From Escherichia phage JY01, in sequence record OR995200.1: a stretch of 64,000 nt of DNA. The stretch is one strand, 5' to 3'. Both the position numbers and the translations under genes were made by a program. Positions 1 through 64,000 of this stretch are shown piece after piece. How positions within the stretch are numbered: position 1 is the first letter of the stretch; each line of letters starts with the position of its first letter. Under the pieces are notes generated by a model. It was not told where the DNA came from. It ran no database searches and worked only from the letters and a program-made list of their open reading frames with translations.

Positions 1-2
1 CC

Positions 3-113
3 GCAATCCATGGCATCCTCAACATATTGAATCAATTCATAGAACTGTTCACGAGTCAATTGATTGACTTTATCTACGCAACGACGATCATCTCTTTTTC
101 GCATTGAACTCAT
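3..113 (-). CDS. Partial ORF (N-terminal 37 codons), continues past window start; product unknown
   Basis: ATG at 111-113 on minus strand, frame open to window edge; directly downstream of gene 42. Confidence 0.3.
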   Translation of the reverse strand, partial: MSSMRKRDDRRCVDKVNQLTREQFYELIQYVEDAMDC

Positions 114-364
114 ACGAATAGTAGTATCATCGTCAATCATCCAGATTCGTTGACCTGCATATATATCGGTAATTGCTTTACGAGTACCGGCAATTCCGTT
201 TACATCATCAGGAATAGTTATAATTTTAGCTCTAGACCCATAAGCGTCATGATAAGCTTTTTCTTCATGTTCACGCACTACAATATGGGGTTCATAATCA
301 GTCGGAAACATATCAAGGGCAGAAACTGCCCCGACACGCTGATAACTTGGAATTACGAATTGAA

Positions 365-1105
365 TCATTTCCACTCACCGTTATAATCTTTTTTCACAAT
401 ATGAGTTTCGCCAGTATTCCACCAATGATCAACCAAGTAAAAATGACGAGAATATACATGAAGACTTCCAACATTCCATATAATAGAACCTGCTTTATAC
501 TGACGAGTTGAATCGCCGGCATTCAAATCAGATACTAATTTATCTAATACGTATTTTTGCCATGCATAATCATTACGGAATCCGAAGACCACGTCATTTG
601 AGCGCATGCTTACTACTGCATTGACTTTCTTATCACGAATCAGATACTGTACGGTATTCGTACACATGAAATCTGACATACCATCTTTATTGTAGTCAAA
701 TTGCATGGATGGACGAGTATAAATCATGATACCACGTCGAGAATCAGGATTTTGACCAAGTTCAGCTAAACACATATCATACTGGGCATAGTTATCTTCT
801 GACCAGATAGCCCAACCATAATTCGAGTTAATTTCGCCTTTAGAAGATGCTACCTGCTGCCAAATCTTTGGTGTTTCACCTGGAATATCTTTAACAAACA
901 AGCTCTTAGATTTATACCATTCAAGTTCGCGCTGAATGTATTCATCATTAAGAGCGCCAAAAATAAACGGTTCATCTGCTACAAATGATGCGCCAATAAT
1001 TTCAATAGTTTTAACACCAGTTTTATCAACTACGAAATCTTTTTCTTTTAATGCAAGCCCCAAATGAAGACGGATTTCTTCAACTGTCATAGAGTCACTA
1101 ATCAT
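365..1105 (-). CDS. 42: dCMP hydroxymethylase
   Basis: 246 aa ORF; sequence recalled as near-identical to T4 gp42; thymidylate-synthase-like fold family. Confidence 0.85.
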   Translation of the reverse strand: MISDSMTVEEIRLHLGLALKEKDFVVDKTGVKTIEIIGASFVADEPFIFGALNDEYIQRELEWYKSKSLFVKDIPGETPKIWQQVASSKGEINSNYGWAIWSEDNYAQYDMCLAELGQNPDSRRGIMIYTRPSMQFDYNKDGMSDFMCTNTVQYLIRDKKVNAVVSMRSNDVVFGFRNDYAWQKYVLDKLVSDLNAGDSTRQYKAGSIIWNVGSLHVYSRHFYLVDHWWNTGETHIVKKDYNGEWK

Positions 1106-1258
1106 TTAAACCTCAATTGATACATTCATATTTAACTTGTAACAGTAATAAGCTCCAACCTAAAATAATAGTTGGAATCATAAGAGGAACCGTTACACTA
1201 TAGTATATACTTATTATAATCATCAAGATTAAAAGCAACACTGTTATAATTTTGCTTT

Positions 1259-1510
1259 TCATTCCTTCTCTCTGATGATAATTACCTGATTTGGTTGTGC
1301 AGACTTTTTAGTTTCACCCGCAATTGACCAAATAAATGTAATAAACCAACCAATAATTGACCAGTTAAACAGTAAAGATGTGAAAAAGATTCCTACTGTC
1401 GATTTTGACCCACGCATCAAAGCAATAAACCATGGAAGCATGTATATAATAATAGCCAACACACCTGAAACTAAAACCATAAAAATTGAACCTGCTACTA
1501 AAGTTTCCAT
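1259..1510 (-). CDS. imm: Immunity (superinfection exclusion) membrane protein
   Basis: 83 aa, two hydrophobic helices, sits between 42 and 43 as in T4. Confidence 0.6.
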   Translation of the reverse strand: METLVAGSIFMVLVSGVLAIIIYMLPWFIALMRGSKSTVGIFFTSLLFNWSIIGWFITFIWSIAGETKKSAQPNQVIIIREKE

Positions 1511-1516
1511 ATTTCC

Positions 1517-1897
1517 TCACTTAGTCAAATTTTTTACGCATGAATTATAAGAATTCACTACATACTCCATCGGAGCATTTTTACCAGTACGCCATTGGTA
1601 ATTATTAGCCCAATTAGCCCAAATTTCGGCGCAGTAGTTTTCAATTTTTTCTTCGCGTGTAATTACATCAGAATTACGATATGCTTGAGCAGATTCATCT
1701 GGACGAATAGCTTCGTCAAAATTTGCCTGCATTTGTTCTACTGTTTGCTTTGGAGCTTCTTTATAACACTTGACATTAGGATTATAAAACTTGCTTGAAC
1801 AGTTTACAATTTTTCCTACATCAGACTGATTTACTACCGGTCCTTGAGCCACACAACCAGTAAGACCTAATGCAATAACCAAAATAGCGATTTTCAT
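1517..1897 (-). CDS. Predicted lipoprotein
   Basis: N-terminal signal peptide ending in lipobox LTGC. Confidence 0.5.
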   Translation of the reverse strand: MKIAILVIALGLTGCVAQGPVVNQSDVGKIVNCSSKFYNPNVKCYKEAPKQTVEQMQANFDEAIRPDESAQAYRNSDVITREEKIENYCAEIWANWANNYQWRTGKNAPMEYVVNSYNSCVKNLTK

Positions 1898-1907
1898 AAT
1901 AATTTCC

Positions 1908-2144
1908 TCAAATGCAAGTAGTAATTACTCCAGTAGTGCTTATACAGGTATTACCCATTTGCACACCTAAAGATCCATTTGTATTCACATGAAGATTATC
2001 ATCAATTTTAACTGATATTTTACCATTAGTGTGAATAACGGTGCTAGATTTAATCACAGGTTGAGTATCATTTTCAACACTAACAAATGGAACTGCTACT
2101 AATGCAACTAAACAAACTGCTAAACATCCCATAACAATTTTCAT
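1908..2144 (-). CDS. Small secreted/membrane protein
   Basis: Start set at ATG 2142-2144 preceded by GGAG; hydrophobic N-terminus; directly downstream of early-promoter cassette. Confidence 0.5.
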   Translation of the reverse strand: MKIVMGCLAVCLVALVAVPFVSVENDTQPVIKSSTVIHTNGKISVKIDDNLHVNTNGSLGVQMGNTCISTTGVITTCI

Positions 2145-2232
2145 TTTATTCTCCAAATCTGTATCAGTAGTTGATAGTTGTATAGTACCACAGAAGAACA
2201 GTCTTGTAAACAGTTTTGTGAAAATTTTTTAG
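2145..2232 (-). promoter_or_regulatory. Early sigma70-type promoter/leader cassette copy 1
   Basis: -35 TTTACA (2205-2210), 17 nt spacer, -10 TACTAT (2182-2187), A/T-rich upstream, conserved leader with GGAG. Confidence 0.6.
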
Positions 2233-2298
2233 GGAATTCTAAAGGTCCAGAATCATCTGTTTTTCATAAGTATAGATTTATATTACTTGTATGAAAAA

Positions 2299-2316
2299 GG
2301 GACCCGGAGGTCCCTA
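2299..2316 (-). terminator. UNCG-tetraloop RNA hairpin after gene 43
   Basis: RNA-sense GGGACC-UCCG-GGUCCC. Confidence 0.45.
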
Positions 2317-2327
2317 GATTTATTCTA

Positions 2328-5024
2328 TCAGCCAAACAGGAAGTCTAACGAAGCTTTTTCTTCATAGTCCATACCAGCCGATTCACACATGCCTGCAAGC
2401 GGTTTAACAAACGATTTTTGGAACAAAGTTGAGTAGTCAATCCAAGACAGTACGTCAGAACGAATTTCTTTTGGAAGTTCTGTACCCGACGGCCAAGCAA
2501 TGCATTTGTCACCAAATGGATTTCCTTCACGCAATGGAAGAACCATTACTTTATTTCCATCCAAAATTGGAGCTACACCTAAACCGCTAACAGCTCGACG
2601 ATAAGTTAGCACACCACGAATATGGAACGGACATTTAAATCCTGGCCAACCTTTATCATCATATTTCGCTATATCGTTCGCAGTTTTTACTTCAGCAATA
2701 ACTTTATAGTCAAGTTGACGATATTCTTTCTCGAAGTTCTTGTAATATTCTTGGACAGACTCTTCACCTTCCTGAAGAATACGACGGATACTTTCTTCAA
2801 GAGCTTCTTGGACCGCTTTAGGCGTTGAACTTTGCTGAGTTTCCATACCCATGATTTTTAGATGCGGTTCAGCAAATCGCTTATCTTCCATATCATAAAC
2901 GTTCAGAGCATAACGTTTTTTCGCTTTCCAAAATCCACCAACACCCTTTGAACCAAGTGGAGGGCAAGAAATAGCTTCACGGTCCATATGCATCAGATGC
3001 TCGCGGTTATTCATATAATCACATAACTCACGATATGCAACATCAATCATAGGTTCCATCTTTTTCTTACCGAACTGATTCATGAATTCAACTAAATCGT
3101 TCTGCTCTTTGAATCGGTCAAGACCAACTTTTTCAATAACTTTATCTACACAAACATATACCGAATCAGTATCACCTGCTGCGATGAAATCTTCGCCATT
3201 AGTTCCACATACTTTATTCAGATACTCATTAATTTTACGAGCAATCCACTGAATACCGACTTGACCAAAAATTGTAATAGCAGTAGCATTTCGCAAATCA
3301 TAGTAGCGGAAATGAATATTACCAAGAGCACCGTAAAGGCTGTTAATAAGAATTTTACGGTTCAGCTGATTTGTATTAGCAAGTGTAGCCGCTTTTTCAC
3401 ATTCTTCAATCAAACTATTGAGAACAGATTCAGTATAATTCGATAGTTCATTTAAGAAATCATCACTGAACTTAACATATCGTTTAACTTCAGGTTTAGT
3501 TGAACAAGACCCTGCGCCTTTCATAATAATCTTTTTAATAGCTTCGGCATTCATTTCTTCAGCGAACATTTTCTTTTTCCAATCTTTACGCTGGAAAAAT
3601 ACTTTAGCGATTTCCTTTGGAATGATACCTTCTTGATGCTTATCATACATCCATCCATTCGGAGAACAAGAATATTCATCACTCGGTTTAGGAGCTGTTC
3701 CTGCGATATATTCATGAATTGGATGAACTTTAAACTGACCACGAATAGTCTCAGGACTAATGTTAACCTGACGAATAATGCTCGGATACAGAGACGTCAA
3801 GTCAAAACTCATAATATATCGACGAGCAATTGGTTTAGGTTCAAATACAAATGCACCCGGAAAACTTTGTTTAACGTGCGAACCTTGTTGAGGAATAACC
3901 TTATGTTCACCTTTCAATGAGTTAAAAATAATAGCATCCCAAGTTTTAATAGGACTCATTACACCAGAAAAAGGCATTTTAGCATAATAAGACATACTTA
4001 AAACTAGATCGATAAACCCGCGAATTTTATCAATTGCTTGAACTGATTCTACGTCAATGATGTTATAACTAATGTATCGTTGATGATTAGTCTCACGAAG
4101 TTTATTAATAGGACCGTCGTATGGTAATTTACCTTTTTTGGTTTCATGCTGAGCAACTGATTCCAAAGAGAATGACGGCAAATTAGTAAATGCGAATTTC
4201 TTATACAAATCTAAATAATCAAGAATAGATACGCCATCAATAGAATAAATTTCTTTGCTACCGTACATATTTTGGATAAGTTTAGATTTTACTCGACCGA
4301 TTGGAGAGAAGCGTTTCATACTGCGTTCACCAAGAACCATTTTAACACGATTCATGATATACGGAACGTCAAATCCCTCAATATTCCAACCAGTAAAAAT
4401 AGCAGGTCGTTTCTGTTCCCAAAGATTAATATATTCCATGAGCATATCACGCTCATTATCGAATGGCATATAAATTACTCGGTCAAGAATTTCTTGAGGA
4501 ACTTCATCACCACCTTCACAGTCAAGCTTAGCAGCTAACTTTGCATCCCATTTTGATACTGAACCGTACATTGAATTCAAAAGGTCGAAAACATAAAAAC
4601 GATCATCAATTGAATCGTAATGAGTGATAGCATCAATTTCATATTCAGCTTTCATTGGGTCAGGAAATTTATCACCAGTAACCTCAATGTCACAGTTAGC
4701 TACACGAACAAATTTTCGGTCATAAACAATTTCTGAACCATATGTATCACTGATATAAGCGAGTTTAAAATCGTTCATACCGAGAGCTTCGAGACCGATG
4801 TCTTCCATTCGTTTCATCCAATCTCGAGCATCTTTCATTGATGGAAATTTTTGAGGAGCACAGTTTTTACCATAGATGTCTTTGTACTTTGACTCTTCCT
4901 TACAATGTCTAAACATAGTTGGAAGATATTCTACTTCACGAGTACGTTCCTTTCCGTTTTCATCAATATAACGTTCAACAATGTTATTTCCGACTGTTTC
5001 AATAGAGATATAAAATTCTTTCAT
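2328..5024 (-). CDS. 43: DNA polymerase (family B, with 3-5 exonuclease)
   Basis: 898 aa ORF; sequence matches T4 gp43 as recalled, including the DTDS polymerase motif. Confidence 0.95.
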   Translation of the reverse strand: MKEFYISIETVGNNIVERYIDENGKERTREVEYLPTMFRHCKEESKYKDIYGKNCAPQKFPSMKDARDWMKRMEDIGLEALGMNDFKLAYISDTYGSEIVYDRKFVRVANCDIEVTGDKFPDPMKAEYEIDAITHYDSIDDRFYVFDLLNSMYGSVSKWDAKLAAKLDCEGGDEVPQEILDRVIYMPFDNERDMLMEYINLWEQKRPAIFTGWNIEGFDVPYIMNRVKMVLGERSMKRFSPIGRVKSKLIQNMYGSKEIYSIDGVSILDYLDLYKKFAFTNLPSFSLESVAQHETKKGKLPYDGPINKLRETNHQRYISYNIIDVESVQAIDKIRGFIDLVLSMSYYAKMPFSGVMSPIKTWDAIIFNSLKGEHKVIPQQGSHVKQSFPGAFVFEPKPIARRYIMSFDLTSLYPSIIRQVNISPETIRGQFKVHPIHEYIAGTAPKPSDEYSCSPNGWMYDKHQEGIIPKEIAKVFFQRKDWKKKMFAEEMNAEAIKKIIMKGAGSCSTKPEVKRYVKFSDDFLNELSNYTESVLNSLIEECEKAATLANTNQLNRKILINSLYGALGNIHFRYYDLRNATAITIFGQVGIQWIARKINEYLNKVCGTNGEDFIAAGDTDSVYVCVDKVIEKVGLDRFKEQNDLVEFMNQFGKKKMEPMIDVAYRELCDYMNNREHLMHMDREAISCPPLGSKGVGGFWKAKKRYALNVYDMEDKRFAEPHLKIMGMETQQSSTPKAVQEALEESIRRILQEGEESVQEYYKNFEKEYRQLDYKVIAEVKTANDIAKYDDKGWPGFKCPFHIRGVLTYRRAVSGLGVAPILDGNKVMVLPLREGNPFGDKCIAWPSGTELPKEIRSDVLSWIDYSTLFQKSFVKPLAGMCESAGMDYEEKASLDFLFG

Positions 5025-5062
5025 AGATATTCCTTAGTTTATAGCCCGAGTTATTAGGCTCT
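5025..5062 (-). promoter_or_regulatory. Gene 43 translational operator region (hairpin plus Shine-Dalgarno)
   Basis: RNA-sense AGCC-UAAUAACUC-GGGCU hairpin followed by AAGGA and AUG. Confidence 0.45.
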
Positions 5063-5082
5063 TGATATATTATACTCCAAAT

Positions 5083-5098
5083 AAGGGGCCGAAGCCCC
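5083..5098 (-). terminator. UUCG-tetraloop RNA hairpin
   Basis: RNA-sense AGGGGC-UUCG-GCCCCU. Confidence 0.45.
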
Positions 5099-5104
5099 TT
5101 TGCT

Positions 5105-5341
5105 TTAAATTTCTATTGTACGACGCGATATAACGGACTTGCCATCTTTATTTGTGGTTTTGATAATCGCATGAAATACGCGTTGGCGTGGGTAAACTAA
5201 TCGTTGGAATTCTTTTTGGAATTCTATTTGTTTATCTTCCGGGAGGTCAAAAACTAGTTGGGTAGAAGACAGACCATATGTTTGTTTTAGATTTTCGAAT
5301 ATTAGAAAAGCTTCGGTAAACTGAATCTCTGATTGTGTCAT
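5105..5341 (-). CDS. Hypothetical protein
   Basis: ORF between regA and 43; start set at internal ATG with AAGG upstream. Confidence 0.4.
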   Translation of the reverse strand: MTQSEIQFTEAFLIFENLKQTYGLSSTQLVFDLPEDKQIEFQKEFQRLVYPRQRVFHAIIKTTNKDGKSVISRRTIEI

Positions 5342-5351
5342 ATAATTTACC

Positions 5352-5720
5352 TTAATTACCAATCGTATATTTAGGAACGAGTTTCCATTCGTGCTTTTGT
5401 TTAAAAGAAATAACTCGGAAGTTATTAGTTAAATCTTTCATAAAAGTTCTTTGTCCAGGAACGATTTCAATTAGTCCCCAATCTTCTAACAGCCATGCAA
5501 TCGAATCACGACGAACTTCATCTTCTTCTGTCATTTCAACTTGGCGACCATCCATACGAAGCATTTCTTTAAAATGAACGATATAGTATAGTCCTTTTTT
5601 CTGAAGAATATGACAGGACTGATACAGAACTTTATCTTTATTATTAGCAATTCCCATACGAGTCAAAGTTTCTTTTACTTTCAGAAAATCTTCAGGTTTT
5701 TTAAGAGTAATTTCAATCAT
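5352..5720 (-). CDS. regA: Translational repressor RegA
   Basis: 122 aa, position and sequence consistent with T4 RegA. Confidence 0.8.
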   Translation of the reverse strand: MIEITLKKPEDFLKVKETLTRMGIANNKDKVLYQSCHILQKKGLYYIVHFKEMLRMDGRQVEMTEEDEVRRDSIAWLLEDWGLIEIVPGQRTFMKDLTNNFRVISFKQKHEWKLVPKYTIGN

Positions 5721-5721
5721 T

Positions 5722-6285
5722 TTACCATTCCAATGCTAGTTTTTTGAGTTGTTTCTGTTCTTTTACGTTCTTAGTCACTTCTTTCAAAAAATCATCCGTG
5801 ACTAAACCTTTTAGTTCTTTTAATACTAAAGGAAGTTTTCCATTTTTAGTAAGAATTGATTTATAGTTAATTGCATCATTTGTGTTAACTTGATACCGCT
5901 TAGCAAGTAACTTAATAATCAATACTTCGGTGGAATCTTCAACTAGTTTTGCCCATTTACCATATCTTTTACCACGAGGAACTGCAGCCATTAGATAATT
6001 AAAATGAGCTTCATCGCTTAAGCCTGATCCAATTAAATTCATAGCATATACAGCTGGCATGCACTCTGGAAATTGTGATAATGCATTTTCAACCATGAAT
6101 TTTGAATAATCTTTTTGAGCAATAGAGCATTTAGTTTTATTATTAATAGCTCCAATTATTTCAAAAAATTCATTTTCAGCTTTTTCTTTAAAAGAATCAG
6201 CAGCGGATTGGACAGCTGTCCAATCTTTTGAATACCAAGCAACTTGATGCTCGTTTAATTGAATATCATCTTCAAATAAGCTCAT
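5722..6285 (-). CDS. 62: Clamp loader small subunit
   Basis: 187 aa from internal ATG; position between regA and 44. Confidence 0.8.
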
Positions 6286-6286
6286 A

Positions 6287-7246
6287 TCACTTCCACTGCA
6301 TTTCACATGCTAACTGAATGAAAAGATAAACTAGATGCAATTCAGTATTAGCTGCAATACCATGATACTGATTATTTTCGCCGACAATTTCGTACATACG
6401 AATAATACTCTGTGGAGTTACACGTGAATAGATTTCTTCGGCAAGTTTACCCACGAACCACGAATAATCGGCTGCATATTTTGGTGCTAAAGCTCTGAGT
6501 TGTTTAACATCTTTATTTTTGAGAGACTCAAGAACATCATCAATAGCACCACGATCGTTAGTAACCAGTGATAAAATACCAGCATCCAAAACACCTTTAG
6601 ATGAATAACTATCGAGCTCGCCAATAGTTTTACGAAAATCAGGAAAATTCTTTTTAACCAAAGCTGCTACAACTTTCATATCAGCTATAGCAATTCCTTC
6701 ATGCTTACAGATTTCAGTCAATCGACGAATCATCTGCTTCATCATTTCAATTTTATCTTCATCGGTCGGTTGACCGAATGTGATAACTCGGCAGCGTGAC
6801 TGAAGCGGTTTAATAATACCATCAATATTGTTAGCAGTAATAATAATACTACAGTTCGAACTATAAGCTTCCATAAAGGAACGAAGATGTCGCTGAGACT
6901 CTGCTAATCCTGAACGGTCAAATTCATCAATAACGATTACTTTTTGACGACCGTCAAATGAAGCGGCGCTGGCAAAATTAGTCAAAGGACCGCGAACGAA
7001 ATCAATTTTACAATCTGATCCATTCACAAACATCATATCAGCATTTACATCATGACACAATGCTTTTGCTACAGTTGTTTTACCTGTTCCTGGAGAAGGA
7101 GAATGAAGAATAATATGTGGAATCTTACCTTTACTTGTAATAGATTTAAAGGTTTCTTTATCAAAGGCGGGAAGAATACATTCATCGATAGTAGATGGAC
7201 GATATTTCTGTTCAAGAATGTGTTCTTTTTCATTTACGGTAATCAT
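6287..7246 (-). CDS. 44: Clamp loader ATPase subunit
   Basis: Walker [11 protein letters not shown], Walker [12 protein letters not shown] motif; 319 aa from MITVNEK. Confidence 0.9.
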
Positions 7247-7280
7247 AATTTCCTCATTCAAGTTTTAGTGTAAATTATAA

Positions 7281-7294
7281 AGGGCCGAAGCCCT
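7281..7294 (-). terminator. UUCG-tetraloop RNA hairpin between genes 45 and 44
   Basis: RNA-sense AGGGC-UUCG-GCCCU immediately after gene 45 stop. Confidence 0.45.
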
Positions 7295-7297
7295 CTA

Positions 7298-7984
7298 TTA
7301 AAAATCGTGGGTAGAATCAGCTTCAAGAGCTACTACATAATTCGCGTGTTCACCTTCAAATTTAGCAGCACCTTGTTTACCTTTTGCCCAGAGCAGAAGT
7401 TTATAATTTCCTGGTTGCATTTTCATATTTGCCATATTGATAATGAAATTAAATGTATTTTCACCATCATAATCACCAAGAGTCAAAGAATATTTAACAC
7501 GGGTCAGAGCAGAATCTTCTACTTTATTAAAACCGTTAATTACGATTTTACCTTCTTTTACCGTGATAGCAATTGTATCAATCTGCAGACCACGAGATAC
7601 ACGCAACAGCTGTTGAAGGTCTTCAGCTTTAATTTCAGTAACAACAGATGCTACTGGGAATGGAATTGGTTTATTAGGAGCAACTACTGTACTCGGATCG
7701 GCTGCTGGCCAAAAAATTGTTGAACGGGCATCAGCAATTTTAATATTTCCATCTTCTGACTGGGAAATTTCTGCATCATCATTAACTAAAGACAGAATAC
7801 CGAGAAAACCATTCAAATCGTAAATTGCTACATCAAAATCAATAGTGTCAGAAATATTTGCTTCCGCATAAGTTGTACCATTAACTGCACGAGTCATAAT
7901 AAATTGACCGGATTTAAGCATAATACCAGAGTTAATAGTAGCGAAATTTTTAAGCAGAGCAGTAGTATCTTTAGACAGTTTCAT
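7298..7984 (-). CDS. 45: Sliding clamp
   Basis: 228 aa, matches T4 gp45 length and sequence as recalled. Confidence 0.9.
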   Translation of the reverse strand: MKLSKDTTALLKNFATINSGIMLKSGQFIMTRAVNGTTYAEANISDTIDFDVAIYDLNGFLGILSLVNDDAEISQSEDGNIKIADARSTIFWPAADPSTVVAPNKPIPFPVASVVTEIKAEDLQQLLRVSRGLQIDTIAITVKEGKIVINGFNKVEDSALTRVKYSLTLGDYDGENTFNFIINMANMKMQPGNYKLLLWAKGKQGAAKFEGEHANYVVALEADSTHDF

Positions 7985-8012
7985 GTAATTTCCTTCAATT
8001 CAAATGAGATTT

Positions 8013-8039
8013 AATTTTATAACTAATTTAATAAAGCAA
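8013..8039 (-). promoter_or_regulatory. Candidate MotA-dependent middle promoter for gene 45
   Basis: MotA-box-like ATTGCTTTA (RC of 8031-8039), 12 nt spacer, -10 TAAAAT (RC of 8013-8018). Confidence 0.45.
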
Positions 8040-8429
8040 TTAACGATTAAAATCAGCAGCAATTGTTTCCGCAACAATTTGAGCAGCAACAATTAGACGT
8101 TCATCTGCATTACCGCAATAATCATCTTCAAGGCGTTCACCGCATGAAGTCATAATAAATTTAGCACCAGCATTTAGAGATTCTGTCGTATGTTTGCGCA
8201 TTAGTTCAATCCATTTATTACTTACTTCACGATCGATAGCTTCATAATATGCATGACGAGCAGGTGCAGATTTAATTTTGTTCTGAATAACTTCCATTGC
8301 GTTATCAGAAAGAGACAAAACCCATGCGCGACGAATTTTATTTTGGTTTTGCGGATTTGAGTCAGAACGCACGTGTTTTGGCTGAATATCTTTTACATCA
8401 ACAGTATAATTCACAGTAATTTTAGTCAT
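8040..8429 (-). CDS. rpbA: RNA polymerase binding protein A
   Basis: 129 aa ORF immediately downstream of gene 45 as in T4. Confidence 0.6.
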
Positions 8430-8438
8430 AATACACCT

Positions 8439-8627
8439 TTAGTCATAATAATCAGTAACAGTCCAAGCTTCATTTCTATTGGACATTATTTTTGTATATT
8501 CTGCTTTAAATGCATTCCTAAGCATAGATTCAGTAACTATATGCTCTTCATTAGAAAAATTATTTCTCAGAATATATCGTTTTATTTCAGGAATAGTTAA
8601 TAGATGCTGTCCAGTTGAATATTCCAT
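8439..8627 (-). CDS. Hypothetical small protein
   Basis: 62 aa ORF between rpbA and 46. Confidence 0.4.
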   Translation of the reverse strand: MEYSTGQHLLTIPEIKRYILRNNFSNEEHIVTESMLRNAFKAEYTKIMSNRNEAWTVTDYYD

Positions 8628-8642
8628 GTTTTTCCTCCATAG

Positions 8643-8678
8643 AGATTATACTCTAATAAATTAAAGCATAATCTCTTA
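8643..8678 (-). other. 9 bp inverted repeat with 18 nt loop between 46 and upstream gene
   Basis: AGAGATTAT ... ATAATCTCT. Confidence 0.35.
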
Positions 8679-8682
8679 TAAA

Positions 8683-10365
8683 TTAAACCATTACAGTAAA
8701 TCGACCAACTTTCTTCATTTGAAGATGCTGACCGTATGCTTGCGGGTCATGGTCTCTATGCGAAATAACAAAAACATTAGTATTTTTTAAACTATCTAAA
8801 ATAGTTGAAATAGCTTTTACACCTTCAACGTCGGTCGCTGAATCAAAAACTTCATCAAGAATTAGTGTGTTTATTTTAACGCCTGAAACTTTTTCAGCAA
8901 TATCACGCCAAGTAAATAAAAGAGCAATATCAATTCGCGCTTTTTCACCTTGACTGAATGAAGCATAACTAAAATCTTCACGACCACGTGATTTAATTGT
9001 CTCATTAAATTCTTCATCTAATGTAAACACATAATCCGCTTCCATTATTTTAAGATAATGGTTAATCTGCTTATTAAATAATGGAATGTACTTTTTAATA
9101 ATAGCACCTTTAATACCAGAATCTTTGAGCATATCAGTCAAAATTCCTCGGTGGTATTTTTCCATTACTAAATTAGTTTTTGTCTTAACAATTTTATCAA
9201 GTTCTTCTTGAAGCAGTGCTATTTCATCAGCATGGTCAATAAACTCAGAAGATGCTTTTTCTATAGCCGCTTTAACCTTTTTAGCTTTATCTACTGCTGC
9301 GATCAGAGATTGCTTTTTATTGCGAATATCATTTGCCAACGACTGCTGGGTTTTAATATTATCTCGGTATTCATCAACAAGAACTTTTAAATTATCACGA
9401 TGTGTTGAAAGCTGTTCAAACGAATGCGTACATTCAGAAACTTTATCTTTAATTTTAGAAACAACTTTATCACCTGAACTTAATTGTGACAAGCAGGTTG
9501 GGCATAATCCACCTTCGTGATACATATTAATGACTTTATTATACGAGTCAATTTTTGATTTAATTAAAACTGCTTCTTGACCGATTTTATTAAATGCATC
9601 AGTCGGGTCTTCATCTAAAACAATATTAACTAATCTTTCATTAGCTTCTTCTATTTCCGATTTTAGCGTTCTAGCTTCTTTTGCCAAATCATCATACATA
9701 TTTTGAAGACGAGTAAGGTTGTCACCCGTTAATTTTTTCTGGCGTTCAACGTTATCATTATATATTTTAATTTGTTGGATAATACTATCTTTTTTAACAT
9801 CAAGCACTTGGTTTTGTGAATTTAATTCACGTATTAGTGCTTTATTAAGCTTATCCATTTCAGCTAATGTTCCTACCTCAAGCAGGTCTTCCACAAGCTT
9901 TCTTCGCGCAGGGGTCGACAAACCCATGAAAGGGGTATACCCTGCTGTACCAAGGACAACAATCTGCTTGAAACTGGCATATGACATTCCGATAAGCTGT
10001 TCAAATTCTGCTTGGAAATCTTTACTGCTGGCAGATTCATTAAGACGTGTACCGTTAACGGTGATTTCGAAAACGTTTGGTTTTTGTCCTCTTTTGATAT
10101 AGTACTTTTTCTCATCATATTCCATCCACAGTTCAACTAAAAGTTCTTTCTTATTTGTGCTGTTTATTAATTGACCTTTCTTTACATCACGAAATGGCTT
10201 GCCAAAAAGCCCAAATGTGATGGCTTCTAACATAGTAGACTTACCACCGCCATTTCGTCCAGTAATAAGAGTTTTTTGAACCTTATCTAATTGAATGCCA
10301 ATAGGATTTCCACCTACTGACATTATATTTTGATACCTAACTCGGTTTAGTTTAAAATTCTTCAC
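8683..10365 (-). CDS. 46: Recombination endonuclease subunit (SbcC/Rad50-like ATPase)
   Basis: 560 aa; N-terminal Walker A GRNGGGKST, coiled-coil with CPTC zinc hook, C-terminal Walker B LILDEVFD. Confidence 0.9.
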   Translation of the reverse strand: MKNFKLNRVRYQNIMSVGGNPIGIQLDKVQKTLITGRNGGGKSTMLEAITFGLFGKPFRDVKKGQLINSTNKKELLVELWMEYDEKKYYIKRGQKPNVFEITVNGTRLNESASSKDFQAEFEQLIGMSYASFKQIVVLGTAGYTPFMGLSTPARRKLVEDLLEVGTLAEMDKLNKALIRELNSQNQVLDVKKDSIIQQIKIYNDNVERQKKLTGDNLTRLQNMYDDLAKEARTLKSEIEEANERLVNIVLDEDPTDAFNKIGQEAVLIKSKIDSYNKVINMYHEGGLCPTCLSQLSSGDKVVSKIKDKVSECTHSFEQLSTHRDNLKVLVDEYRDNIKTQQSLANDIRNKKQSLIAAVDKAKKVKAAIEKASSEFIDHADEIALLQEELDKIVKTKTNLVMEKYHRGILTDMLKDSGIKGAIIKKYIPLFNKQINHYLKIMEADYVFTLDEEFNETIKSRGREDFSYASFSQGEKARIDIALLFTWRDIAEKVSGVKINTLILDEVFDSATDVEGVKAISTILDSLKNTNVFVISHRDHDPQAYGQHLQMKKVGRFTVMV

Positions 10366-10577
10366 AAAAGATTCCTTTTAATGTATCTTTTAGACCATTC
10401 TATCATATCATCATAATCTAAAAAGTATTCATCAAATTCAGCCATGCAAACAACACCTTGTGCTACTTTTGATGTGATATAAATTATTCCAACATATCTA
10501 GAATCTTCTTCGGTATAATCAATATTTGCTATGAATTCATCATTAATGTCAAATGTCGAAAACTTCACAGTATGCAT
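10362..10577 (-). CDS. Hypothetical protein
   Basis: ORF overlapping gene 46 start; start uncertain (internal ATG chosen). Confidence 0.35.
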   Translation of the reverse strand: MHTVKFSTFDINDEFIANIDYTEEDSRYVGIIYITSKVAQGVVCMAEFDEYFLDYDDMIEWSKRYIKRNLL

Positions 10578-10812
10578 CCTTAATACAAGATACAGCCATA
10601 TCTTGTAATGATTTAGGTGTATCATTATCTAAAATGTTGAAGTTAAAAGATACGGCCCAATCAGTGCATACCGTAACCTTTTTAATACAATTATCTTCAA
10701 CCTCTAACGGTTCAAACCAATATTCAATAATTTCTTTATGCCCAATATCATCTTTTACTTCGCATTCAAAATGCTGACTCATCATAACATTTTTAAATTC
10801 ATCAAAAGTCAT
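10549..10812 (-). CDS. Hypothetical protein
   Basis: 87 aa ORF between 46 and 47. Confidence 0.45.
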   Translation of the reverse strand: MTFDEFKNVMMSQHFECEVKDDIGHKEIIEYWFEPLEVEDNCIKKVTVCTDWAVSFNFNILDNDTPKSLQDMAVSCIKDAYCEVFDI

Positions 10813-11828
10813 TGTGTTGCCTCTACATATAACTGATTTGCATATTGAATAAGTGCTTCGCGATCAGAATCAGTGATGTCTGGAATTGCATTAATGTATT
10901 CTTCCATCAATGTCTGAAGAGATTGAACTTCAACTTCTTCACTATCATCTGACTCAACAGAGTTATCAATCTTTGACACAACTCGTAATGAATGCACAAC
11001 TTTTTCTAGTTCAGATTCGAACTTCGTTAAATTTTTGTCTACTTCAGTTACTATAACACGCACTGATAGATTTGTAAAATCTTTATAGTCAATTTTTCCT
11101 TTAAATGGATAATGAATTCTACGATGCCAGGTAGTATTGTTTGGAATAAATTCCATTCGTTCTGTTTCTGTATCAAACATCCAGAACCCACGAGGGTCAT
11201 TCTCGTCACCTGCAGTTAGTGTCCATGGTGTCCCAATATATCTAACGTTAGCAGCCTCAGAGATAGTATGGAAGTGACCAGACCACACTTCTTTATAAGT
11301 CTTAAGGAAATCAGGTTCAAGACCATGAGATTTCATTCCTTTATAAAAATAAAATCCATTCAGTTCCCAGTGACCAACACAAAAAGAAGCAGATGAAGTT
11401 TTGATGTGTTCAAGAATTTCACCAGTATTTTCTTCACACATCCAAGGAATCAAATCAATCAAACACCCGTCAAAATCTACTGTAGTAGGCTTATCATATA
11501 CTTTAACATTAGGATATTTAGCCAAAAGCTCAGTAGAAGCATTTGGATGCATTACATTTTTGTAGTGAAGATCGTGATTTCCTACAATAGTATGTAGGGT
11601 AATACCAGCATCATCAAGCATTTGAACTATTTCACGAGCAAACTCCATAGTTTTATGCGTGATCGCTTTTCGCACATCAAAAATATCACCGTATTGAATC
11701 CATACCGTAATTCCATTTTTCTTAGAATATTCTATCGCTTGCTTAATTCCATCAATTTGAATACCGCGAATCCACTCATCATCAGCTTTAACGCCTAAAT
11801 GCCAATCACCTAAATTTAAAATTTTCAT
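10809..11828 (-). CDS. 47: Recombination endonuclease subunit (SbcD/Mre11-like phosphoesterase)
   Basis: 339 aa; metallophosphatase motifs DWH, GDIFD, GNHD, GHFH. Confidence 0.9.
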   Translation of the reverse strand: MKILNLGDWHLGVKADDEWIRGIQIDGIKQAIEYSKKNGITVWIQYGDIFDVRKAITHKTMEFAREIVQMLDDAGITLHTIVGNHDLHYKNVMHPNASTELLAKYPNVKVYDKPTTVDFDGCLIDLIPWMCEENTGEILEHIKTSSASFCVGHWELNGFYFYKGMKSHGLEPDFLKTYKEVWSGHFHTISEAANVRYIGTPWTLTAGDENDPRGFWMFDTETERMEFIPNNTTWHRRIHYPFKGKIDYKDFTNLSVRVIVTEVDKNLTKFESELEKVVHSLRVVSKIDNSVESDDSEEVEVQSLQTLMEEYINAIPDITDSDREALIQYANQLYVEATQ

Positions 11829-11963
11829 ATATCAAGAACCGTCATTGAAATGCAAAATAAAATTATTGAAATAAACCCATCTGGTGTGCTAAAGAACCCA
11901 ATCCAACATGCTCTAGTGAATAGATAAAATGCGAGAAAAAGTATCACATATCCAAGAAATATC
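11823..11963 (-). CDS. Small hydrophobic protein
   Basis: 46 codon ORF found by manual translation, two hydrophobic stretches, stop overlaps gene 47 start. Confidence 0.3.
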
Positions 11964-11987
11964 ATTATATCAAACTCCGTATAAAGC

Positions 11988-12006
11988 TAAAGGGCCGAAG
12001 CCCTTT
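11988..12006 (-). terminator. UUCG-tetraloop RNA hairpin at a-gt stop
   Basis: RNA-sense AAAGGGC-UUCG-GCCCUUU overlapping stop codon. Confidence 0.45.
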
Positions 12007-13207
12007 ATTTTGTAATAATGTCAAACTGTTCTTTAAAACAGAAGCTTGAATCTTGATGCTGATACAAAAATTCATAAGCTTTTTCACGTTCGCGGTCATA
12101 AAGAGCTCGGTCAGATGACAGTTCTTTAATACGTTCAAATGTTGATTCCATATCATTTTCATCAAACCAAATGATACCGCTATCATGCGAGGTCAAAGGA
12201 GTATTATCAACACGGAATTTTAAATTTTCGCCAGTAGATTTCCAAAATACCGGAATTGTTCCACATGCACCAAGCTCGAGATGAGTATATTCTAAAGAAC
12301 GTTGTAGATATTTTTTATCCAACTTACTCAACTGATAACCAAAACCGGATTTACTCATACGTTCAAGCATTTCGCTATTTACATAACGGTCAAGAATTTG
12401 CGTTGGCAAATTAGGAGCAATTTTAATTTGGTCTACTTGATGAAGACGATAATACTCGTATGGAATTCCTTTTTCTTTAATAGGAATGAACGCTGGAGAA
12501 CGTTCCAGACCTTCCATAATAGTACTTAGTCCTGCAGGTTTAAGATGTTTTTCATGAAAATCAAACATCTGATAAAAACCTTTCCATGTAGTCGTACGAC
12601 CAATCCAACGGTTAACATTCATGTTAACTTCAGAAACATCTTTCCAGTAGGTTGACCGAACCTTCGCAATATCCATAGGAGGCTGAAAGTTATATACTGT
12701 CGGTGCTTCTTCAATATCATCAAACAGAGAAACAGTTTCTGGATACCATTCTTTCATCAGAACTTTATTAAAATCGCCATTATCAGAATGGCTAAAAATA
12801 ACATCAGCTCGACGAACAGTTTCTTCTAATCCCAAATTTCGACGCAAAGAAAGAGAAGAATGGTCATGCTGATAAACTACAACACGAACAGAAGGTTTAA
12901 TGTTATCAATAATTTTTTTATAGTTATTAATAGTGTCTTCTTCAACCGAAGTAGCAGGAACTGAATTGATAATTAGAATATCACAATCATTTACCAGCTT
13001 AAGTGTTTTATCGTATTCTTTTGCCAATAAAACCGGAATTGAAAATGATTTATAATCATGCGCACAATTACGAGTAAATGATTTATCTTTAGCATAAACC
13101 AAAGTTACTTCATGACCATTTTTAATAAACCAATCACGTTGCTCAAGAGAAAATTTAGTTACACCACAACCTTCAAGACCTCGAGCCATAAAAATACATA
13201 CTTTCAT
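12005..13207 (-). CDS. a-gt: DNA alpha-glucosyltransferase
   Basis: 400 aa, position downstream of 47 region and length match T4 a-gt. Confidence 0.8.
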   Translation of the reverse strand: MKVCIFMARGLEGCGVTKFSLEQRDWFIKNGHEVTLVYAKDKSFTRNCAHDYKSFSIPVLLAKEYDKTLKLVNDCDILIINSVPATSVEEDTINNYKKIIDNIKPSVRVVVYQHDHSSLSLRRNLGLEETVRRADVIFSHSDNGDFNKVLMKEWYPETVSLFDDIEEAPTVYNFQPPMDIAKVRSTYWKDVSEVNMNVNRWIGRTTTWKGFYQMFDFHEKHLKPAGLSTIMEGLERSPAFIPIKEKGIPYEYYRLHQVDQIKIAPNLPTQILDRYVNSEMLERMSKSGFGYQLSKLDKKYLQRSLEYTHLELGACGTIPVFWKSTGENLKFRVDNTPLTSHDSGIIWFDENDMESTFERIKELSSDRALYDREREKAYEFLYQHQDSSFCFKEQFDIITK

Positions 13208-13231
13208 TTAATATCCTCTTTGTTTTGGTTT

Positions 13232-13257
13232 ATTTTACCAAAAATTTATAAAGCAAT
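13232..13257 (-). promoter_or_regulatory. Candidate middle promoter upstream of a-gt
   Basis: ATTGCTTTAT box (RC of 13249-13257), 11 nt spacer, TAAAAT. Confidence 0.35.
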
Positions 13258-13277
13258 ATAGGAGCCGAAGCTCCTAT
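13258..13277 (-). terminator. UUCG-tetraloop RNA hairpin upstream of a-gt
   Basis: RNA-sense GGAGC-UUCG-GCUCC. Confidence 0.4.
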
Positions 13278-13450
13278 CCGCATAATACACCGTATAGAGG
13301 CTCATTAGAGCTTCTAAATTTTATACGCTTATATGTTATAGTTCCTTCTGCTTTAGCTTTATCATGAGACTCTTTAAAGCGTCTCATCATTTCCTTTTTA
13401 GAGGAACGAATTTTATTATAATCTATTTCAGAAGTCTGGATGTTCATCTT

Positions 13451-13657
13451 TCATAACTGCCACCATTTTTTGACTTGATAAGAATCAACCCACACTTTCA
13501 TATTAGGGTCTGCTCTTACAATAGGAGGATTAACTTCTTTAATTGAACTATCATGGTATTCTTTTTCAGAAATTTTCACACAAAGATGACCATTCAAAGA
13601 TTCAGTAAATCCTGCATTAATTTTAAGACGCTTGAATTTTACATGTGTAAGCATCAA
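13451..13657 (-). CDS. Hypothetical small protein
   Basis: 68 aa ORF, overlaps upstream ORF end. Confidence 0.3.
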   Translation of the reverse strand: MMLTHVKFKRLKINAGFTESLNGHLCVKISEKEYHDSSIKEVNPPIVRADPNMKVWVDSYQVKKWWQL

Positions 13658-13940
13658 TCATATCCTCAATCTGCGATCTAGTAGTCTTCCAAAGAATACT
13701 AATAAGTTCATCGTTATATGGCTGTTTTAGAATATCCCGACTTTTCTTGATAGCATATTCGTATTGAGCAAAATTATTATTTTCAGCTGCAATCTGAGCG
13801 TGCTTATAAAGACGATTCAGTTCGCGTTTGTTTTTAGACAATAACTTATTTGCTTTTCTTTCTGCTTCAAGACGGTTCTTTTCTTCAATAGAAGAAATAA
13901 GCTTTTCCACTTCATCATTAATTTCGGGTTTATCAGTCAT
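13623..13940 (-). CDS. Hypothetical protein
   Basis: 105 aa ORF. Confidence 0.45.
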   Translation of the reverse strand: MTDKPEINDEVEKLISSIEEKNRLEAERKANKLLSKNKRELNRLYKHAQIAAENNNFAQYEYAIKKSRDILKQPYNDELISILWKTTRSQIEDMIDAYTCKIQAS

Positions 13941-13941
13941 A

Positions 13942-14160
13942 TTATTTCTCTAATATAAAATAAAAATCATCATCTGTTAAATGATACCGATAGTTTAATT
14001 CTACACCATTAGATTTAAAAGCGGTATCATACGGATTTTCTGGATCAATATCAATGTCAAGAGCTAAAACTTCCCTGAGATACATTTTAAGTAAATAGGG
14101 AATAGCTTCAACTTCAGGTATTTCTTCCAAGAATCCGGAGAGGTTAATCGTTAGCCTCAT
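13942..14160 (-). CDS. Hypothetical protein
   Basis: 72 aa ORF immediately downstream of gene 55. Confidence 0.45.
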
Positions 14161-14701
14161 ATAAAAAATCCAAACTAGGAGAATCGTCTACAACACTTTT
14201 CTTTTCAGCCCCCGGTGTTCTATAGGTTGATTCTTCGTAATGCGTCATTTTATCATAGATGTCTTGAATAAAAGTTTCATCTACTAACGCAACCATATCG
14301 TCGTCACGGCTGTCATAGACATTGTGAACGAAGTAACTATATTTCTTTGCAACTTCCTTACGTTCTTTTTTAATACGCTGGACGAATGCATTAAAACAAG
14401 CTTGAGTTATATATGCATGTGGGTTTTTATATTTCGTTTCATCAAAATTATGAAGCCCCTTAATAGAAGCTTCTATACCATCTGCAATCATTTCTTGTTT
14501 CCAAGACTGGGTGTATCCTGAAAAGTTGAAACGTTTAGATAAGCCTTCTGCAATAAGCATAATGGCTAATCCGATAGTATCATTCTGACGAACTACTTTA
14601 TTTGGGTCTTTATTATTTGCTAATTCTGTTTTCCAATCAATAATAGCTTGTAAAAGCTCTTTATTGTTTACGTAATTATATTTAGGCTTAGTTTCTGACA
14701 T
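14144..14701 (-). CDS. 55: Late-transcription sigma factor
   Basis: 185 aa from [17 protein letters not shown], matches T4 gp55 as recalled. Confidence 0.85.
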
Positions 14702-14779
14702 TTTCACCTCTTAGCTCAATTCATAGATCTATTATATCATAATATTTGAAGATCTATCTTAAAGCATAGAGGATATCAG

Positions 14780-15049
14780 TTATCTAAGTAAACAGTATGC
14801 TTGGAACACTTTCTCCATCATCTTTTTAAATTCATGAATATCTATGTAATGATCATTAATATCAGCGCGATATAAAAAGTCTAAAAACTTTTTATGGGTA
14901 TTAGAATATTTACTTCCAGTTAATTCAGAAACATGGCTTTCCCAATATCCAACACCAGTTTTATTTGGGAAAAATGAAATTTTCATGTATTGGTCAACAT
15001 AGAAAATACCAAAATTTTCAATAGCAATAGAAATATTAATTAATTTCAT
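14780..15049 (-). CDS. Hypothetical protein
   Basis: 89 aa ORF. Confidence 0.45.
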   Translation of the reverse strand: MKLINISIAIENFGIFYVDQYMKISFFPNKTGVGYWESHVSELTGSKYSNTHKKFLDFLYRADINDHYIDIHEFKKMMEKVFQAYCLLR

Positions 15050-15267
15050 ACATTCATCAACTTAGCCGCTTCAAGAGCTGCATCTAGTGAATCAAATTGG
15101 TCAACATATTCAATTAATTCGCCGTAATTAGCGTATAACCACCATTGGCTAAATTCATACTCAAGGATGAATCCGTTTCCTTCAATTTGAGTTAAACCAA
15201 TGCCATTTGTATTTACTTCGTATCCGGCAAGACGCAAATCGTTAATAAGAGATTCGTTCATATTCAT
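15046..15267 (-). CDS. Hypothetical protein
   Basis: 73 aa ORF, start/stop overlap with neighbours. Confidence 0.45.
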   Translation of the reverse strand: MNMNESLINDLRLAGYEVNTNGIGLTQIEGNGFILEYEFSQWWLYANYGELIEYVDQFDSLDAALEAAKLMNV

Positions 15268-15590
15268 ACCTTAGCAATTTTCAGGTCAGCAAATTTTTTC
15301 TTGCGTTGATTTTTCATGCGACGAATAGTTTTATCGGAAATTTCATGCTTTTGATAAGCTTTAGATTCTACACCAAAAGCTTTAACATCAAATTCTGACA
15401 AGATATATTGAACCAACAATTCACGGACAGTATTGCGTCCAATTTTCTGATCATTCTGTTTCATCGTCTGATGAAGTTCTTTTTCCCATTTATCCAAAAT
15501 TTGAGGAGTTACAATATCGCCTTTTTCTAGCAAAGAAACTACTTTATCATATGCGTAAGAATTGATGGCGTTTTTAATTTGAATAGTCAT
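15264..15590 (-). CDS. Hypothetical protein
   Basis: 108 aa ORF. Confidence 0.45.
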   Translation of the reverse strand: MTIQIKNAINSYAYDKVVSLLEKGDIVTPQILDKWEKELHQTMKQNDQKIGRNTVRELLVQYILSEFDVKAFGVESKAYQKHEISDKTIRRMKNQRKKKFADLKIAKV

Positions 15591-15629
15591 ACATTATCCT
15601 CAATTGCATTAAAAATTTATTATCCAAAA

Positions 15630-15645
15630 AAGGGCCGAAGCCCTT
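15630..15645 (-). terminator. UUCG-tetraloop RNA hairpin
   Basis: RNA-sense AAGGGC-UUCG-GCCCUU. Confidence 0.4.
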
Positions 15646-15844
15646 AGCTAAACTTTTTGGCACCCTTCCAGCCTTCATACATCATTGCGGCTGATATTAA
15701 TATTGCTCCTGAGCAACTTGAATATTTGTGATTCCAAAACCAGTTTAGAAAAACTTCGTCATCAATACCTTGTGCTATCATATTTTCAAAGAACTGACGA
15801 CGAGCTTCTGCAATTCGCTGCGATAATTTAGATTCAGGATTCAT
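15644..15844 (-). CDS. Hypothetical protein
   Basis: 66 aa ORF, stop inside a UUCG hairpin. Confidence 0.4.
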   Translation of the reverse strand: MNPESKLSQRIAEARRQFFENMIAQGIDDEVFLNWFWNHKYSSCSGAILISAAMMYEGWKGAKKFS

Positions 15845-15976
15845 TTAAATTTTCCAATTACCGTTTTCATCAATGAATTTAATCCAGTCATTTACTGACC
15901 ACTTAGTTGTATCGCCTTTTGGAGTAACATTTAAAGTATATAGCCCTTGCTTAAAAAGCATTCGTTTGATATTCAT
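15845..15976 (-). CDS. Hypothetical small protein
   Basis: ORF trimmed to internal ATG to avoid 77 nt overlap. Confidence 0.3.
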   Translation of the reverse strand: MNIKRMLFKQGLYTLNVTPKGDTTKWSVNDWIKFIDENGNWKI

Positions 15977-15983
15977 ATTTTCC

Positions 15984-16276
15984 TCAGCTGTAACGATAAC
16001 ACTCGTTTGATTTACGTTTAGCAACTCGTTGAGAAGTATTATAATCAAAATCATCGTCAATGTAAACTGATTTTTTCAACTTTCTTACTTCACCGCGTAA
16101 TTGACGATTTAACTCATCTTTAACTTCTGAATCAATGCCTTTCATTCTACGCCATTTATCTGAGCGAAAAATGTTTTCAACCATATCTTTATGACTTACA
16201 CCGTCTGGAGCTTTACGCTTTCCAAAATAGTCATAATCACGCACTTTTAAGTCTTTACGACGATACGTTTTACCCA
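15984..16276 (-). CDS. Basic small protein
   Basis: Start set at ATG 16274-16276 (MGKTYRRKD), Lys/Arg rich. Confidence 0.4.
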
Positions 16277-16446
16277 TGGAGTTTAATTTCCTTAGCAACT
16301 GAACTAAATACAGCACGATCACAAATCATACGTTTGTTCCATTTAATCACAGTATAATGAACATCTAAATCATCGACTGCTGTAACAATAACGATATGTC
16401 CGTTAACACGATAGTACTGGTCAATTTTAATCTCTTTATCAACCAT
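16270..16446 (-). CDS. Small hypothetical protein
   Basis: 58 codon ORF found by manual translation just downstream of early promoter cassette. Confidence 0.3.
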   Translation of the reverse strand: MVDKEIKIDQYYRVNGHIVIVTAVDDLDVHYTVIKWNKRMICDRAVFSSVAKEIKLHG

Positions 16447-16530
16447 ATCAATTCCTCAAAGGTAATTCATATGTTAATAATACCACGGTTTGAACTTCTT
16501 GTAAACAACTTTGTGAAAATTATTTTAGGG
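16447..16530 (-). promoter_or_regulatory. Early promoter cassette copy 2
   Basis: -35 TTTACA (16500-16505), 17 nt spacer, -10 TATTAT (16477-16482); upstream block matches other copies. Confidence 0.55.
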
Positions 16531-16604
16531 AATGATAAGAAGGGAACGATAGCTTAGAATGGTAATATACAGAATGTAAGAAAGAAAGGCCCAGAGGGCC
16601 CGTC

Positions 16605-16900
16605 TTAGTCTTCTATGATATCTCTATCATATCCAAGTGAAATGAGAGTTTCTTTGAAGTGTTTAATGTTCTTTTGTCTAGAATCATTAATGAAAATGAC
16701 TGGATAACGAATGTTAAGAGATGTGAATCCAGCGCGTTTAGCAAGAGATACAATCAGCGGACGATCATACTCAATCTTACCATTATTTGTAAGAACTTTA
16801 TAGAAAGTAAAAGGAGCATTGAGCTCCTTTAGAAGTTTTGTAACTGATTGACATCCAGGACAACGACCAACTTCATCTGGAATTCCGTAGACTTCAATCT
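16605..16900 (-). CDS. Glutaredoxin/NrdH-like redoxin, start codon unresolved
   Basis: KIEVYGIPDEVGRCPGCQS with CPGC redox motif; no in-frame ATG at the domain start. Confidence 0.5.
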
Positions 16901-17211
16901 TATTCTTTAAGTTCGAGTTTTGTTCCACGAGAAATAATTCCTTGGTAAGCCCAATAAGGAGGATTAACAGAATCCTCACCAGAGTTTTCTTCAGGAAAAT
17001 AAACCTGGATAACGAAGCCGGATTCATCAAAGGTGAAATAAGTAGTAGGCAGTTCACCTAACAAATCGGCACGAGCGTTGATTTCTTCGAGGTCTTGTTC
17101 ACGTCCAGCCCAGAAGCTTGGGTTCAGACTACATTCATAGAAATAATAGTCATTACCGAACATATCAAAACCATTCCAACTCTCTACTACATACCGCTCA
17201 AAACTAATCAT
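16900..17211 (-). CDS. Hypothetical protein
   Basis: 103 aa ORF. Confidence 0.45.
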   Translation of the reverse strand: MISFERYVVESWNGFDMFGNDYYFYECSLNPSFWAGREQDLEEINARADLLGELPTTYFTFDESGFVIQVYFPEENSGEDSVNPPYWAYQGIISRGTKLELKE

Positions 17212-17213
17212 AA

Positions 17214-17429
17214 TTAAGCCTTTTTATCAAGAACAGCATTCAGCTTGTTAGTAATTTTATCCAGACGCTCATTGAACTCACTAGAAGATAAGCCTTTTTC
17301 TGGAGAAATTAAGCTAATCACGAAAAATACAACAATAAAAGGAATAAGGAAAATAGCTCCAACTGCCATAAACAGAAAGAATGTTACAGTTGTAAGAAAA
17401 TCAGCTAAACCTTTACGAAATTTATACAT
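17214..17429 (-). CDS. Small membrane protein
   Basis: 71 aa with one long hydrophobic segment. Confidence 0.45.
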   Translation of the reverse strand: MYKFRKGLADFLTTVTFFLFMAVGAIFLIPFIVVFFVISLISPEKGLSSSEFNERLDKITNKLNAVLDKKA

Positions 17430-17549
17430 ATTTTACCCTTAATTGATTAACCAAGCATTGATAAGCACTAAACTATATTGGGAATAAAATTCTGGACCAA
17501 AATGAAAAATCATATCATTTATAGTATCCATAATATAATATAATTCAAT

Positions 17550-18020
17550 TTAATCATGTTTCCACACCCCATCGGTATTTGACCAAAGTCGCTGATTGTC
17601 TGATCCTCGCCACAGCTTTTTGGTCGGAAGATTTTTCTCATACTTCCCATCAATAATAACATCAACATATTTAAGCATTTCTAGTTGTTTAATATCTTCA
17701 AACTTATATCCTGTCCACAACCAAATGCTTTTATTGGGATAAAGATTTTTTACTGTTTGAACGATGCAATGAATAACATCTCGGTTATCAGGATAGAGAG
17801 GGTCACCTCCGGTTATAGTCAATCCTTCTATATAATCATTATTCAAACATTCAATCAATTGTTCTAGTGTTTCACCAGTGAATGGAATACCATTTCTAGC
17901 ATTCCATGTTGATTTATTATAACACCCTTCGCATTTATGCAAACAACCTGTGACGAAAAGAACGACCCTGCATCCAGGGCCATTCACAAAATCACAGGGA
18001 TAAAATCTATCATAATTCAT
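17550..18020 (-). CDS. nrdG: Anaerobic ribonucleotide reductase activating protein (radical SAM)
   Basis: 156 aa; cysteine cluster CLHKCEGC near N-terminus. Confidence 0.85.
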   Translation of the reverse strand: MNYDRFYPCDFVNGPGCRVVLFVTGCLHKCEGCYNKSTWNARNGIPFTGETLEQLIECLNNDYIEGLTITGGDPLYPDNRDVIHCIVQTVKNLYPNKSIWLWTGYKFEDIKQLEMLKYVDVIIDGKYEKNLPTKKLWRGSDNQRLWSNTDGVWKHD

Positions 18021-19834
18021 TGGTGTTTAACCCTATGCATGATTTCTTTATTTTTACCGAGATTAAATCCGCGTTCGTTCGGATTTCCCAAATAACCACA
18101 TGTTCTTCTTATGGTATTCATCTTTTTAGGATCAGTTTCTCCGCAAATAGAACAAACAAATCCGTTTTCAGTAGGAGTCATTTCATGGGTACTTCCACAT
18201 GTAAAACATTTATCTACTGGCATATTAACACCAAAATAATCTAAATGTTGTGCGGCATAATCCCATACAGCCTCAAGACCTTTTAAGTTATTTTTCATAT
18301 CAGGAAGTTCAACATAAGAAATGTGACCACCTGTCGCAATGAAATGATATGGCGCTTCACGAGAAATCTTTTCAAACGGAGTAACATTTTCTTCTACTGA
18401 AACGTGGAAACTGTTAGTGTACCAGCCTTTATCAGTAACATCCTTTACACTTCCATATTTTTCTGTATCAAGTTTACAGAAGCGATAGCAAAGGTTTTCA
18501 GCAGGAGTAGAATACAAGCTAAAAGCAAATCCAGTTCTTTCAGTCCACTGTTTAAGATGAGCATTCATTTTAGTTAAAATTTCTTGCCCAATATCACGAC
18601 CGACAAGAATATTCAATTCGTGAATACCAATGTATCCTAAAGACACTGAACTTCTACCGTTTTTAAATAACTCAATTATGTCGTCATCAGGTTTAAGACG
18701 AACCCCGAATGCACCTTCTTGGTAAAGAATAGGAGCAACAGTCGCTTTAACTCCTTTTAAGGAACTAATTCTACACATCAAAGCTTCAAAACATAAATCC
18801 ATTCGCTCATTGAACAATTCAGTAAATTTCTGTTCATTGAACTGTGTTCCAATATAAGAATCTAACGCAATACGAGGAAGATTCAGTGTTACAACACCAA
18901 GATTATTACGTCCATCAAGAATTTCATTGCCAGTCGAATCTTTCCATACGCTCAAGAAACTACGGCATCCCATCGGGGAAACAGGAACAGATGAACCAGT
19001 GATAGCTTTATTGTTCTTAGCTGAAATAATATCAGGATACATCCTTTTGCTTGCACACTCTAAAGCAAGCTGCTTAATATCATAGTTCGGATCGTCTTTA
19101 TAAAGATTAACACCTTCTTCAACAAACATAACAAGCTTAGGGAAAATAGGAGTTATCCCATCACGACCAAGACCTTTAATACGATTTTTCAAAATTGCTT
19201 TCTGAATCATTCGTTCAGTCCAGTCAGTTCCTGTACCAAATGTAATTGTTACAAAAGGAGTCTGTCCGTTTGAACTAAAGAGAGTATTTACTTCATATTC
19301 ATAAGCTTGGAATGCATCGTATACGTCTTTTTCTGTTTTAGATTGGGCATAATTCAGTGCATCGGCGATTTGCCATTTTTCTGCGTCTTCGATATGTTTT
19401 GCATAGGTGCGTTTAACATAAGGAGAAAGTACTTTATCTACATTAGCAAAAGTCGTTCCGCCATATTGATGGGAAGCAACTTGCGCAGTAATTTGTGCCA
19501 TAATTGCAGTAGCAACACCGATTGATTTAGGAGTTTCAATCTGCGCATTACCAAGCTTAAATCCGTTCTCAAGCATTCCTTTTAAATCTACTAAACAACA
19601 ATTAGTAAATGGAAGAGCAGGGGAATAATCAATATCATGAAAATGAATAATTCCGCTTTCATGCGCTTTCATAATAAAAGACGGGACCATATTTTTGGCA
19701 ATGTGTTTAGACACAATACCAGCCATAAGGTCCCGTTGAGTTGGAAAAACACGAGAATCTTTATTAGCATTCTCGTTTAAAAGGTCTTTATTAGTTTTAT
19801 GAATCAATCCTTCAATTTCTTTTTCAATTGTCAT
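18017..19834 (-). CDS. nrdD: Anaerobic ribonucleoside-triphosphate reductase, uninterrupted
   Basis: 605 aa; C-terminal glycyl-radical region RTCGYLG and Zn cysteines CFTCGS..CSICG. Confidence 0.9.
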   Translation of the reverse strand: MTIEKEIEGLIHKTNKDLLNENANKDSRVFPTQRDLMAGIVSKHIAKNMVPSFIMKAHESGIIHFHDIDYSPALPFTNCCLVDLKGMLENGFKLGNAQIETPKSIGVATAIMAQITAQVASHQYGGTTFANVDKVLSPYVKRTYAKHIEDAEKWQIADALNYAQSKTEKDVYDAFQAYEYEVNTLFSSNGQTPFVTITFGTGTDWTERMIQKAILKNRIKGLGRDGITPIFPKLVMFVEEGVNLYKDDPNYDIKQLALECASKRMYPDIISAKNNKAITGSSVPVSPMGCRSFLSVWKDSTGNEILDGRNNLGVVTLNLPRIALDSYIGTQFNEQKFTELFNERMDLCFEALMCRISSLKGVKATVAPILYQEGAFGVRLKPDDDIIELFKNGRSSVSLGYIGIHELNILVGRDIGQEILTKMNAHLKQWTERTGFAFSLYSTPAENLCYRFCKLDTEKYGSVKDVTDKGWYTNSFHVSVEENVTPFEKISREAPYHFIATGGHISYVELPDMKNNLKGLEAVWDYAAQHLDYFGVNMPVDKCFTCGSTHEMTPTENGFVCSICGETDPKKMNTIRRTCGYLGNPNERGFNLGKNKEIMHRVKHQ

Positions 19835-20304
19835 TTTAAACTCTTTCTAAGCTGCTTCTTAAATGAAGCTATTAATTGTGTTTTAGTGTCAGATTCATTA
19901 TATTCAAATCCTCTTTGAAGCATCTCGGCCATCATTTCCTCTTTTCCTAAACGAGAAAATTCCTTTGATTTATCTCCAACAAAGTTAGGGTGAATATTAT
20001 TTTGGGTGTAATCGGATTTTAAATAAGTAAGTAAATTTTCTAACCATTCAAGATAATCAACACCTTGTCCCTTTAAGCCAGAACGATTAAATTTATGCTT
20101 CATTTGACCTTCTGCGGCATTGCATAGATTACAAAGCAATCCACGTACCTTTCCTGCTTTTGGTCCATTTAATTCATGGTCATGATCAAGATGATTAGCT
20201 TGAACATCAGGATTTAGTTCTCGTTGGCAAATTAAGCATTTACCGTTTTGTGCATTATAAAATTTTTGTTTTTCTTCTTTGTATAATTTGCCAGTCAATA
20301 ACAT
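19831..20304 (-). CDS. 49: Endonuclease VII (Holliday junction resolvase)
   Basis: 157 aa; CLICQ..HLDHDH..CNLCN zinc/HNH-type motif. Confidence 0.9.
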   Translation of the reverse strand: MLLTGKLYKEEKQKFYNAQNGKCLICQRELNPDVQANHLDHDHELNGPKAGKVRGLLCNLCNAAEGQMKHKFNRSGLKGQGVDYLEWLENLLTYLKSDYTQNNIHPNFVGDKSKEFSRLGKEEMMAEMLQRGFEYNESDTKTQLIASFKKQLRKSLK

Positions 20305-20344
20305 AATAAAACCCTTACCTTAAATAGATAAGGGTATTTATTAT

Positions 20345-20520
20345 TTTTAAGTATTGTAAAACATTCGATGCAATCGTTTATACTGTCGAATCATCTTTTT
20401 AGTAGGACGAGAATAGGTTCCTACGCAAGTGGTCATATGAGGGTCCGTAGAATGTCCTTTAATAAAAAGTTTCCAAACCTTACCGCCATTTAACTTTTCA
20501 GTATAAACCAATTCGGTTTT
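20345..20520 (-). CDS. Small ORF sharing its C-terminal 14 residues with the adjacent pin-like gene
   Basis: Manual translation MKTELVYTEK...IRQYKRLHRMFYNT; 3-prime end is a diverged copy of 20558-20606. Confidence 0.3.
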
Positions 20521-20606
20521 CATTAAAATGTCCTGTCAGAAAAAGAATTTTGAGTTTTTTCAAGTATTGTAAAACATTTGATGCAATCGCTTATATTGCC
20601 GAATCT
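20347..20606 (-). repeat. Pair of about 45 bp direct repeats (about 89 percent identical) flanking a small ORF
   Basis: 20347-20395 and 20558-20606 differ at about 5 positions. Confidence 0.6.
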
Positions 20607-21045
20607 TTTGGTCAGAAAAAGAAATTTGAGTTTCAAGCCATTCAATGTACTCTGCGGCAGCTTGCATCAGGTTACCTTCATAGCCATCGTTATTTTCTTG
20701 CGCAGCTAATTTAGCTAATGCGTATGAAATACGTTCACCTTGAAAAGCGGCTTTAGGATTCTGAACATCTTGGCTAGTTCTCTCTACAACTTCTTCAATT
20801 TCGCCATTTTCAACGGATTCAGTATTCCACAAACACCAGTATGTAATTGGCTTATCATAGATGTTAATAATCTTTCCGTCGGAAAGTTCAATTTCAATAA
20901 TTCCAGTATCAGGTTCTATATCATCTTCGCATTCTTTTGCAAGTTCACGAACTTTAAAGACAGTACCTGCACTAAGTTCCGGCCAGTAATTACATAGCCC
21001 TGTATCAACACGATTAATTCTAAACCACTTATCTACTGTAATCAT
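20560..21045 (-). CDS. pin: Pin-like protein (protease inhibitor position)
   Basis: 161 aa from MITVDKW; downstream of gene 49 as in T4. Confidence 0.5.
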   Translation of the reverse strand: MITVDKWFRINRVDTGLCNYWPELSAGTVFKVRELAKECEDDIEPDTGIIEIELSDGKIINIYDKPITYWCLWNTESVENGEIEEVVERTSQDVQNPKAAFQGERISYALAKLAAQENNDGYEGNLMQAAAEYIEWLETQISFSDQKIRQYKRLHQMFYNT

Positions 21046-21167
21046 GTCCCATCTCCATATCAATTAAGTCATTTATCGTTGGTTCATTATATACTGTTTC
21101 TTCATCAGTGTAAACCGGTTCTTCCGGCTCTGGCTCTACAGTTTCCCATCTAGCCGCCCACCAAGGT

Positions 21168-21338
21168 TTAACCCCGAAGCTTATTAAGTTCTTCATAATC
21201 AATCCAGGATTCTAATCCTGATGGCAGGTCACATTCAATTTCCCAAAGAAGTTCTTCAATTTTATGAAGACGATCTAATTCTTCAACAGGAATAGTAACC
21301 ATTGATGGAGCTCTTGCTGCACTAATATCGTATATCAT
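21168..21338 (-). CDS. Hypothetical small protein
   Basis: ORF trimmed to internal ATG. Confidence 0.3.
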   Translation of the reverse strand: MIYDISAARAPSMVTIPVEELDRLHKIEELLWEIECDLPSGLESWIDYEELNKLRG

Positions 21339-21340
21339 AT

Positions 21341-21556
21341 TTACCCCAGTTTGACCATGCAATCGCCGTATTTCCACTTAGAAATAGACTTTTCACCATT
21401 AGAATAATAAACTTCGAGTTTAGCACGATTATTTTTAATTTGAATAACCTTGGCTGTCATCAAAGTTCCATACCCATAATAAACTGCAACTTCATCACCT
21501 ACATATACCGCGCTTCCGCGGTAATCATGAATATAGTCAGTTCCTTCGAGCATCAT
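21341..21556 (-). CDS. Hypothetical protein
   Basis: 71 aa ORF. Confidence 0.45.
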   Translation of the reverse strand: MMLEGTDYIHDYRGSAVYVGDEVAVYYGYGTLMTAKVIQIKNNRAKLEVYYSNGEKSISKWKYGDCMVKLG

Positions 21557-21816
21557 TTAAAATATTCTCGCAGTTGGTCAAATCCACCAATATGACTTCC
21601 ATCAGGAGCAAATACCTGAGGCATTGTCAAGCCGATTTGAGTATCACGACCTAGTTTAGTCAGAAGCTCAGCGATTTTCTCATCATCAAAAACACCTTTT
21701 TCCGGCATAATGTTGATAAATTCAAACGGCTGTTTCTTCACAGTCAAAAGACGTTTTGCATTATCGCAATACACGCATTTATGAATGTTGCTATCATAAC
21801 CATATACTTTAAACAT
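21553..21816 (-). CDS. nrdC: Thioredoxin/glutaredoxin
   Basis: 87 aa; CVYC redox motif. Confidence 0.8.
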   Translation of the reverse strand: MFKVYGYDSNIHKCVYCDNAKRLLTVKKQPFEFINIMPEKGVFDDEKIAELLTKLGRDTQIGLTMPQVFAPDGSHIGGFDQLREYFK

Positions 21817-21817
21817 A

Positions 21818-22060
21818 TTATTCCTTAATTCCTAGTACTTGTTTAAAAGTCTCGTCGTAATCAAGACTTTGGCCCGTTTGTTCTTTATGTTTGTATATAA
21901 TATCACTTACTTCTGATAGCATATTTTTATATGAACGAGTTAAAGCAGATTTAAGCACGCTGTATCTATCAGGAAATTTACCGTGTTCATTATAATAAGC
22001 TATTGCTAATTCACGGACTGCCTTTTCAGCAGCCTCCATATATTCTTTACGCTTGGTCAT
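21818..22060 (-). CDS. Hypothetical protein
   Basis: 80 aa ORF. Confidence 0.45.
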
Positions 22061-22062
22061 TT

Positions 22063-22452
22063 TTAATCCAAAATATTATTAGGCATTGGTTGAACACTCA
22101 CAAGTTCTTTAAAGAACTCAGTAGAGTCAGGCAATTTAACCATTTCCGGAGCATGCTTACTGAATTTATGTTTACATTGACGGCATTTATATTCAAGCTC
22201 TGGTTTACGCCAGTTAATCAACTGAACTTGTTCAGTACCGCATTCAGGGCAATTAGGAACGTTTTTAGAAGCTCTTTCACGTCGTTCAACCATAGCCATA
22301 ATAGCATCCCATGCTGGAGGTTTAAAATCTAAATCGTCGCAGCCGTGAATCTTTCCACGCATTTCCATATCATCTTCCTCACCAGCCATAATAATTTTAA
22401 TTAAACTGGAATTACTTGAAGCTGCAATGTCTTCTAATAAACGCTTTTTCAT
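22063..22452 (-). CDS. Zinc-ribbon protein
   Basis: CPECG..(17)..CRQCKHKF four-cysteine motif. Confidence 0.45.
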
Positions 22453-23378
22453 TTCAATACCTCAATAGCATTACGTAAACCATTTGCTTTTGCATTAAGA
22501 GCTTTTAACAATTTGGTGTGTTCTGCAATTTGGGCTTCAACTTCAATCAAACGGGCATTGAGATATTCACGTTCTTCACTCAGATTATCAACCTTTTCTA
22601 CTTTAGGCTCTTTTACAACTGTCTTATATGTATTAGGGTTCTTCAGTTTAATTAGAATGCGTGAACTGTATAACATTGAACCATTATCTTCGGTTTCGTC
22701 ATACATTTCCACTACGTCCATAATTTTTAACATCATGCGGAGTTTATAAGACAACGAACGAATAGTTTTGTTGTGCTTATTAATTTCTTTAGCTGTCATG
22801 GTGCCAAGATTACGTGAGTAATAATAAGGAACCTGGATATTAATTAATACTGATGAACCACCTGGCTTGTGTGTTACTTCATCAGCAATAACCCAGTCCT
22901 TAACATGAACTGTATTTGTACGGTCATCGCCCGCGGTAAATAGTTTGCGAGCATGCTTAAAAAGCATATTCACTTGGTCATTGAATTGACAAGCAAATTT
23001 ATCAGCAAATTTAGTTTCAGGAATGGTAGAAAACCAATCAGCCAAATGAGTCTTTTTAACATCATTAACAATAGTAAATTCAACCAAATCGGTTATAGAT
23101 GTCTCAGATTTAATGAAGCTTGGCTTCATAAAGTTTTTAATGTTCTCATGAGCTACAGTAGAAGATAACATACGAGAACGTTTAAACCATTCAAGCAAAT
23201 TTCCTAACGAATGAGAATAAGCATTCTGAGTATCTTTACAGATATGATTTTCCTGCCCAACATATTGAAGAAAATCACGAAGAATATTATTAACTACTGC
23301 TCTGTGCCCTATCTGATAATTACGATGTTTAGTAATAAGACTGTCAAAATAATCAATATAATGTTTACGAGTTTTCAT
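22449..23378 (-). CDS. Paralog family member A with C-terminal coiled coil
   Basis: 309 aa; N-terminus MKTRKHYIDYF, C-terminal heptad-rich 40 aa. Confidence 0.5.
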   Translation of the reverse strand: MKTRKHYIDYFDSLITKHRNYQIGHRAVVNNILRDFLQYVGQENHICKDTQNAYSHSLGNLLEWFKRSRMLSSTVAHENIKNFMKPSFIKSETSITDLVEFTIVNDVKKTHLADWFSTIPETKFADKFACQFNDQVNMLFKHARKLFTAGDDRTNTVHVKDWVIADEVTHKPGGSSVLINIQVPYYYSRNLGTMTAKEINKHNKTIRSLSYKLRMMLKIMDVVEMYDETEDNGSMLYSSRILIKLKNPNTYKTVVKEPKVEKVDNLSEEREYLNARLIEVEAQIAEHTKLLKALNAKANGLRNAIEVLK

Positions 23379-23430
23379 ATTCTTCTCACTTGGTTAATGA
23401 TTTATGCTCCAAGCCATCCTTGGCTTTAAA

Positions 23431-24432
23431 TTACTTAATTAACTGTAAAGCTTGTTCAAGACGATCTAGGCGATTAACAGATTCTTCCCAAATCCTTTTA
23501 GCCTGTTCATATTCTTTTTGCGCTTTATTAGAAATTTCTAGAACTTCTTTATAAGCTTTTTCCAGTGCAATAACTTCTGGACGAATTTCTACCGGTTCAG
23601 GTGAATCGTCAAGATTATCCATTAGTTCCTCAAGGGTAGTTTCTTCTTTAGGAGTATTCACAATTTCCTCACATTTTTGTTGGTAAATTTCTTTATCAGT
23701 CGGTGAGTACGCACACTTTACTTCACGAAGGCTAATTATAATTTTATATCCTTCCCAACCGCATATATTCTTAAAAGGATAAGTATGAATATTTTCTACT
23801 GTTTCCATACAAAGTAATGCGGTCTCTAATTGACGAGTTATAGTGCTAGCAATTGAGAAAAATTTATTAATGTTCTTTTGGTTAGTTTCTGGTGTAAAAA
23901 ATCCATAATTCACAAAAATAGCTACTTTATTTTTATCAAGCTCATATTCTTTTACGATAATCATATCAGAAGCTAAAGGATGAATTTGACGATAATCACC
24001 ATAACATAATTTAGAAGCTGATTTTAAAATTTGTCCTTTAAAAAGTCTGAAATTACTAATCCAACGACGAGTAAAAATATTCTCAGGGTCTTCTTTATTA
24101 TTAAGATGATAAGAATTAACATCACCGAACCAATTATATCCTACTACATCTTTGGTTCGTTTAATTTCTTTCCCAAAATTACCAAGAATATCCCGATTAA
24201 CCAAATATGAAAGAAGACGAGACTCTTTAAAGGTTTTCTTGATAACATCTTTATCTACACGGCTAGAAATTTTACGAATTTCATGAATAAATTTAGTAGA
24301 AGAAACAATACTTGCATCAACACTATTGAGCCATTGATTGATAATAGAAAGAACGATATTTTGACCAAACATCGGTATAGCTTTATCATCAATAACGCTA
24401 TTGAATGATTTGATATATTCGTTACGAGTCAT
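23431..24432 (-). CDS. Paralog family member B with C-terminal coiled coil
   Basis: Start set at MTRNEYIKSF; C-terminal coiled coil. Confidence 0.5.
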   Translation of the reverse strand: MTRNEYIKSFNSVIDDKAIPMFGQNIVLSIINQWLNSVDASIVSSTKFIHEIRKISSRVDKDVIKKTFKESRLLSYLVNRDILGNFGKEIKRTKDVVGYNWFGDVNSYHLNNKEDPENIFTRRWISNFRLFKGQILKSASKLCYGDYRQIHPLASDMIIVKEYELDKNKVAIFVNYGFFTPETNQKNINKFFSIASTITRQLETALLCMETVENIHTYPFKNICGWEGYKIIISLREVKCAYSPTDKEIYQQKCEEIVNTPKEETTLEELMDNLDDSPEPVEIRPEVIALEKAYKEVLEISNKAQKEYEQAKRIWEESVNRLDRLEQALQLIK

Positions 24433-24489
24433 AATAATCTCCTCAGTAGAAAGTAAGAACATTATACCACATCCTTGTGGCGAAGTAAA

Positions 24490-25494
24490 CTAGTTCAGTG
24501 CATTTAGTGCGTTGTTCAGTTTAGAACGTTGCTTTGTCAGATTTTGAACTCTTGACTGCGCTTGTTCTAGCACCTTTTCAGCTTCTAGCATTTCATTGGT
24601 TGCTTTAACGAGTTCATCATCTACTGCTTTAAGAGACTTCTCAATCGCATCGGCGTGCCATTTTTCTACAGGTTTAAAATTTGAATTTTCAGTAGGAAGA
24701 AAACTCACTTTATTAAGTTTCCATGCATCTGTACTACTTGAACTGTACATCCAACATTTAGGATCGTTGGATGAGCAATTAGTTTGAGGTTCAGGTTTTT
24801 TCTCTTGCGTAACTTCGTCCTTTCTCAAAAAATCGTATTTAAATGAAACGATCATATCAAGTTCATATGTTGTCGTATCTAACTTAAATCGTTCAAAACG
24901 AGGTAAAATCTTAGATTGAACAGCAGAAACAACATCCATATACTTAAATGCTTCTGTCAACTGTGATTTAAGGCATTCACAAATTGAAAGAGAATTTTTT
25001 GTATTAGGTTTAAAGCTAATTCGTGCAGTTCTGTTATTTTCTTTTAATGGTCTTACTTCCATCTGAAGAGTATAACCATCAAATTTCAGATTCTTTAAGT
25101 TAATGTCAGAGCCTTTTAATCGACTAGCTGTGGACAAAATTTGCTTTAATTGTCTACGGAACAGAGCAATAAATCTCCATTCAATACGATAATGATTTGG
25201 ATTGAAAAATCCAGATGATAAATCGACCTTACTTTGACCAACGCCTTGAACAAATAGAGGATTTTTATAATCAATAGTTTTACAGAAATCGGTGAGCTGT
25301 TCACGAGCAGTCATTTGTGTAATATACCCCGCTTTACTAAAATGACGTAACCATTCACTGCTATTCATATATTTAAAGTGAATATCACGATTAACTTTAT
25401 CAGGGTCTAAATTATTTTGGCACAAAAATGTCATAACATCACGAGTATAGCTGGCATTACGAACCATATCTTCAATTTGAGAACGAGTTTTCAT
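24490..25494 (-). CDS. Paralog family member C with C-terminal coiled coil
   Basis: 334 aa; N-terminus MKTRSQIEDM; C-terminal coiled coil. Confidence 0.5.
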   Translation of the reverse strand: MKTRSQIEDMVRNASYTRDVMTFLCQNNLDPDKVNRDIHFKYMNSSEWLRHFSKAGYITQMTAREQLTDFCKTIDYKNPLFVQGVGQSKVDLSSGFFNPNHYRIEWRFIALFRRQLKQILSTASRLKGSDINLKNLKFDGYTLQMEVRPLKENNRTARISFKPNTKNSLSICECLKSQLTEAFKYMDVVSAVQSKILPRFERFKLDTTTYELDMIVSFKYDFLRKDEVTQEKKPEPQTNCSSNDPKCWMYSSSSTDAWKLNKVSFLPTENSNFKPVEKWHADAIEKSLKAVDDELVKATNEMLEAEKVLEQAQSRVQNLTKQRSKLNNALNALN

Positions 25495-25502
25495 GGTGTT
25501 CC

Positions 25503-26390
25503 TTAAGATTTAAGTAAATCAACAATTTTAATTAATTTTTCACGCTCAGATTTAGCTTTACTACTCAATCCAGATAGTCTAAAAATTTCATCATCATATT
25601 GTTGAATAGAAATATTCAGCTCTTCAATCTGCTTATTAAAATAATCAATTTGTTCAGAATGTTTTTCGTTACTACGAACTGGTACAGGTTTTGTAGGCAA
25701 TTTAGTTGAACTGGATTCATCCGGGCGATAAATTAAAATACAACTTGAACCAATTGGACATTTTGCACCAGATGAATATTCTAATGTTCCAGATTCTTTT
25801 AAAACTTCAAAAGCTAAACAGAGATGATGACCCATATTGACATAATCAGTAGAGCGAGCTCTGATGTAATAATCATCTCCACGAGTACTAAATTTAAAGC
25901 ATTTAAGGTCTTCTGTATTATTGGTCTTAAAAATCATTTGTTTATCTAGACCTTTAGCTAATCGAGCGCCTAATGCTAATAATCGTCGTTGATTTTCCCA
26001 CAAATCTGCAATCATTTGGTCAAATGATAATTTTGGCATTAGTCGACCATAAAGGTCATATCCTTTATTATAATTACGAAGAATTTCACTCGCATTAATA
26101 CGAGACAATGCTCCAATTTTATTAAGGGCTTTCATGATGCGATTAGATAAACTCATTCCAGATCCGTTTGTTCGCTGTAAATGTTTTTCTAATCCAAATC
26201 CAATATCAACTTTAAATTTATCTAAAATTTCAGCATGAACATCTCTGTCAATAACATTCAAATCCAAAGTTGGGTTAAATCTATGAAAAAATTTATCTGG
26301 CTCTCCACGACGAAGTACAGTCCATTCATTCAATTTTTTATTAACTAAAGATTTAATTACTGTATTGACATTATTAATTACTACTGACAT
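25503..26390 (-). CDS. Paralog family member D with C-terminal coiled coil
   Basis: Start set at internal ATG; C-terminal coiled coil. Confidence 0.45.
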   Translation of the reverse strand: MSVVINNVNTVIKSLVNKKLNEWTVLRRGEPDKFFHRFNPTLDLNVIDRDVHAEILDKFKVDIGFGLEKHLQRTNGSGMSLSNRIMKALNKIGALSRINASEILRNYNKGYDLYGRLMPKLSFDQMIADLWENQRRLLALGARLAKGLDKQMIFKTNNTEDLKCFKFSTRGDDYYIRARSTDYVNMGHHLCLAFEVLKESGTLEYSSGAKCPIGSSCILIYRPDESSSTKLPTKPVPVRSNEKHSEQIDYFNKQIEELNISIQQYDDEIFRLSGLSSKAKSEREKLIKIVDLLKS

Positions 26391-26397
26391 ATTTTCC

Positions 26398-26805
26398 TCA
26401 CTCAATTTCAATTTTACTAAATACACAGAATATGATGGAAAAGACTATATAAGCACCGCATACAGATTGAACTAATACCATTCCAAAGAACCAAACGATA
26501 TTATCAAACAATGTCTGTTTTACGTCGAAAGGACGTAAACTTACAGTAATATTATCACCTTTTTCTATTGAAGAATACATCTCTGGGGAAATATATTCAC
26601 TAAATCTATAACCGTCTTTGAGTTCATATACGGCAATAAACGATAAACTAGACCCCTTTCCTTGAGTTCCTGTAATGGTATTAACTACAGTAACATCATA
26701 ATCTTTATAATGCATATAATCATTAATAGCATAATAACCATATGCAATTACTATACATAAACAACATATCAATAAATTCAATCTTTTAATTATCAACTGT
26801 TTCAT
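26398..26805 (-). CDS. Membrane protein
   Basis: 135 aa, N- and C-terminal hydrophobic helices. Confidence 0.45.
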   Translation of the reverse strand: MKQLIIKRLNLLICCLCIVIAYGYYAINDYMHYKDYDVTVVNTITGTQGKGSSLSFIAVYELKDGYRFSEYISPEMYSSIEKGDNITVSLRPFDVKQTLFDNIVWFFGMVLVQSVCGAYIVFSIIFCVFSKIEIE

Positions 26806-26860
26806 AATAATCTCAATTAAAAGGGCTTAGAACCATTATACCATCCTTGGTATAAAGCGG

Positions 26861-27388
26861 TTATGCGAGTACCGTCTTTAACCGTTCTTCAAATTTCCGA
26901 AGAGTGTTCTGGCGTTCAGCTCTTTGCTTTTTGTAAGTTTCAATACGCTCTGAAATGAGAGTGTATCGTTCATTTACTGATTCTTTCATAAAATCAGGAA
27001 TTTCACGAGAAGCTTTAATCTCATCAAATTTATCAATAACAGCTTGCTCTTCAGCAATTAAGTTATCATACATTAAAATATCTTTCTTGATGAACTCAAT
27101 ATCTTCTTGAGTTACACGAGATAATTTAGATGCTTTATCCTTTTTGTACTGTTCGTTAGTATCACGAGACCAGTGTAATGTACGATTTTTATTCGTATTT
27201 TTGTAAATTTCTACAATACCAATTTCATCAATAATAACGATCCAATTCCAACGGGATTTGTAAATTTGTCCTCCATCAACAGTGATTTCACCTCCGATTG
27301 AGATGTCGTTAAAGAACTTGCTTTGTGCTTCAGATTTAAATTTACCATCGTTGTAATTTACCAAGTTGAAAATATCTTTAGCGTTCAT
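26861..27388 (-). CDS. Hypothetical protein
   Basis: Start ATG 27386-27388 with GGAGG 8 nt upstream, downstream of promoter cassette. Confidence 0.5.
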   Translation of the reverse strand: MNAKDIFNLVNYNDGKFKSEAQSKFFNDISIGGEITVDGGQIYKSRWNWIVIIDEIGIVEIYKNTNKNRTLHWSRDTNEQYKKDKASKLSRVTQEDIEFIKKDILMYDNLIAEEQAVIDKFDEIKASREIPDFMKESVNERYTLISERIETYKKQRAERQNTLRKFEERLKTVLA

Positions 27389-27468
27389 TTTCTGTTCCTC
27401 CGTAGTTGATAGTTGTATAGTACCACAGAGGAACAGTCTTGTAAACAACTAAAAGAAACTTCTTTCAC
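27389..27468 (-). promoter_or_regulatory. Early promoter cassette copy 3
   Basis: -35 TTTACA (27440-27445), -10 TACTAT (27417-27422), GGAGG leader. Confidence 0.6.
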
Positions 27469-27763
27469 AATTTTTTCCACTGAACCAAGCGCTCACTGCT
27501 TTCTTAGTCTCAGGAGCAGTGTTATCCATAAACCATTCAAAGGCAGCCTTTTTATGATTCTGGAGGGCTTCTCGGGCTTTAATCTGCTCACGGTCTATTA
27601 ACACTAACATATGAGCCTTTCTTGTCACCAAGGGCTTCTTATGATTCTTGGAGTATTCCCAGTCATTTGTCCAACGCATTGTCGTTGCGAACTGAAATAC
27701 TGCTTCTTTAATTTTAGTTTCGTAAATTTCACGAGCCTTTGAGTATAACATCATTACCTCCAT
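27449..27763 (-). CDS. Hypothetical protein
   Basis: 104 aa ORF. Confidence 0.45.
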   Translation of the reverse strand: MEVMMLYSKAREIYETKIKEAVFQFATTMRWTNDWEYSKNHKKPLVTRKAHMLVLIDREQIKAREALQNHKKAAFEWFMDNTAPETKKAVSAWFSGKNCERSFF

Positions 27764-27852
27764 TTACCAGTTTAATTCTAGTCATCTTTTTGATGGCAGT
27801 CCATATAATCTATTTCTGAACTGCCTTTTTGTCATAGAAGGCCTCTTATGAA

Positions 27853-28821
27853 TTATTTCAGAAGAGTAACCTCAGCAATTTCTTCCCAACCGTTTTTGTC
27901 GGTCATAATAAAGTCAGCAAGATAAAGAGCAGTACGCAGTGAAACATTGCGTAAACGATTAACATTGACTTTCATCCATGATAATGCTTTATAAGTTTCT
28001 TCATCAGAAAGACCGCGCTTTTGCATCATGTCAGTTGAAAGAATAACATCTTCAACCCTGACCATAATTTCTTCATTAGTGTGAACACCCAAATCCAAAT
28101 AAACTGAGCGGGACACTAATGCTTGTAAATGTGGAGCAAGTTTAGTACCACGGTCTAATTCGCGGTCAATGTCAACGTTTGTGATAAAAACAATCGTTCC
28201 TTTAAATTCAAACTCACGCTCAATGCCTTTTTCTTCTAAGTAAGAAGATGCAGTGCTCCAGCAGACTTTACGGGTCTCTCCAGTGTCCAGAGCGGCTTTT
28301 AGAAGATTAAGAATATCCATATCAGAGAAAACATCCACATCATCAATCAAAAGGACAGAATTCTCTTCACGATTATTCCAAAGCTGCTCATAAAGACCGA
28401 TACCGGAGATTTTACCGTTAATGCTTTTATATTCAATGTATCCAATATCATTTGCTTTATTTAAAGCTTTATCTAAAGAATACGTTTTACCAATACCTGC
28501 TGCACCAGAGATAATTAATGAACGAATGTTTCCGTTAATAATACCATTCGTCATCATTCCCATAACATTAAATCTTTTATTAATGCGGGTTTTCATATCT
28601 TCATACGATTCTTTAACTTCTTCAACTTTTACACCATCATATGAAATGTCTGATTTGTAAACCCAAACACCGCGACGTTTACCGTCAATTTCAACAAAAA
28701 CTTTACCATCTCCTTGTGCATCTACCGGAGCATTATCTGGGAACCATTCGCCTAAGAGCTCAAAAGTTCCAGAGATTTCTTTACCGAAGTAGATACCCTT
28801 ATTGATAGTTACAGTTTTCAT
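27853..28821 (-). CDS. P-loop ATPase (AAA-like)
   Basis: Walker A SGAAGIGKT, Walker B VLLIDDVD; start ATG 28819-28821 with GGAG. Confidence 0.6.
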   Translation of the reverse strand: MKTVTINKGIYFGKEISGTFELLGEWFPDNAPVDAQGDGKVFVEIDGKRRGVWVYKSDISYDGVKVEEVKESYEDMKTRINKRFNVMGMMTNGIINGNIRSLIISGAAGIGKTYSLDKALNKANDIGYIEYKSINGKISGIGLYEQLWNNREENSVLLIDDVDVFSDMDILNLLKAALDTGETRKVCWSTASSYLEEKGIEREFEFKGTIVFITNVDIDRELDRGTKLAPHLQALVSRSVYLDLGVHTNEEIMVRVEDVILSTDMMQKRGLSDEETYKALSWMKVNVNRLRNVSLRTALYLADFIMTDKNGWEEIAEVTLLK

Positions 28822-28910
28822 TTTATTCTCCAAATCTGTATCAGTAGTTGATAGTTGTATAGTACCATAAAGCTTTATGATTGTAAACCGTTTTGTGAAA
28901 AATTTTTGAA
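28822..28910 (-). promoter_or_regulatory. Early promoter cassette copy 4
   Basis: -35 TTTACA (28882-28887), -10 TACTAT (28859-28864); leader identical to copy 1. Confidence 0.6.
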
Positions 28911-28926
28911 ATAAAAAAGGGAGCCC
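28903..28926 (-). terminator. Terminator-like UUCG hairpin after nucleotidyltransferase gene
   Basis: RNA-sense GGGAGCC-UUCG-GGCUCCC followed by U-run. Confidence 0.55.
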
Positions 28927-28938
28927 GAAGGCTCCCTA

Positions 28939-29952
28939 TCATTTATAATAACTTCGGTGGTTTTCAAGATAGACCTTCTCAAGGAAGTCATCCCAGAAAC
29001 TCATGTCTACTGTTTTAGGCATACCGTTCTTAGAAGCTTCAGTAGATGCTGCTTCTACTTGATCGACCACATCTTCTAAAAACTCTTGAACCGTTTTAAA
29101 TGGATGCTTACCCAACTTCACGTCGAGAATAAATGGAGCGTCTTGAAGTGGATAAATCAAGTCGCCAGTTTTGTAAATTTCCAATAGTTGAAGTCCACCA
29201 CGACAGGCATGACTCAGAGCTTTCCAGTCAATGCCTTCATTGGCTTCGGCCTTACGAGCACGTTCACCATATTCAGCATCTAATTTGTTCAGTGACTGCT
29301 TAAGCTCAATAAGAGAAAGCGTTGTCTGATATTTACGACCCAATACAGTGTAGAACGTTTGTGGACCTGTTTTCTCATGATTATGGAATACCCATTCACA
29401 GAACTCGTTTTCTGGAAGACGATGCTTAATATCTTCAATTTTAGTGCGACGTTGTCCTTGTGTTCCATCTTCTCGGTAGACATTCCGTTGATCAGGAATT
29501 TGATTAACTACTTTCAATACATCACGTAATGCAGCCAAACGAGAACCCTTGACACCGTATTTAGAAGCTTGCTTGCGGACATATCCTAAATAGGATTTCA
29601 TGTTAGTCGTATAAAAACGAGAACGGTTGTCTTGAATAAACTTCCACACATCAGGCAAATCGGATTTAACCACTAGTTCAGGTGGAGTGTGAAGCATATC
29701 CAATGCTACAGTTTCACCATCTGCTGCTAATTTAAAGAAATATTTAAGACTGTATAGTTCATGGTCAATATCATCTTTAGTGTTTTTAGATGATGTGTTG
29801 TTAGTGTTTTTACTCATATGCTCTTTAACATTTCCGATAAGAATATCGCGAGCACGAGGAACAAAGATTTCTTTAAAATCTACATCAGATTCTGGAGTAG
29901 AAGTTCCATAAAGATGACTACCAAAATAGCTTTTCATTACTGTTTTCATCAT
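28939..29952 (-). CDS. Pol-beta-superfamily nucleotidyltransferase
   Basis: N-terminal GSHLYGTSTPESDVD (GS-x10-DxD) motif. Confidence 0.55.
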   Translation of the reverse strand: MMKTVMKSYFGSHLYGTSTPESDVDFKEIFVPRARDILIGNVKEHMSKNTNNTSSKNTKDDIDHELYSLKYFFKLAADGETVALDMLHTPPELVVKSDLPDVWKFIQDNRSRFYTTNMKSYLGYVRKQASKYGVKGSRLAALRDVLKVVNQIPDQRNVYREDGTQGQRRTKIEDIKHRLPENEFCEWVFHNHEKTGPQTFYTVLGRKYQTTLSLIELKQSLNKLDAEYGERARKAEANEGIDWKALSHACRGGLQLLEIYKTGDLIYPLQDAPFILDVKLGKHPFKTVQEFLEDVVDQVEAASTEASKNGMPKTVDMSFWDDFLEKVYLENHRSYYK

Positions 29953-30410
29953 TCAGCCTTATATTCAATAACAGGACATACTTTAGCTTTACGGGCTTTT
30001 AAAAATTCGACGATAATAGATTTCTTGGGTTGAATAGGAGGTAAACCTTTATACGCCCTATCAATATTTTCTACATGTAAAGCATAATCCTTTTTCCATT
30101 TATAATCTTTATATTTTTCATGCAGTTGTGCAGGAATAACAAATGAACCAATAATAAGTAAAACAAGCAAAATGGCAAGTATAAATGCTGATGGAATAAG
30201 AGTCCATAAACTACCAAAAATAAGCCATTTCTGCATGATTTCTGCACAGATAATAGTTAGACCTGCGAGTATAGTACATCCGAAAAAAGAAACGAAAAAT
30301 GTAGGAATAACAACAGACCAAAAATACGCGCATAGTGTCTTAGGTCGTTGCCATTCATCGTTAAACAATTTGAATAATTTATAGTGCCAAGAGTTTTCAT
30401 TAATAATCAT
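29949..30410 (-). CDS. Multi-pass membrane protein
   Basis: 153 aa, three or more hydrophobic helices; stop overlaps downstream start (ATGATGA). Confidence 0.45.
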   Translation of the reverse strand: MIINENSWHYKLFKLFNDEWQRPKTLCAYFWSVVIPTFFVSFFGCTILAGLTIICAEIMQKWLIFGSLWTLIPSAFILAILLVLLIIGSFVIPAQLHEKYKDYKWKKDYALHVENIDRAYKGLPPIQPKKSIIVEFLKARKAKVCPVIEYKAE

Positions 30411-30412
30411 AA

Positions 30413-30934
30413 TTATCCTTTCATTGAAGGCGTAACGGTTGTTAAATACTTAATCATAGCTTCAGCTTCTGATTTTGATAATGAAATTTCTTCATTGTTT
30501 TGACGAATAGAAATAAAATCCGGATGACGGTCACCACCAGCTTTTAAAACACACATATAAGTATCGACTTCGCCTTCAATATTTGAAATGATTGAAGCAG
30601 TTCCGCATGAATGTGGTTTTTGATAAATCAATACAGCTTTTCTTCCACCGTTTGACTGTTCATAGGCTTTTAATACATCAAGCAAATCAGTTCTTTTATC
30701 AATAGCTAAAATGTTATTTTCATCTTCAATGTTAAATCCTTCGGATACTTCATAAAGTGTTACCCATAAATCACCGATGTCAATAACAGCATTTACTTTT
30801 CCACGACTTTCAAGAGTATGACAAATTTTCTTGATTTCGTCATAACTCATTTTAATAATATCATCTCCTTGACTAAGGAAGATGTCATTTTTAAATTCAA
30901 CACGAATTAAACCGCTTCCACTTGAAATAAACAT
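30413..30934 (-). CDS. Paralog pair member 1
   Basis: 173 aa; C-terminus SEAEAMIKYLTTVTPSMKG resembles neighbour. Confidence 0.45.
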   Translation of the reverse strand: MFISSGSGLIRVEFKNDIFLSQGDDIIKMSYDEIKKICHTLESRGKVNAVIDIGDLWVTLYEVSEGFNIEDENNILAIDKRTDLLDVLKAYEQSNGGRKAVLIYQKPHSCGTASIISNIEGEVDTYMCVLKAGGDRHPDFISIRQNNEEISLSKSEAEAMIKYLTTVTPSMKG

Positions 30935-30940
30935 ATTTCC

Positions 30941-31495
30941 TCACTTTGAAATCATAGTTGGAATGACAGAATCAAGATAAGTCTTTAGTGCAATAGCTTC
31001 GTCTTTGGTAAATGTGACAATATGTGATCGAAAATCGTCAATTTGACGAATAGATACTATATCTCCCTCTTCATAGCATTTTGAAACATTTAAAATAGTT
31101 TCATCATTCTGATTACAGGAGTTAGTAATAATAGCATTACATTTTTTAAACCATTTTAAATTATGTTTTCTTTTAGTAGAATCATAAAAATATTTAATGT
31201 TAGTTATAAAATTATCCCAATTATTAATTGATAAGCACATTGACTCGCTTTTAATATTAAATCCTGGGCATGAAGAATAAAAATGAATTTTATGCTCATC
31301 ATTAATGCTTACAATTTTATCAGTGTAAGCATATTCAATTTGGGTTAAATGAACAATTTCACTAGACGTAAAATATAACATATCATCTTCTTGCGTCAAA
31401 CGATACATGTTATTTACTTTTTCTATAGCCAATTCACCAAAAAGCACACTATCTTCTAATACTAATCGTTTCATATTAATCCTTTTTATTGGCAT
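30941..31495 (-). CDS. Paralog pair member 2
   Basis: 184 aa; C-terminus KDEAIALKTYLDSVIPTMISK. Confidence 0.45.
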   Translation of the reverse strand: MPIKRINMKRLVLEDSVLFGELAIEKVNNMYRLTQEDDMLYFTSSEIVHLTQIEYAYTDKIVSINDEHKIHFYSSCPGFNIKSESMCLSINNWDNFITNIKYFYDSTKRKHNLKWFKKCNAIITNSCNQNDETILNVSKCYEEGDIVSIRQIDDFRSHIVTFTKDEAIALKTYLDSVIPTMISK

Positions 31496-31754
31496 GAATT
31501 TGTTCTAAAATTTTAGAGTATTCCTTTGTATCAGATTTACGTACAATCGATACACTATACGGCATACTATCGGTGTCTTTTATAAAGCGTTCCAAATGAC
31601 ATTCTAATAAAATTTCTGGATTATAAATCGTGTACATCAAATTACCTGTTGCTCCACGATATTGACAGATTTCTACTGATTGAACACCATTCCATAATTT
31701 TGTTAAGACCAAATCACCTACTTCTAATTTAGGAAAGCCCATGTTATTCACCAA
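31476..31754 (-). CDS. Hypothetical protein
   Basis: 92 aa ORF. Confidence 0.4.
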   Translation of the reverse strand: MVNNMGFPKLEVGDLVLTKLWNGVQSVEICQYRGATGNLMYTIYNPEILLECHLERFIKDTDSMPYSVSIVRKSDTKEYSKILEQIHANKKD

Positions 31755-31929
31755 TTAAAGTTTCAATATAAGAATCAAGATTTACTTTAGCTTCTTCCAT
31801 AAGAGTTTTGTATTTAATCTTGTTGGCATGTCCGGAGAAAGCTGATTCATCAATAATTGTTGATGTATGAACAGCTTTACTATACGTCTCAATTAATTCT
31901 CTTAATTTAAAAGCCTGCTCACTTGTCAT
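31744..31929 (-). CDS. Hypothetical small protein
   Basis: 61 aa ORF. Confidence 0.35.
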   Translation of the reverse strand: MTSEQAFKLRELIETYSKAVHTSTIIDESAFSGHANKIKYKTLMEEAKVNLDSYIETLIGE

Positions 31930-32256
31930 TACATACTCCTTTGAATAATATCAATAATGTTGTTCACCAAATTATAAGTAAACATTGGGTAATTATATTG
32001 AATCATCACATACACAACAAACAAAACTTTCATTCTCTTCTCCTTGACAGTTGGCAAGATTACTATACCATAATCTTGCCAACTTGTAAACCATTAAATG
32101 ACGTTTTCGATAAAATTCTGAAGCTTTGTATGAGCATCAACCATGATTTTCAATTCTTCTTTAGCGAAAGCTGTGCCTCTTTCACGAGAAGAGCATTCAT
32201 AGTCAGAAACTGCATTAGCATATTCTTCAATTAGTTTCATTAAAAACATCTGCTTT

Positions 32257-32451
32257 TCAGTTTTCATTATTCCACCTAATCATTTCAAGATATTGAACTA
32301 ACTTAGCTTTAGATTTATCCAAATCCTTTTTAGCTGTTTCTATACCGTCGTATGAATATCCTTCACAATGCTCAACTGCTAATTGATATGAATCTATTTC
32401 AATATCACGTGCTAATTTAATGATTTTTTCAAACTGTTCATGTGTTAGCAT
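32257..32451 (-). CDS. Hypothetical small protein
   Basis: 64 aa ORF. Confidence 0.4.
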   Translation of the reverse strand: MLTHEQFEKIIKLARDIEIDSYQLAVEHCEGYSYDGIETAKKDLDKSKAKLVQYLEMIRWNNEN

Positions 32452-32453
32452 AC

Positions 32454-32693
32454 TTAAACTCTCGTATTATGATCGATAATTTCATCAAGAAACATATCTA
32501 ACGCTTCTAAAGCATTATCAACTTTAGTTTCAAAGTCTTTAATGCCTTTATTCGAAATACCCGATGAATACCAAGCAAAGTCAATCAGCTCTTCATCTGC
32601 TTTACGAATTGAAGTCACTAATTCCTTGATTTTATCTGCTTGCTCTATACTAATCATTATTCCACCACATATGACAGAGAGAATATTGCACAC
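32454..32693 (-). CDS. Hypothetical small protein
   Basis: 79 aa ORF; start may be internal. Confidence 0.35.
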
Positions 32694-32845
32694 GCCATGT
32701 GAGTTGCAACTTCATCACACATATTATAACGTTTCTTAAGAAGTTCTACAAGTTCTTCACTAGTAACTTCATCCATGTCGACGAAAAAATCACCATTAAT
32801 GATGACGTAGATATTTCCTTCTTGATTAAGTGCTTCAATTTTCAT
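32657..32845 (-). CDS. Hypothetical small protein
   Basis: Start ATG 32843-32845 downstream of promoter cassette. Confidence 0.4.
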
Positions 32846-32925
32846 GATGTTCTCCTCTTTATCCGATAGTTGTATAGTATCACAGCTCAAACGGAAAGTA
32901 AACCGGTAAAATGAAAAAAGTCTCC
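32846..32925 (-). promoter_or_regulatory. Early promoter cassette copy 5 (diverged)
   Basis: -35 TTTACT (32897-32902), -10 TACTAT (32874-32879). Confidence 0.45.
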
Positions 32926-32935
32926 CGAAGGAGAC
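32915..32935 (-). terminator. Terminator-like UUCG hairpin
   Basis: RNA-sense GUCUCC-UUCG-GGAGAC followed by U-run. Confidence 0.55.
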
Positions 32936-32940
32936 TAATG

Positions 32941-33327
32941 TTATTCGAGGGAAAGAAGATACTTACTCTGGTAAAACATTCCAGTAATATCATCTATCGT
33001 GCTTTGAATGGCTGGAGGCATTTCTTTATAAATGCTGTTAGATTGGTCTAGTATGCGATCAATCATTTTAATTGTGTCGGTAGGAAGTTTACTGGCATCT
33101 GGAATTGAAGGCGTGTATTTTCTACCAGAATACCCCAAATATTGCTCACCAAATTTATCAATCAAATCTGGCAATTCGGAGAAAATAAAATCGTATGCTT
33201 TGTGTCTAGCATAACTTTTAGTTTCAAAATGCGCAGAATGAAAATAAGCTTGTGCAGCCATTAATAAACCTAAGTATTCATCTGCCTTTGAAGGTTTTCC
33301 ACTTTGTGAAAAGTCGCTGAATTTCAT
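32941..33327 (-). CDS. Hypothetical protein
   Basis: 128 aa ORF upstream of rI. Confidence 0.45.
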
Positions 33328-33617
33328 TCAGTCTCCAATTTAATGTTCATAATTCTAGCGTATGATTGTGCCATCTCCGCGCCTCGTTCTATACATTCAA
33401 AATCAGAAGAGCACGGGTCATTTTTATAGGTCGTTCTCATAAAACTATAGAACTGTTCAGATGATTCTACGCTTTTATTTTCAAAAAGCATATAAACATG
33501 TCTAATACCAGATTCCATAAATTTATCAAAATGAGGATCGACATTCGCTTCAATCGATGGTGATAAAGCAAATGACAATCCTAGCATGGCAAATAGTGCC
33601 GTTGCTTTTAAGGCCAT
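33324..33617 (-). CDS. rI: Lysis inhibition regulator (antiholin)
   Basis: 97 aa with N-terminal signal-anchor; sequence recalled as T4 RI-like; adjacent to tk. Confidence 0.75.
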   Translation of the reverse strand: MALKATALFAMLGLSFALSPSIEANVDPHFDKFMESGIRHVYMLFENKSVESSEQFYSFMRTTYKNDPCSSDFECIERGAEMAQSYARIMNIKLETE

Positions 33618-33629
33618 AAAGGCCTCCTA

Positions 33630-33842
33630 TCATTTTTGTCCTGTATTTACTTTATGCCGATGCACGGCCTTAACTTTATCAAGGTATTTTTCAAAATTTC
33701 GCAATCTAGTATAGTCTGCCGGAGATTGGTTGAGTGATACTTCTCGACGCAAAGCTGAAATGATATTTCCAACTTCCCTACGAATTTCATCTAATTGAAG
33801 CACAGTAAGATTGCGAAGTTGCTTTTCAGTTAATTGTAGCAT
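33630..33842 (-). CDS. Hypothetical protein
   Basis: 70 aa ORF between tk and rI. Confidence 0.45.
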
Positions 33843-33884
33843 ATATACCCCTTTAGTTAGATAAACCTATTTATAACTTTTGCA

Positions 33885-34466
33885 CTAACCGAGCTTTTTA
33901 GTTAATTCGTTCCAGTGTTTTCTACACAAAGAAACATAAATTTCATCACCAATACAGATTTGATTACCTTCTTTAACTGGTGTTCCATCTTCCATTAATC
34001 GAGCTGTCATAATCGCTTTTTTGCCGCAATGACAAACTGCCTTTAGTTCAATAAGTTTATCTGCAATCGCCAAAAGTTCTTTAGAACCTTCAAACAATTT
34101 TCCAGCGAAATCAGTCCTTAATCCATAAGCCATAACAGGAACATTATATGTATCAACAATTCGGCTTAATTGGTGCACCTGTTCAGTTTTTAAAAACTGA
34201 GCTTCATCTACAAATACGCAATGAATATCTTTTTGTGCTTCAGCCCATTTATAGAACTCGAAAATATCCATATCATCTGTAATAATATTCGCTTCCTGCT
34301 TAATTCCAATGCGAGAAACAACTTCACAGACAGAATCGCGAGTATCAATAGCAGGCTTAAGAACTAATACACCCATTCCACGTTCTTTATAATTATGTGC
34401 AGCAGTCAAAAGAGAAGCAGATTTTCCAGCATTCATTGCTGCATAAGTAAAAATTAAACTCGCCAT
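33885..34466 (-). CDS. tk: Thymidine kinase
   Basis: 193 aa; P-loop MNAGKSASLL and C-terminal zinc cysteines. Confidence 0.9.
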   Translation of the reverse strand: MASLIFTYAAMNAGKSASLLTAAHNYKERGMGVLVLKPAIDTRDSVCEVVSRIGIKQEANIITDDMDIFEFYKWAEAQKDIHCVFVDEAQFLKTEQVHQLSRIVDTYNVPVMAYGLRTDFAGKLFEGSKELLAIADKLIELKAVCHCGKKAIMTARLMEDGTPVKEGNQICIGDEIYVSLCRKHWNELTKKLG

Positions 34467-34475
34467 ATCACCTTC

Positions 34476-34661
34476 TTAAAGCGTATTCACATAAGCTATT
34501 AATTCATTTTCTTTCTTATCAAACCGATCAGCAAATTCTTCCTGCTGTTCGGGAGATAGCGGGCCGTATTCATCATAAAAGGTGTTTGCTTCTGTATGCT
34601 CATCTAGAAGTTCATGGATAAGCTCAAACAATTTATCTTTTTGTTCTTTGCTTAGGCTCAC
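34476..34661 (-). CDS. Hypothetical acidic small protein
   Basis: 61 aa ORF. Confidence 0.4.
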   Translation of the reverse strand: MSLSKEQKDKLFELIHELLDEHTEANTFYDEYGPLSPEQQEEFADRFDKKENELIAYVNTL

Positions 34662-34830
34662 AGTATGTCAATCCCCAAAAGTTTTAAAATGACTCGTTTC
34701 TGATTCATAACCGCTACGATTGAATGACCGTTGGGGTCTTTTTGACCTGATCCAATTATAAATCCTTTTTGCGCAGAAAGTTTAATCAAAACATCAAGTT
34801 CACGTAATAATTGATATTTTAAATCATCAT

Positions 34831-35058
34831 TCATTTTGGTTTACCTTCTTTAACGAAATCTGGATAAGGATAAAATCCCGAATAAAATCCTTCACCTTTA
34901 TGATTGATACATCCTTTATTAGAACAATAGCACCAATAATCGAAATCACAAGCCATTTCATCGTTGCATAAAGCAAAAACAACCGGCCACTTACACTTTT
35001 CACAGTGGGCATTTTTAAGAATACTAGTTTGGCTCATAACCATGTAACCTTTAAGCAA
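34831..35058 (-). CDS. Cysteine-rich small protein
   Basis: 75 aa with 8 Cys and one His in CxxC-like spacing. Confidence 0.4.
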   Translation of the reverse strand: MLKGYMVMSQTSILKNAHCEKCKWPVVFALCNDEMACDFDYWCYCSNKGCINHKGEGFYSGFYPYPDFVKEGKPK

Positions 35059-35246
35059 TATTCTTCTACATGTTGTTTACGACCTTTCTTATCAATAAAG
35101 GTATATTCAACGAATGCCCCAATGTAGTCTTTATCTACATCATGTGGACTATTAATTGGACATTTAGTACGGCAAATGCGTTCCCATTGACGAATAATTA
35201 CTGCTTTGTTTTTAGGATCAAACGGATGTGGGTAATGCACTTTCAT
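35034..35246 (-). CDS. Hypothetical protein
   Basis: 70 aa ORF. Confidence 0.4.
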   Translation of the reverse strand: MKVHYPHPFDPKNKAVIIRQWERICRTKCPINSPHDVDKDYIGAFVEYTFIDKKGRKQHVEEYCLKVTWL

Positions 35247-35697
35247 AATCCACCACTATTAAATCAATATCAGGAGTAAACATGTCGATTAATTTAGAAA
35301 CCTTATCCCAATCGCCGCCAGCAATACCACAACCTATGCGTGGAATGTAAATTACCGGTTTAAACAAAAGGGTTTCTGCCTGTAGATTTAATTCTATCAT
35401 GCAGTTTACTAAAGCACCATAATCAAGATTAGGACCTGGTTCGTATTGCGTATACAGGTTATAGCATATACCAAATCCCGTAGGACTATGTTTAAAAACA
35501 ATAGACATATCGCCTAATTTATCGCGAGAACCGTACTCAGTAGTGGTTTTATCTATTTCTAAAATTTTGGGATAGGCTCTGGCTAATTGACCCGCTACAC
35601 CTGAACCCATAGTATGAAAACAATTGCACCCGTGCGCAATAATATTACCTTCAAGAAAGAGGGCGACAATATCGCCCTTGATATATTTTACAATCAT
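35218..35697 (-). CDS. Macro-domain-like protein
   Basis: GDIVALF..IAHGCNCF..MGSGVAGQLARAYP resembles macro domain nucleotide-binding loops. Confidence 0.5.
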   Translation of the reverse strand: MIVKYIKGDIVALFLEGNIIAHGCNCFHTMGSGVAGQLARAYPKILEIDKTTTEYGSRDKLGDMSIVFKHSPTGFGICYNLYTQYEPGPNLDYGALVNCMIELNLQAETLLFKPVIYIPRIGCGIAGGDWDKVSKLIDMFTPDIDLIVVDYESALPTSV

Positions 35698-36035
35698 CTA
35701 GTACTCAATCCTCGATTATAAGAATCTACCAAACGGTCAACCATTGAATGACAAGCGGCTTTATCTTTCTCCTCCGCAACTGAACATTCTAAGGTATTCC
35801 ACTTTTTAGCATATCGTTTTAACAATGTATCATTTTTGTATCTGCTTGATTTATCTCTTTCTCCGTCTTTATATGCATATATTAATTTCTGCGCAAATTC
35901 AGCTTGGCATGCTTTATTTTTCCCGCAATAATCCGCTGCAGTACGGTTTACATACTCTCTAATTTCAGTATATGATGTATCTGCTAACGCAGAAAATGAA
36001 ATTAATCCTATACATAAAACCAAAATTTTAGTCAT
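35694..36035 (-). CDS. Secreted cysteine-containing protein
   Basis: Signal peptide MTKILVLCIGLISFSALA. Confidence 0.45.
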   Translation of the reverse strand: MTKILVLCIGLISFSALADTSYTEIREYVNRTAADYCGKNKACQAEFAQKLIYAYKDGERDKSSRYKNDTLLKRYAKKWNTLECSVAEEKDKAACHSMVDRLVDSYNRGLSTR

Positions 36036-36573
36036 TTACTATTTCCAAAAGTTTATTATTTTTAAGGTAATTAGCCTTTTCTAGGACTTCAGAAGCATAT
36101 TTAGAACCTGCTTTAACATTCCATCCCGAATTATAAGAGGATATTGCTTTTCTTATATCGCCCTTATGTATATTTAACCAATAAGAAAGTTCAATGTACG
36201 CCCAGGAAGCTGAATTGGACCGTTTATTCAACATTCTTTTTATTTCAGCATCGGTCATATTATAACCAAGTTCCTTAACTCTTGCTCGCATAGTAGGCAA
36301 ATAATTTTGGAACATTCCGTAGGCGTGATGCTTTGGTTTAGATTTTAAATTAACTCCGCCAGAGCTTTCTTGCCATAAAATGGCTGCCATTATATGACCT
36401 AATCCGCTCTTGTGGATATTTTTGTGTGTTTTATATTTTCCATCCTTAGAAAATTGTTCCCCGAATTGATACGCGTAACGCATGTTATCGAGTTGGACAT
36501 TACTGAAAGTATGCTCGGAGCTATGTGCCATCATTGAAATGGCCAATAGACCAGCGAGTAGTGCTTTTCTCAT
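36028..36573 (-). CDS. Lytic transglycosylase-like protein with signal peptide
   Basis: QESSGG..AYGMFQ catalytic-region motif; N-terminal signal peptide. Confidence 0.5.
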   Translation of the reverse strand: MRKALLAGLLAISMMAHSSEHTFSNVQLDNMRYAYQFGEQFSKDGKYKTHKNIHKSGLGHIMAAILWQESSGGVNLKSKPKHHAYGMFQNYLPTMRARVKELGYNMTDAEIKRMLNKRSNSASWAYIELSYWLNIHKGDIRKAISSYNSGWNVKAGSKYASEVLEKANYLKNNKLLEIVND

Positions 36574-36580
36574 GCTTACC

Positions 36581-37042
36581 TCATTGAGTTTTAATTACTG
36601 CTTTAGAAGCCTTTCCTGGTAAACGACGACTGTTGATAATTGCCATCCTGCATTGGAGTGACGGGTCTTTGAACTTCTCATTAGGTTTACAAACTGTAAA
36701 TCCAAGCCAAAGATTTCCATCTGTGATTTCTAAACGTCCAGGACGATATTCAACCCCATCAATAAAATCCTCGTCAATGTCAGGACGCGGAGGCATACTC
36801 AGGAATTCATTAACTTCTAAAACATGGTCTTTTATTTTGTGGAATAATTCAAAAACATATGTCTCATCAATCTCCCGTTGAATTGCACGATCAAGAAGAT
36901 GTTGAGAATATTTTAGATGAAACGATGAGACTCCTGCTGCTTTTGATGCCTCACGAATCTCATTGTTAATTTGACGAAACTCCGACTCAAAATGACGACG
37001 AAGCTTATTTCGACGGATAAAAACTTCTGTATTGATAGTCAT
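36581..37042 (-). CDS. regB: Endoribonuclease RegB
   Basis: 153 aa; sequence and position recalled as T4 RegB. Confidence 0.75.
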   Translation of the reverse strand: MTINTEVFIRRNKLRRHFESEFRQINNEIREASKAAGVSSFHLKYSQHLLDRAIQREIDETYVFELFHKIKDHVLEVNEFLSMPPRPDIDEDFIDGVEYRPGRLEITDGNLWLGFTVCKPNEKFKDPSLQCRMAIINSRRLPGKASKAVIKTQ

Positions 37043-37101
37043 GTTGTTCTCCTCTTAACTGATAGAAAAATTATACCACAGTCAAGAGGAAAAGTAAACA
37101 G

Positions 37102-37422
37102 TTATTCTTTAAATCTAATCAATTTATTCATAGACTTTGAAACTTCTGCACGAACCTCATGTAAGTTTTTAAGCTGTTCAAGACGCTGCTCATAGTAAGC
37201 AATTTCATCTTCTTCGAGACAGTCCTGTGAATCTTCTTTAAGATAACGTGCATAGTCCTGAAAAGCTTTACGGACTACTTCCTGGAAGTCATCAAGACTT
37301 TGAATTTTCTTAGGAGCGACAGATACACGACGAGGTGCAGTATAATACTCATAACCAAACCCTGCACTTAATTGAGCCATTAGTATTTTTCCTCTGGTTT
37401 GAACACTGCACGACAAGCCCAC
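37102..37422 (-). CDS. Hypothetical protein
   Basis: 106 aa ORF. Confidence 0.45.
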
Positions 37423-37646
37423 ATACTGGCTTCTTTGAGTTTCGTTTTAGCAATAGTTAACTGATCGAGGCTTTCAGCATAATTCTTCGCGAGTTCATAG
37501 TCTTCACAGCTATCAAATGCTTCCCAAAATTCATCGTATAAAGCATCAAAGATAAGTCCTAAACGAACTTCAGCGTCTTTGATAGCATTCACTTTACCGA
37601 TTTTCTCTTCAGTATGCGGCTTATAACCTTTAATGTCTTCAATCAT
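37380..37646 (-). CDS. Hypothetical protein
   Basis: Start set at internal ATG; overlaps neighbour. Confidence 0.4.
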
Positions 37647-37860
37647 ATTTGACTTCCTCACCAGTACATAAATCATATTCAACTAAACGAATAGGTTCAT
37701 GAATGCCATATCCCTGAACAGAAATTTCTGTAGTAGGATAAATTCCATCAATATCACCCATATTCCACGCTTCGTTAAATTGCTGTTCGCCTGAATTACT
37801 AAACCACTCGGCGAAAGCATTTAGCACATCTTTAGAACCTTCAATAATTATCTTTGCCAT
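37639..37860 (-). CDS. Hypothetical protein
   Basis: 73 aa ORF. Confidence 0.4.
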   Translation of the reverse strand: MAKIIIEGSKDVLNAFAEWFSNSGEQQFNEAWNMGDIDGIYPTTEISVQGYGIHEPIRLVEYDLCTGEEVKYD

Positions 37861-38222
37861 TACAAACTCTCGGTGAAGGTACGAGCGATAACGTCGCGCT
37901 GCTGTTCCGGAGTCAGAGAGTTAAAGCGAACTGCATAACCGGATACACGGATGGTCAGCTGCGGATATTTTTCCGGATGCTTAACTGCATCTTCCAGAGT
38001 TTCACGACGCAGAACGTTAACGTTCAGGTGTTGACCACCTTCAATTTTAACTGTAGGCTGTGGCTCAATTTCAATTTCACGGGCATGCAAACCGTAGAAA
38101 ATTTCTGGGTCTACAAAAGAGTCCTCTTTAAAGGTTTTAGAGACAATAATTCGTGCTTGAATACCATCTTCAAAATAAATAGTGCCTTTATGTGTGCCTT
38201 CAAGAATTTGATATGCTTTCAT
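37860..38222 (-). CDS. Autonomous glycyl-radical cofactor (GrcA/YfiD-like)
   Basis: C-terminal [29 protein letters not shown] glycyl-radical motif, recalled as near-identical to E. coli GrcA. Confidence 0.8.
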
Positions 38223-38229
38223 ATAAACC

Positions 38230-38559
38230 TCAATTAGAAAATAAATTTATCCAAGATTGTTCTTTAATTAAAAATGGCTCAGCATCATATGCCATTAAAC
38301 TTTGGGTAATTAATCCTTTAAAAGGTCCATCAATAAATTCCATGGTAAAATATGGAATTTTATTCATTAGCCGTGCATTAGGAGCAGTACACAAAACTCT
38401 GCATCCTTTGAATACACCTTTTTGTAATTTGTATTGCTTGGGATAAAATTCGCTCAAAATGTTATTATTTGCCAAAATTTCAAAATGATTCACCAATTTA
38501 TTTTTAATAGTTTTTGGCGAAAAATAAAGATATTCGAAAAGCTGTGTGTCTGTCATCAT
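38230..38559 (-). CDS. Hypothetical protein
   Basis: 109 aa ORF. Confidence 0.45.
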
Positions 38560-39098
38560 TGCATTCCAATCACAAAAAATTGAGGACGAACTGTTTCACC
38601 TGTTTCAGCATTATAGCTTCGACAACAGTGTTGTACCGTTTTAATATGGATATTGTAAATCTTATCCATATCAGGAGCTTTAATAGGTTCGTCAATTATG
38701 TACAAGATACGAGAAAGCGATAACCCACGGAATTTATGACCTTCATTACCGATAAAACTACGGACAGAATCAGTAAATAAACGAAAACGTATATCATCAT
38801 TAGAATAACGCGAAAATTCCTTTTTAATGTTATTTGCAGAAATTTTAGCGTAAGCTGAAGTATTAGAAAGAACAATAACTGTTCCGCCATCATACAGCCA
38901 ATTAGCAGCAAAGTTAGTCACAGCAATTGATTTACCGGATTGACGTCCACCATCTATACGAAGTGTGCAGTACTGTTTGAGCACATCTTCCATTGGTGGA
39001 AGATAATCATTCTTACAAATTTCTTCTACTCTAGCATCAGAATGGTGTGTAAAAGCATTCATCAGGGATAGATAAGGACCAGTTAAAAATGTTCTCAT
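38556..39098 (-). CDS. P-loop NTPase
   Basis: Walker A GGRQSGKS, Walker B-like LYIIDEP; start uncertain. Confidence 0.45.
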   Translation of the reverse strand: MRTFLTGPYLSLMNAFTHHSDARVEEICKNDYLPPMEDVLKQYCTLRIDGGRQSGKSIAVTNFAANWLYDGGTVIVLSNTSAYAKISANNIKKEFSRYSNDDIRFRLFTDSVRSFIGNEGHKFRGLSLSRILYIIDEPIKAPDMDKIYNIHIKTVQHCCRSYNAETGETVRPQFFVIGMQ

Positions 39099-39239
39099 TT
39101 TATTCTCTCTAAGTTTGGGCCATTCCGTGGCGCATGAATTGTCCATTTCTGTATTTACCCATTACCGCACTTGGGCTCGACCTTATCACAGGTTGGCGGG
39201 AATCCCTCACAGAATCATGAGGTCCAGGTTGTTCCCATA

Positions 39240-39713
39240 TTATTTGAACGATTTAACGTACTGAATAGAACCCTTACTATTCACAAAGGCAATTTTACCA
39301 TTTTTATTATACATGGTAGCAGTACGCTGATAACCATAGGTTTGTTTACCAGATTGATAACCAACTAATGCAAAATTATCTTCACCCATTTTATTCTGTT
39401 TAGCGCGAATGCGTTCATGACCATGTGCCATAAGAACCTTAGCATCACCAGTTGCAATGGATCGACGAGTTTTTTCATCTTCAACTGCATTAACAAAGTC
39501 GTCAAATGAATCAAATTTAGCATGAGATTTATTATACAATTTTCCATCTACTGCATAATTATATCCCTGTACATCCATCTCAACTTCTGTACCATCATCC
39601 AATACAGCAGTAATTTTTTGACCTTTTTTAAATTTCAAAAGATCAGTAAAAGATTCAGCAATAATTTGAGAATTAATAGCTGCTTCAGTGATAAATTCTT
39701 GATATGTTTTCAT
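39240..39713 (-). CDS. Internal-protein-like protein with capsid targeting sequence
   Basis: N-terminus MKTYQEFITE followed by A (LxE-type prohead protease site). Confidence 0.55.
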   Translation of the reverse strand: MKTYQEFITEAAINSQIIAESFTDLLKFKKGQKITAVLDDGTEVEMDVQGYNYAVDGKLYNKSHAKFDSFDDFVNAVEDEKTRRSIATGDAKVLMAHGHERIRAKQNKMGEDNFALVGYQSGKQTYGYQRTATMYNKNGKIAFVNSKGSIQYVKSFK

Positions 39714-39722
39714 GTGTTTCCT

Positions 39723-40139
39723 TTAAATGTAAATATTTTTACCGTAGTATTTATACCAGTGTGGCTTCATTAAAATTTTTTCATCGAGTCGTTGTTGACT
39801 CAATTTAATAGCTGATTTGCATGGATTATAATCATTTTTCCATTCTGCTGGAATATCGCTGATGTCAGGAACTTCAGTATCTTTTATATTGAACCCACGT
39901 TTTAAGCATTCCGTTATAATGTCTGATTGACGCTTTCGCAAAAATTCTAACTTATCGTAAAAGAACGTAACATGACCAGAGCCTAAAATAAACTCGGAAG
40001 ATATTTTAAAATCTTTAACCCGCTTACCATTTGCCACATGTTTACGAACTATACCAAAAACGCGTGGCAATTCACGGTATTCTGCGATTAAATGTTGATC
40101 AGCAAGTTCAGATACTAAAGTCAAATTAATACGAGTCAT
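39723..40139 (-). CDS. denV: Endonuclease V (pyrimidine dimer glycosylase)
   Basis: 138 aa, [17 protein letters not shown] matches T4 DenV as recalled. Confidence 0.9.
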
Positions 40140-40198
40140 TTTATCCCTCCAAGTAACTGTGAATATACTATCACAATTCTAGAAGAAAGTAAACAACT

Positions 40199-41167
<969 letters not shown>

Positions 41168-41186
<19 letters not shown>

Positions 41187-41656
41187 TCAGTGATAAAATT
41201 ATTTAAATTTTGAGTATATTTCTTTTCATCAAAAATCTTTTGCTGCCTACGTAACCGCCATGGCATTTCAATGAACACGCACCATATTCCTGATAGTACT
41301 GCTGCTGTAAAAATATTAACAAGTATAATTAAAAGAATCCAATCTTCCGTTCTGCCTACTGGACTTTCTCCAAAGAAGCAAAATACAAATGATGTCACAG
41401 GAAAACTAATAATATACCACAGAATAACCTTCTTATCTGTGAACCAATCAGCGTTCGTTAACTTAGCGCGACCATTATGAATACACACGAATTTATCATC
41501 TGTTATAATAGATGGCTTAGCTGCTTGATATCCCATTCTAAACTCCCTAATCAACAAATTTTTCATATCTTCAGAACAACCATTCCAGTCAACTCTATCA
41601 ACTGAAATGCCATCATCCCCATCATCTAAATCATACCAGCGAGTTTTTAAAATCAT
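41168..41656 (-). CDS. Membrane protein, C-terminal FITECRK motif
   Basis: Two hydrophobic helices; C-terminal FITECRKLK. Confidence 0.45.
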
Positions 41657-42027
41657 TTAATTTTCCTACAATCACTCACAAACTCTTCCATTGATTCTTT
41701 TTCAATATAAGACATGTAGCTATTATATTCCTTTAATTGTATTTTGTAATCTTTTTTTCTTTGCCAATTTATTTTAAAATTATCATAATGAAAATATAAC
41801 ATGGTACCAAAGAATGAAAATAATGAAATCGCTATAGTATAATGAAGTTCACTCCAAACTTCTATTATATCTATTATACCGCTGACGTTACTACGGATGT
41901 TTAAAATAAGACAGTCAATTAACAATCCAAAAAGACTACCCGCAAGAGCTGCAGCCAACGCTACAGCAAAAATTAAAAATGACTCAGGAAGAGAATATTT
42001 GACTTTATTTAGTTTTGGCTTTTGCAT
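41653..42027 (-). CDS. Membrane protein, C-terminal FVSDCRK motif
   Basis: Hydrophobic helices; C-terminal FVSDCRKIK. Confidence 0.45.
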   Translation of the reverse strand: MQKPKLNKVKYSLPESFLIFAVALAAALAGSLFGLLIDCLILNIRSNVSGIIDIIEVWSELHYTIAISLFSFFGTMLYFHYDNFKINWQRKKDYKIQLKEYNSYMSYIEKESMEEFVSDCRKIK

Positions 42028-42422
42028 CGTGATTCCTTAACAAATTTCATAATTTCATCAAATTCATGCGCAGCAAGTTTAAGCTGATGTTCCTTTTTAA
42101 TCTTTTTACACTGAGCTTTCCAATCACGTACACGTTTACGATAGTGTCTTCCTTGATACCAATATCCTATCCAATTTATAGGTACTAATAAAAGCGGAAC
42201 TACCAACGGAAGAATTAGTGTTGCTCCAAATATTGCACCAGATTCAATATCAGTCATAACGTCTATAACCATTCCAGCAATCACCAGAATCACAAATGAT
42301 ACAACTACCACAGGACCTATTAACACATCAGTAGAAATTATCTGACGCTTTAATTCATACTTCAACGGTTTACTTGGAAGGTATAGTGATGGTTTTGACA
42401 TATTCTCTACATTCCTTAACAA
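42009..42422 (-). CDS. Membrane protein, C-terminal FVKESRCK motif
   Basis: Hydrophobic helices; C-terminal FVKESRCKSQN. Confidence 0.45.
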   Translation of the reverse strand: MLRNVENMSKPSLYLPSKPLKYELKRQIISTDVLIGPVVVVSFVILVIAGMVIDVMTDIESGAIFGATLILPLVVPLLLVPINWIGYWYQGRHYRKRVRDWKAQCKKIKKEHQLKLAAHEFDEIMKFVKESRCKSQN

Positions 42423-42978
42423 ATTTTTCTAATAATAAATCGCTTTCAAAATTGGGATTTTCTACGAATTTATCAAAAAGATCATCGACAATAGTTAAGA
42501 TATTCTTTTTACTAAGAATACGTTTATTTTCATATTTTGTTTCAGAGTCAACTATAAGAGTAAAGAAATATTTCTTGCCCTGAAATTTTACAGTAGTATC
42601 AATATAGAATAAATTTGACTTTTGTAAATTACGTTTAAACCATGCATCACTTAAACTATAAACGCCAAGATAATCATAATCGTCGTTTAAATAACAGACC
42701 GTCCATTCAGGAGAAACAAAATCAGTAAATTCAACGTCAAAATCGCATGTTAATAAATGAATTGATTCAATACTGTTAATAAGTATTCCAGGACGTATTA
42801 AAGACTTTTTACCTCTAGAAAATCTTCCAGAAAGATTTTCAACAGTTTCATATGAAGAACCCCAATAATAATTACGTCCTTCTGCCATACGTTTAAGAGC
42901 ATTTAATAATTGGTCTGGAACATCAACCTGTCTTTGGAACTCTTCAAACATTGAATTGAAATCACTTTGCATTTTCAT
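42370..42978 (-). CDS. Hypothetical protein with FVKECREY motif
   Basis: 202 aa; C-terminal FVKECREYVK. Confidence 0.45.
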   Translation of the reverse strand: MKMQSDFNSMFEEFQRQVDVPDQLLNALKRMAEGRNYYWGSSYETVENLSGRFSRGKKSLIRPGILINSIESIHLLTCDFDVEFTDFVSPEWTVCYLNDDYDYLGVYSLSDAWFKRNLQKSNLFYIDTTVKFQGKKYFFTLIVDSETKYENKRILSKKNILTIVDDLFDKFVENPNFESDLLLEKFVKECREYVKTITIPSK

Positions 42979-42996
42979 TCCTACTTACTCCAAGTA

Positions 42997-43016
42997 ATAG
43001 GGGCCGAAGCCCCTTA
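42997..43016 (-). terminator. UUCG-tetraloop RNA hairpin
   Basis: RNA-sense AGGGGC-UUCG-GCCCCU after stop of 43020-43613 gene. Confidence 0.45.
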
Positions 43017-43019
43017 TCA

Positions 43020-43613
43020 TTATTTCAGAGAATTAATATATTCCTGAACATCGGCAGAGGTAGTTTCAACCCCAGAAATATTACCATTAAAGGTTTCAAC
43101 TCGAGCAAGAGTATCTTCAATATCAACCTTAGTCAGTGCTGCAATTTCAACTACATCATCAGCAGTACTAATTCCAAGGGCATTCGCGGCGCGAGTTTCA
43201 CGGATATATTCCAATTTAACTGCAAGTTCTTGGCGAGCATCATCTAACTCAACTACTTTCTTGGCGATTTCAATTCGCATTTCAGCATAACCATCAGCTT
43301 TAGTAGTCAACTGCTCAGCTGTTCGACGATATAGTAAACCAAGTTTAGCATGCATTGTTACATCTTGACCTTCCGAAAGGAGCTTGCGAATTTCACGCTC
43401 TTTTGATTCGGCCTGCTTATTCTTTTCGACAATAAGTTCACGAATACGCTTTTCTTCATTAATAGATTTAACAGAAGCAGTTTTTAGATCTTTAATTTTA
43501 TCAAGCAATTTTGCTGCTGCGGCAGTATACTGCTCTTCAACAGATAGATTTTTAGCCATAGCAGAACCAAGTTTAGTGCGAATAAACTCAACAATTTTCT
43601 TCAGTGTGTTCAT
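43020..43613 (-). CDS. Coiled-coil protein, possibly PspA/IM30-like
   Basis: All-helical heptad-rich 197 aa; [15 protein letters not shown] resembles a PspA segment as recalled. Confidence 0.4.
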
Positions 43614-43656
43614 AGTATTTCCTTAGGTTGATTAGAAATTAAAATCTGCAGAAGAA

Positions 43657-44172
43657 TTATATCATGCTACTTAAGAGATGTAAACTATTTTTAATTTTAC
43701 AAATTCGTTCAGCTTCTTCAACAGCGGCAGTGATAATGCTTTTAGCTATAGGAGTACTAATACTAGTAGCTTTTACACTTAACACGATTTCTTTATCTTT
43801 ACCAGGCCAACCCCACGATTTTTCACCATGGGTGCCTTTAATTACAGCAGACACCTCAAGTGAGCATCCATTATCGCATGTTTTTACATTAACAACCCAA
43901 GTGTCACTTTTCTCAACCGGTTTATCCCAGTAAATATTAAGAATACGTGGAACATCAAATTTAGCAGGGCAAATCTTAACCGTAAGACCTTCGCTTTCTA
44001 GCCAATTAATAAGAGGGCGTTCATACATGCGGCGATGTGGGCTTTGAACTCGACAAGCTTTGTACCCATTGCTTGCGGCTTCACTAAGCTCTTCTAATAC
44101 CTGCTTTTGCATTATTGATAAGATACCATCAAAAGATTTTTCGGAAGTTTCATTCAGTTCGGTATAAAGAGA
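43657..44172 (-). CDS. Hypothetical protein
   Basis: Start set at MSLYTELNET. Confidence 0.45.
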   Translation of the reverse strand, partial: SLYTELNETSEKSFDGILSIMQKQVLEELSEAASNGYKACRVQSPHRRMYERPLINWLESEGLTVKICPAKFDVPRILNIYWDKPVEKSDTWVVNVKTCDNGCSLEVSAVIKGTHGEKSWGWPGKDKEIVLSVKATSISTPIAKSIITAAVEEAERICKIKNSLHLLSSMI

Positions 44173-44231
44173 CATAACAGTTTTCCTCAAATTATAGGCT
44201 CATAATATCTCAATCATGAGCCTATGTAAAC

Positions 44232-44495
44232 TTATTTCATATTATTGAAATATTCTTCTGCGATTTCGTCGTTATCATGGTAAACTTTAGAAGACAGTTT
44301 AACATAACCTTCAGCAGTGAACATGTTAATCACAACCTTTACAGTATACCACTGACCATCTTCATTACCCATTACTGCATAGGTTTCAAACATCGGATGA
44401 TCAGGACCGATAACTTTAATATCATTCACCGTACGACCGAAATCTTCTGAAACACATTTCATAAAGAAGTTGAACAGTTCACCGTAATTATCCAT
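44232..44495 (-). CDS. Hypothetical protein
   Basis: Start ATG 44493-44495 with GGAG, downstream of promoter cassette. Confidence 0.45.
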   Translation of the reverse strand: MDNYGELFNFFMKCVSEDFGRTVNDIKVIGPDHPMFETYAVMGNEDGQWYTVKVVINMFTAEGYVKLSSKVYHDNDEIAEEYFNNMK

Positions 44496-44610
44496 TTCAT
44501 TCTCCAAGTTGTTTTCTGTATCAGTAGTTGATAGTTGTATAGTACCATAGAAGAACAGGGATGTAAACAGTTTTGTGAAAAATTTTTAAAAAGTTTTGGG
44601 GAATTCTAGG
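44496..44610 (-). promoter_or_regulatory. Early promoter cassette copy 6
   Basis: -35 TTTACA (44562-44567), -10 TACTAT (44539-44544); GGAATTC upstream block as in copy 1. Confidence 0.6.
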
Positions 44611-44700
44611 GCAGGGAGGGGAAATCAAAGGATAGGATAATATATTATAAAGGGTAGAAACTAAATGATGTCTAGAGAGGCCTGGAAAGGCCTAGATACC

Positions 44701-44728
44701 AAAAAGCCCCAACCTTTCGGCTAGGGCT
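44701..44728 (-). terminator. Rho-independent terminator (GAAA loop) after internal-protein-like gene
   Basis: RNA-sense AGCCCUAGCC-GAAA-GGUUGGGGCU followed by UUUUU. Confidence 0.6.
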
Positions 44729-44735
44729 AAGAATG

Positions 44736-45209
44736 TTATTTGATTTGTTTAGCAGACCAAATGCGGTCTTTAATAATTTTTTGGATATCTTCAACATACT
44801 CAAGAGAGTGAGCATGTGGGTTATCTTTGAAACTATAAGCACGAGCTAGTTTTTGGCCTTCAGTTTTGATTACTAAAAGCTCTTTAAGGATAGCTTCATA
44901 TTTGGAGATAATTCCTTTAACAATATTTTTCTCTTGTGCGACTTTAGGATCTGCTTTAGGAGCAGGTTTACCCGAAGCCTTTGCAAAAGCAGCGCCAGTA
45001 GCAACTAAACTTTTCCAGGCCATACTAACTGCATTTCCCGTAAATCCTTCCGCTTTCATGTCGCGTGCGAACTGGAATCGTGATTCATCAGAAGCATCTT
45101 TGTAAGAATATTTACCCGCTGCAATGGCTGCTTTTGCGACAGCTTGAATTTCGGTGCTAGATGCTTCATTTAACACCGCTTCATTTAAAAATTGAGTATA
45201 TGATTTCAT
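44736..45209 (-). CDS. Internal-protein-like protein with capsid targeting sequence
   Basis: N-terminus MKSYTQFLNE followed by A; Ala/Lys-rich; late promoter TATAAATA upstream. Confidence 0.5.
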   Translation of the reverse strand: MKSYTQFLNEAVLNEASSTEIQAVAKAAIAAGKYSYKDASDESRFQFARDMKAEGFTGNAVSMAWKSLVATGAAFAKASGKPAPKADPKVAQEKNIVKGIISKYEAILKELLVIKTEGQKLARAYSFKDNPHAHSLEYVEDIQKIIKDRIWSAKQIK

Positions 45210-45249
45210 CTTATTTCCTGTTTTAATTCGTGGATTTAATATACTACTA

Positions 45250-45257
45250 TATTTATA
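45250..45257 (-). promoter_or_regulatory. Late promoter (TATAAATA) upstream of internal-protein-like gene
   Basis: RC of tatttata gives TATAAATA about 40 nt upstream of ATG at 45209. Confidence 0.5.
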
Positions 45258-45259
45258 CC

Positions 45260-45285
45260 AAAAAGCCCCAACCTTTCGGTCGGGG
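45260..45285 (-). terminator. Rho-independent terminator (GAAA loop) after RNA gene cluster
   Basis: RNA-sense CCCCGACC-GAAA-GGUUGGGG followed by CUUUUU. Confidence 0.6.
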
Positions 45286-45290
45286 CTAAG

Positions 45291-45596
45291 CCTTGCGGCA
45301 ACCTTGTCGGGGTTCCACCTGCTAAGGCAAGTGTTTGTACGAAACGCCGGGATTCGAACCCGGTTATTAAGCAGTTGACGCTACTCAATATTTTTAAAAG
45401 GCCATATCTCGACCATATCCGAACGTTCCGTCAAAAACGCTACTCGGCTTACGGCAAAGATATTTCCTCGAATCGATAATTCGGTGCGCCGTTTCTGCTG
45501 TGATGTAAGAGGGCATCAATAAACGCAAAGATTATTAACGCAATTCCTTACTCAGGGAACATCAGTCCGACGACTTACCGGTAGCGACCCGGTTTC
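45291..45596 (-). ncRNA. Candidate small stable RNA region with tRNA-like T-arm
   Basis: No ORF; perfect T-arm-like hairpin CCGGG-TTCGAAT-CCCGG (RNA sense) at 45349-45365; bounded by terminator-like hairpin at 45260-45285. Confidence 0.3.
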
Positions 45597-45947
45597 TTAA
45601 TATTCTTTTAAAGCATCAATCTGTTTACGGCGTTCACGCCATAAATCAATTGCTTCATACGCGGATTCAACATTTCGAATTGGACGGCATTTATATAAAG
45701 ATTTGTGATTTTGATATTGCGTAGATAACGGAATTTTATCTAAAAGGTCTTTACGTTCAAAGTATTCGTAACCATCTAAGCCAAATGAACGATTTTTGAG
45801 AAATTGCCAATGACCAAATTCGTTTTGAATATAAATATAATCCGCATGTTGATAAAGTAAATTAATTTCACGAAATGAGATATGTTTTTCATATTCATTG
45901 AAGTAAAATGTTAAATCATGAACTACTAAATAAACATTACCTTTCAT
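45597..45947 (-). CDS. Hypothetical protein embedded in RNA gene cluster
   Basis: 116 aa ORF between candidate stable RNA region and tRNA-Arg; no nuclease motif seen. Confidence 0.45.
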   Translation of the reverse strand: MKGNVYLVVHDLTFYFNEYEKHISFREINLLYQHADYIYIQNEFGHWQFLKNRSFGLDGYEYFERKDLLDKIPLSTQYQNHKSLYKCRPIRNVESAYEAIDLWRERRKQIDALKEY

Positions 45948-45965
45948 ATTTTCCTCACTTATAAT

Positions 45966-46041
45966 TGGTCGAGGCAGTAGGGATCGAACCTACGACCTAG
46001 GACTTAGAAGGTCCTTGCTCTTCCTTCTGAGCTATGCCCCG
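45966..46041 (-). tRNA. tRNA-Arg (anticodon UCU)
   Basis: Manual cloverleaf: acceptor 7 bp, D-stem GCTC/GAGC, anticodon loop CUUCUAA, T-loop, CCA encoded. Confidence 0.8.
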
Positions 46042-46045
46042 TAAT

Positions 46046-46121
46046 TGGGGTGACCGATGGGAGTCGAACCCATGACTACGAGAATCACAATCTCGAGTTC
46101 TACCAACTGAACTACGGCCAC
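46046..46121 (-). tRNA. tRNA-His (anticodon GUG)
   Basis: Manual cloverleaf; anticodon loop UUGUGAU, discriminator C73, CCA encoded. Confidence 0.7.
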
Positions 46122-46235
46122 ATTAATACCTACTCCAACAATCAAGATGTCTTCACACGAAATTAAGAGAAGAGTGATCAGTTCAACCCCTATAATCGCG
46201 TCAAGTAGATATTAATGTGACAGTTGTCACAAATT

Positions 46236-46310
46236 TGGCGGACGTGATAGGATTCGAACCTATAACCAATCGCTTAACAGGCGATCGCTCTGCCATTGAG
46301 CTACACATCC
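46236..46310 (-). tRNA. tRNA-Asn (anticodon GUU)
   Basis: Manual cloverleaf; anticodon loop CUGUUAA, discriminator G73, CCA encoded. Confidence 0.7.
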
Positions 46311-46314
46311 AAAT

Positions 46315-46401
46315 TGGTGGGGAGTGATGGAGTCGAACCACCCGAGTCGCAATGACAATGAATTTACAGTCCACACCGCTACCTCTACGGGATAACTCCC
46401 C
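46315..46401 (-). tRNA. tRNA-Tyr (anticodon GUA), long variable arm
   Basis: 87 nt; anticodon loop CUGUAAA; acceptor GGGGAGU/ACUCCCC. Confidence 0.65.
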
Positions 46402-46414
46402 TTAATTCATAATT

Positions 46415-46489
46415 TGGTGGCCCTGGGTGGAATTGAACCACCATCTGGCGATTATGAGTCGCTTGCTTGAACCTTCCAGCTACAGGGCC
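46415..46489 (-). tRNA. tRNA with CAU anticodon (Ile-lysidine or Met)
   Basis: Manual cloverleaf; anticodon loop CUCAUAA; CCA encoded. Confidence 0.7.
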
Positions 46490-46490
46490 T

Positions 46491-46566
46491 TGGTGCTGAT
46501 TGACGGAATCGAACCGCCGACCTTCTCATTACAAGTGAGTTGCTCTACCTACTGAGCTAAATCAGC
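46491..46566 (-). tRNA. tRNA-Thr (anticodon UGU)
   Basis: Manual cloverleaf; anticodon loop CUUGUAA. Confidence 0.75.
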
Positions 46567-46571
46567 AAAAC

Positions 46572-46661
46572 TGGCGGAGGTGATAGGATTCGAACCTATG
46601 AATCGCCGGAGCGACTGCCGGTTTTCAAGACCGGTGCATTCAACCACTCTGCCACACCTCC
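46572..46661 (-). tRNA. tRNA-Ser (anticodon UGA), long variable arm
   Basis: 90 nt; anticodon stem CCGGU/ACCGG, loop CUUGAAA. Confidence 0.75.
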
Positions 46662-46663
46662 AG

Positions 46664-46737
46664 TCTCCATACAAGGATTTGAACCTTGGACCTCCTGATC
46701 CCAAATCAGGCGCTCTACCAAACTGAGCTACACGGAG
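46664..46737 (-). tRNA. tRNA-Pro (anticodon UGG), CCA not encoded
   Basis: Anticodon stem CCUGA/UCAGG, loop UUUGGGA; T-loop UUCAAAU. Confidence 0.75.
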
Positions 46738-46747
46738 TAAATTAAAT

Positions 46748-46821
<74 letters not shown>

Positions 46822-46826
46822 AAATT

Positions 46827-46913
46827 TGGTGCGAGAAGTGGGACTCGAACCCACAAGGAAATCATTCCGCAGCATTTTAAGTGCTGTGCCTTTACCAATT
46901 TGACCATTCTCGC
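46827..46913 (-). tRNA. tRNA-Leu (anticodon UAA), long variable arm
   Basis: 87 nt; anticodon stem CAGCA/UGCUG, loop CUUAAAA. Confidence 0.8.
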
Positions 46914-46914
46914 G

Positions 46915-46987
46915 CTGGGAATAAAGGACTCGAACCTTTGCATCCTGGAATCAAAATCCAGTGCCTTACCAACTTGGCTAATTCCCA
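46915..46987 (-). tRNA. tRNA-Gln (anticodon UUG), CCA not encoded
   Basis: Anticodon stem CUGGA/UCCAG, loop UUUUGAU; acceptor complement exact. Confidence 0.75.
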
Positions 46988-47073
46988 ATTATTAACAAAG
47001 GCTCTCAAGCAAGAACCCTTGATGATAGAGGGTATTAATCAGTGCGGTATGAGTTAATAATAACAAATAATTC

Positions 47074-47598
47074 TTAAAGCAAATTAAACATTTTAACGGT
47101 CGGCAAAACAATTTCTTCTTCTATATAAGAGTATTTAACACTCTCAACTACACGCAAGAAATCATAGTCATAATATTCAGAAGCATGACCAAGAATATCA
47201 ATAAGGCCTTCAAATATCTTATTACCATTCACAAAGAATAAGTCAAATACACGTTCTTCATCTTCTTCGGATTTATTACCAAGGTCAACTTCTATATCAA
47301 AGACCTTTTTAATGAATTCTGGATAAAGTTGTTCTGAGAACAGTCCTTCAACCAAGTATTCATAAATAAAAAGCGATTGCTCGCTGAACAAGCCATTACC
47401 ACAATAACGTTCAGCTTTAGTACTAGAATGTCTGCTTTTAAACTTCTTTAAAAGATATTGGAACTGTAAGATTTCATGCTCTTCTACGCCAAACAGTGTT
47501 TTAGTTTTATAGTTGTCACCATCATTTTCCCAGGTAGTGACATCAATTACGTAACCCTGCGGAATTGTAGTACCTAAACAAATATTCATTTTCACCAC
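47074..47598 (-). CDS. Hypothetical protein
   Basis: 174 aa ORF. Confidence 0.45.
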   Translation of the reverse strand: MVKMNICLGTTIPQGYVIDVTTWENDGDNYKTKTLFGVEEHEILQFQYLLKKFKSRHSSTKAERYCGNGLFSEQSLFIYEYLVEGLFSEQLYPEFIKKVFDIEVDLGNKSEEDEERVFDLFFVNGNKIFEGLIDILGHASEYYDYDFLRVVESVKYSYIEEEIVLPTVKMFNLL

Positions 47599-47882
47599 GC
47601 TGCATTAATATAAGTATATTTAATACATTCAAGACTTAAAGGATTCTTGAAAATATCATATTCAAGAGGACCTTTTTCTGTTTCAATAAAGAAATCAAAA
47701 TTTACTGTATTAAATTTACGGTCTTCCTTCACTAATTTAACCTGAGAAGATGAACGGTCAATGTAAACCTTTTCAACTTCAAAACATGTTAAAATGCCAT
47801 AATCATCAATCAAGGCTTTAGCTGCTTCTTGATCATATTTATATCCATTTTCAATGGACGATACTTTAGCATAAAGAATCAT
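47592..47882 (-). CDS. Hypothetical protein
   Basis: 96 aa ORF. Confidence 0.45.
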   Translation of the reverse strand: MILYAKVSSIENGYKYDQEAAKALIDDYGILTCFEVEKVYIDRSSSQVKLVKEDRKFNTVNFDFFIETEKGPLEYDIFKNPLSLECIKYTYINAAW

Positions 47883-47884
47883 TA

Positions 47885-48304
47885 TTACCCTTCATCAACA
47901 ATAGTATGAGTGTGGGCATTTACAATTTGCCACCAATCAAAGCGATTAGAACCATACATTGGTTTGTTCTCATTTTCTTTGATAATGTCACGGAGTTCAT
48001 CTTCGGTAGCGGCTTTCGCGATTAAATCAGCATATCCACCGCGAGGATAATAATTATCACCTGCAAAAAGTAAAAAGTTTGGTTTAATGTTATTGAACTC
48101 TTCAAGAGTAATAACTGTTCCACCAGGTTGAACAATATCTACATAACTATATCCTAATTTTTGAGCAGCATCTACTGCTTCAAGCAAGGTATCATGAGCC
48201 CATCCAATTTGGCAATCTGGCTTTTCAGATGGATTAGCCTGATAATCTGCATATACTTTATACATTTTACTCACCTTTAGAAATTTTATCCATAACGATA
48301 GCAA
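47885..48304 (-). CDS. Hypothetical protein
   Basis: 139 aa ORF; start may be an internal ATG. Confidence 0.45.
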   Translation of the reverse strand: MLSLWIKFLKVSKMYKVYADYQANPSEKPDCQIGWAHDTLLEAVDAAQKLGYSYVDIVQPGGTVITLEEFNNIKPNFLLFAGDNYYPRGGYADLIAKAATEDELRDIIKENENKPMYGSNRFDWWQIVNAHTHTIVDEG

Positions 48305-48452
48305 TTAAACCAATTAAAAATGCTACTACAAGTGAAAATACATTTTCTGCTGTAGTTAATAATCCGCATATAAATCCAACAAACATTGAAAAACTAAAAG
48401 CGGAAGCAGAAATTGCAATAGCAACATTTCGAATTAATTCACAGCGTTTCAT
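48267..48452 (-). CDS. Small two-helix membrane protein
   Basis: Start ATG 48450-48452 with GGAG; two hydrophobic segments. Confidence 0.45.
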   Translation of the reverse strand: MKRCELIRNVAIAISASAFSFSMFVGFICGLLTTAENVFSLVVAFLIGLIAIVMDKISKGE

Positions 48453-48530
48453 TTTATTCTCCTCAGTAGTTGATAGGGTAATAGTATCACTACTAAAACC
48501 CCGTGTAAACAACTTTGTGAAATTATTTTA
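48453..48530 (-). promoter_or_regulatory. Early promoter cassette copy 7 (variant with inverted repeat around -10)
   Basis: -35 TTTACA (48504-48509), -10 TACTAT (48481-48486); imperfect inverted repeat 48465-48493. Confidence 0.55.
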
Positions 48531-48780
48531 AATCTTCTAATCGTTTCTTCATCTTAGAACCATTTTTAGCGATTTCTCCTGCGTCAGAGCATAATGCTAA
48601 AAGTGCTTTAACTTTAGTTTGGTCTCCTTTAAAAGACGAAGGATCGACTGCAGCAGCAAGTTCTTTAATACGAGAGAAAAGACGCTCAGCTTCAGCTAAA
48701 GCCATTCCAAGCTTTACTTCCATACCATGAGAAGATTCAGTGATAATAGTTTCTGTAGCAAACTCTTTATAAGTTTTCAT
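48523..48780 (-). CDS. Internal-protein-like protein with capsid targeting sequence
   Basis: N-terminus MKTYKEFATETIITE followed by S; adjacent to 57B (ipI position in T4 as recalled). Confidence 0.5.
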   Translation of the reverse strand: MKTYKEFATETIITESSHGMEVKLGMALAEAERLFSRIKELAAAVDPSSFKGDQTKVKALLALCSDAGEIAKNGSKMKKRLEDLK

Positions 48781-49550
<770 letters not shown>

Positions 49551-49551
<1 letters not shown>

Positions 49552-50276
49552 TATAGTACCTTTAGTGTATTTTTAATTTTAGAAAAAAGTTCTTCAAGAG
49601 AACCATCGTTTGTAATTACTAAATCACCATCACGAATTGGCAATCCAGCTTCTGTAATATGTGTATCATTGGATTTTTGACCAGGACGAACTACATGAAT
49701 TACTGTAGCACCCATCGCCCTAGCCGCATCCATTTCATGATCTTGACGAGTATCAGGAACGATATAATAATCATAACCTGAGTTAAATTTATCAAGATAA
49801 TCTAAAGCAAATAATTTTACCCAGTACATGCGGTCGAAGTTATTAACAATCAAATCCGTACCTAGGGCTTGCATCAGACGACGGACTGACCATTGATCTT
49901 CAATATTATTTATAACGTCAATAATCTTGTTAAATGCTACGGAATTAACTGATTCTTTTCCTTCGTCATCAAAAACAAACACACCTTTAATTGGGCTTTT
50001 ACCATTAAGATAGCAAAATGCTTGTTCCATAATTGTGATTACTTCTAATTTAGTCAGATTTAAATTAGTCTCACGATCATAGTCAATTCCTTCAAACTCT
50101 TTACGAGTTAAGCAAGGATAGTCAGTGTTTGCTGCAAATACTCCCCATGCATAAGCCAATGCATCCTTAATAGGACCAGCAAGTTGGTATTTAACTGCAG
50201 AATAATTGCTCATGATAAAATCAGCAGTAGTATCTTTTCCACTACGCTTTACACCGCTTAAAAAGATTAGTTTCAT
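49551..50276 (-). CDS. 1: Deoxynucleoside monophosphate kinase
   Basis: P-loop GVKRSGKDT; 241 aa from MKLIFLSG. Confidence 0.85.
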
Positions 50277-50325
50277 GTGTTTCTCCTCAAATTTAATTAA
50301 GATTATAACACACAAAACTGAAGCA

Positions 50326-50856
50326 TTAAACTTCTGCTATAATTTTTCCATCTTTTTCTACTTGAAAATAGGTGTAAGGAATCGTTGCAGTACATACTAA
50401 AGCCGGGTCTGAATCTTCTGTGTAGCTAAATTCTACTTCAGATAGGTCAGAAACCCACGGCTTATAAAAATTTATTGACATCACGATTTCAGTTTTGCTA
50501 TTATCTAAGATGTAAAGCGTAATGTACTCAGGACCTGTTTTTTGGGCAGTATTTTCACCTGTAAGATAGTTGCTAGTTCCTAGCATCCATTCATACATTC
50601 CTATCCACGACTTAAGTTCTTCATCAACTATAAATCTCACAATGAGTGGATCATACTCAAATGTAACACCTGGACGTTGTGCTCGGCCCAGTCCAAACGG
50701 CCCAGTCACGGTATCAGTAACAGGTATTCTAATTCCTGGAATAGGAACTGACTGAGCATTTAAAGTAAAAGCAGATGTAGTATTACTATGTGGTATTGAT
50801 ACTACAAAGTTAGTTGTATTTGCTTGGTTAAAAATTTGTTGCAGAGCTTGCGACAT
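50326..50856 (-). CDS. 3: Tail sheath stabilizer/tail completion protein
   Basis: 176 aa from internal ATG; gene order 1-3-2-4. Confidence 0.7.
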   Translation of the reverse strand: MSQALQQIFNQANTTNFVVSIPHSNTTSAFTLNAQSVPIPGIRIPVTDTVTGPFGLGRAQRPGVTFEYDPLIVRFIVDEELKSWIGMYEWMLGTSNYLTGENTAQKTGPEYITLYILDNSKTEIVMSINFYKPWVSDLSEVEFSYTEDSDPALVCTATIPYTYFQVEKDGKIIAEV

Positions 50857-50962
50857 ATATTCCTCATAATGCTTTATAACTGTTGGTGGTATAATGGGTC
50901 TAAGTCCCTTCCATTCAATTCCATTTAGAACAAACAACAGAAAAGAATGGAAGATAATAGAA

Positions 50963-51787
50963 TTAGATATTTGACCAGACTTTGTTTGCAGAGAAACGTT
51001 TTCCTTTTGAAACGAACTGCTGAAGTGGCATTAACACAACGTTCGCCCAGTCTTTCGGGGCGATTTCAACGAGGCTACCCATAATATTACCAGGTATATA
51101 TGCCTTAATCATTTGGTCTGCACCCCTAAATCCTTTCACTTGACTCCAATCAATTTTTAATTTCGTTTTATTAGTAATAGTAGGTGTATTTGAATATTGC
51201 TTTAAAAGCTCTTCTAGAAATTGCTGACGAGCTTTAGGTGGAATATAGTGCAAGTTCAATCCGTACATTAAATTATGTTTACCTAAACCAAGGTAAATTA
51301 TCAAAGGAAATTTATCCCAATAAGGAAGAGTTTCCTTGTGTTTAGCATCATAAGCAAAAGCATATATTCGTCCCGGCTGCGGGCGAACAACTTTATGTCC
51401 TTTTACTTGCTTAATAGTTTCGGCAAACCATTTTCTGGTTTTATTATTAATTGCTGCACCTTCATTACGAATTTTATCGCGCAATGTTTGTCTGAATGAA
51501 TTTATCATAAGCAGTTGTCTTTCTTGCTTATTGAGCTTATTCATTGGTTTTGATTCAAGCTTTTGAATCTTTTCAGCCGTTTTAATTCCTGAAGCATATT
51601 TTGACATTGCCGAAGTAAACGTAGAGTATTTGATTCCTCTTTCTTCAGCAAATTGCTTTCCTGTCATTCCTTTTGCTTTGGCCTTTTTATATTCAAGACC
51701 TATTTGAATCCATTTCTTTTCGTTTAATGATTGCTTAACCTTTGGAACTTGGGGAGTGCTTTCATTAATTATTTGAAAAATAGCCAT
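50963..51787 (-). CDS. 2: DNA end protector protein
   Basis: 274 aa, matches T4 gp2 length and position. Confidence 0.8.
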
Positions 51788-52239
51788 TATGCCCCCTTAA
51801 AGCCAAGAGCTCGTAATCCATCTTCTGTTAGAATTCTAAATTTTATTCCACGCTTTTCAGCTAAAGCTTGCGCTGCTTTCCATTTGTCGGTATTAACAGA
51901 ATATGTATAAATTTCATTCATAAATCTTTTCTTCGCTGCGGTTGTTAGATGTGCTGGTTTAACTGGTGGTTGTGTTTCTTTTTTAGGTTTTATTTCAATA
52001 AAAAATTCTTGTCCAGAAGAATCTTTCATCCAAATATCCATGAAGTATCTACGTTTTTTCCCTTCGGCATTACAAAAATAAGGAATTACTGCTGTTTCAC
52101 TACCCCATGCAATAATTTCTGGATTTTTATCTAACCATTCAAAAAAGAATTTTTCCCAATTTGATCTATACGTAATTTTTTTAGGGTCACCTCTATACTT
52201 TGATATATTTTTAGGAACCCATTTTCCAGAATATGCCAT
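51787..52239 (-). CDS. 4: Head completion protein
   Basis: 150 aa, position adjacent to gene 53. Confidence 0.8.
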
Positions 52240-52250
52240 TGGATTCTCCT

Positions 52251-52258
52251 TATAAATA
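52251..52258 (+). promoter_or_regulatory. Late promoter (TATAAATA) for gene 53
   Basis: TATAAATA about 29 nt upstream of gene 53 ATG; divergent from the gene 4 promoter. Confidence 0.55.
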
Positions 52259-52266
52259 GATAATAT

Positions 52267-52274
52267 ATTTATAA
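52267..52274 (-). promoter_or_regulatory. Late promoter (TATAAATA) for gene 4
   Basis: RC TATAAATA about 28 nt upstream of gene 4 ATG. Confidence 0.5.
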
Positions 52275-52286
52275 ACAGGAGGGCCC

Positions 52287-52877
52287 ATGCTCTTTACATT
52301 TTTTGATCCGATTGAATATGCGGCCAAAACGGTGAATAAAAACGCGCCGACTATTCCTATGACAGATATTTTTAGAAACTATAAAGACTATTTTAAACGC
52401 GCTCTTGCGGGATACCGCTTACGTACTTATTATATCAAAGGTTCACCACGTCCGGAAGAATTAGCAAATACTATATATGGAAATCCACAGCTGTATTGGG
52501 TTTTATTGATGTGTAATGATAATTATGATCCATATTATGGATGGATTACTTCACAAGAAGCTGCTTATCAAGCATCTATACAAAAATACAAAAATGTGGG
52601 TGGAGACCAAATAGTATATCATGTGAATGAGAACGGTGAAAAATTTTATAATTTAATATCATACGATGATAATCCATATGTTTGGTATGATAAAGGCGAT
52701 AAAGCTAGAAAATATCCTCAATATGAAGGAGCACTTGCTGCGGTCGATACGTATGAAGCGGTTGTTCTTGAAAATGAAAAACTTCGTCAAATAAAAATAA
52801 TAGCAAAATCAGACATTAATTCATTTATGAACGACCTTATACGTATAATGGAGAAATCTTATGGAAATGATAAGTAA
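52287..52877 (+). CDS. 53: Baseplate wedge protein
   Basis: 196 aa, first plus-strand late gene, precedes gene 5. Confidence 0.85.
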   Translation: MLFTFFDPIEYAAKTVNKNAPTIPMTDIFRNYKDYFKRALAGYRLRTYYIKGSPRPEELANTIYGNPQLYWVLLMCNDNYDPYYGWITSQEAAYQASIQKYKNVGGDQIVYHVNENGEKFYNLISYDDNPYVWYDKGDKARKYPQYEGALAAVDTYEAVVLENEKLRQIKIIAKSDINSFMNDLIRIMEKSYGNDK

Positions 52878-54588
52878 TAACCTTAATTGGTTTGTTGGTG
52901 TTGTTGAAGATAGAATGGACCCATTAAAATTAGGTCGTGTTCGTGTTCGTGTTGTTGGTCTGCATCCACCTCAAAGAGCACAAGGTGATGTAATGGGTAT
53001 TCCAACTGAAAAATTACCATGGATGTCAGTTATTCAACCTATAACTTCTGCAGCAATGTCTGGAATTGGAGGCTCCGTTACTGGACCGGTAGAAGGAACT
53101 AGAGTTTATGGTCATTTTTTAGACAAATGGAAAACTAACGGAATTGTCCTTGGTACATATGGCGGAATAGTTCGCGAAAAACCTAATAGACTTGAAGGAT
53201 TTTCTGACCCAACTGGACAGTATCCTAGACGTCTAGGAAATGATACTAACGTATTAAACCAAGGCGGAGAAGTAGGATATGATTCGTCTTCTAATATTAT
53301 CCAAGATAGCAATCTAGACACTGCGATAAATCCTGATGATAGACCATTATCAGAAATTCCAACTGATGATAATCCAAATATGTCAATGGCTGAAATGCTT
53401 CGCCGCGATGAAGGATTAAGACTAAAAGTTTATTGGGATACCGAAGGATATCCGACAATTGGTATTGGTCATCTTATCATGAAGCAGCCAGTTCGTGATA
53501 TGGCCCAAATTAATAAAGTTTTATCAAAACAGGTTGGTCGTGAAATTACCGGAAATCCAGGTTCTATTACAATGGAAGAAGCGGTAACTTTATTTGAACG
53601 TGATTTAGCTGATATGCAACGTGACATTAAATCACATTCTAAAGTTGGCCCAGTTTGGCAAGCAGTTAATCGTTCTCGTCAAATGGCATTAGAAAATATG
53701 GCATTTCAGATGGGTGTTGGCGGTGTAGCTAAATTTAACACAATGTTAACTGCTATGTTAGCAGGAGATTGGGAAAAAGCATATAAAGCCGGTCGTGATT
53801 CATTGTGGTATCAACAAACAAAAGGCCGTGCATCCCGTGTTACCATGATTATTCTTACGGGGAATTTGGAATCATATGGTGTTGAAGTGAAAACTCCAGC
53901 TAGGTCTTTATCGGCAATGGCTGCTACTGTAGCAAAGTCTTCTGACCCGGCTGACCCTCCTATTCCAAATGACTCGAGAATTTTATTCAAAGAACCAGTT
54001 TCTTCATATAAAGGTGAATATCCTTATGTACATACAATGGAAACTGAAAGCGGTCATATTCAGGAATTTGATGATACCCCTGGGCAAGAACGATATAGAT
54101 TAGTTCATCCAACTGGAACTTATGAAGAAGTATCACCGTCAGGAAGAAGAACAAGAAAAACTGTCGATAATTTGTATGATATAACCAACGCTGATGGTAA
54201 TTTTTTGGTAGCCGGCGATAAAAAGACTAACGTCGGTGGATCAGAAATTTATTACAACATGGATAATCGTCTTCACCAAATAGATGGAAGCAATACAATA
54301 TTTGTACGTGGCGATGAAACTAAGACGGTTGAAGGTAATGGAACTATCCTAGTTAAAGGTAATGTTACTATTGTAGTTGAAGGTAATGCTGACATTACAG
54401 TTAAAGGAGATGCTACCACTTTAGTTGAAGGAAATCAGACTAATACAGTAAATGGAAATCTTTCTTGGAAAGTTGCTGGGACAGTTGATTGGGACGTTGG
54501 TGGTGATTGGACAGAAAAAATGGCATCTATGAGTTCTATTTCATCTGGTCAATACACAATTGATGGATCGAGGATTGACATTGGCTAA
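52861..54588 (+). CDS. 5: Baseplate central spike with lysozyme domain
   Basis: 575 aa; internal lysozyme domain MAEMLRRDEGLRLKVYWDTEGYPTIGIGHLI paralogous to gene e; C-terminal VEGN-type beta-helix repeats. Confidence 0.95.
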   Translation: MEMISNNLNWFVGVVEDRMDPLKLGRVRVRVVGLHPPQRAQGDVMGIPTEKLPWMSVIQPITSAAMSGIGGSVTGPVEGTRVYGHFLDKWKTNGIVLGTYGGIVREKPNRLEGFSDPTGQYPRRLGNDTNVLNQGGEVGYDSSSNIIQDSNLDTAINPDDRPLSEIPTDDNPNMSMAEMLRRDEGLRLKVYWDTEGYPTIGIGHLIMKQPVRDMAQINKVLSKQVGREITGNPGSITMEEAVTLFERDLADMQRDIKSHSKVGPVWQAVNRSRQMALENMAFQMGVGGVAKFNTMLTAMLAGDWEKAYKAGRDSLWYQQTKGRASRVTMIILTGNLESYGVEVKTPARSLSAMAATVAKSSDPADPPIPNDSRILFKEPVSSYKGEYPYVHTMETESGHIQEFDDTPGQERYRLVHPTGTYEEVSPSGRRTRKTVDNLYDITNADGNFLVAGDKKTNVGGSEIYYNMDNRLHQIDGSNTIFVRGDETKTVEGNGTILVKGNVTIVVEGNADITVKGDATTLVEGNQTNTVNGNLSWKVAGTVDWDVGGDWTEKMASMSSISSGQYTIDGSRIDIG

Positions 54589-54622
54589 TATACTTCCAAT
54601 GAGCGCTGATTTAGGAGAATCC

Positions 54623-55117
54623 ATGGAAGGTTCTTCTATCGACGTCACCTTTACCGCTCAATTAGAAACAGGTGAAACGTTAGTATCTATAAATATAACT
54701 AGTTACGAAGAAACTCCTGGGGTTTTAGTAGAAGAAAATCGTTTATATGGAACGTATGAATCTGTATTTGGATTTGGAAATGATGCGTTGAAATATCGTT
54801 TAGATAATGAATTTAAAACCGCTGCTTCATGGGAAGACCTTCCAACTGATTCTAATACTCAGTTATATTTATGGAAAGCTCCTCAAAACCTCCAGAAGAC
54901 ATTCACTTACGAAGTAACATTAATATATGACTATCAAGAACAAAGTGAATCTGGAGGTTCTGGCAGTAATTCTAGGTCATCTTCTGATACTACTGAACCG
55001 ACAGATCCTCCTGCTCCAGTAAGAAAAACTCTCGTTAAAAATTATACTAAAACTATAGTTGGAAATTGGAGTCGTTGGGCTAATAAGCTGAGAAGCTATG
55101 TGTATGAGAGGCCATAA
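54623..55117 (+). CDS. Hypothetical late protein (5.1 position)
   Basis: Start set at ATG with AGGAG upstream; Ser/Gly-rich segment. Confidence 0.5.
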
Positions 55118-55411
55118 ATGTCAGGATTAAGTTATGATAAGTGTGTTACTGCTGGCCATGAAGCGTGGCCTCCAACAGTTGTGAATGCTACACAAAGTAA
55201 AGTATTCACTGGAGGAATTGCTGTTCTAGTAGCAGGCGATCCAATTACAGAACATACAGAAATTAAAAAGCCATATGAAACACATGGCGGAGTGACACAA
55301 CCTAGAACTTCTAAGGTATATGTCACTGGAAAGAAAGCTGTTCAAATGGCTGATCCAATATCATGCGGTGATACTGTGGCTCAGGCATCATCTAAAGTAT
55401 TCATTAAATAG
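55118..55411 (+). CDS. 5.4: PAAR-repeat spike tip protein
   Basis: 97 aa, matches T4 gp5.4 length and position. Confidence 0.8.
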
Positions 55412-55419
55412 GATTTAAA

Positions 55420-57402
55420 ATGGCAAATACCCCTGTAAATTATCAATTAACAAGAACAGCAAATGCTATTCCCGAGATATTCGTCGGGGGTACATTTGCT
55501 GAAATAAAACAAAACCTCATTGAATGGCTTAATGGCCAAAATGAATTTTTGGATTATGATTTTGAAGGCTCAAGATTAAACGTTCTATGTGACCTTTTGG
55601 CTTATAATACATTATACATTCAGCAGTTTGGTAATGCTGCCGTGTATGAAAGCTTTATGCGTACTGCTAACTTACGTAGTTCAGTAGTTCAAGCTGCACA
55701 AGATAATGGATATTTACCTACTTCAAAATCAGCTGCTCAAACTGAAATTATGCTAACTTGTACAGACGCATTGAATAGGAATTACATCACAATTCCTCGC
55801 GGTACTCGCTTTTTAGCATATGCAAAGGATACTTCTGTTAATCCTTATAACTTTGTATCTACCGAAGATGTTATTGCTATTCGTGATAAAAATAACCAGT
55901 ATTTTCCACGTTTAAAATTAGCCCAAGGACGTATAGTAAGAACTGAAATCATTTATGATAAATTAACACCTATTATCATTTATGACAAAAACATAGATAG
56001 AAACCAAGTTAAACTATACGTTGATGGAGCAGAATGGATTAACTGGACAAGAAAGTCAATGGTTCATGCTGGTTCTACATCAACAATTTACTACATGCGT
56101 GAAACTATTGATGGAAATACTGAATTTTATTTTGGTGAAGGTGAGATTTCCGTTAATGCGGCAGAAGGAGCATTGACTGCTAATTATATTGGAGGTCTTA
56201 AACCTACCCAGAATTCTACGATTGTTATTGAGTACATCAGTACTAACGGTGCAGATGCGAATGGTGCAGTCGGATTTTCATACGCAGATACATTAACAAA
56301 TATAACTGTCATCAATATTAACGAAAATCCAAATGATGACCCAGATTTTGTCGGAGCAGATGGCGGCGGTGATCCAGAAGATATTGAGCGTATTCGCGAA
56401 TTAGGTACTATTAAACGCGAAACCCAGCAACGCTGCGTAACCGCAACTGATTATGATACATTTGTCTCAGAAAGATTTGGTTCTATTATTCAAGCTGTTC
56501 AGACTTTCACTGATTCTACTAAACCTGGGTATGCATTTATTGCTGCTAAACCTAAATCAGGATTGTATTTAACTACTGTACAGCGTGAAGATATTAAAAA
56601 TTATCTCAAAGATTATAATTTAGCGCCTATTACACCGTCAATTATTTCTCCTAATTATCTTTTTATTAAGACTAATTTAAAAGTCACATATGCTTTAAAT
56701 AAACTACAAGAATCCGAACAGTGGCTTGAAGGTCAAATAATTGATAAAATTGATCGTTATTATACAGAAGATGTAGAAATTTTTAACTCATCTTTTGCCA
56801 AGTCTAAGATGTTAACTTACGTAGATGATGCAGATCATTCTATCATTGGTTCATCAGCAACTATTCAAATTGTTCGTGAAGTACAAAACTTCTATAAAAC
56901 GCCTGAAGCAGGTATTAAATACAATAATCAAATAAAAGATCGTTCTATGGAATCTAATACGTTTTCATTTAATTCTGGACGAAAGGTTGTAAATCCTGAT
57001 ACTGGTTTAGAAGAAGATGTATTATATGACGTTCGTATAGTATCAACAGACCGAGATTCTAAAGGAATTGGTAAAGTTATTATTGGTCCATTTGCTTCTG
57101 GCGATGTTACAGAAAATGAAAACATTCAGCCGTATACAGGCAACGATTTTAACAAATTAATAAACTCCACCGGACGTGACAAATACTATGTTATCGGTGA
57201 AATAAATTATCCAGCCGATACAATTTATTGGAATATCGCTAAAATTAATTTAACATCTGAAAAATTTGAAGTTCAGACTATTGAATTATATTCTGACCCA
57301 ACCGATGATGTTATCTTTACTCGCGATGGTTCACTGATTGTATTTGAAAATGACTTACGTCCACAATACTTAACTATCGATTTGGAGCCTATATCACAAT
57401 GA
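55420..57402 (+). CDS. 6: Baseplate wedge protein
   Basis: 660 aa, matches T4 gp6 length and order. Confidence 0.9.
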   Translation: MANTPVNYQLTRTANAIPEIFVGGTFAEIKQNLIEWLNGQNEFLDYDFEGSRLNVLCDLLAYNTLYIQQFGNAAVYESFMRTANLRSSVVQAAQDNGYLPTSKSAAQTEIMLTCTDALNRNYITIPRGTRFLAYAKDTSVNPYNFVSTEDVIAIRDKNNQYFPRLKLAQGRIVRTEIIYDKLTPIIIYDKNIDRNQVKLYVDGAEWINWTRKSMVHAGSTSTIYYMRETIDGNTEFYFGEGEISVNAAEGALTANYIGGLKPTQNSTIVIEYISTNGADANGAVGFSYADTLTNITVININENPNDDPDFVGADGGGDPEDIERIRELGTIKRETQQRCVTATDYDTFVSERFGSIIQAVQTFTDSTKPGYAFIAAKPKSGLYLTTVQREDIKNYLKDYNLAPITPSIISPNYLFIKTNLKVTYALNKLQESEQWLEGQIIDKIDRYYTEDVEIFNSSFAKSKMLTYVDDADHSIIGSSATIQIVREVQNFYKTPEAGIKYNNQIKDRSMESNTFSFNSGRKVVNPDTGLEEDVLYDVRIVSTDRDSKGIGKVIIGPFASGDVTENENIQPYTGNDFNKLINSTGRDKYYVIGEINYPADTIYWNIAKINLTSEKFEVQTIELYSDPTDDVIFTRDGSLIVFENDLRPQYLTIDLEPISQ

Positions 57403-60400
57403 CAGTAAAAGCGCCTTCAGTCACTAGTCTCAGAATTTCCAAGTTATCCGCTAATCAGGTGCAAGTACGCTGGGATGACGTTGGTGCTAATTTCTACTAC
57501 TTTGTAGAAATCGCTGAGACAAAATCAAACTCGGGAGAAAATCTCCCGAGTAATCAATATCGTTGGATTAATTTAGGATATACAGCAAATAATAGTTTCT
57601 TTTTTGATGATGCTGATCCACTGACATCATATGTTATTAGAGTAGCTACAGCTGCGCAAGATTTTGAGCAGTCTGATTGGATTTATACAGAAGAGTTTGA
57701 AACTTTTGCTACGAATGCTTACACATTTCAAAATATGATTGAAATGCAATTAGCTAATAAATTCATTCAGGAAAAGTTCACTCTTAATAATTCTAATTAT
57801 GTCAATTTCAATAATGACACAATAATGGCTGCGTTGATGAATGAATCATTTCAGTTCAGCCCATCGTATGCTGATGTCTCATCAATCAGTAATTTTATTA
57901 TTGGTGAAAACGAGTATCATGAAATACAAGGTTCTATTCAGCAAGTATGTAAGGATATTAACCGAGCTTATTTGATGGAATCAGAAGGGATTCTATATCT
58001 TTTTGAGCGTTATCAACCCGTAGTTAAAGTATCCAATGATAAAGGACAAACCTGGAAAGCTGTAAAGCTCTTCAATGACCGTGTAGGATATCCTTTATCT
58101 AAGACTGTATATTACCAATCTGCAAACACAACATACGTTCTAGGATACGATAAGATTTTCTATGGCCGTAAATCGACTGACGTTAGATGGTCAGCAGATG
58201 ATGTCAGATTCAGTTCACAGGATATAACATTTGCTAAATTAGGAGACCAACTTCATTTAGGATTCGATGTTGAAATCTTCGCTACTTATGCGACTTTACC
58301 AGCGAATGTATACCGTATAGCTGAAGCCATTACTTGTACGGATGATTATATCTATGTTGTTGCCAGAGATAAAGTTAGATATATAAAAACGAGTAATGCA
58401 CCTATAGATTCTGACCCGTTATCACCAACATACTCGGAAAGACTTTTTGAACCTGATACAATGACTATAACTGGAAATCCTAAAGCTGTATGCTATAAAA
58501 TGGATTCTATTGGTGATAAAGTTTTTGCTCTTATTATTGGTGAAGTTGAAACATTAAATGCTAATCCTAGAACATCAAAAATAATTGATTCCGCTGATAA
58601 AGGAATATATGTTTTAAATCATGATGAAAAAACATGGAAAAGAGTTTTTGGTAATACCGAAGAAGAAAGAAGACGTATTCAACCCGGATATGCGAATATG
58701 TCAACTGATGGTAAATTAGTTTCTCTGTCTTCGAGTAATTTTAAATTTTTAAGTGATAACGTTGTTAATGACCCTGAAACTGCTGTAAAATACCAGTTAA
58801 TCGGTGCTGTTAAATATGAATTTCCTCGCGAATGGTTAGCTGATAAACATTATCATATGATGGCGTTTATAGCGGATGAAAAATCTGATTGGGAGACTTT
58901 TACTCCTCAACCGATGAAATACTACGCAGAACCGTTCTTTAATTGGTCTAAAAAATCTAACACTCGATGTTGGATAAACAACTCTGATAAAGCTGTTGTA
59001 GTTTATGCAGATTTGAAATACACCAAAGTTATTGAAAATATTCCAGAAACGTCACCAGATAGATTAGTGCATGAATACTGGGATGATGGCGATTGCACTA
59101 TAGTAATGCCAAATGTTAAATTCACCGGATTTAAAAAATACGCATCAGGAATGCTTTTCTACAAATCTTCTGGCGAAATAATTTCTTATTATGATTTTAA
59201 CTATCGTGTGAGAGATACAGTAGAAATTATTTGGAAGCCAACTGAAGTATTTTTAAAAGCATTTTTACAAAACCAAGAGCGCGAAACTCCTTGGTCACCA
59301 GAAGAAGAACGTGGATTAGCTGACCCTGATTTAAGACCATTGATTGGCACAATGATGCCTGATTCTTATTTGTTACAAGATTCTAATTTTGAGGCATTTT
59401 GTGAAGCATATATTCAATATCTTTCTGACGGATATGGAACTCAGTATAACAATTTACGAAATTTAATTCGTAACCAATATCCACGAGAAGAGCATGCGTG
59501 GGAATATTTATGGTCAGAAATATATAAAAGAAACATTTATTTAAATGCTGACAAACGCGATGCTGTTGCAAGATTTTTTGAATCACGTAGCTATGATTTT
59601 TATTCTACTAAAGGAATTGAAGCATCATATAAATTTCTTTTTAAAGTTCTTTATAATGAAGAAGTTGAAATTGAAATTGAATCGGGAGCAGGTACTGAAT
59701 ATGATGTAATCATTCAATCTGATTCTCTTACAGAAGATTTAGTAGGACAAACTATCTATACTGCAACCGGAAGATGTAATGTTACTTATATAGAAAGAAG
59801 TTATTCTAATGGTAAATTGCAATGGACCGTGACTATACATAATCTTTTGGGGCGGTTAATAGCAGGACAAGAAGTTAAAGCAGAAAGACTTCCGGGCTTT
59901 GAAGGCGAAATTATTCGTGGGGTTAAAGGAAAAGATTTGCTTCAAAATAATATAGACTATATTAATAGAAGTAGATCATATTATGTAATGAAAATTAAAT
60001 CCAATTTACCTTCTTCTCGTTGGAAATCTGACGTTATTCGTTTTGTTCATCCAGTAGGATTTGGATTTATAGCAATTACCCTTTTAACGATGTTTATTAA
60101 TGTTGGTTTAACTCTTAAACACACAGAGACTATAATTAATAAATACAAAAACTATAAATGGGATTCTGGATTGCCTACTGAATATGCTGATAGAGTAGCT
60201 AAATTGACTCCAACTGGTGAAATTGAGCATGATTCGGTAACAGGCGAAGCAATTTATGAGCCTGGCCCAATGGCTGGTGTAGAATATCCTCTTCCTGATG
60301 ACTATAATGCTGAAAATAACAATTCAATATTTCAAGGTCAATTGCCGTCTGAACGACGTAAATTAATGAGTCCTTTATTTGATGCATCTGGAACAACATT

Positions 60401-60497
60401 TGCGCAATTTAGAGATTTAGTTAATAAACGTCTAAAAGATAATATAGGAAATCCAAGAGACCCTGAAAATCCAACACAGGTTAAAATAGATGAATGA
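57399..60497 (+). CDS. 7: Baseplate wedge protein
   Basis: 1032 aa, matches T4 gp7 length and order. Confidence 0.9.
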   Translation: MTVKAPSVTSLRISKLSANQVQVRWDDVGANFYYFVEIAETKSNSGENLPSNQYRWINLGYTANNSFFFDDADPLTSYVIRVATAAQDFEQSDWIYTEEFETFATNAYTFQNMIEMQLANKFIQEKFTLNNSNYVNFNNDTIMAALMNESFQFSPSYADVSSISNFIIGENEYHEIQGSIQQVCKDINRAYLMESEGILYLFERYQPVVKVSNDKGQTWKAVKLFNDRVGYPLSKTVYYQSANTTYVLGYDKIFYGRKSTDVRWSADDVRFSSQDITFAKLGDQLHLGFDVEIFATYATLPANVYRIAEAITCTDDYIYVVARDKVRYIKTSNAPIDSDPLSPTYSERLFEPDTMTITGNPKAVCYKMDSIGDKVFALIIGEVETLNANPRTSKIIDSADKGIYVLNHDEKTWKRVFGNTEEERRRIQPGYANMSTDGKLVSLSSSNFKFLSDNVVNDPETAVKYQLIGAVKYEFPREWLADKHYHMMAFIADEKSDWETFTPQPMKYYAEPFFNWSKKSNTRCWINNSDKAVVVYADLKYTKVIENIPETSPDRLVHEYWDDGDCTIVMPNVKFTGFKKYASGMLFYKSSGEIISYYDFNYRVRDTVEIIWKPTEVFLKAFLQNQERETPWSPEEERGLADPDLRPLIGTMMPDSYLLQDSNFEAFCEAYIQYLSDGYGTQYNNLRNLIRNQYPREEHAWEYLWSEIYKRNIYLNADKRDAVARFFESRSYDFYSTKGIEASYKFLFKVLYNEEVEIEIESGAGTEYDVIIQSDSLTEDLVGQTIYTATGRCNVTYIERSYSNGKLQWTVTIHNLLGRLIAGQEVKAERLPGFEGEIIRGVKGKDLLQNNIDYINRSRSYYVMKIKSNLPSSRWKSDVIRFVHPVGFGFIAITLLTMFINVGLTLKHTETIINKYKNYKWDSGLPTEYADRVAKLTPTGEIEHDSVTGEAIYEPGPMAGVEYPLPDDYNAENNNSIFQGQLPSERRKLMSPLFDASGTTFAQFRDLVNKRLKDNIGNPRDPENPTQVKIDE

Positions 60498-61494
60498 TTC
60501 AAGTGTTATCTATCGTGCGATAGTTACTTCAAAATTTAGAACAGAAAAAATGTTGAATTTTTATAATTCAATTGGAAGTGGTCCGGATAAAAACACTATC
60601 TTTATCACATTTGGAAGATCAGAACCGTGGTCATCAAATGAAAATGAGGTGGGCTTTGCCCCACCTTATCCTACCGATTCTGTATTAGGTGTAACTGACA
60701 TGTGGACGCATATGATGGGAACAGTAAAAGTTCTTCCATCAATGCTTGATGCAGTTATTCCTCGTCGAGATTGGGGAGATACTAGATATCCGGATCCATA
60801 CACATTTAGAATTAATGATATTGTAGTGTGTAACTCAGCTCCTTACAATGCTACTGAATCAGGCGCAGGCTGGTTAGTATATCGTTGTTTAGATGTTCCT
60901 GATACTGGAATGTGTTCAATCGCATCTTTAACTGATAAGGATGAATGCCTCAAATTAGGTGGAAAATGGACTCCTTCTGCTAGGTCAATGACTCCTCCTG
61001 AAGGCCGAGGAGATGCTGAAGGAACAATTGAACCTGGCGATGGATATGTATGGGAATATCTTTTTGAGATTCCGCCTGATGTATCTATAAATAGATGCAC
61101 GAATGAGTATATTGTAGTTCCTTGGCCTGAGGAATTAAAAGAAGACCCGGCTAGATGGGGGTATGAAGATAATCTCACTTGGCAGCAAGATGATTTTGGG
61201 TTAATTTATCGTGTTAAAGCTAATACAATTCGTTTTAAAGCATATTTAGATTCAGTTTATTTTCCTGAAGCTGCATTGCCGGGAAATAAAGGATTTAGAC
61301 AAATATCGATAATTACAAATCCTCTTGAAGCTAAAGTTCATCCAAATGATCCAAACGTTAAAGCTGAAAAGGATTATTATGATCCTGAAGATTTAATGAG
61401 GCATTCGGGTGAAATGATTTATATGGAAAATAGGCCACCTATTATTATGGCAATGGATCAGACAGAAGAAATCAATATTCTGTTTACATTTTAA
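60490..61494 (+). CDS. 8: Baseplate wedge protein
   Basis: 334 aa, matches T4 gp8. Confidence 0.9.
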   Translation: MNDSSVIYRAIVTSKFRTEKMLNFYNSIGSGPDKNTIFITFGRSEPWSSNENEVGFAPPYPTDSVLGVTDMWTHMMGTVKVLPSMLDAVIPRRDWGDTRYPDPYTFRINDIVVCNSAPYNATESGAGWLVYRCLDVPDTGMCSIASLTDKDECLKLGGKWTPSARSMTPPEGRGDAEGTIEPGDGYVWEYLFEIPPDVSINRCTNEYIVVPWPEELKEDPARWGYEDNLTWQQDDFGLIYRVKANTIRFKAYLDSVYFPEAALPGNKGFRQISIITNPLEAKVHPNDPNVKAEKDYYDPEDLMRHSGEMIYMENRPPIIMAMDQTEEINILFTF

Positions 61495-61499
61495 ATTAA

Positions 61500-61522
61500 G
61501 GGAGCCCATGGGCTCCCTTTTT
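61500..61522 (+). terminator. Rho-independent terminator after gene 8
   Basis: GGGAGCC-CATG-GGCTCCC hairpin followed by TTTTT. Confidence 0.65.
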
Positions 61523-61525
61523 CTT

Positions 61526-61533
61526 TATAAATA
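61526..61533 (+). promoter_or_regulatory. Late promoter (TATAAATA) for gene 9
   Basis: TATAAATA about 25 nt upstream of gene 9 ATG, just after terminator hairpin. Confidence 0.6.
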
Positions 61534-61557
61534 CTATAAACTCATAAGGAAACCGCT

Positions 61558-62424
61558 ATGTTCATTCAAGAACCAAAGAAATTGATTGATACCGGCGAAA
61601 TTGGTAACGCTTCTACTGGTGATATCTTATTCGACGGTGGTAATAAAATTAATAGTGATTTTAACGCAATTTATAATGCGTTTGGCGATCAACGTAAAAT
61701 GGCAGTAGCAAATGGCACCGGAGCAGATGGTCAAATTATCCATGCTACTGGGTATTATCAAAAACACTCTATTGCAGAGTATGCAACTCCAGTAAAAGTT
61801 GGCACTAGACATGATATTGATACTTCTACCGTAGGTGTTAAAGTTATCATTGAAAGAGGCGAACTTGGCGACTGCGTTGAATTTATTAACTCGAATGGAT
61901 CAATATCAGTTACTAATCCTTTAACGATTCAAGCTATTGATTCAATTAAAGGCGTTTCAGGTAATTTAGTAGTAACTAGTCCATATAGTAAAGTTACTTT
62001 ACGTTGTATTTCATCTGATAATTCTACGTCGGTTTGGAATTATTCTATTGAAAGTATGTTTGGGCAAAAGGAATCACCAGCTGAAGGTACATGGAATATT
62101 TCTACATCTGGATCAGTTGACATTCCACTATTTCATCGCACTGAATACAATATGGCTAAATTGCTAGTTACGTGCCAATCAGTAGATGGAAGAAAAATTA
62201 AAACAGCAGAAATAAATATTCTTGTGGATACTGTTAATTCAGAGGTCATTTCTTCTGAATATGCTGTCATGCGAGTTGGGAATGAAACCGAAGAAGACGA
62301 AATCGCTAATATTGCATTTAGTATTAAAGAAAATTACGTAACGGCGACTATAAGTTCTTCAACTGTCGGTATGAGAGCAGCAGTTAAAGTTATCGCTACG
62401 CAGAAAATCGGGGTGGCTCAATAA
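61558..62424 (+). CDS. 9: Baseplate wedge/tail fiber socket protein
   Basis: 288 aa, matches T4 gp9; late promoter upstream. Confidence 0.9.
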   Translation: MFIQEPKKLIDTGEIGNASTGDILFDGGNKINSDFNAIYNAFGDQRKMAVANGTGADGQIIHATGYYQKHSIAEYATPVKVGTRHDIDTSTVGVKVIIERGELGDCVEFINSNGSISVTNPLTIQAIDSIKGVSGNLVVTSPYSKVTLRCISSDNSTSVWNYSIESMFGQKESPAEGTWNISTSGSVDIPLFHRTEYNMAKLLVTCQSVDGRKIKTAEINILVDTVNSEVISSEYAVMRVGNETEEDEIANIAFSIKENYVTATISSSTVGMRAAVKVIATQKIGVAQ

Positions 62425-64000
62425 TGAAACAAAATATTAATATCGGTAATGTTGTAGATGATGGTACCGGTGACTACCTGCGTAAAGGTGGTATAAAAAT
62501 AAATGAAAACTTTGATGAGCTTTATTATGAACTCGGTGATGGTAATGTTCCATATTCAGCCGGTGCTTGGAAAACTTATAATGCTTCATCTGGGCAAACA
62601 TTAAAAGCTGAATGGGGAAAATCATACGCTATTAATACTTCGTCTGGAAGAGTAACACTGCAACTTCCTAAAGGAACTGTTAATGATTATAATAAAGTAA
62701 TTAGAGCTAGGGATGTATTTGCAACATGGAATGTTAATCCAGTTACTTTAGTAGCCGCTTCTGGTGATACTATCAAAGGATCATCGTCATCGGTTGAAAT
62801 TAACGTTCAATTTAGTGATTTAGAGCTAGTTTATTGCGCTCCGGGCCGTTGGGAATATGTCAAAAATAAACAAATTGACAAAATTATTAGTTCAGACATT
62901 AGCAATGTAGCTCGTAAAGAATTTTTAGTCGAAGTTCAAGGACAAACAGACTTTTTAGATATTTTCCGTGGAACTAGTTATAATGTTAATAACATCAGAG
63001 TAAAACACCGCGGTAATGAATTGTATTACGGCGATGTTTTTAGCGAAAATAGCGACTTTGGTTCTCCTGGAGAAAATGAAGGCGAATTAGTTCCTCTTGA
63101 TGGATTTAATATTCGATTAAGACAGCCTTGTAATATTGGTGACACTGTTCAAATTGAAACATTTATGGATGGTGTATCACAATGGAGAAGTTCATATACA
63201 AGACGCCAAATAAAAGTATTAGATTCAAAATTAACGTCAAAAACTTCTTTAGAAGGAAGTATTTACGTTACTGATTTATCAACAATGAAATCAATTCCAT
63301 TCTCTGCATTTGGATTAATTCCTGGAGAACCTATTAATCCTAATTCTCTTGAAGTTCGTTTTAATGGAATTTTACAACAACAAGCTGGAACAGCTGGATA
63401 TCCTCTGTTTTTGTGTGAAGGCGCTAGTTCAGATACGCAAGAAGGATGTATATCTCTTGGTGGTGAATGGAAAGAATCAAACACAGATTATTCTATAGAA
63501 TATGAAGATGGAAAACCTACCAGTCTTTTATTTGATAGAAAATTTGAATCAGGCGATATAATCGTTATAACGTGGTTCAATAATGATTTAGGAACTCTTT
63601 TAGAAAAAGATGACATCATTGAATTGACTGATGACCGTTATGTTAGCAAAGGATCATCTACCGAAGTTACTGGTGATGTAGCCTTAACTGATTTTGATAA
63701 AATCGGTTGGCCAAATGTTGAAAAAGTTGATTCTTATACTAGAACATATAATTCAATATCATCTATTTTCGATAGCATTTATCCCATTGGTTCAATTTAT
63801 GAAAATGCTATAAACCCAAATAATCCGGTGACTTATATGGGGTTTGGTTCATGGAAATTATTTGGTAAAGGACAAGTTTTAGTAGGATGGAATGATGATG
63901 TTACGGATCCAAACTTTGCATTAAATAACAATGATTTAGATTCTAGCGGAAATCCTTCGCATACTGCCGGTGGAACAGTTGGAACAACATCAGTGACACT
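62424..64000 (+). CDS. 10: Baseplate wedge/short tail fiber attachment protein, 3-prime truncated by window end
   Basis: ATG 62424-62426 overlapping gene 9 stop; frame open to window end. Confidence 0.8.
   Translation, partial: MKQNINIGNVVDDGTGDYLRKGGIKINENFDELYYELGDGNVPYSAGAWKTYNASSGQTLKAEWGKSYAINTSSGRVTLQLPKGTVNDYNKVIRARDVFATWNVNPVTLVAASGDTIKGSSSSVEINVQFSDLELVYCAPGRWEYVKNKQIDKIISSDISNVARKEFLVEVQGQTDFLDIFRGTSYNVNNIRVKHRGNELYYGDVFSENSDFGSPGENEGELVPLDGFNIRLRQPCNIGDTVQIETFMDGVSQWRSSYTRRQIKVLDSKLTSKTSLEGSIYVTDLSTMKSIPFSAFGLIPGEPINPNSLEVRFNGILQQQAGTAGYPLFLCEGASSDTQEGCISLGGEWKESNTDYSIEYEDGKPTSLLFDRKFESGDIIVITWFNNDLGTLLEKDDIIELTDDRYVSKGSSTEVTGDVALTDFDKIGWPNVEKVDSYTRTYNSISSIFDSIYPIGSIYENAINPNNPVTYMGFGSWKLFGKGQVLVGWNDDVTDPNFALNNNDLDSSGNPSHTAGGTVGTTSVT

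Follow-up and report, generated by a model that had tools for sequence, protein, structure and literature searches.

Hyperplastic regions have been described in the genomes of T4-type phages (PMC4122927), and a shuffling model has been published for their PeSL (promoter-early stem-loop) cassettes (Arbiol 2010, PMC2839356; Comeau 2014, PMC4122927). Table 1 of PMC2988022 gives the insertion sites of the T4 endonucleases; according to that paper, no other T-even-like phage approaches the 15 endonucleases of T4. Here we compare with these phages a 64,000-nucleotide stretch of Escherichia phage JY01 (OR995200.1; unclassified Tequatrovirus, NCBI taxid 3110419), hereafter the window, which extends from the gene for the second HMC-glucosyltransferase across the regions of replication, nrd, tk, e, tRNA and internal-protein genes as far as baseplate gene 10. 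The closest genome aligned is vB_EcoM-Sa45lw (MK977694, Tequatrovirus sf23), with 97.45% identity over 99.2% of the window, followed by T2 (AP018813; 95.10% over 93.1%), T6 (AP018814; 94.55% over 89.1%) and T4 (NC_000866; 94.53% over 88.1%). The comparisons make us highly confident that the window derives from a natural Tequatrovirus T-even phage, a sister lineage of T4 and not a T4 derivative. Genes and cassettes lie on the minus strand unless stated otherwise.

T4 positions 25,497-89,662 form one collinear chain with window positions 383-63,998 (blastn), with the same gene order from 42 to 10 and 95-100% identity for most conserved proteins. The divergence of about 5.5% is spread across the core genes and appears in every 1-kb bin rather than being confined to indels. 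The original prediction of a T4-like relative that is not T4 itself is thereby confirmed, the nucleotide identity found by blastn being 94.53% and not 100%. When the T4 proteins of the interval were searched by tblastn, 96 of 110 had a homologue in the window and 14 had no match, all six homing endonucleases among the latter; regA, gp55, regB, vs.1, gp3 and 5.4 are 99-100% identical, and nrdC.3 (61%), tk.4 (59%), tk.2 (52%) and denV (79%) are low-identity alleles.

Among the cores with high identity to T4 are gene 55 for the late sigma factor (14147-14701; 100%), gene 43 for the DNA polymerase (2328-5024; 898 aa, 99.6%, its exact sequence being common to JY01, Sa45lw and other phages), gene 49 for endonuclease VII (19831-20304; 99.4%), gene 57A for the tail-fibre chaperone (49309-49551; 98.8%) and gene 42 for dCMP hydroxymethylase (365-1105; 97.1%). 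The alpha-glucosyltransferase gene a-gt (12005-13207) is 91% identical to that of T4 and matches JY01 WRO06395.1 exactly. On the plus strand follow baseplate genes 53, 5 and 5.1 (52287-55117; 99.0%, 99.5% and 95.7% identity to T4) and then gene 5.4 with baseplate wedge genes 6, 7, 8, 9 and 10 (55118-64000; 100%, 98.9%, 98.2%, 99.4%, 99.7% and 85.9%, the last value referring to a partial gp10 because gene 10 is truncated by the window end). The expectation that the cores match T4 in order held throughout, and in sequence for most of them, the exceptions being this partial gp10 and DenV, whose gene (39723-40139) is a divergent allele with 78.8% protein and 77.9% nucleotide identity. Eight proteins that were looked up all occur verbatim in public data, and four of these, lysozyme e, a-gt, gp7 (WRO06487.1) and NrdD (WRO06412.1), are named only from JY01; the nrdC.3 homologue also matches a JY01 protein exactly (WRO06422.1). 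In the intervals counted, the JY01 accession numbers are spaced as the genes for these proteins are in the window, and the full-length matches to JY01 revealed no differences.

Lysozyme e (40199-40693; exact match to JY01 WRO06460.1) differs from the RefSeq T4 protein at five residues, R12G, A41V, R96H, I137R and T151A. We take G12 and R137 to be the canonical T4 lysozyme residues, so that three real changes are left, A41V, R96H and T151A, in keeping with the few differences originally expected. Sa45lw lysozyme has R96 and E112, unlike the window with its H96. R96H is a classic destabilising change in lysozyme, and the best PDB match of the protein is 1L34, an R96H mutant.

Six T4 mobile elements are absent from the window: mobB, mobC, the nrdD intron with I-TevII, mobD, segB and segC. 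Neither mobB, mobC, mobD, segB and segC nor gene 5.3 has a match anywhere in the window in tblastn with the T4 proteins, no HNH or GIY-YIG protein was found among the accessory ORFs by PHROG and Pfam profile searches, and Rfam detects no group I intron in the window. The gaps relative to T4 coincide exactly with the endonuclease insertion sites of PMC2988022 (Table 1). The a-gt/a-gt.2 intergenic region (13208-13273) is a vacant mobB site, T4 37,817-38,679, which holds mobB, being without counterpart. The ATG of nrdG (17550-18020; 80.8% identity to T4 NrdG) overlaps the stop of nrdD (ATGA), leaving the mobC site empty. Likewise, nrdD (18017-19834) is a single uninterrupted ORF of 605 codons, 601 of 605 residues being identical to spliced T4 NrdD; the intron site falls between 19296 and 19297, where the 1,033-nt intron of T4 (44,815-45,847) and I-TevII are absent. 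The 80 nt inspected at this intronless junction are identical to Sa45lw and show two differences from T2, well 3' of the site. On the plus strand, the segC/5.3 site (55115-55120) is vacant as well, the TAA stop of 5.1 being followed directly by the ATG of 5.4, and T4 80,217-80,775 is absent. Sa45lw shares the vacant mobB, mobC, mobD, segB and intron sites, but it carries a homing endonuclease at the 5.1/5.4 site where the window is vacant. The original prediction had correctly named the uninterrupted nrdD and the absence of mobD and segB, the ORFs at those places being neither HNH nor GIY-YIG proteins, and had overlooked mobB, mobC and segC with gene 5.3. Its broader claim of differences at known plastic sites agrees with the homing-endonuclease sites (PMC2988022) and the hyperplastic regions (PMC4122927).

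Accessory content absent from T4 amounts to about 20 ORFs and three tRNAs, and the gene-content differences from T4 all sit between conserved cores. PHROG and Pfam profile matches place every non-T4 ORF in an existing family of T4-like phages, except a doubtful 61-codon ORF (34827-35012). T4 has b-gt, 49.2, 49.3, tk.1, e.7 and ipI/II/III, all of which the window lacks. At the left edge, the place of T4 beta-gt (b-gt, without a tblastn match in the window) is occupied by a T2/T6-type second glucosyltransferase gene, of which the window holds the N-terminal 120 codons (1-364, cut by the window edge; phrog_842, 'beta-glucosyl-HMC-alpha-glucosyltransferase', E=1.9e-39; Pfam TAGT, E=5e-8); this segment, whose type the earlier reading had missed, aligns to T2, T6 and Sa45lw, not to T4. 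A 78-aa ORF lies between an early promoter and imm.1 (1908-2144; phrog_4189, E=4e-30), with 1897-2131 lacking a T4 match. ORF43.1, between gene 43 and regA (5105-5341; Pfam Phage_RB18_ORF43, E=7e-32; phrog_3826), is absent from T4, T2 and T6, and T4 positions 29,973 and 29,971 abut at the insertion. Further ORFs are a DUF7200 ORF between genes 55 and 55.1 (14780-15049; E=5e-33; phrog_1822; no T4 match), a DUF7279 ORF between gene 49 and pin (20347-20523; Pfam, E=3e-17) and two small ORFs (21168-21556; phrog_3402 and phrog_2112/DUF7205) in place of T4 49.2 and 49.3, neither of which has a tblastn match in the window.

At the mobD position stand two genes (29949-30934; phrog_944; Pfam T4_y05I_N, E=1.5e-33, and T4_y05I_C, E=1e-22), encoding a membrane protein of 153 aa and a y05I-like protein of 173 aa that is a paralogue of mobD.1; the block aligns to T2, T6 and Sa45lw, and T6 and Sa45lw annotate two ORFs of equal sizes. 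Two small ORFs with a phage Tudor domain and DUF7438 (31476-31929; Pfam Phage_tudor, E=2e-40; DUF7438, E=1e-15) are present in T6 and absent from T4, T2 and Sa45lw. A small-ORF block (34476-35012; phrog_653/DUF7438 and phrog_3452) takes the place of tk.1, without a tblastn match, and of tk.2, 52% identical. In place of T4 e.7, likewise unmatched, is a 172-aa ORF (43657-44175; phrog_6869, E=3e-108), and a 171-aa ORF (47074-47589; phrog_2290, E=2e-68) lies between the tRNA array and trna.2, 47093-47617 having no T4 match.

Counterparts of the T4 stable RNAs rnaC (C) and rnaD (D) (45255-45597; 98% identity to T4 70,825-71,168) lie alongside a 116-aa ORF adjoining tRNA-Arg (45597-45947; phrog_3355, E=7e-52; no Pfam match) that lies within a block replacing the tRNA-Arg/segB/tRNA-Ile segment of T4. 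ARAGORN and Rfam identify 11 tRNA genes (45966-46987; Arg, His, Asn, Tyr, CAU (Met/Ile), Thr, Ser, Pro, Gly, Leu and Gln), with no endonuclease gene inside this array. T4 has eight, and the identical set of 11 is annotated in Sa45lw; T2 has the additional Asn and Tyr genes, T6 has Tyr, and both lack tRNA-His.

Internal head proteins are replaced too. An IpIV-type protein starting MKTYQEFITE (39240-39713; phrog_3155 'internal virion protein', E=1e-101; DUF7412), named IpIV in T2, takes the place of T4 ipII and ipIII, the latter having no tblastn match in the window. T4 ipI, also without a tblastn match there, is replaced by an 85-aa internal head protein starting MKTYKEFATE (48523-48780), whose Sa45lw homologue is annotated 'IP5'. 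Between these two lies a self-contained cassette absent from T4 (44696-45290) that comprises a terminator hairpin, a TATAAATA late-promoter motif, a 157-aa ORF starting MKSYTQFLNE (44736-45209; phrog_2280, unknown function) and a repeat of the same terminator hairpin; the product of this unannotated cassette looks like an internal head protein.

Repeats surround a minority of the indels: only four of about 18 indel blocks are repeat-associated, three bracketed by direct repeats (20394-20557, 44731-45255 and 48528-48757) and one (1897-2131) abutting an early promoter, with a promoter repeat (2158-2231) directly upstream of the 78-aa ORF. The DUF7279 ORF is bracketed by 63-nt copies of the pin 3' end (repeat D5; 20330-20392 and 20543-20605), and its product shares with Pin the C-terminus IRQYKRLH(R/Q)MFYNT. 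The 44736-45209 ORF is flanked by a 36-nt direct repeat, a terminator hairpin (D6), whose copies are the two strongest terminator-like hairpins within 32-50 kb; T4 has a single copy (70,825-70,859). An early-promoter repeat (D2; 48470-48538 and 48801-48869, 86% identical) flanks the 85-aa ipI replacement. Nine early-promoter repeats align as an AT-rich stretch, GTTTAC, N17, TAYWAT, a leader, GGAG and ATG, a pattern that matches the PST/T4-type PeSL consensus (PMC4122927). The likeness to PeSL cassettes extends from the AT-rich stretch, GTTTAC, N17 and TAYWAT to the Shine-Dalgarno sequence and start codon; some of the repeats are immediately preceded by a terminator hairpin (for example 32919-32936), and some adjoin or surround indels. 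By contrast with PeSL cassettes, only a minority of the window indels are repeat-flanked, one insertion, which contains a late promoter, sits between two terminator copies, and another is bracketed by a duplicated gene 3' end. We infer from the sequence that the repeat-flanked cassettes may have arisen as in the published shuffling model. The other blocks may stem from homologous exchange in flanking genes or from illegitimate recombination.

Sa45lw has in common with the window the 11 tRNAs, the internal proteins, ORF43.1 and the T2/T6-type second glucosyltransferase, and differs in having a 49.2-like gene. The accessory blocks do lie between the cores, as originally proposed, but the description of their content as phage-specific does not stand, given the 99.2% of the window that aligns to Sa45lw. 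The stretches without alignment are 31486-31928 (the largest, in T6), 20558-20609 (about 50 bp) and 21170-21180 (about 11 bp). Identity to Sa45lw is mosaic: it reaches 99.9-100% over 43-50 kb, falls to 90-96% in much of the 22-32 kb interval and is 87.6% at ORF43.1.

Could the window be T4 itself, or a laboratory derivative with the endonuclease genes and intron deleted? The identical gene order and the many proteins 99-100% identical to T4 would fit, but the 94.5% nucleotide identity with differences over all core genes, the swapping of whole genes for unrelated or strongly divergent alleles (b-gt, ipI/II/III, nrdC.3, tk.4 and denV), the three additional tRNAs and the lack of any phage-collection record above about 97.6% identity over long stretches do not; collinear alignment at 94.53% and the replaced genes rule this reading out, and we give it practically no weight. 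That the window comes from a strain of classical T2 or T6 is hardly credible either. Both share with it the second glucosyltransferase, the two mobD-position genes, tRNA-Tyr and an intronless nrdD, the allele being that of T2. Against this, coverage multiplied by identity is 88.6% for T2 and 84.2% for T6, below the 95% species level; both lack ORF43.1, with 75% coverage of the 5-6 kb bin; and T6 carries segB in the tRNA array and another homing endonuclease between nrdG and nrdD (PMC13096335) and lacks the vs.3-to-denV block, with 0% coverage at 37-40 kb.

The swings of Sa45lw identity from 87.6% to 100% between adjacent kilobases might instead be an artefact of a chimeric or mis-assembled contig of several T-even phages. 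We consider this very unlikely: no ORFs are broken at block boundaries, every indel comprises entire genes and leaves the adjacent ones intact, stretches of 1.9-8.6 kb of the window recur at 99.93-100% identity in four independent public contigs (one from an ENA metagenome, three from SRA assemblies), and T-even phages normally show mosaicism of this kind (PMC4122927). It is also extremely improbable that the window represents a truly novel type of T4-like phage with unprecedented accessory gene content, even though the ORFs at 16900-17211, 43657-44175, 44736-45209, 45597-45947 and 47074-47589 have no Pfam family or known function. Each of these five matches a PHROG strongly (E 1e-49 to 1e-108), the main part of what does not align to Sa45lw aligns to T6, and NCBI already lists identical proteins from JY01 and numerous other phages; the PHROG matches, the Sa45lw/T6 alignment and these exact NCBI proteins contradict the notion of unprecedented content.

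On the preferred reading, a natural sister lineage of T4, three known processes account for the differences from T4; which events were gains and which losses, and whether the repeats took part in recombination, is inferred. The window is free of all six selfish homing-endonuclease elements of the T4 interval, which either never invaded the lineage or were lost from it. Whole-gene cassettes would have been gained, lost and replaced at hyperplastic sites, in part perhaps, as the PeSL model proposes, through recombination at short regulatory repeats (early promoters, terminators and duplicated gene ends), and homologous recombination among co-circulating T-even phages would have produced mosaic segments 87-100% identical to any one relative. 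The differences from T4 are textbook ones, and the phage is an ordinary T4 relative.

The window from Escherichia phage JY01 aligns with T4 (NC_000866, of which 18-98 kb served as the local blastn reference) in a single collinear chain running along T4 positions 25,497-89,662, in which the aligned blocks are 74-99% identical and short stretches between them find no match. T4 covers 88.1% of the window at 94.53% identity, clearly not the 100% across the window that blastn would return for T4 itself, and the segment is that of a T4-like relative, as the original prediction had it. Coverage and identity are 93.1% and 95.10% for T2 (AP018813), 89.1% and 94.55% for T6 (AP018814), and 99.2% and 97.45% for Escherichia phage vB_EcoM-Sa45lw (MK977694). 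When the three thirds of the window were compared by megablast with 50,697 phage records, hundreds of Tequatrovirus genomes matched 80-100% of each query, whole-query matches all stayed at or below about 98% identity, and ECML-363 and Sa45lw came out on top. The Tequatrovirus gene order of T4 is kept across the replication, nrd, tk, e, tRNA and baseplate regions, and 96 of the 110 T4 proteins of this interval are found in the same order by tblastn. Under ICTV rules, genus membership requires at least 70% nucleotide similarity (coverage x identity) to the type phage, and species membership at least 95% over the genome length. Similarity to T4 on the 64-kb window (0.881 x 94.53%) is 83%, which lies above the genus threshold and short of the species threshold for Tequatrovirus T4; the window is therefore not T4. 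The corresponding value for Sa45lw, of species Tequatrovirus sf23, is 96.7% (0.992 x 97.45%), with 64 of about 167 kb compared. In the NCBI taxonomy JY01 is an unclassified Tequatrovirus, and a full-text literature search found no paper on the phage. All eight window proteins that were looked up by exact sequence occur in public data. JY01 is the sole named source of lysozyme e, a-gt, gp7 and NrdD, JY01 accessions also exist for the nrdC.3 homologue and gp43, and for the intervals counted the WRO accession numbers are spaced in agreement with the gene counts between these proteins.

The conserved part of the segment consists of core genes whose products are nearly those of T4. Specifically, tblastn of the 110 T4 proteins against the window gave 99.6% identity for gp43, 100% for regA, 99-100% for gp62, gp44 and gp45, 99.4% for gp49, 100% for gp55, 98.8% for gp57A and 98.2-99.7% for gp53, gp5, gp6, gp7, gp8 and gp9. 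The claim that core proteins match T4 thus stands for polymerase 43, endonuclease VII, gp55, gp57A and the baseplate proteins (98.2-100%), but not for DenV (78.8%) or the partial gp10 (85.9%), and divergent alleles also occur at nrdC.3 (61%), tk.4 (59%), trna.3 (57%) and NrdG (81%). The remaining 14 T4 proteins, without a tblastn match in the window, are b-gt, mobB, mobC, I-TevII, 49.2, 49.3, mobD, tk.1, ipIII, e.7, segB, ipI, segC and 5.3. As a side observation, the cluster that holds the gp43 of the window in a 90%-identity protein collection has an E. coli OpgD glucan-biosynthesis protein as its representative and such proteins as most of its listed members, which looks like a database clustering artefact and not biology.

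All six T4 mobile elements of the interval are missing. The original prediction had pointed to an uninterrupted nrdD and to the lack of homing-endonuclease ORFs at the mobD and segB sites, and both observations hold; it had overlooked mobB, mobC and segC (with 5.3), which are likewise absent. None of mobB, mobC, mobD, segB, segC and I-TevII has a tblastn match at E<1e-3 in the window, Pfam finds no GIY-YIG or HNH domain among the 30 accessory or antisense ORFs scanned, and a check for hidden endonucleases in six long antisense ORFs and another four on the minus strand returned no Pfam match above the curated cut-off. The nrdD gene is one continuous 605-codon ORF, with 601 of 605 residues identical to spliced T4 NrdD; the 1,033-nt intron of T4 is absent between 19296 and 19297, and an Rfam scan of the whole window at gathering thresholds detects only tRNAs and no group I intron. 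In place of T4 mobD the window encodes a membrane protein of 153 aa together with a y05I-like paralogue of mobD.1, and the segB position is taken by a 116-aa ORF and extra tRNAs, none of these ORFs being HNH or GIY-YIG by Pfam or PHROGs. Clean junctions mark the vacant sites, with the stop of nrdD and the start of nrdG overlapping in ATGA and the 5.4 start coming immediately after the 5.1 stop.

The intronless homing-site region of nrdD (19267-19328, minus strand) matches T2 and Sa45lw around the insertion site and shows seven differences from the T4 exon junction (-2, +8, +11, +14, +15, +17 and +20), at most one of which can change the protein, because NrdD differs at only four of 605 residues overall. 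The gaps of the window coincide exactly with insertion sites tabulated by Edgell et al. (PMC2988022, Table 1), and the 15 endonucleases of T4 are approached by no other T-even-like phage (PMC2988022). A relative lacking them is the usual case and comes as no surprise; the long-established picture has T4 as the T-even outlier overloaded with homing endonucleases. With all six T4 endonuclease target sites of the interval vacant, JY01 lends itself, as a clean and natural recipient, to crosses with T4 on homing and marker exclusion.

The stretches without a T4 match were characterized by translating all their ORFs and scanning them against Pfam and PHROGs; known T4-like phage protein families, several of them PHROG families of unassigned function, cover every scanned ORF except one doubtful 61-codon ORF. 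They include ORF43.1 of the RB18 family (5105-5341), a DUF7200 ORF (14780-15049), a DUF7279 ORF (20347-20523, minus strand), phage Tudor domain and DUF7438 ORFs (31476-31929), an IpIV-type internal head protein in place of ipII and ipIII (39240-39713) and an 85-aa internal protein in place of ipI (48523-48780). A minus-strand ORF of 56-69 aa at 21168-21377 replaces T4 49.2/49.3 and belongs to phrog_3402 (E=3e-39), a family with the PHROGs label 'antitoxin from a toxin-antitoxin system'; we considered such a system there, found no partner gene or supporting evidence, and keep the term as a family label only. At the window edge, which cuts it, a T2/T6-type second glucosyltransferase (1-364, minus strand; phrog_842, Pfam TAGT) replaces β-gt, and the DNA sugar pattern should therefore be closer to that of T2/T6 than to that of T4. 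The N-terminal part of this transferase accompanies the other genes for hydroxymethylcytosine synthesis and glucosylation, gene 42 (97% identity) and a-gt (91%).

The accessory blocks between the cores do differ from T4, as predicted, but the expectation that their content would be phage-specific did not survive comparison with Sa45lw. Only three stretches of the window lack a match in that phage, one of them (31486-31928) present in T6 and the other two about 50 and 11 bp long, and as far as these alignments reach there is no content unique to the window. The layout of Sa45lw is the same gene for gene, except for a 49.2-like gene and, between 5.1 and 5.4, a homing endonuclease, neither of which JY01 has.

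Three known mechanisms are enough for the differences from T4. Selfish endonuclease genes and the intron are present in T4 and absent from the JY01 lineage, cassettes would be exchanged in hyperplastic regions, and relatives would undergo homologous recombination; we infer both which way each event went and what part the repeats play in exchange. Nine intergenic repeats fit the pattern AT-rich stretch, GTTTAC, N17, TAYWAT, leader, GGAG and ATG, the same as the promoter-early stem-loop (PeSL) consensus published for PST and T4 (PMC4122927), and a terminator hairpin lies directly upstream of at least one of these promoter copies (32919-32936). Repeats are associated with four of the about 18 indels. 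The insertion at 20394-20557 is bracketed by a 63-nt duplicate of the pin 3' end (83% identical; 20330-20605, minus strand), and since the DUF7279 ORF and pin also share their last 15 residues, IRQYKRLH(R/Q)MFYNT, the inserted gene carries a duplicated pin 3' end. Two copies of a 36-nt terminator hairpin bracket the insertion at 44731-45255 and are the strongest terminator-like hairpins found in 32-50 kb. The internal-protein gene at 48523-48780 sits between two copies of an early promoter, and the insertion at 1897-2131 directly adjoins a promoter copy. No flanking repeat was seen at the other 14 or so indels, for which the mechanism is not visible from sequence. As to homologous recombination among relatives, identity to Sa45lw varies along the window, from 99.9-100% across 43-50 kb to 90-96% in a large part of 22-32 kb and 87.6% at ORF43.1. 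A look-up of contigs encoding the exact lysozyme gave four independent public sequences (one from a metagenome and three from SRA assemblies) that are 99.93-100% identical to the window over 1.9-8.6 kb, which argues against assembly artefacts; the corresponding look-up for a-gt gave a 97.4% relative from an SRA run.

The cassette at 44696-45290 (minus strand), absent from T4, comprises a terminator hairpin, a TATAAATA late-promoter motif, a 157-aa ORF (44736-45209) and a second terminator copy, the flanking direct repeat being 36 nt long and 92% identical. Internal head proteins of T4 begin with a capsid-targeting sequence such as MKTYQEFIAE, whose last residues, (L/I)-x-E, form the cleavage motif of the gp21 protease. 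The N-terminus of the ORF, MKSYTQFLNE, resembles this sequence, and a six-frame search for the pattern MK[ST]Y..F..E has three matches, all of them at ORF starts (39713, 45209 and 48780). Its family, phrog_2280, has no assigned function, and the public copies seen are annotated 'hypothetical protein'. BLASTP against T4 IPI, IPII and IPIII and the two other internal proteins of the window recovered the short N-terminal motif only; low mutual similarity beyond that motif is expected for internal proteins. We tentatively put the ORF forward as a candidate unrecognised internal head protein, a reading that is possible rather than probable and that the N-terminal motif and the upstream TATAAATA motif may indicate. 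Its product would enter the head by means of the capsid-targeting sequence, be cut by the gp21 protease and be injected along with the DNA. If so, it would qualify as a candidate anti-defence effector on the model of T4 IPI*, and the terminator duplication would mark the cassette as a mobile unit moving between T-even genomes. Separately, the metagenome contig ERZ28649653 scaffold_497 (ENA), 99.97% identical to the window, shows a 72-bp difference inside the IpIV-type gene (6940-7245 versus window 39353-39426), leaving an ORF of 101 aa, not 157 aa; this internal-protein gene therefore varies even within the lineage.

The tRNA array (45966-46987, minus strand) comprises 11 genes compared with eight in T4, with His, Asn and Tyr added and segB absent, whereas in T6 segB lies within the array and in T2 an ORF replaces tRNA-Thr. 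A permissive Rfam scan of 45200-47100, including the 114-nt spacer between tRNA-His and tRNA-Asn, found no further RNA genes, only sub-threshold chance matches overlapping the tRNAs. In T6 infection, as reported in 2026 (PMC13096335), tRNA-Tyr is a cleavage target of the Septu defence system, and the phage tRNA-Tyr gene is amplified through SegB. JY01, without segB, would be without this escape route from Septu.

Lysozyme e (40199-40693, minus strand) had been predicted to differ from T4 at a few residues, and the RefSeq comparison gives R12G, A41V, R96H, I137R and T151A. The RefSeq T4 translation (L002, NC_000866 piece, 8503-8997) itself has R12 and I137, while every relative examined has G12 and R137, as does the canonical T4 lysozyme. 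Comparisons with it therefore over-count differences by two, and three real ones remain: A41V, R96H and T151A. R96H is the classic destabilising substitution of this enzyme. The best PDB match of the JY01 protein is 1L34, the entry under which this destabilising mutation is listed (PMC5472009). Codon 96 is CAC, compared with CGC in T4, T6 and Sa45lw and CGT in T2 and RB14. Residue 96 is the sole difference from the RB14 lysozyme, and there is therefore no private second-site change. None of the 50,697 phage-collection records encodes an identical protein; the His96 codon recurs in four public contigs, each at least 99.9% identical to the window, and is therefore not a sequencing error. A natural R96H carrier is of some interest to T4 lysozyme stability research.

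Our results show that the original observation is real and its interpretation right, and that what it describes is already known: an already deposited phage with the standard pattern of T-even genome variation. In that respect the finding matters little, adding one more example of conserved core blocks and hyperplastic accessory regions in T-even genomes. The T2/T6-type glucosylation genes, the phage's own internal-protein set and its 11 tRNAs bear on its sensitivity to host defences.

Follow-up and report, generated by a model that had tools for sequence, protein, structure and literature searches.

The UUCG tetraloop reportedly has its founding example in the CUUCGG hairpins found in T4 mRNA in 1988, and stable tetraloops such as UUCG are said to be common in E. 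coli terminators, an observation credited to d'Aubenton-Carafa et al. 1990. Tuerk et al. 1988 (PNAS 85:1364), as cited in PMC4371310 and PMC8948821, reported C(UUCG)G hairpins in the intercistronic regions of T4 mRNA, and UUCG tetraloops are frequent in T4 intergenic stem-loops, terminators for example (PMC1702504). PeSL cassettes, known in T4/PST and other T4-like phages, pair an early promoter with a stem-loop immediately on its upstream side (Arbiol et al. 2010; Comeau et al. 2014; PMC2839356, PMC4122927). The stem-loop of a PeSL is thought to stop upstream transcription. A layout of stem-loop plus middle promoter (PmSL) is known from the distant vibriophage nt-1.

The window, the 64,000-nucleotide stretch of Escherichia phage JY01 DNA (OR995200.1) analysed here, is Tequatrovirus sequence with 97-98% identity to phage ECML-363 and about 96% to T4. 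Its early genes are punctuated just 3' of their stop codons by nine strong intercistronic UUCG-type hairpins, all on the minus (mRNA-sense) strand (Table 1). Eight have a UUCG loop and one a UCCG loop, the stems comprise 5-8 perfect Watson-Crick pairs, and the closing pair is C-G in 9/9, so that every hairpin reads C-UNCG-G. Each is on the coding strand, intergenic or overlapping a stop codon, and lies 0-25 nt past such a codon. An earlier note on this DNA had proposed very stable minus-strand hairpins of the kind known from T4. The identification is right: this is a T4-type phage with the same C(UUCG)G hairpins. Nearest-neighbour parameters applied to 38-nt contexts predict energies of -10.8 to -17.4 kcal/mol, the hairpin being the predicted minimum-energy fold at 9/9 sites. 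The six examples that it named are all present on the minus strand and mark real sites, although one, placed at 28903-28926, is off by about 12-15 nt from the true site at 28918-28937. To these we add two UUCG hairpins (5083-5100 and 13258-13277) and the UCCG hairpin (2298-2315). The count of at least eleven UNCG hairpins was too high; to arrive at eleven one has to include hairpins with other loops, such as those at 44678-44693 (UUCC loop), 16588-16600 (UCU) and 33611-33625 (UUUAU). Other UNCG matches were dropped: the one at 46606 falls within a tRNA, that at 53441 runs antisense to genes of the plus strand, and the rest, 35478 among them, are weak or within coding sequence. Scanned against Rfam at the gathering threshold, the whole window returned 10 tRNAs only, with no family over the hairpins.

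Table 1. The nine UNCG hairpins of the window, with their surroundings in mRNA sense and their T4 counterparts.
Position	Strand	Hairpin	Gene context	What follows	Predicted energy (kcal/mol); z	In T4
2298..2315	-	AGGGACC-UCCG-GGUCCCU	13 nt past gene 43 (DNA polymerase) stop codon	UUUUUC; terminator-like	-13.9	loop UCCA
5083..5100	-	AAGGGGC-UUCG-GCCCCUU	after small ORF that follows regA; directly upstream of gp43 translational-operator hairpin and gene 43 start	interrupted U-rich tail (UUAUUUGG)		same hairpin after regA
7281..7294	-	AGGGC-UUCG-GCCCU core (9 pairs including flanking A-U/G-U pairs)	3 nt past gene 45 stop codon; about 25 nt ahead of gene 44 ribosome-binding site	no proper U-run	-13.2; z -4.9	one-C deletion
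11988..12007	-	UAAAGGGC-UUCG-GCCCUUUA	a-gt stop codon forms its first three bases	at once GCUUUA (MotA-box-like), 12-nt spacer, TATAAT		identical
13258..13277	-	AUAGGAGC-UUCG-GCUCCUAU	upstream of a-gt	after 2 nt UGCUUUA (MotA-box consensus), 11-nt spacer, TAAAAT	-16; z -4.0	identical; mobB inserted downstream
15630..15645	-	AAGGGC-UUCG-GCCCUU	overlaps 55.3 stop codon; 55.2 start 40 nt downstream	UUUUGG; terminator-like		one-C deletion and G-U pair
28918..28937	-	AGGGAGCC-UUCG-GGCUCCCU	1 nt past nrdC.11 stop codon	UUUUUAUUU; early-promoter-like site GTTTACA-N17-TACTAT (28859-28887) about 30 nt downstream; strongest terminator-like site of the nine	-17.4	identical
32919..32936	-	AGUCUCC-UUCG-GGAGACU	after rI.-1 stop codon	UUUUUUC; early-promoter-like GTTTACT...TACTAT within about 45 nt downstream		identical
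42999..43014	-	AGGGGC-UUCG-GCCCCU	5 nt past e.6 stop codon; about 8 nt ahead of e.5 ribosome-binding site (GGAG)	no U-run		identical

Several of the hairpins had been said to be followed by U-runs, and this is the case for 4/9: two independent heuristics find one at 2298, 15630, 28918 and 32919, and from their sequence these four look like intrinsic terminators. By a heuristic terminator score, computed with modern energy parameters, 7281, 11988, 13258 and 42999 fall clearly below the threshold and 5083 is borderline. Each of these five hairpins, which have no proper U-run, is directly followed by a MotA-box-like motif, a ribosome-binding site or the gene 43 operator, and they are more likely to be attenuators, 3'-end protectors or folding insulators.

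The simplest alternative is that all nine are plain intrinsic terminators at operon ends, which we regard as unlikely. A GC-rich stem does stand directly past the stop codon at each site, and besides the clear U-runs at four sites, pairing of the GC core alone would leave moderately U-rich tails at most of the other sites; the four hairpins clearly under the score threshold, and the borderline fifth, nevertheless speak against it. The annotators of Mosigvirus SA35RD, using WebGeSTer and TransTermHP, called hairpins at orthologous junctions rho-independent terminators, among them the sites orthologous to 5083 and 15630. Against this, the hairpins at 7281, 5083 and 42999 each separate two neighbouring genes of one strand, and ahead of the next start codon there is only a ribosome-binding site or operator, no promoter-like site having been called; a complete stop there would silence genes 44, 62 and 43, which are essential, if no other promoter serves them. 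The earlier suggestion that the hairpins mark operon boundaries stands for about half of them at most: four have a terminator-type U-run, and several others separate neighbouring genes read in one direction (45/44, upstream of 43, e.6/e.5). Its wider wording, that they are terminators or determinants of RNA stability and processing, is reasonable as a putative reading. The literature searched gave no usable 3'-end mapping or Term-seq data for T4-type phages.

We consider it likely that the hairpins are C(UUCG)G (UNCG-class) elements of T4-type early and middle mRNAs, comprising a terminator subset and an insulator or protector subset. The functions that we infer for them (termination, RNA protection and insulation) would all be exerted at the RNA level. 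Each hairpin would fold upon transcription, just past the stop codon, into a very stable and self-contained stem-loop that separates neighbouring cistrons. The U-run hairpins at 2298, 15630, 28918 and 32919 would act as intrinsic (Rho-independent) terminators or attenuators, ending or thinning transcription units, and at two of them (28918 and 32919) an early promoter downstream would restart transcription in a PeSL-type layout. The hairpins at 5083, 7281, 11988, 13258 and 42999 may be weak pause or attenuation sites. Their more important roles would be as barriers to 3'-to-5' exonucleases at 3' ends and as folding insulators that keep the next ribosome-binding site, the RegA/gp43 operator or the MotA-dependent promoter region unpaired. 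This would permit unequal mRNA levels of neighbouring genes, for example more gene 45 message than gene 44/62 message.

Hairpins occur at the same gene junctions in T4 and in four other Tevenvirinae genera. Across the genera the stems vary by compensatory substitutions around a retained UUCG loop, and the sense-strand UNCG hairpins of the four other genera (stem of at least 5 pairs and at least 3 G/C) are all UUCG. At the site of the 5083 hairpin the four other genera have stems with compensatory changes; upstream of gene 43 the five genera show GGGGC/GCCCC, GGGAC/GUCCC, GGGCC/GGCCC and AGGCC/GGCCU, all with UUCG. For comparison with the 11988 site, UUCG hairpins lie upstream of gene 47 in three comparison loci (L003, L005 and L006), and Jiaodavirus has the same layout as the 13258 site, with AAAGGGC-UUCG-GCCCUUU followed by TGCTTTA. 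The 45/44 junction supplied 13 distinct Tevenvirinae hairpins, with 10 UUCG loops, 1 UUUG, 1 UACG and 1 GAAA, the last in Mosigvirus, and both sides have changed at 6/7 stem pairs. In an alignment that took the best hairpin per locus, centred on its loop, and is hence biased towards structure, paired cells amount to 94.5% vs 68.9% in shuffles; the covariation score is 0.742 vs 0.218 in shuffles (0/500 as high) and at most 0.17 in slid controls. Because T4 has UCCA in the gene 43 terminator and Mosigvirus GAAA at 45/44, the UNCG loop is not strictly required. In distant T4-like phages the same search procedure found no conserved hairpin after gene 45. The comparative evidence is of hairpins maintained by compensatory change across five Tevenvirinae genera, with distant T4-likes lacking the one after gene 45. 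A further stem-loop of the window, at 32049-32084, has no copy in the comparison loci searched.

The UUCG is always on the mRNA strand (the plus strand has zero UUCG hairpins with a stem of at least 4 pairs), which together with the compensatory stem changes argues that selection acts on the RNA and not on a DNA palindrome or on sequence identity. This bears on a second alternative, in which each hairpin is one half, the stem-loop, of a mobile PeSL/PmSL cassette and matters chiefly at the DNA level, as a short conserved linker for the recombination that shuffles T4-type genes. Besides the precedent of PeSLs in T4-like phages, it can draw on the early-promoter-like sites after 28918 and 32919 and the MotA-box-like motifs after 11988 and 13258, and on the near-identical cores (A)AGGGCTTCGGCCCT(T) at 7281, 11988 and 15630. 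One indel between the window and T4, an additional ORF at 5105-5351, borders the 5083 hairpin, and in T4 mobB is inserted 35 nt from the 13258 hairpin; of about 19 window-vs-T4 breakpoint intervals, however, only 1 abuts a UNCG hairpin, which is roughly chance level. Several of the hairpins, moreover, are in the conserved replication-gene core, outside hyperplastic regions. With strict strand bias and compensatory stem changes favouring selection on RNA structure, we judge this alternative improbable.

UUCG hairpins with a stem of at least 5 pairs are about 20-fold enriched: the window has 8, whereas 300 dinucleotide-preserving shuffles average 0.39 and never exceed 3. No other tetraloop comes close to UUCG in number (8 vs at most 2 for any other), and UNCG loops close 9/15 stable intergenic hairpins in the window. 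All nine loops fall within the roughly 7.9% of sequence that a crude gene model leaves non-coding (about 1e-10 under a uniform model). Although short GC-rich inverted repeats do occur by chance, and z-scores from dinucleotide shuffles are modest (-1.9 to -2.2) for the short GC-rich hairpins at 5083, 15630 and 42999, the idea that the hairpins are functionless chance or compositional palindromes is refuted by these shuffle statistics and by orthologous conservation with covariation across five genera, is further opposed by the non-coding placement, the strand bias and the prior literature, and has a negligible probability.

We also put forward a tentative and rather doubtful reading, namely that a U-run-less hairpin and its adjoining motif form a compact regulatory module conserved across Tevenvirinae genera. 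The motif would be either a MotA box, whose T-rich 5' flank doubles as the U-rich tail of the hairpin, or a RegA/gp43 operator. In it the hairpin would both attenuate early read-through RNA and protect its 3' end, and would position middle-mode re-initiation or translational repression; if this is true, such a module would set the stoichiometry of replication proteins. The putative promoter after the 11988 hairpin is a by-eye call from the motif. The GCTT within GGGC-TTCG was considered as a MotA box and rejected, since the -10 spacing fits at no window site checked by eye. In the SA35RD annotation a MotA box overlaps the GCTT of the hairpin. No analysis of "stem-loop plus middle promoter" (PmSL-type) units for T4 proper was found in the literature searched.

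The hairpins of the window can be set beside three known systems. Intrinsic terminators of E. coli and its phages, in which a GC-rich hairpin immediately precedes a U-run of about 4-8 nt, are matched at 2298, 15630, 28918 and 32919, whereas the canonical U-run is absent at 5/9 hairpins. PeSL and PmSL cassettes are resembled at four sites, where the stem-loop has directly after it a sigma-70-like early-promoter site (28918 and 32919) or, PmSL-like, a MotA-box-like motif (11988 and 13258); the seven hairpins other than 28918 and 32919 adjoin no early promoter, and have MotA-box-like motifs or no promoter. The PeSL paper PMC2839356 never mentions UUCG, TTCG or a tetraloop and so does not single out the loop, and PeSL cassettes are tied to insertions, deletions or replacements between close relatives, whereas the window hairpins do not go with indel breakpoints beyond chance. 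The closest system is that of the T4 CUUCGG hairpins, which share the loop, the C-G closing pair, the intercistronic sense-strand location and the phage group. The finding is real but already known, being the feature of Tuerk et al. 1988, and with most sites identical in T4 itself it has little importance as a discovery; its useful output is an annotation of nine sites, 4 of them terminator-like, 2 with early promoters and 2 with MotA-box-like motifs. T4 is identical or nearly so at 7/9 sites. The stems of the window are perfect where T4 has its one-C deletions (45/44 and 55.3/55.2), the loop after gene 43 is UCCG rather than the UCCA of T4, and upstream of gene 43 the window carries, ahead of the hairpin, one ORF that T4 lacks. 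Nothing essential distinguishes the hairpins of the window from the CUUCGG hairpins of T4.

The window matches hundreds of Tequatrovirus genomes, that of Escherichia phage ECML-363 among them, at 97-98% identity with 100% query coverage (megablast, phage genomes), and T4 (NC_000866, 24000-73000) at 92-98% in most segments (blastn). Judged by the ECML-363 and T4 annotations, the early and middle genes lie on the minus strand, from 1 to ~52200, in the order 42, imm, 43, regA, 62, 44, 45, rpbA, 46, 47, a-gt, 55, nrdH/G/D, 49, the nrdC.x series, the mobD.x series, rI, tk, vs, regB, denV, e, the e.x series and the tRNA cluster; late baseplate genes occupy the plus strand from 52287 onward. Rfam identifies ten tRNA genes on the minus strand (45969-46987), the T4 record annotates eight in the matching cluster, and similarity to T4 is fragmented across this region.

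All perfect-stem tetraloop hairpins were enumerated; on the minus strand they include eight closed by UUCG and one by UCCG (Table). Folding of every minus-strand C-UNCG-G or G-UNCG-C site gave no further convincing UNCG hairpin, so the total is nine. The candidate at 46606 was rejected as lying within a tRNA and that at 53441 as antisense to plus-strand genes; the remaining next-best candidates are weak and within coding sequence. The hairpins reported in an earlier note are thus real, and over-counted: its "at least eleven" is reached only by adding stable intergenic hairpins with other loops (16588-16600, 33611-33625 and 44678-44693), and it probably counted those at 16588-16600, which has a terminator-like look, and 44678-44693. 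All six that it named exist on the minus strand, four at exact or near-exact coordinates, but the one placed at 28903-28926 really lies at 28918-28937. The late region on the plus strand has a palindromic hairpin with a 9-bp stem, AAGGGAGCC-CAUG-GGCUCCCUU (61498-61519), in the gap between ORFs 60490-61494 and 61558-62424, which by size and order correspond to genes 8 and 9. The stem is similar to the one at 28918, and the hairpin is the same on both strands because the CAUG loop is self-complementary.

Table. Stable intergenic hairpins of the window and what follows them
Position	Strand	Hairpin	Junction	Downstream context
2298-2315	minus	UCCG	after gene 43	U-run, UUUUUC
5083-5100	minus	UUCG, 5-8 bp stem		gp43 translational-operator hairpin (GAGCCUAAUAACUCGGGCU)
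7281-7294	minus	UUCG, 5-8 bp stem		gene 44 ribosome-binding region (AAUGAGGAAAUUAUG)
11988-12007	minus	UUCG, 5-8 bp stem		GCTTTA (MotA-box-like), 12-nt spacer, TATAAT
13258-13277	minus	UUCG, 5-8 bp stem		AT-TGCTTTA (MotA-box-like), 11-nt spacer, TAAAAT
15630-15645	minus	UUCG, 5-8 bp stem	55.3/55.2	U-run, UUUUGG
28918-28937	minus	UUCG, 5-8 bp stem	nrdC.11/nrdC.10	U-run, UUUUUAUUU
32919-32936	minus	UUCG, 5-8 bp stem	rI.-1/mobD.5	U-run, UUUUUUC
42999-43014	minus	UUCG, 5-8 bp stem		GGAG and e.5 start
16588-16600	minus	GGCCC-UCU-GGGCC		UUUCUUUCUU
33611-33625		UUUAU loop		
44678-44693	minus	AGGCCU-UUCC-AGGCCU		no U-run

All nine hairpins begin 0-25 nt past a stop codon, which forms part of the 5' arm at 11988 and 15630. 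Their loops all fall within the non-coding 7.9% of positions 1-52250, a fraction taken from a crude gene model (probability ~1e-10 under a uniform model). Folding in 38-nt contexts is consistent with the high stability claimed in the earlier note: each of the nine hairpins is the predicted minimum-energy structure of its site, at -10.8 to -17.4 kcal/mol, with z-scores of -1.9 to -4.9, a measure that carries limited weight when hairpins are this short and GC-rich. UUCG hairpins with stems of at least 5 pairs number eight on the minus strand, against a mean of 0.39 and a maximum of 3 in 300 dinucleotide-preserving shuffles, and the hexamer CTTCGG occurs there 20 times (6.5 ± 2.5 expected). Among tetraloop hairpins with at least 5 pairs and at least 3 G/C, UUCG closes eight and every other loop at most two; UNCG loops account for 9 of the 15 perfect-stem intergenic hairpins at or below -7 kcal/mol. 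No UUCG hairpin with 4 or more stem pairs occurs on the plus strand, so the inverted repeats invariably show UUCG in the mRNA-sense strand and CGAA in its complement, a bias not expected of a DNA-level palindrome.

T4 carries CUUCGG at the same junctions: regA/43, 45/44, a-gt/47.1, a-gt.2/mobB, 55.3/55.2, nrdC.11/nrdC.10, rI.-1/mobD.5 and e.6/e.5. Six of these eight hairpins are identical to those of the window and two have a one-C deletion that turns a G-C pair into G-U. The missing C belongs to the 3' arm at both 45/44 and 55.3/55.2 (T4 locus L002, 7895-7915 and 16820-16840), and the T4 55.3 reading frame continues through its hairpin. The T4 gene 43 terminator loop is UCCA (L002 3170-3190), where the window has UCCG. 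Across the 43-to-55 region of Mosigvirus SA35RD, Gaprivervirus VR7, Karamvirus RZH and Jiaodavirus ATCCa, UUCG is the commonest sense-strand tetraloop (2, 2, 4 and 4 hairpins, respectively), at orthologous junctions with differing stems. Upstream of gene 43, for example, AAGGGGC-UUCG-GCCCCUU in the window and T4 corresponds to AAUGGGAC-UUCG-GUCCCAUU in SA35RD, AAAGGGAC-UUCG-GUCCCUUU in VR7, AAGGGCC-UUCG-GGCCCUU in RZH and AAAAGGCC-UUCG-GGCCUUUU in ATCCa. The SA35RD record annotates its junction hairpins as rho-independent terminators (WebGeSTer, TransTermHP). Between regA and the UUCG hairpin upstream of gene 43 the window holds a small minus-strand ORF (5105-5351, ~78 aa from ATG) that is an unannotated stretch in ECML-363 and absent from T4, whose regA stop codon therefore adjoins the hairpin. 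It is 57% identical to VR7 ORF053c (JS98 ORF047c-like) and weakly similar to same-slot ORFs in Karamvirus and Jiaodavirus. It was probably lost from T4.

For the 45/44 junction, the most stable perfect hairpin was taken from a 112-nt stretch spanning and following the stop codon at 96 IMG/VR loci with gp45 relatives. Where gp45 is at least 54% identical, almost every locus carries one at or below -7.9 kcal/mol no more than 32 nt from the stop, mostly UUCG-closed; the same search at environmental T4-like loci with 30-37% identical gp45 found mostly nothing comparable. The sampled loci thus point to a feature of enterobacterial Tevenvirinae and not of T4-like phages in general. When 13 distinct junction hairpins were aligned on the loop, 94.5% of cells were paired (68.9% in shuffles), both sides had changed at 6/7 stem pairs, and the covariation score was 0.742 versus 0.218 (0/500 shuffles; slid controls at most 0.17). 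These counts are biased towards structure because only the best hairpins went in and the loop anchored the alignment; the distant loci, handled identically, are the fairer control. The loop is GAAA in one genus (Mosigvirus) and UACG with a U-G closing pair in one locus, so the target of selection seems to be a highly stable tetraloop hairpin and not the precise loop letters.

Four downstream contexts can be distinguished: a U-run, a MotA-box-like motif, a translation signal and the gene 43 operator, an element described in PMC3014915. U-runs follow 4/9 hairpins (2298, 15630, 28918 and 32919). A consensus scanner finds these four terminator-like on the minus strand and lists 13258 likewise by the same T-count rule. 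A d'Aubenton-Carafa-type score, only a heuristic and computed with modern energy parameters, is +13 to +50 for the four and +3 (borderline) down to -20 for the five hairpins of other contexts. The motifs after 13258 and 11988 read by eye as putative MotA-dependent-type promoters. In SA35RD, an annotated T4-type middle promoter (GCTT-N13-15-TATAAT, one mismatch; L003 5967-5996) overlaps the UUCG hairpin before gene 43, its GCTT-like core being the stem-loop junction itself (GAC-TTCG). The GCTT-to-TATAAT spacing at the 5083-5100 hairpin is 17 nt in the window and T4, so the overlap may be non-functional there.

The best-supported reading is that the U-run hairpins act as intrinsic terminators or attenuators, while the others would serve as RNA-level punctuation: by weak attenuation or pausing, by shielding upstream mRNA 3' ends from exonucleases, and by keeping upstream RNA from pairing with the ribosome-binding site, operator or promoter that follows. 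Structure, enrichment, strand bias, placement, conservation and covariation are shown by the sequence and the comparisons; termination, protection and insulation are suggested here by the general behaviour of such hairpins and by the literature. Some support exists for the hairpins being recombination linkers, as in the PeSL (early promoter plus stem-loop) cassettes of T4-type phages: two sites have an early-promoter layout, three have near-identical cores, and one indel, the extra ORF at 5105-5351, adjoins a hairpin. However, only 1 of ~19 breakpoints between the window and T4 abuts a hairpin, about the chance level, and the strand bias and compensatory changes favour selection on RNA. The reading of all nine as terminators at operon ends does not hold where the U-run is missing, since several of those sites lie between adjacent same-strand genes with no promoter-like call before the next start codon; the earlier note's "operon boundaries", tenable for about half the sites at most, is the sole overreach in an essentially textbook interpretation. 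The statistics and the conservation rule out a chance origin.

The feature itself is already known. It was in T4 mRNA that the UUCG tetraloop was discovered and its extraordinary stability noted (Tuerk et al. 1988, as cited in PMC4371310), and T4 intergenic stem-loops, transcription terminators among them, often carry it as a stabilising loop, with GGAG motifs inside such stem-loops resisting RegB (PMC1702504). No 3'-end mapping for T4 was found in the searchable literature. T4-type stem-loops beside early promoters were effective terminators in a reporter assay, and the same papers suggest that they take part in modular recombination (PMC2839356, PMC4122927). One further minus-strand stem-loop (32049-32084; perfect 14-bp stem, 8-nt loop, -18.9 kcal/mol) is found immediately ahead of a small gene. 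It starts between the two elements of an early-promoter-like site (32062-32090), -35 GTTTACA and -10 TATAGT, and covers the latter, matching the stem-loop-inside-promoter layout of RB49-type PeSLs; its arm sequence has no copy in any comparison locus fetched, T4 included. Promoter-like sites also follow 28918 by ~30 nt (TTTACA-17-TACTAT with an upstream TG, 28859-28887) and 32919 (GTTTACT...TACTAT), and both fit the pattern of T4 early promoters as well as the PeSL layout of Comeau et al.

Follow-up and report, generated by a model that had tools for sequence, protein, structure and literature searches.

An intact, intron-free nrdD gene in Escherichia phage JY01, most likely never invaded and in principle open to the phage T4 intron

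The nrdD gene in the window, by which we mean the whole 64,000-nt stretch of Escherichia phage JY01 (sequence record OR995200.1) that was analyzed, is best read as an ordinary intron-free Tequatrovirus gene. In this reading, to which we assign a probability of about 0.9, it encodes a complete enzyme, was most likely never invaded by an intron, and is in principle able to receive one. Judged by its sequence matches, the phage is a T4-like Tequatrovirus, ~97% identical to many sequenced relatives. The following genes and motifs were located.

18017..19834, minus strand: nrdD, large subunit of the class III anaerobic ribonucleoside-triphosphate reductase; ATG-initiated open reading frame (ORF) of 605 codons plus stop
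18080..18109, minus strand: glycyl-radical motif RRTCGYLGNP, residues 576-585, with radical glycine G580; found by motif search and Pfam Gly_radical
18143..18208, minus strand: C-terminal zinc-ribbon cysteines, CFTC 543-546 and CSIC 561-564; found by motif search
17550..18020, minus strand: nrdG, radical-SAM activase of NrdD; Pfam Fer4_12 (2e-48) and Radical_SAM; its ATG overlaps the nrdD stop (ATGA)
19831..20304, minus strand: gene 49, endonuclease VII; Pfam Endonuclease_7 and Endonuc-dimeris; its stop overlaps the nrdD ATG (ATGA)

The sequence-only reading had described nrdD as a single 605-codon ORF at 18017-19834, and the ORF list, the Pfam matches and the alignment to the T4 enzyme (PDB 1H78) agree with it. 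At 34.9% G+C, 605 sense codons in a row would be expected by chance with a probability of ~3e-19. Pfam NRDD (PF13597) matched the product over its complete profile (positions 1-562 of 562; 4e-171; 570.9 bits, with a cut-off of 26.2), and Pfam Gly_radical matched residues 481-586 (1.4e-25). Furthermore, a phmmer comparison with PDB sequences aligned residues 1-605 to residues 1-605 of T4 NrdD (1H78) with 1403 bits. All features by which this class of reductase can be read from sequence were found, namely, the NRDD profile, the glycyl domain with RxCGY, the four-cysteine zinc ribbon and the adjoining nrdG.

The T4 protein (nrdD, also called sunY; PDB 1H78/1HK8) likewise has 605 amino acids, shares both the glycyl-radical and the zinc-ribbon motif, and is encoded in the same 49-nrdD-nrdG neighborhood. 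Indeed, the zinc-ribbon stretch has the same residues in both proteins. Aligned without gaps to the two T4 exons, the window gene differs at 65 of 1818 nt and 4 of 605 amino acids, with 0 indels; this corresponds to 96.4% nucleotide identity to the spliced T4 coding sequence (CDS) and 99.3% amino acid identity (601/605 residues). The amino acid differences in the window/T4 comparison are V65F, V338T, R417Q and I484V. From this near-identity to the characterized T4 enzyme, we infer formate-dependent NTP reduction under anaerobiosis as the activity of NrdD. In such a scheme, NrdG would use S-adenosylmethionine to put the glycyl radical on G580 of NrdD, and NrdD would then reduce NTPs to dNTPs in anaerobic infection.

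Gene 49 lies upstream and nrdG downstream of nrdD. The ATGA overlaps suggest that 49-nrdD-nrdG is a translationally coupled block, with nrdG probably coupled to nrdD. In T4, mobC is present between nrdD and nrdG (42906..43538), while in the window it is absent from this position. The best matches to the block were Tequatrovirus genomes with 97.4-97.6% identity (PYps35T, a15, SHBML-50-1 and RB32/RB33), and the 24-kb stretch around it is ~97% identical to ECML-363, SfPhi01 and others. No record identical to the window was found in a collection of 50,697 phage records, where the best identity was again 97.4-97.6%.

Unlike the window gene, T4 nrdD is interrupted after nt 538 by a 1033-nt group I intron with I-TevII (NC_000866, 44815..45847). 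That T4 nrdD is split by a group I intron had been stated in the sequence-only reading; it is borne out by the T4 record, in which nrdD is annotated as a two-piece join with I-TevII within, and by an Rfam score of 105.3 bits. The companion claim, that this phage represents the intron-minus state, also held. The 1818-nt alignment to the ligated T4 exons is gap-free, an insertion of ~1 kb after CDS nt 538 is absent, and neither Rfam nor blastn gave an intron signal. With no indels in the alignment, an intron remnant could not be accommodated; the comparison located the exon junction and revealed no remnant intron sequence.

The Rfam model Intron_gpI had no match in the whole window, either in gathering mode or in evalue mode at E<=0.01, and no match at E<=10 in 17000-21000 with lax filters. 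As a positive control, the same model detects the T4 nrdD intron with the score given above. The lax-filter run is the relevant negative, because gathering mode missed a divergent nrdD intron: it overlooked the type-2 intron described below in another phage (L002), which reached 70.6 bits, and thus scores as a group I intron, once the filters were relaxed. The nrdD interval 18017-19834, for which a covariance search had been proposed, was covered by these runs, and no group I intron was detected in it. When both known nrdD introns were compared with the window by blastn, only chance-level matches of 14-33 nt were obtained. Moreover, tblastn searches of the whole window with I-TevII, the type-2 endonuclease and MobC yielded nothing at E<=0.01, and a simple regular-expression scan found no GIY-YIG motif in window segments of at least 80 amino acids. 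In short, the window nrdD has none of the marks of an intron-bearing allele of the T4 sunY type (covariance match, ~1-kb insertion, I-TevII frame).

The position at which the T4 intron would reside was determined by comparison with T4, and two further features were defined.

19296..19297, minus strand: equivalent of the T4 intron insertion site, within codon 180; 19297 is the last exon-1 base and 19296 the first exon-2 base
19277..19306, minus strand: equivalent of the I-TevII homing site, 30 bp (10 nt of exon 1 and 20 nt of exon 2), by positional equivalence to T4

The BLAST alignment with T4 nrdD breaks near window positions 19296-19299. Among all equivalent placements in a junction scan, only a 538-nt exon 1 placed a U at the exon end and a G at the intron end while keeping nucleotide and amino acid differences to a minimum. 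A 536-nt exon 1, as derived from the BLAST break, was rejected: it created the spurious changes D179E and D180Y, both of which vanish with the junction 2 nt downstream. The window thus has an uninterrupted exon junction at the insertion position (19297/19296).

How usual such a junction is was assessed in a survey of the 50,697 phage records, in which counts are per record and include RefSeq/GenBank duplicates. Matches to the nrdD locus came from 938 records, and in 807 of these at least 80% of the query was covered. Two intron lineages occupy this locus. The T4-type intron is present in 25 records, many of them T4 copies or laboratory derivatives; it also occurs in PST, RB55, RB59, G8, RPN226, fPS-2, U5, EC128 and Manna. 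The type-2 intron, absent from the window, is inserted at exactly the same nucleotide as that of T4. It differs from the T4 intron in its length of 1045 nt, with ~70% identity in the 5' part and an endonuclease that is 56% identical to I-TevII. Full-length copies were found in 44 records (e.g., pSe_SNUABM_01, HY03 and JK45). A wide spread of the type-2 intron, as 360 matching records might imply, was rejected, since only these 44 are full-length and the sampled partial matches were short. Among the latter (~316 partial matches in all), most consisted of a 42-nt group I core shared with the td intron and with introns of unrelated phages; other sampled ones were 120-130-nt stretches with ~81% identity in Campylobacter phages.

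Taken together, an nrdD intron of either lineage is present in ~7-9% of the records with the locus (~800-940 records). The 43-mer spanning the window junction, by comparison, had matches in 549 records (at 99% or more in 433), including T2, RB51, AR1 and RB69, the last of another genus. The nrdD genes of T2, RB32/RB33, RB51, PYps35T and most other Tequatrovirus are uninterrupted and share this 43-mer; they have 97% identity to the window over 49-nrdD-nrdG, the same gene order and no mobC, and differ by scattered point differences only. Since the late 1980s it has been known that the three T4 introns are patchily distributed among T-even phages. Among ~40 T4-related genomes, intron-encoded homing endonuclease genes (HEGs) were listed only for T4, T6, RB3 and LZ2 (Table 5 of a 2010 review, PMC2993671). 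We conclude that intron-free nrdD is the usual state in T4 relatives and that T4 is the exception. The uninterrupted gene found here is already known and ordinary, and because intron-minus is the majority state, its significance was overstated in the sequence-only reading.

The intron-minus state had also been described as the substrate for intron homing. In principle, the window site could be an I-TevII homing substrate; however, susceptibility to homing should not be assumed, because the site differs from that of intron-deleted T4. The window site reads GCTTATGAAT before and ATGAAGTAAATACTCTCTTT after the junction, while the ligated T4 exons, which we take to be the characterized I-TevII substrate, read GCTTATGAGT and ATGAAGTGAACACGTTATTC. 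Both sites have the same position in the gene and encode the same peptide, AYEYEVNTLF, and they share 23 of 30 bases. The 7 differences, among ~23 positions across the insertion and cut region, are located at -2, +8, +11, +14, +15, +17 and +20. All are synonymous (GAG>GAA, GTG>GTA, AAC>AAT, ACG>ACT, TTA>CTC with two changes, and TTC>TTT). They form the densest cluster of differences in nrdD, with P ~1.5e-5 for a fixed 24-nt segment at the gene-wide rate; the mean nucleotide difference from the T4 exons across the gene is 3.6%. Presumably, I-TevII binds the stretch from -2 to +20 and cuts within exon 2, 13 and 15 nt past the insertion site. Compared to the intron-deleted T4 site, the window substitutions include bases beside the reported cut and the P1-pairing base at -2.

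The exact T4-type junction was found in no intron-free record when the phage collection was searched. Closest to it is Salmonella phage SG1, which is intron-free and has the full haplotype of G at -2, +8G, +11C, +14G, +15T, +17A and +20C. Judging from these flanks, the SG1 allele may plausibly have arisen when an intron was lost precisely.

Base -2 deserves separate consideration. An A was present at this position in 21 of 21 intron-free alleles sampled (20 IMG/VR loci and UPWr_E4; down to 41% amino acid identity), as it is in the window. In contrast, a G occupies -2 in T4, G8 and the type-2 intron allele, and thus in both intron lineages. This G was nevertheless rejected as a mark exclusive to intron-bearing alleles, since the intron-free ECO07P2, ST0 and SG1 have it as well. 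In intron-bearing alleles, the G is present because P1 pairing with the guide sequence needs it. According to the folding analysis, the exon sequence UAUGAGU pairs with the intron sequence GCUCAU(G), with U.G at the splice site and -7.1 kcal/mol; once -2 is an A, a different fold is preferred over the P1 helix. The type-2 intron shares with the T4 intron both the guide GCUCAU and the requirement at -2. In this folding model, the A at -2 of the window would break P1 pairing unless it were co-converted.

Whether genes like that in the window take up the intron can be judged from natural carriers. In EC128, fPS-2, PST, Manna, RPN226 and G8, which have different backgrounds, the introns are at least 99.2% identical to that of T4, while the nrdD exons of these six phages have 34-168 differences from T4. 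In all six, the T4-identical exon tract is found only around the intron, starting at -28 to -154 and ending at +27 to +33; the shortest one, in RPN226, spans -28..+27. Beyond the tract, the informative sites are largely window-like. Such mosaic exons fit homing into window-like genes with short co-conversion tracts. They are supportive but not decisive, because the same patterns could arise by ordinary homologous recombination in which no endonuclease has cut. They nevertheless indicate that window-like alleles probably receive the nrdD intron in nature. In agreement with the mosaic exons, Sandegren and Sjöberg reportedly described, in 2004, recent horizontal intron transfer among T-even-like phages.

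An alternative, which we regard as possible but unlikely, is that the window allele is intron-free yet refractory. In that case, I-TevII would cleave it poorly because of the 7 substitutions, an intron that entered without co-conversion would hardly splice because of the A at -2, and the common haplotype would be a barrier holding the nrdD intron at its low frequency. This would be consistent with the dense clustering of the differences between -2 and +20, with a P1 helix weakened by the A, with the occurrence of the T4-type intron in 25 records as against 549 for the window haplotype, and with the lack of any intron-free record that has the exact T4-type site. However, the natural intron-bearing phages are window-like just beyond their short T4-identical tracts. 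Moreover, the GIY-YIG enzymes I-TevI and I-TevII make minor-groove contacts and tolerate many substitutions, and the sunY intron has been reported to move into T2-type recipients; T2 has the 43-mer of the window. The -2 base, for its part, lies so close to the intron, at 2 nt, that co-conversion would include it in nearly every case.

The broader form of this alternative is doubtful. It holds that the majority haplotype as such, with A at -2 and six exon-2 changes, resists I-TevII or is cut poorly by it and is incompatible with P1, and that alleles with T4-type flanks are the only ones cut efficiently. If true, it would be of moderate interest to specialists; a resistant majority haplotype would explain why a super-Mendelian element is carried by no more than a few percent of T4-like phages.

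The reading as an ordinary intron-free gene includes that the window allele most likely was never invaded by an intron. This is suggested because its junction is the conserved majority haplotype (T2, RB69) and lacks the flank markers of either intron lineage; it stops short of proof because an intron lost by exchange with an intron-free phage would take the flank markers with it. The opposite history, a precise loss of an intron that the window allele formerly carried, whether through such an exchange or via a spliced-RNA intermediate, seems to us quite improbable. Such loss probably does occur in this group of phages, as illustrated by SG1, which is intron-free with full T4-type flanks. The window allele, however, is without T4-type flank markers, which the spliced-RNA route would have retained, and its site is the majority haplotype that is also found in a different genus. 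In addition, its best matches suggest a placement among the intron-free alleles of the T2/RB32 type. Finally, although filter losses do occur, as with the type-2 intron in L002 in gathering mode, the idea of an intron or remnant so divergent that the tools overlooked it has a negligible probability and is effectively refuted by the gap-free alignment, with 0 indels and 601/605 residues shared with the spliced T4 CDS, the match to 1H78 over residues 1-605, and the empty lax-filter Rfam run on 17000-21000 at E<=10.

With the reading as an ordinary, never-invaded gene, the following course of homing can be envisaged. If an intron-bearing phage were to co-infect, its I-TevII would bind across 19277-19306 and cut on the exon-2 side. 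In the ensuing double-strand-break repair, the donor would serve as template, and at least the stretch from -2 to about +20 would be copied along with the intron. Homing into the window allele would need I-TevII to tolerate 7 site substitutions, and co-conversion of at least the base at -2 (A to G) would be needed to form the P1 helix for splicing.

In summary, the value of these results is confirmatory: nrdD was correctly identified, it is intact, and the coordinate of the insertion site is fixed. For the T4-like phages in general, the survey gives the current frequencies of two intron lineages at one nrdD site.

The intron of T4 nrdD and a second lineage of group I introns, found in 44 phage records, are inserted at the identical nucleotide of the gene. 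No description of this second lineage was found in the literature searched. Its example in Salmonella phage pSe_SNUABM_01 (stretch L002) is located as follows:

L002 1605-2649, second-lineage nrdD group I intron

The second intron is 1,045 nt long, shares the guide sequence GCUCAU with the T4 intron, and is about 70% identical to the 5' part of the latter, while its endonuclease is 56% identical to I-TevII. In many records, it is annotated as a split gene together with a "homing endonuclease" or a "hypothetical protein." A search of 12.9 kb with Rfam, run in gathering mode and with the default filters, missed the L002 intron (1569-1804). The same model gave 70.6 bits for this segment (cut-off, 50) if laxer filters were applied to 1.3 kb. 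Because of this miss, a gathering-mode scan that reports no group I intron calls for caution.

The exon sequence around the intron was compared between T4 and six other intron-bearing phages (EC128, fPS-2, PST, Manna, RPN226, and G8), with positions counted from the insertion site. The T4-identical tract was confined to a region beginning at approximately -28 to -154 and ending at +27 to +33. At +34, all six phages differed from T4, and at +37, five of the six did; at both positions T4 is identical to the window.

The T4-type flank haplotype is present in full (-2 G, +8 G, +11 C, +14 G, +15 T, +17 A, and +20 C) in an intron-free allele of Salmonella phage SG1 (stretch L025):

L025 984-2801, intron-free nrdD

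Among the natural intron-free alleles found, only that of SG1 has the canonical I-TevII site. Alongside the T4-type flank, its exon 1 carries type-2-like markers at -11 and -8. SG1 nrdD may have arisen through the precise loss of an intron.

In Escherichia phage UPWr_E4 (stretch L003), gene 49 (endonuclease VII) is tandemly duplicated directly upstream of nrdD, and a small ORF separates the two copies:

L003 597-1073, gene 49 copy
L003 1292-1765, gene 49 copy

An additional endonuclease gene lies between gene 49 and nrdD in fPS-2 (so annotated) and in Manna (annotated as a hypothetical protein). Downstream of nrdD, different endonuclease genes are present in EC128, RPN226, fPS-2, and PST.

Three further features of the window were recorded:

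20300-20389, minus strand, weak sub-threshold Rfam matches, short spacer on the upstream side of gene 49
45969-46987, minus strand, cluster of 10 tRNA genes, all well above the Rfam cut-off
18017-18020, nrdD/nrdG overlap (ATGA)

The spacer matches, ohsC_RNA (26.5 bits) and rnk_leader (21.6 bits; each cut-off, 50), probably reflect chance or a small hairpin. The tRNA cluster appears to lack a segB-like gene, since a simple regular-expression scan revealed no GIY-YIG motif in window ORF segments of at least 80 aa. In T4, nrdD is separated from nrdG by the HNH homing-endonuclease gene mobC (stretch L001, 2907-3539), whereas in the window mobC is absent from this junction and the two genes share the ATGA instead. 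No MobC homologue was detected in the whole 64 kb.

The nrdD neighbourhood is a hotspot for homing-endonuclease genes.

Follow-up and report, generated by a model that had tools for sequence, protein, structure and literature searches.

A fused pin gene, a small DUF7279 gene and two direct repeats upstream of gene 49 in a T4-like phage genome: probable traces of successive rearrangements

The window, the whole 64,000-nt stretch of Escherichia phage JY01 that was analysed (OR995200.1), is a segment of a Tequatrovirus (T4-like) genome. Its minus strand lists nrdD, gene 49, a 58-codon ORF (ORF58) and pin, with the 49.1-like ORFs coming after pin (Table 1). The 1301-nt interval from 19800 to 21100 is matched by many deposited phages, at identities of up to 99.5%. 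The nrdD gene of the T4 record is annotated as a two-piece join (intron), while that of the window is a single ORF and so appears to be intron-less. Window nrdD and gene 49 overlap directly (19831-19834), without the homing endonuclease gene that lies between them in Shinka, fPS-90 and AV109. With homing close by, linked pin-49 alleles could receive help in spreading.

The hairpin before gene 49 has a folding energy of -18.1 kcal/mol (z = -4.65) and is followed by a T-run; its extended stem covers the gene 49 AUG. It is kept in all 14 of the 14 alleles compared, and presumably corresponds to the regulatory hairpin and terminator that are known from T4 ahead of its gene 49. At the other end of the locus, positions 21029-21377 form another polymorphic block adjoining pin. 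The 49.1-like ORF of this block has an N-terminus (MKNLISFGVKPWW...) that differs from that of T4 49.1 (MDYAIKPWW...), and its upstream neighbour (...EELLWEIECDLPSGLESWIDYEELNKLRG) looks like the SA35RD type and not like T4 49.2. In fPS-90 the ORF that corresponds by position is annotated 'antitoxin'.

Table 1. Features of the nrdD-pin region, in coordinates of the window
Feature	Position	Strand	Basis or remark
nrdD	18017-19834	minus	one uninterrupted 605-aa ORF
gene 49 (endonuclease VII)	19831-20304	minus	ORF list, annotations of relatives; bounds the variable interval on its downstream side
hairpin/terminator-like element just upstream of the gene 49 start	20311-20335	minus	terminator scan and folding
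ORF58 (DUF7279/phrog_3272)	20347-20523	minus	Pfam and PHROG profile matches
repeat Y', last 15 codons of ORF58 (MIRQYKRLHRMFYNT)	20350-20394	minus	most of the C-terminal helix, H42-57
X' remnant, dead 3' end of a short pin, 33 nt	20523-20555	minus	now untranslated leader of ORF58
A-run junction between pin stop and X' remnant	20556-20559	minus	specific to the D allele; junction search
pin (PinA, inhibitor of host Lon protease; fused allele as in T4)	20560-21045, from ATG (MITVDKW)	minus	161 aa; Pfam PF10465, phrog_2167
repeat Y, last 15 codons of pin (KIRQYKRLHQMFYNT), residues 147-161	20563-20607	minus	probably taken over from the neighbouring DUF7279 gene
repeat X, pin codons TQISFSD	20611-20631	minus	matches X' at 20/21, 76-nt spacing

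The pin product is readily assigned. It matches the Pfam family Inhibitor_I24 over residues 4-141 (E = 4.2e-47; 159.9 bits against a cut-off of 27) and the 146-position profile phrog_2167 over residues 1-146 (1.6e-65), which places it among the PinA inhibitors, and it is 93-98% identical to the clusters of 161-aa Pin and approximately 93-95% identical to those of the T4 type. Residues 147-161 match positions 44-58 of phrog_3272 and not the Pin profile. The 148-aa pins, which end in SDRAF, are without this 15-residue tail. As the Pin profile stops at residue 146 and the remainder matches DUF7279, the profiles alone show a composite of Pin(1-146) and DUF7279(44-58); the T4-type pin of 161 aa is a chimera. 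The AF2 model of Pin is of low confidence (pLDDT 67.6, tail below 50) and in it the tail merely prolongs the C-terminal helix. A PDB sequence search with Pin gave no match. Binding to E. coli Lon and inhibition of the ATPase and proteolytic activities of Lon have been reported for the 161-aa T4 PinA (Hilliard et al. 1998; Skorupski et al. 1988; both as cited in PMC8835725). In the papers mentioning PinA that were consulted, no account of the origin of a chimeric C-terminus or of a pin-49 allelic series was found.

ORF58 belongs to the same family as RB32 ORF078c, RB69 ORF087c and JS98 orf76. It matches Pfam PF23945 (DUF7279) at 3e-17 (62.7 bits; cut-off 24.5) and phrog_3272 at 3.4e-34, is of the small size typical of the family and has the RPTK...R..KR.HR.F C-terminus. 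All of the invariant columns (R39, P40, T41, K42, R46, K49, R50, H52, R53 and F55) are present, and R46, K49, R50, H52, R53 and F55 lie within the Y' segment. With a dN/dS of 0.08-0.25 against its homologues, ORF58 is a real gene. Its AF2 model (pLDDT 88.8) has a beta-beta-beta-alpha order, three strands being followed by a helix at residues 42-57, so that the captured 15-codon segment is essentially the C-terminal helix. Foldseek searches with this model against PDB and BFVD gave nothing at E <= 0.001, the matches being weak ones to dsRBD-like and uncharacterised phage proteins only; the PDB sequence search gave no match. No nuclease, integrase or transposase domain was found by Pfam, PHROGs or NCBIfam. 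The family is tiny: a profile search of 1.84 billion proteins gave eight representatives at E <= 0.001, of which at least three look spurious (one checked by sequence, two long repetitive proteins unchecked). Of the profile searches of 5.8 billion and 1.84 billion proteins, one gave Tevenvirinae homologues only. A literature search for DUF7279 gave nothing.

The 3' end of pin recurs within ORF58. The preliminary description had reported this at about 89% identity, with coordinates approximately 2 nt out of register and correct in other respects, and the repeat is real: 41 of 46 positions are identical (89%) between the Y' block (20347-20392) and the Y block (20560-20605) at a register offset of 213 nt, and 40 of 44 in the core (20349-20392 against 20562-20605). 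Shuffling the surrounding 1.6 kb 100 times gave best 46-mer matches with a mean of 27.7 and a maximum of 32/46. The repeat spans the stop codon and the C-terminus, and is in frame in both genes. The two proteins do share their ends, as had been stated, with MIRQYKRLHRMFYNT in ORF58 and KIRQYKRLHQMFYNT in pin, a single R/Q difference. Three of the four coding differences between Y and Y' are synonymous and the fourth exchanges R for Q; the stop codons are TAA in ORF58 and TGA in pin.

A second direct repeat, X/X', was absent from the preliminary description. The copy of X proper within the X' remnant (20535-20555; 20/21) lies immediately upstream of the ORF58 start. X' reads ACT CAA AAT TCT TTT TCT GAC AGG ACA TTT TAA, that is, TQNSFSDRTF and a stop, the latter overlapping the ORF58 ATG as TAATG. 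When it is aligned to ECML-363, PEC04 and EcNP1, the corresponding bases are the real end of pin, overlapping the ORF58 start (TAATG) in the same manner, and the translation matches the ETQNSFSDRAF ends of those pins. The sequence at the A-run junction, CTTGAAAA/AACTC, resembles the flanking sequence on the downstream side of Y as well as that on the upstream side of X. The order is X-Y-X'-body-Y', and both repeats (46 and 21 nt) consist of coding sequence of the two neighbouring genes. This is not the layout of a transposon-type target-site duplication, as Y' sits within the 'insert'.

The arrangement of the window is not identical in all relatives, which were sorted by their pin-49 interval into four alleles, A-D. 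Allele A (ECML-363, PEC04, EcNP1 and ESh33; 289-290 nt) has a 148-aa pin ending in FSDRAF whose stop overlaps the start of an intact ORF58. Allele B (GiZh and ECp13; 121 nt) has the same short pin, with ORF58 cleanly deleted at an AAT/TTTTA microhomology. Allele C (T4, T2, RB6, RB51, HP3, PhiZZ6 and fPS-90; 152-153 nt) has the 161-aa pin without ORF58, its junction GAC CGA/ATG ATT joining pin R146 to ORF58 M44. Allele D (the window, APTC-EC-2A, AV119, RB33 and others; 365-366 nt) has the 161-aa pin, AAAA, X' and an intact ORF58. D exceeds C by 213-214 nt and A by 75-77 nt, and A exceeds C by 138 nt, which is in frame.

The pin-49 region is carried by approximately 496 records of the phage collection, among which the alleles were counted approximately by junction-specific searches. 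The D junction is present in 112 records (54-nt query centred on the junction, coverage of at least 80%) and the fused X-Y junction in 365; with 112 of the latter being D, C accounts for approximately 253. ORF58 was found at an identity of at least 99% in 110 records, which matches D, and at 90-95% in 62, which matches A. The B junction was found in 87 records at most, some of which are A-type pieces joined by the search tool. The overall estimates are approximately 250 records of the T4 type, 60-80 of A, 55-70 of the ORF-deleted B and 112 of D, and fused pins make up about 74% of Tequatrovirus records. The D arrangement is common and clearly not universal. About 63% of records, namely those of alleles B and C with T4 and T2 among them, are without ORF58. 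The gene must therefore be dispensable, and it is a conserved accessory gene.

Outside of these alleles, the preliminary description had raised the occurrence of the 58-aa ORF elsewhere; homologues do occur upstream of gene 49 in four genera, and there is no second copy within the window. At the Tequatrovirus, Mosigvirus, Dhakavirus and Gaprivervirus loci examined, the DUF7279 gene always follows pin or pin-derived ORFs and immediately precedes gene 49. The stop of the preceding ORF overlaps the DUF7279 start (TAATG or ATGA) in Tequatrovirus A-type genomes, JS98 and VR7, and 9 nt separate the two ORFs in Mosigvirus SA35RD. A short C-terminus, FS(D/S)(R/E/K)xF followed by a stop, is conserved in the distant pins of Marfa (...RFSDRPF), JS98 (...RFSDEAF), VR7 and P0029-P0031 (...FSSKSF, ...FNAKSF and ...FSDRGF). 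The junction search found the fused tail confined to Tequatrovirus-like records.

Paralogues and altered pins are also seen in these genera. In Mosigvirus a second DUF7279 paralogue, 56 aa long (MQVKLLYRLL...RPTKRQLRKAKRSHRNFYREY), adjoins pin on its upstream side (SA35RD, locus L004, minus strand; contig L009, 1329-1499), so that pin is flanked by two family members. Phage S16 of Gelderlandvirus (L021, 901-1065 and 1430-1597) apparently has two paralogues as well. The paralogues stay within the block from 49.1 to gene 49; in S16, gp48.1 comes after the 49.1-like gene. In JS98 (Dhakavirus; L007, 429-904) and VR7 (Gaprivervirus; L008, 456-901) pin is split and permuted: a 57-aa ORF with the C-terminal helical part of pin (...AAADYIHWLEAQLRFSDEAF and a stop) lies upstream of an ORF of 90-100 aa, and DUF7279 follows. 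The larger ORF carries the FWCFW motif of the N-terminal beta part of pin in JS98, and is without an evident pin motif in VR7.

Because of the DUF7279 slot in other genera, the short motif of the distant pins and the confinement of the fused tail to Tequatrovirus-like records, the arrangement of allele A is taken as ancestral. It would follow that the ORF is not an insertion and that T4 Pin received its tail from ORF58. In the ancestral state, the stop of a 148-aa pin (...FSDRAF) would have overlapped the start of the 58-codon DUF7279 gene (TAATG). An in-frame deletion of 138 bp would then have removed the last two pin codons, the stop and DUF7279 codons 1-43, thereby joining pin residue 146 to DUF7279 residues 44-58 and producing the 161-aa Pin of T4 and T2 (allele C). 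The second step may have been an illegitimate or unequal exchange within the A-run (...ACTTGAAAA/AACTCAAAA...), by which the end of a C-type pin was joined to the pin of an A-type genome at a point 33 nt short of the end of the latter gene, with allele D as the product. The Y-X' junction of D reads ...AATACTTGAAAA/AACTCAAAATTC..., the sequence downstream of Y in the C and A alleles reads ...AATACTTGAAAATAATAAAT and the start of X in pin reads ...GGCTTGAAACTCAAA, a CTTGAAA-like microhomology being shared at the A-run. An A-run exchange between a C-type pin end and an A-type X region yields exactly D. The outcome would be the two pairs of repeats, Y/Y' with copies of 46 nt at a distance of 213 nt and X/X' with copies of 21 nt at a distance of 76 nt. 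The T4-type allele would be restored by homologous recombination across Y/Y', and the A-type by that across X/X'.

Allele D is thus probably the scar of two rearrangements, with the order A to C, followed by C with A to D, being the favoured one. Some results count against it. None of the A-type genomes sampled has the ORF58 haplotype of D (GHSTDPHM, TAA stop), so the proposed A-type parent is unobserved, and there is no clear microhomology at the breakpoints of the 138-bp deletion. The converse order, in which D came first, is possible and the less likely of the two: an A-type genome would have undergone tandem duplication from X to the end of Y, the first ORF58 body would have been lost to give the fused pin, and C would have arisen later through Y/Y', with A-like alleles also regenerable through X/X'. 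D does hold everything needed for C (a 213-nt deletion) and for A (a 76-nt deletion) by simple repeat recombination, and the fused junction common to C and D, at the same position and with the same 161-aa length, is a single event. Against this, one extra event is required and the full tandem duplication is unobserved. Furthermore, the downstream flank of C (TGA AAAT...) is that of A, but Y' of D ends in TAA, which would call for a very short crossover window or a later origin of the TAA. The D-type ORF58 is uniform, which suggests that D is young relative to the commoner and more diverse C: it agrees at 174/174 nt between three D genomes with differences at 25-31/423 nt in their pin bodies, its protein is at least 99% identical among approximately 110 records, and it differs from the A-type at 12-15 nt. 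With ORF58 invariant and the pin bodies diverse, the D block has the appearance of a young haplotype carried into various backgrounds by recombination. Shuffling has mixed the pin-body haplotypes across the alleles, the differences within D (25-31/423 nt) being as large as those between alleles, so that no simple tree supports either order.

Explanations of another kind fare less well than either order. That the repeat is due to chance or low complexity has the AT-rich region in its favour and is refuted by the shuffles, by the identity being in frame in both ORFs and by the conservation of the same tail in homologues across genera. It is highly improbable that ORF58 came into a T4-type pin-49 junction as a small mobile module or insertion, duplicating its target on entry, even though T4 is without exactly the 213-214 nt between the repeats and some relatives (Shinka, fPS-90 and AV109) have active homing endonuclease genes close by, between nrdD and gene 49. 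The slot upstream of gene 49 is occupied in four genera, with the stop of the preceding ORF overlapped in Tequatrovirus A-type genomes, Dhakavirus and Gaprivervirus; the supposed target duplication is the most conserved coding segment of the ORF itself; and the X' remnant indicates that a short pin once ended directly at the ORF start. The lack of a mobility domain or another copy in the window, and a family of eight representatives, at least three of them apparently spurious, point the same way. A homing endonuclease or mobile cassette was considered and rejected, as ORF58 has neither the domains nor the sporadic sites of such an element. Of the suggestions in the preliminary description, a partial duplication by recombination between short homologies was essentially right, while an insertion or small mobile module did not hold. 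The 58-codon ORF would be the older resident, and pin would have acquired its tail.

The tails may also have been kept alike by selection or gene conversion, with both proteins needing the C-terminal helix, for example for a partner such as Lon; this is quite improbable. In its favour, no part of DUF7279 is better conserved than the tail, fusions of Pin with DUF7279 sequences have arisen on at least three separate occasions and fused pins predominate in Tequatrovirus. The pin tails are, however, substituted at sites invariant in DUF7279 (R53 is Q in all fused pins, R46 is Q in T4 and H52 is N in the RB6 type). Among six sampled pin tails, four variable codons are nonsynonymous and two synonymous, and the Tequatrovirus ORF58 tails have three synonymous and one nonsynonymous. 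B-type phages have neither tail nor ORF, T4 and T2 have no ORF, and neighbouring genes with overlapping stop and start codons fuse easily through small indels. In this small sample, the comparison suggests that the captured tail is under relaxed or different constraint on Pin. An R/Q difference is fixed between Y and Y', recent conversion has left no sign, and the two copies do not seem to be undergoing homogenisation.

The rearrangement that is proposed to have formed D would also have altered the expression of ORF58. In allele A, the ORF58 start overlaps the pin stop (TAATG) with a weak GAG upstream only, and in allele D the pin stop lies 36 nt upstream of the ORF58 ATG. The former pin bases CGAGC(G/A) have become AGGACA (66 records at identities of at least 99%) or AAGGCA (the remainder) in D. 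Each resembles a Shine-Dalgarno sequence and is placed at 7-8 nt from the ATG; the window carries AGGA at 20531-20534. ORF58 would be uncoupled from pin translation in D, and its start would be expected from an AGGA or AAGG Shine-Dalgarno sequence evolved inside X'. The sequences suggest rapid change at a newly created putative ribosome-binding site. A promoter scan found no sigma-70-like promoter in the X'/Y spacer. A 6-nt stretch within 20524-20534 varies among D genomes (the window against loci L006 and L016), and the adjoining 174-nt ORF is invariant.

Related, independent events have taken place in Mosigvirus-like contigs. In the metagenome contig L009, pin is fused in frame to the last eight codons of its DUF7279 neighbour at an ACGTTT microhomology (P0028). 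L010 and L011 have lost the downstream DUF7279 gene, and in them a 1-nt deletion has produced an in-frame fusion of the upstream paralogue with the N-terminus of pin (P0027). The pin-49 interval is a hotspot for small rearrangements. The repeated joining of Pin with DUF7279 may point to a functional partnership, or may result simply from the two genes being adjacent with stop and start codons that overlap. The recurrent fusions (the T4-type tail, the L009 tail and the N-terminal whole-protein fusion of L010 and L011) can be read as Rosetta-stone evidence that the basic amphipathic C-terminal helix of DUF7279 is a portable module, and that DUF7279 proteins are partners of Pin in disabling Lon or another AAA+ machine. 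Such a reading is rather unlikely; if it were right, the biochemistry of T4 PinA would in fact have been done on a two-gene chimera.

Among phage inhibitors of Lon protease, T4 PinA serves as the reference, and Lon biochemistry employs it as a reagent. The analysis indicates that the 15 residues at its end are non-ancestral and represent the C-terminal helix of the neighbouring DUF7279 protein, captured via the 138-bp deletion. A natural allelic series is at hand for Lon-inhibition tests, comprising Pin-148 and Pin-161, each both in the presence and in the absence of the small gene. The locus is also a clear example of chimeric genes being built and spread in T-even phages by deletion, illegitimate exchange and recombination.

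With regard to known loci, T4 and T2 (allele C; PinA UniProt P07068, 161 aa) have the fusion point, length, tail (...QYKRLHQMFYNT) and gene 49 hairpin of the window. The comparison with the T4 gene 49-pin junction, which the preliminary description had proposed, thus gives the same fused pin, with T4 lacking the 213-214 nt that bear the X' remnant and the intact DUF7279 gene; the junction codons are RMIQ in T4 and QKIR in the window. The RB33-type genomes (ECO07P4, a51, APTC-EC-2A and ZN18; allele D) are identical in arrangement to the window with no structural difference, and their small ORF is annotated as a hypothetical protein, or as 'host protease inhibitor' in one record. Two features distinguish the D sub-haplotypes: the X' leader, which is AGGACA or AAGGCA, and junction codon 147, which encodes K or M. 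The D allele is already present in more than 100 deposited genomes and is no new kind of genetic element. The A-like loci of ECML-363, PEC04 and EcNP1 (Tequatrovirus), RB69 ORF087c and SA35RD (Mosigvirus), JS98 orf76 and VR7 ORF082c have a short pin without the DUF7279 tail, no duplication and a DUF7279 protein that is 55-93% identical to ORF58.

The mechanisms, namely short-homology deletion or duplication and mosaic recombination, are classical for T-even phages. Deletions and duplications in these phages occur between short direct repeats or microhomologies, as at the classic rII deletion end-points. Microhomologies or short runs are found here at the B deletion (AAT/TTTTA), in L009 (ACGTTT) and in the A-run of the D junction. 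Unlike the rII deletions, the events at this locus appear to have made an in-frame chimeric protein and a composite allele, present at high natural frequency.
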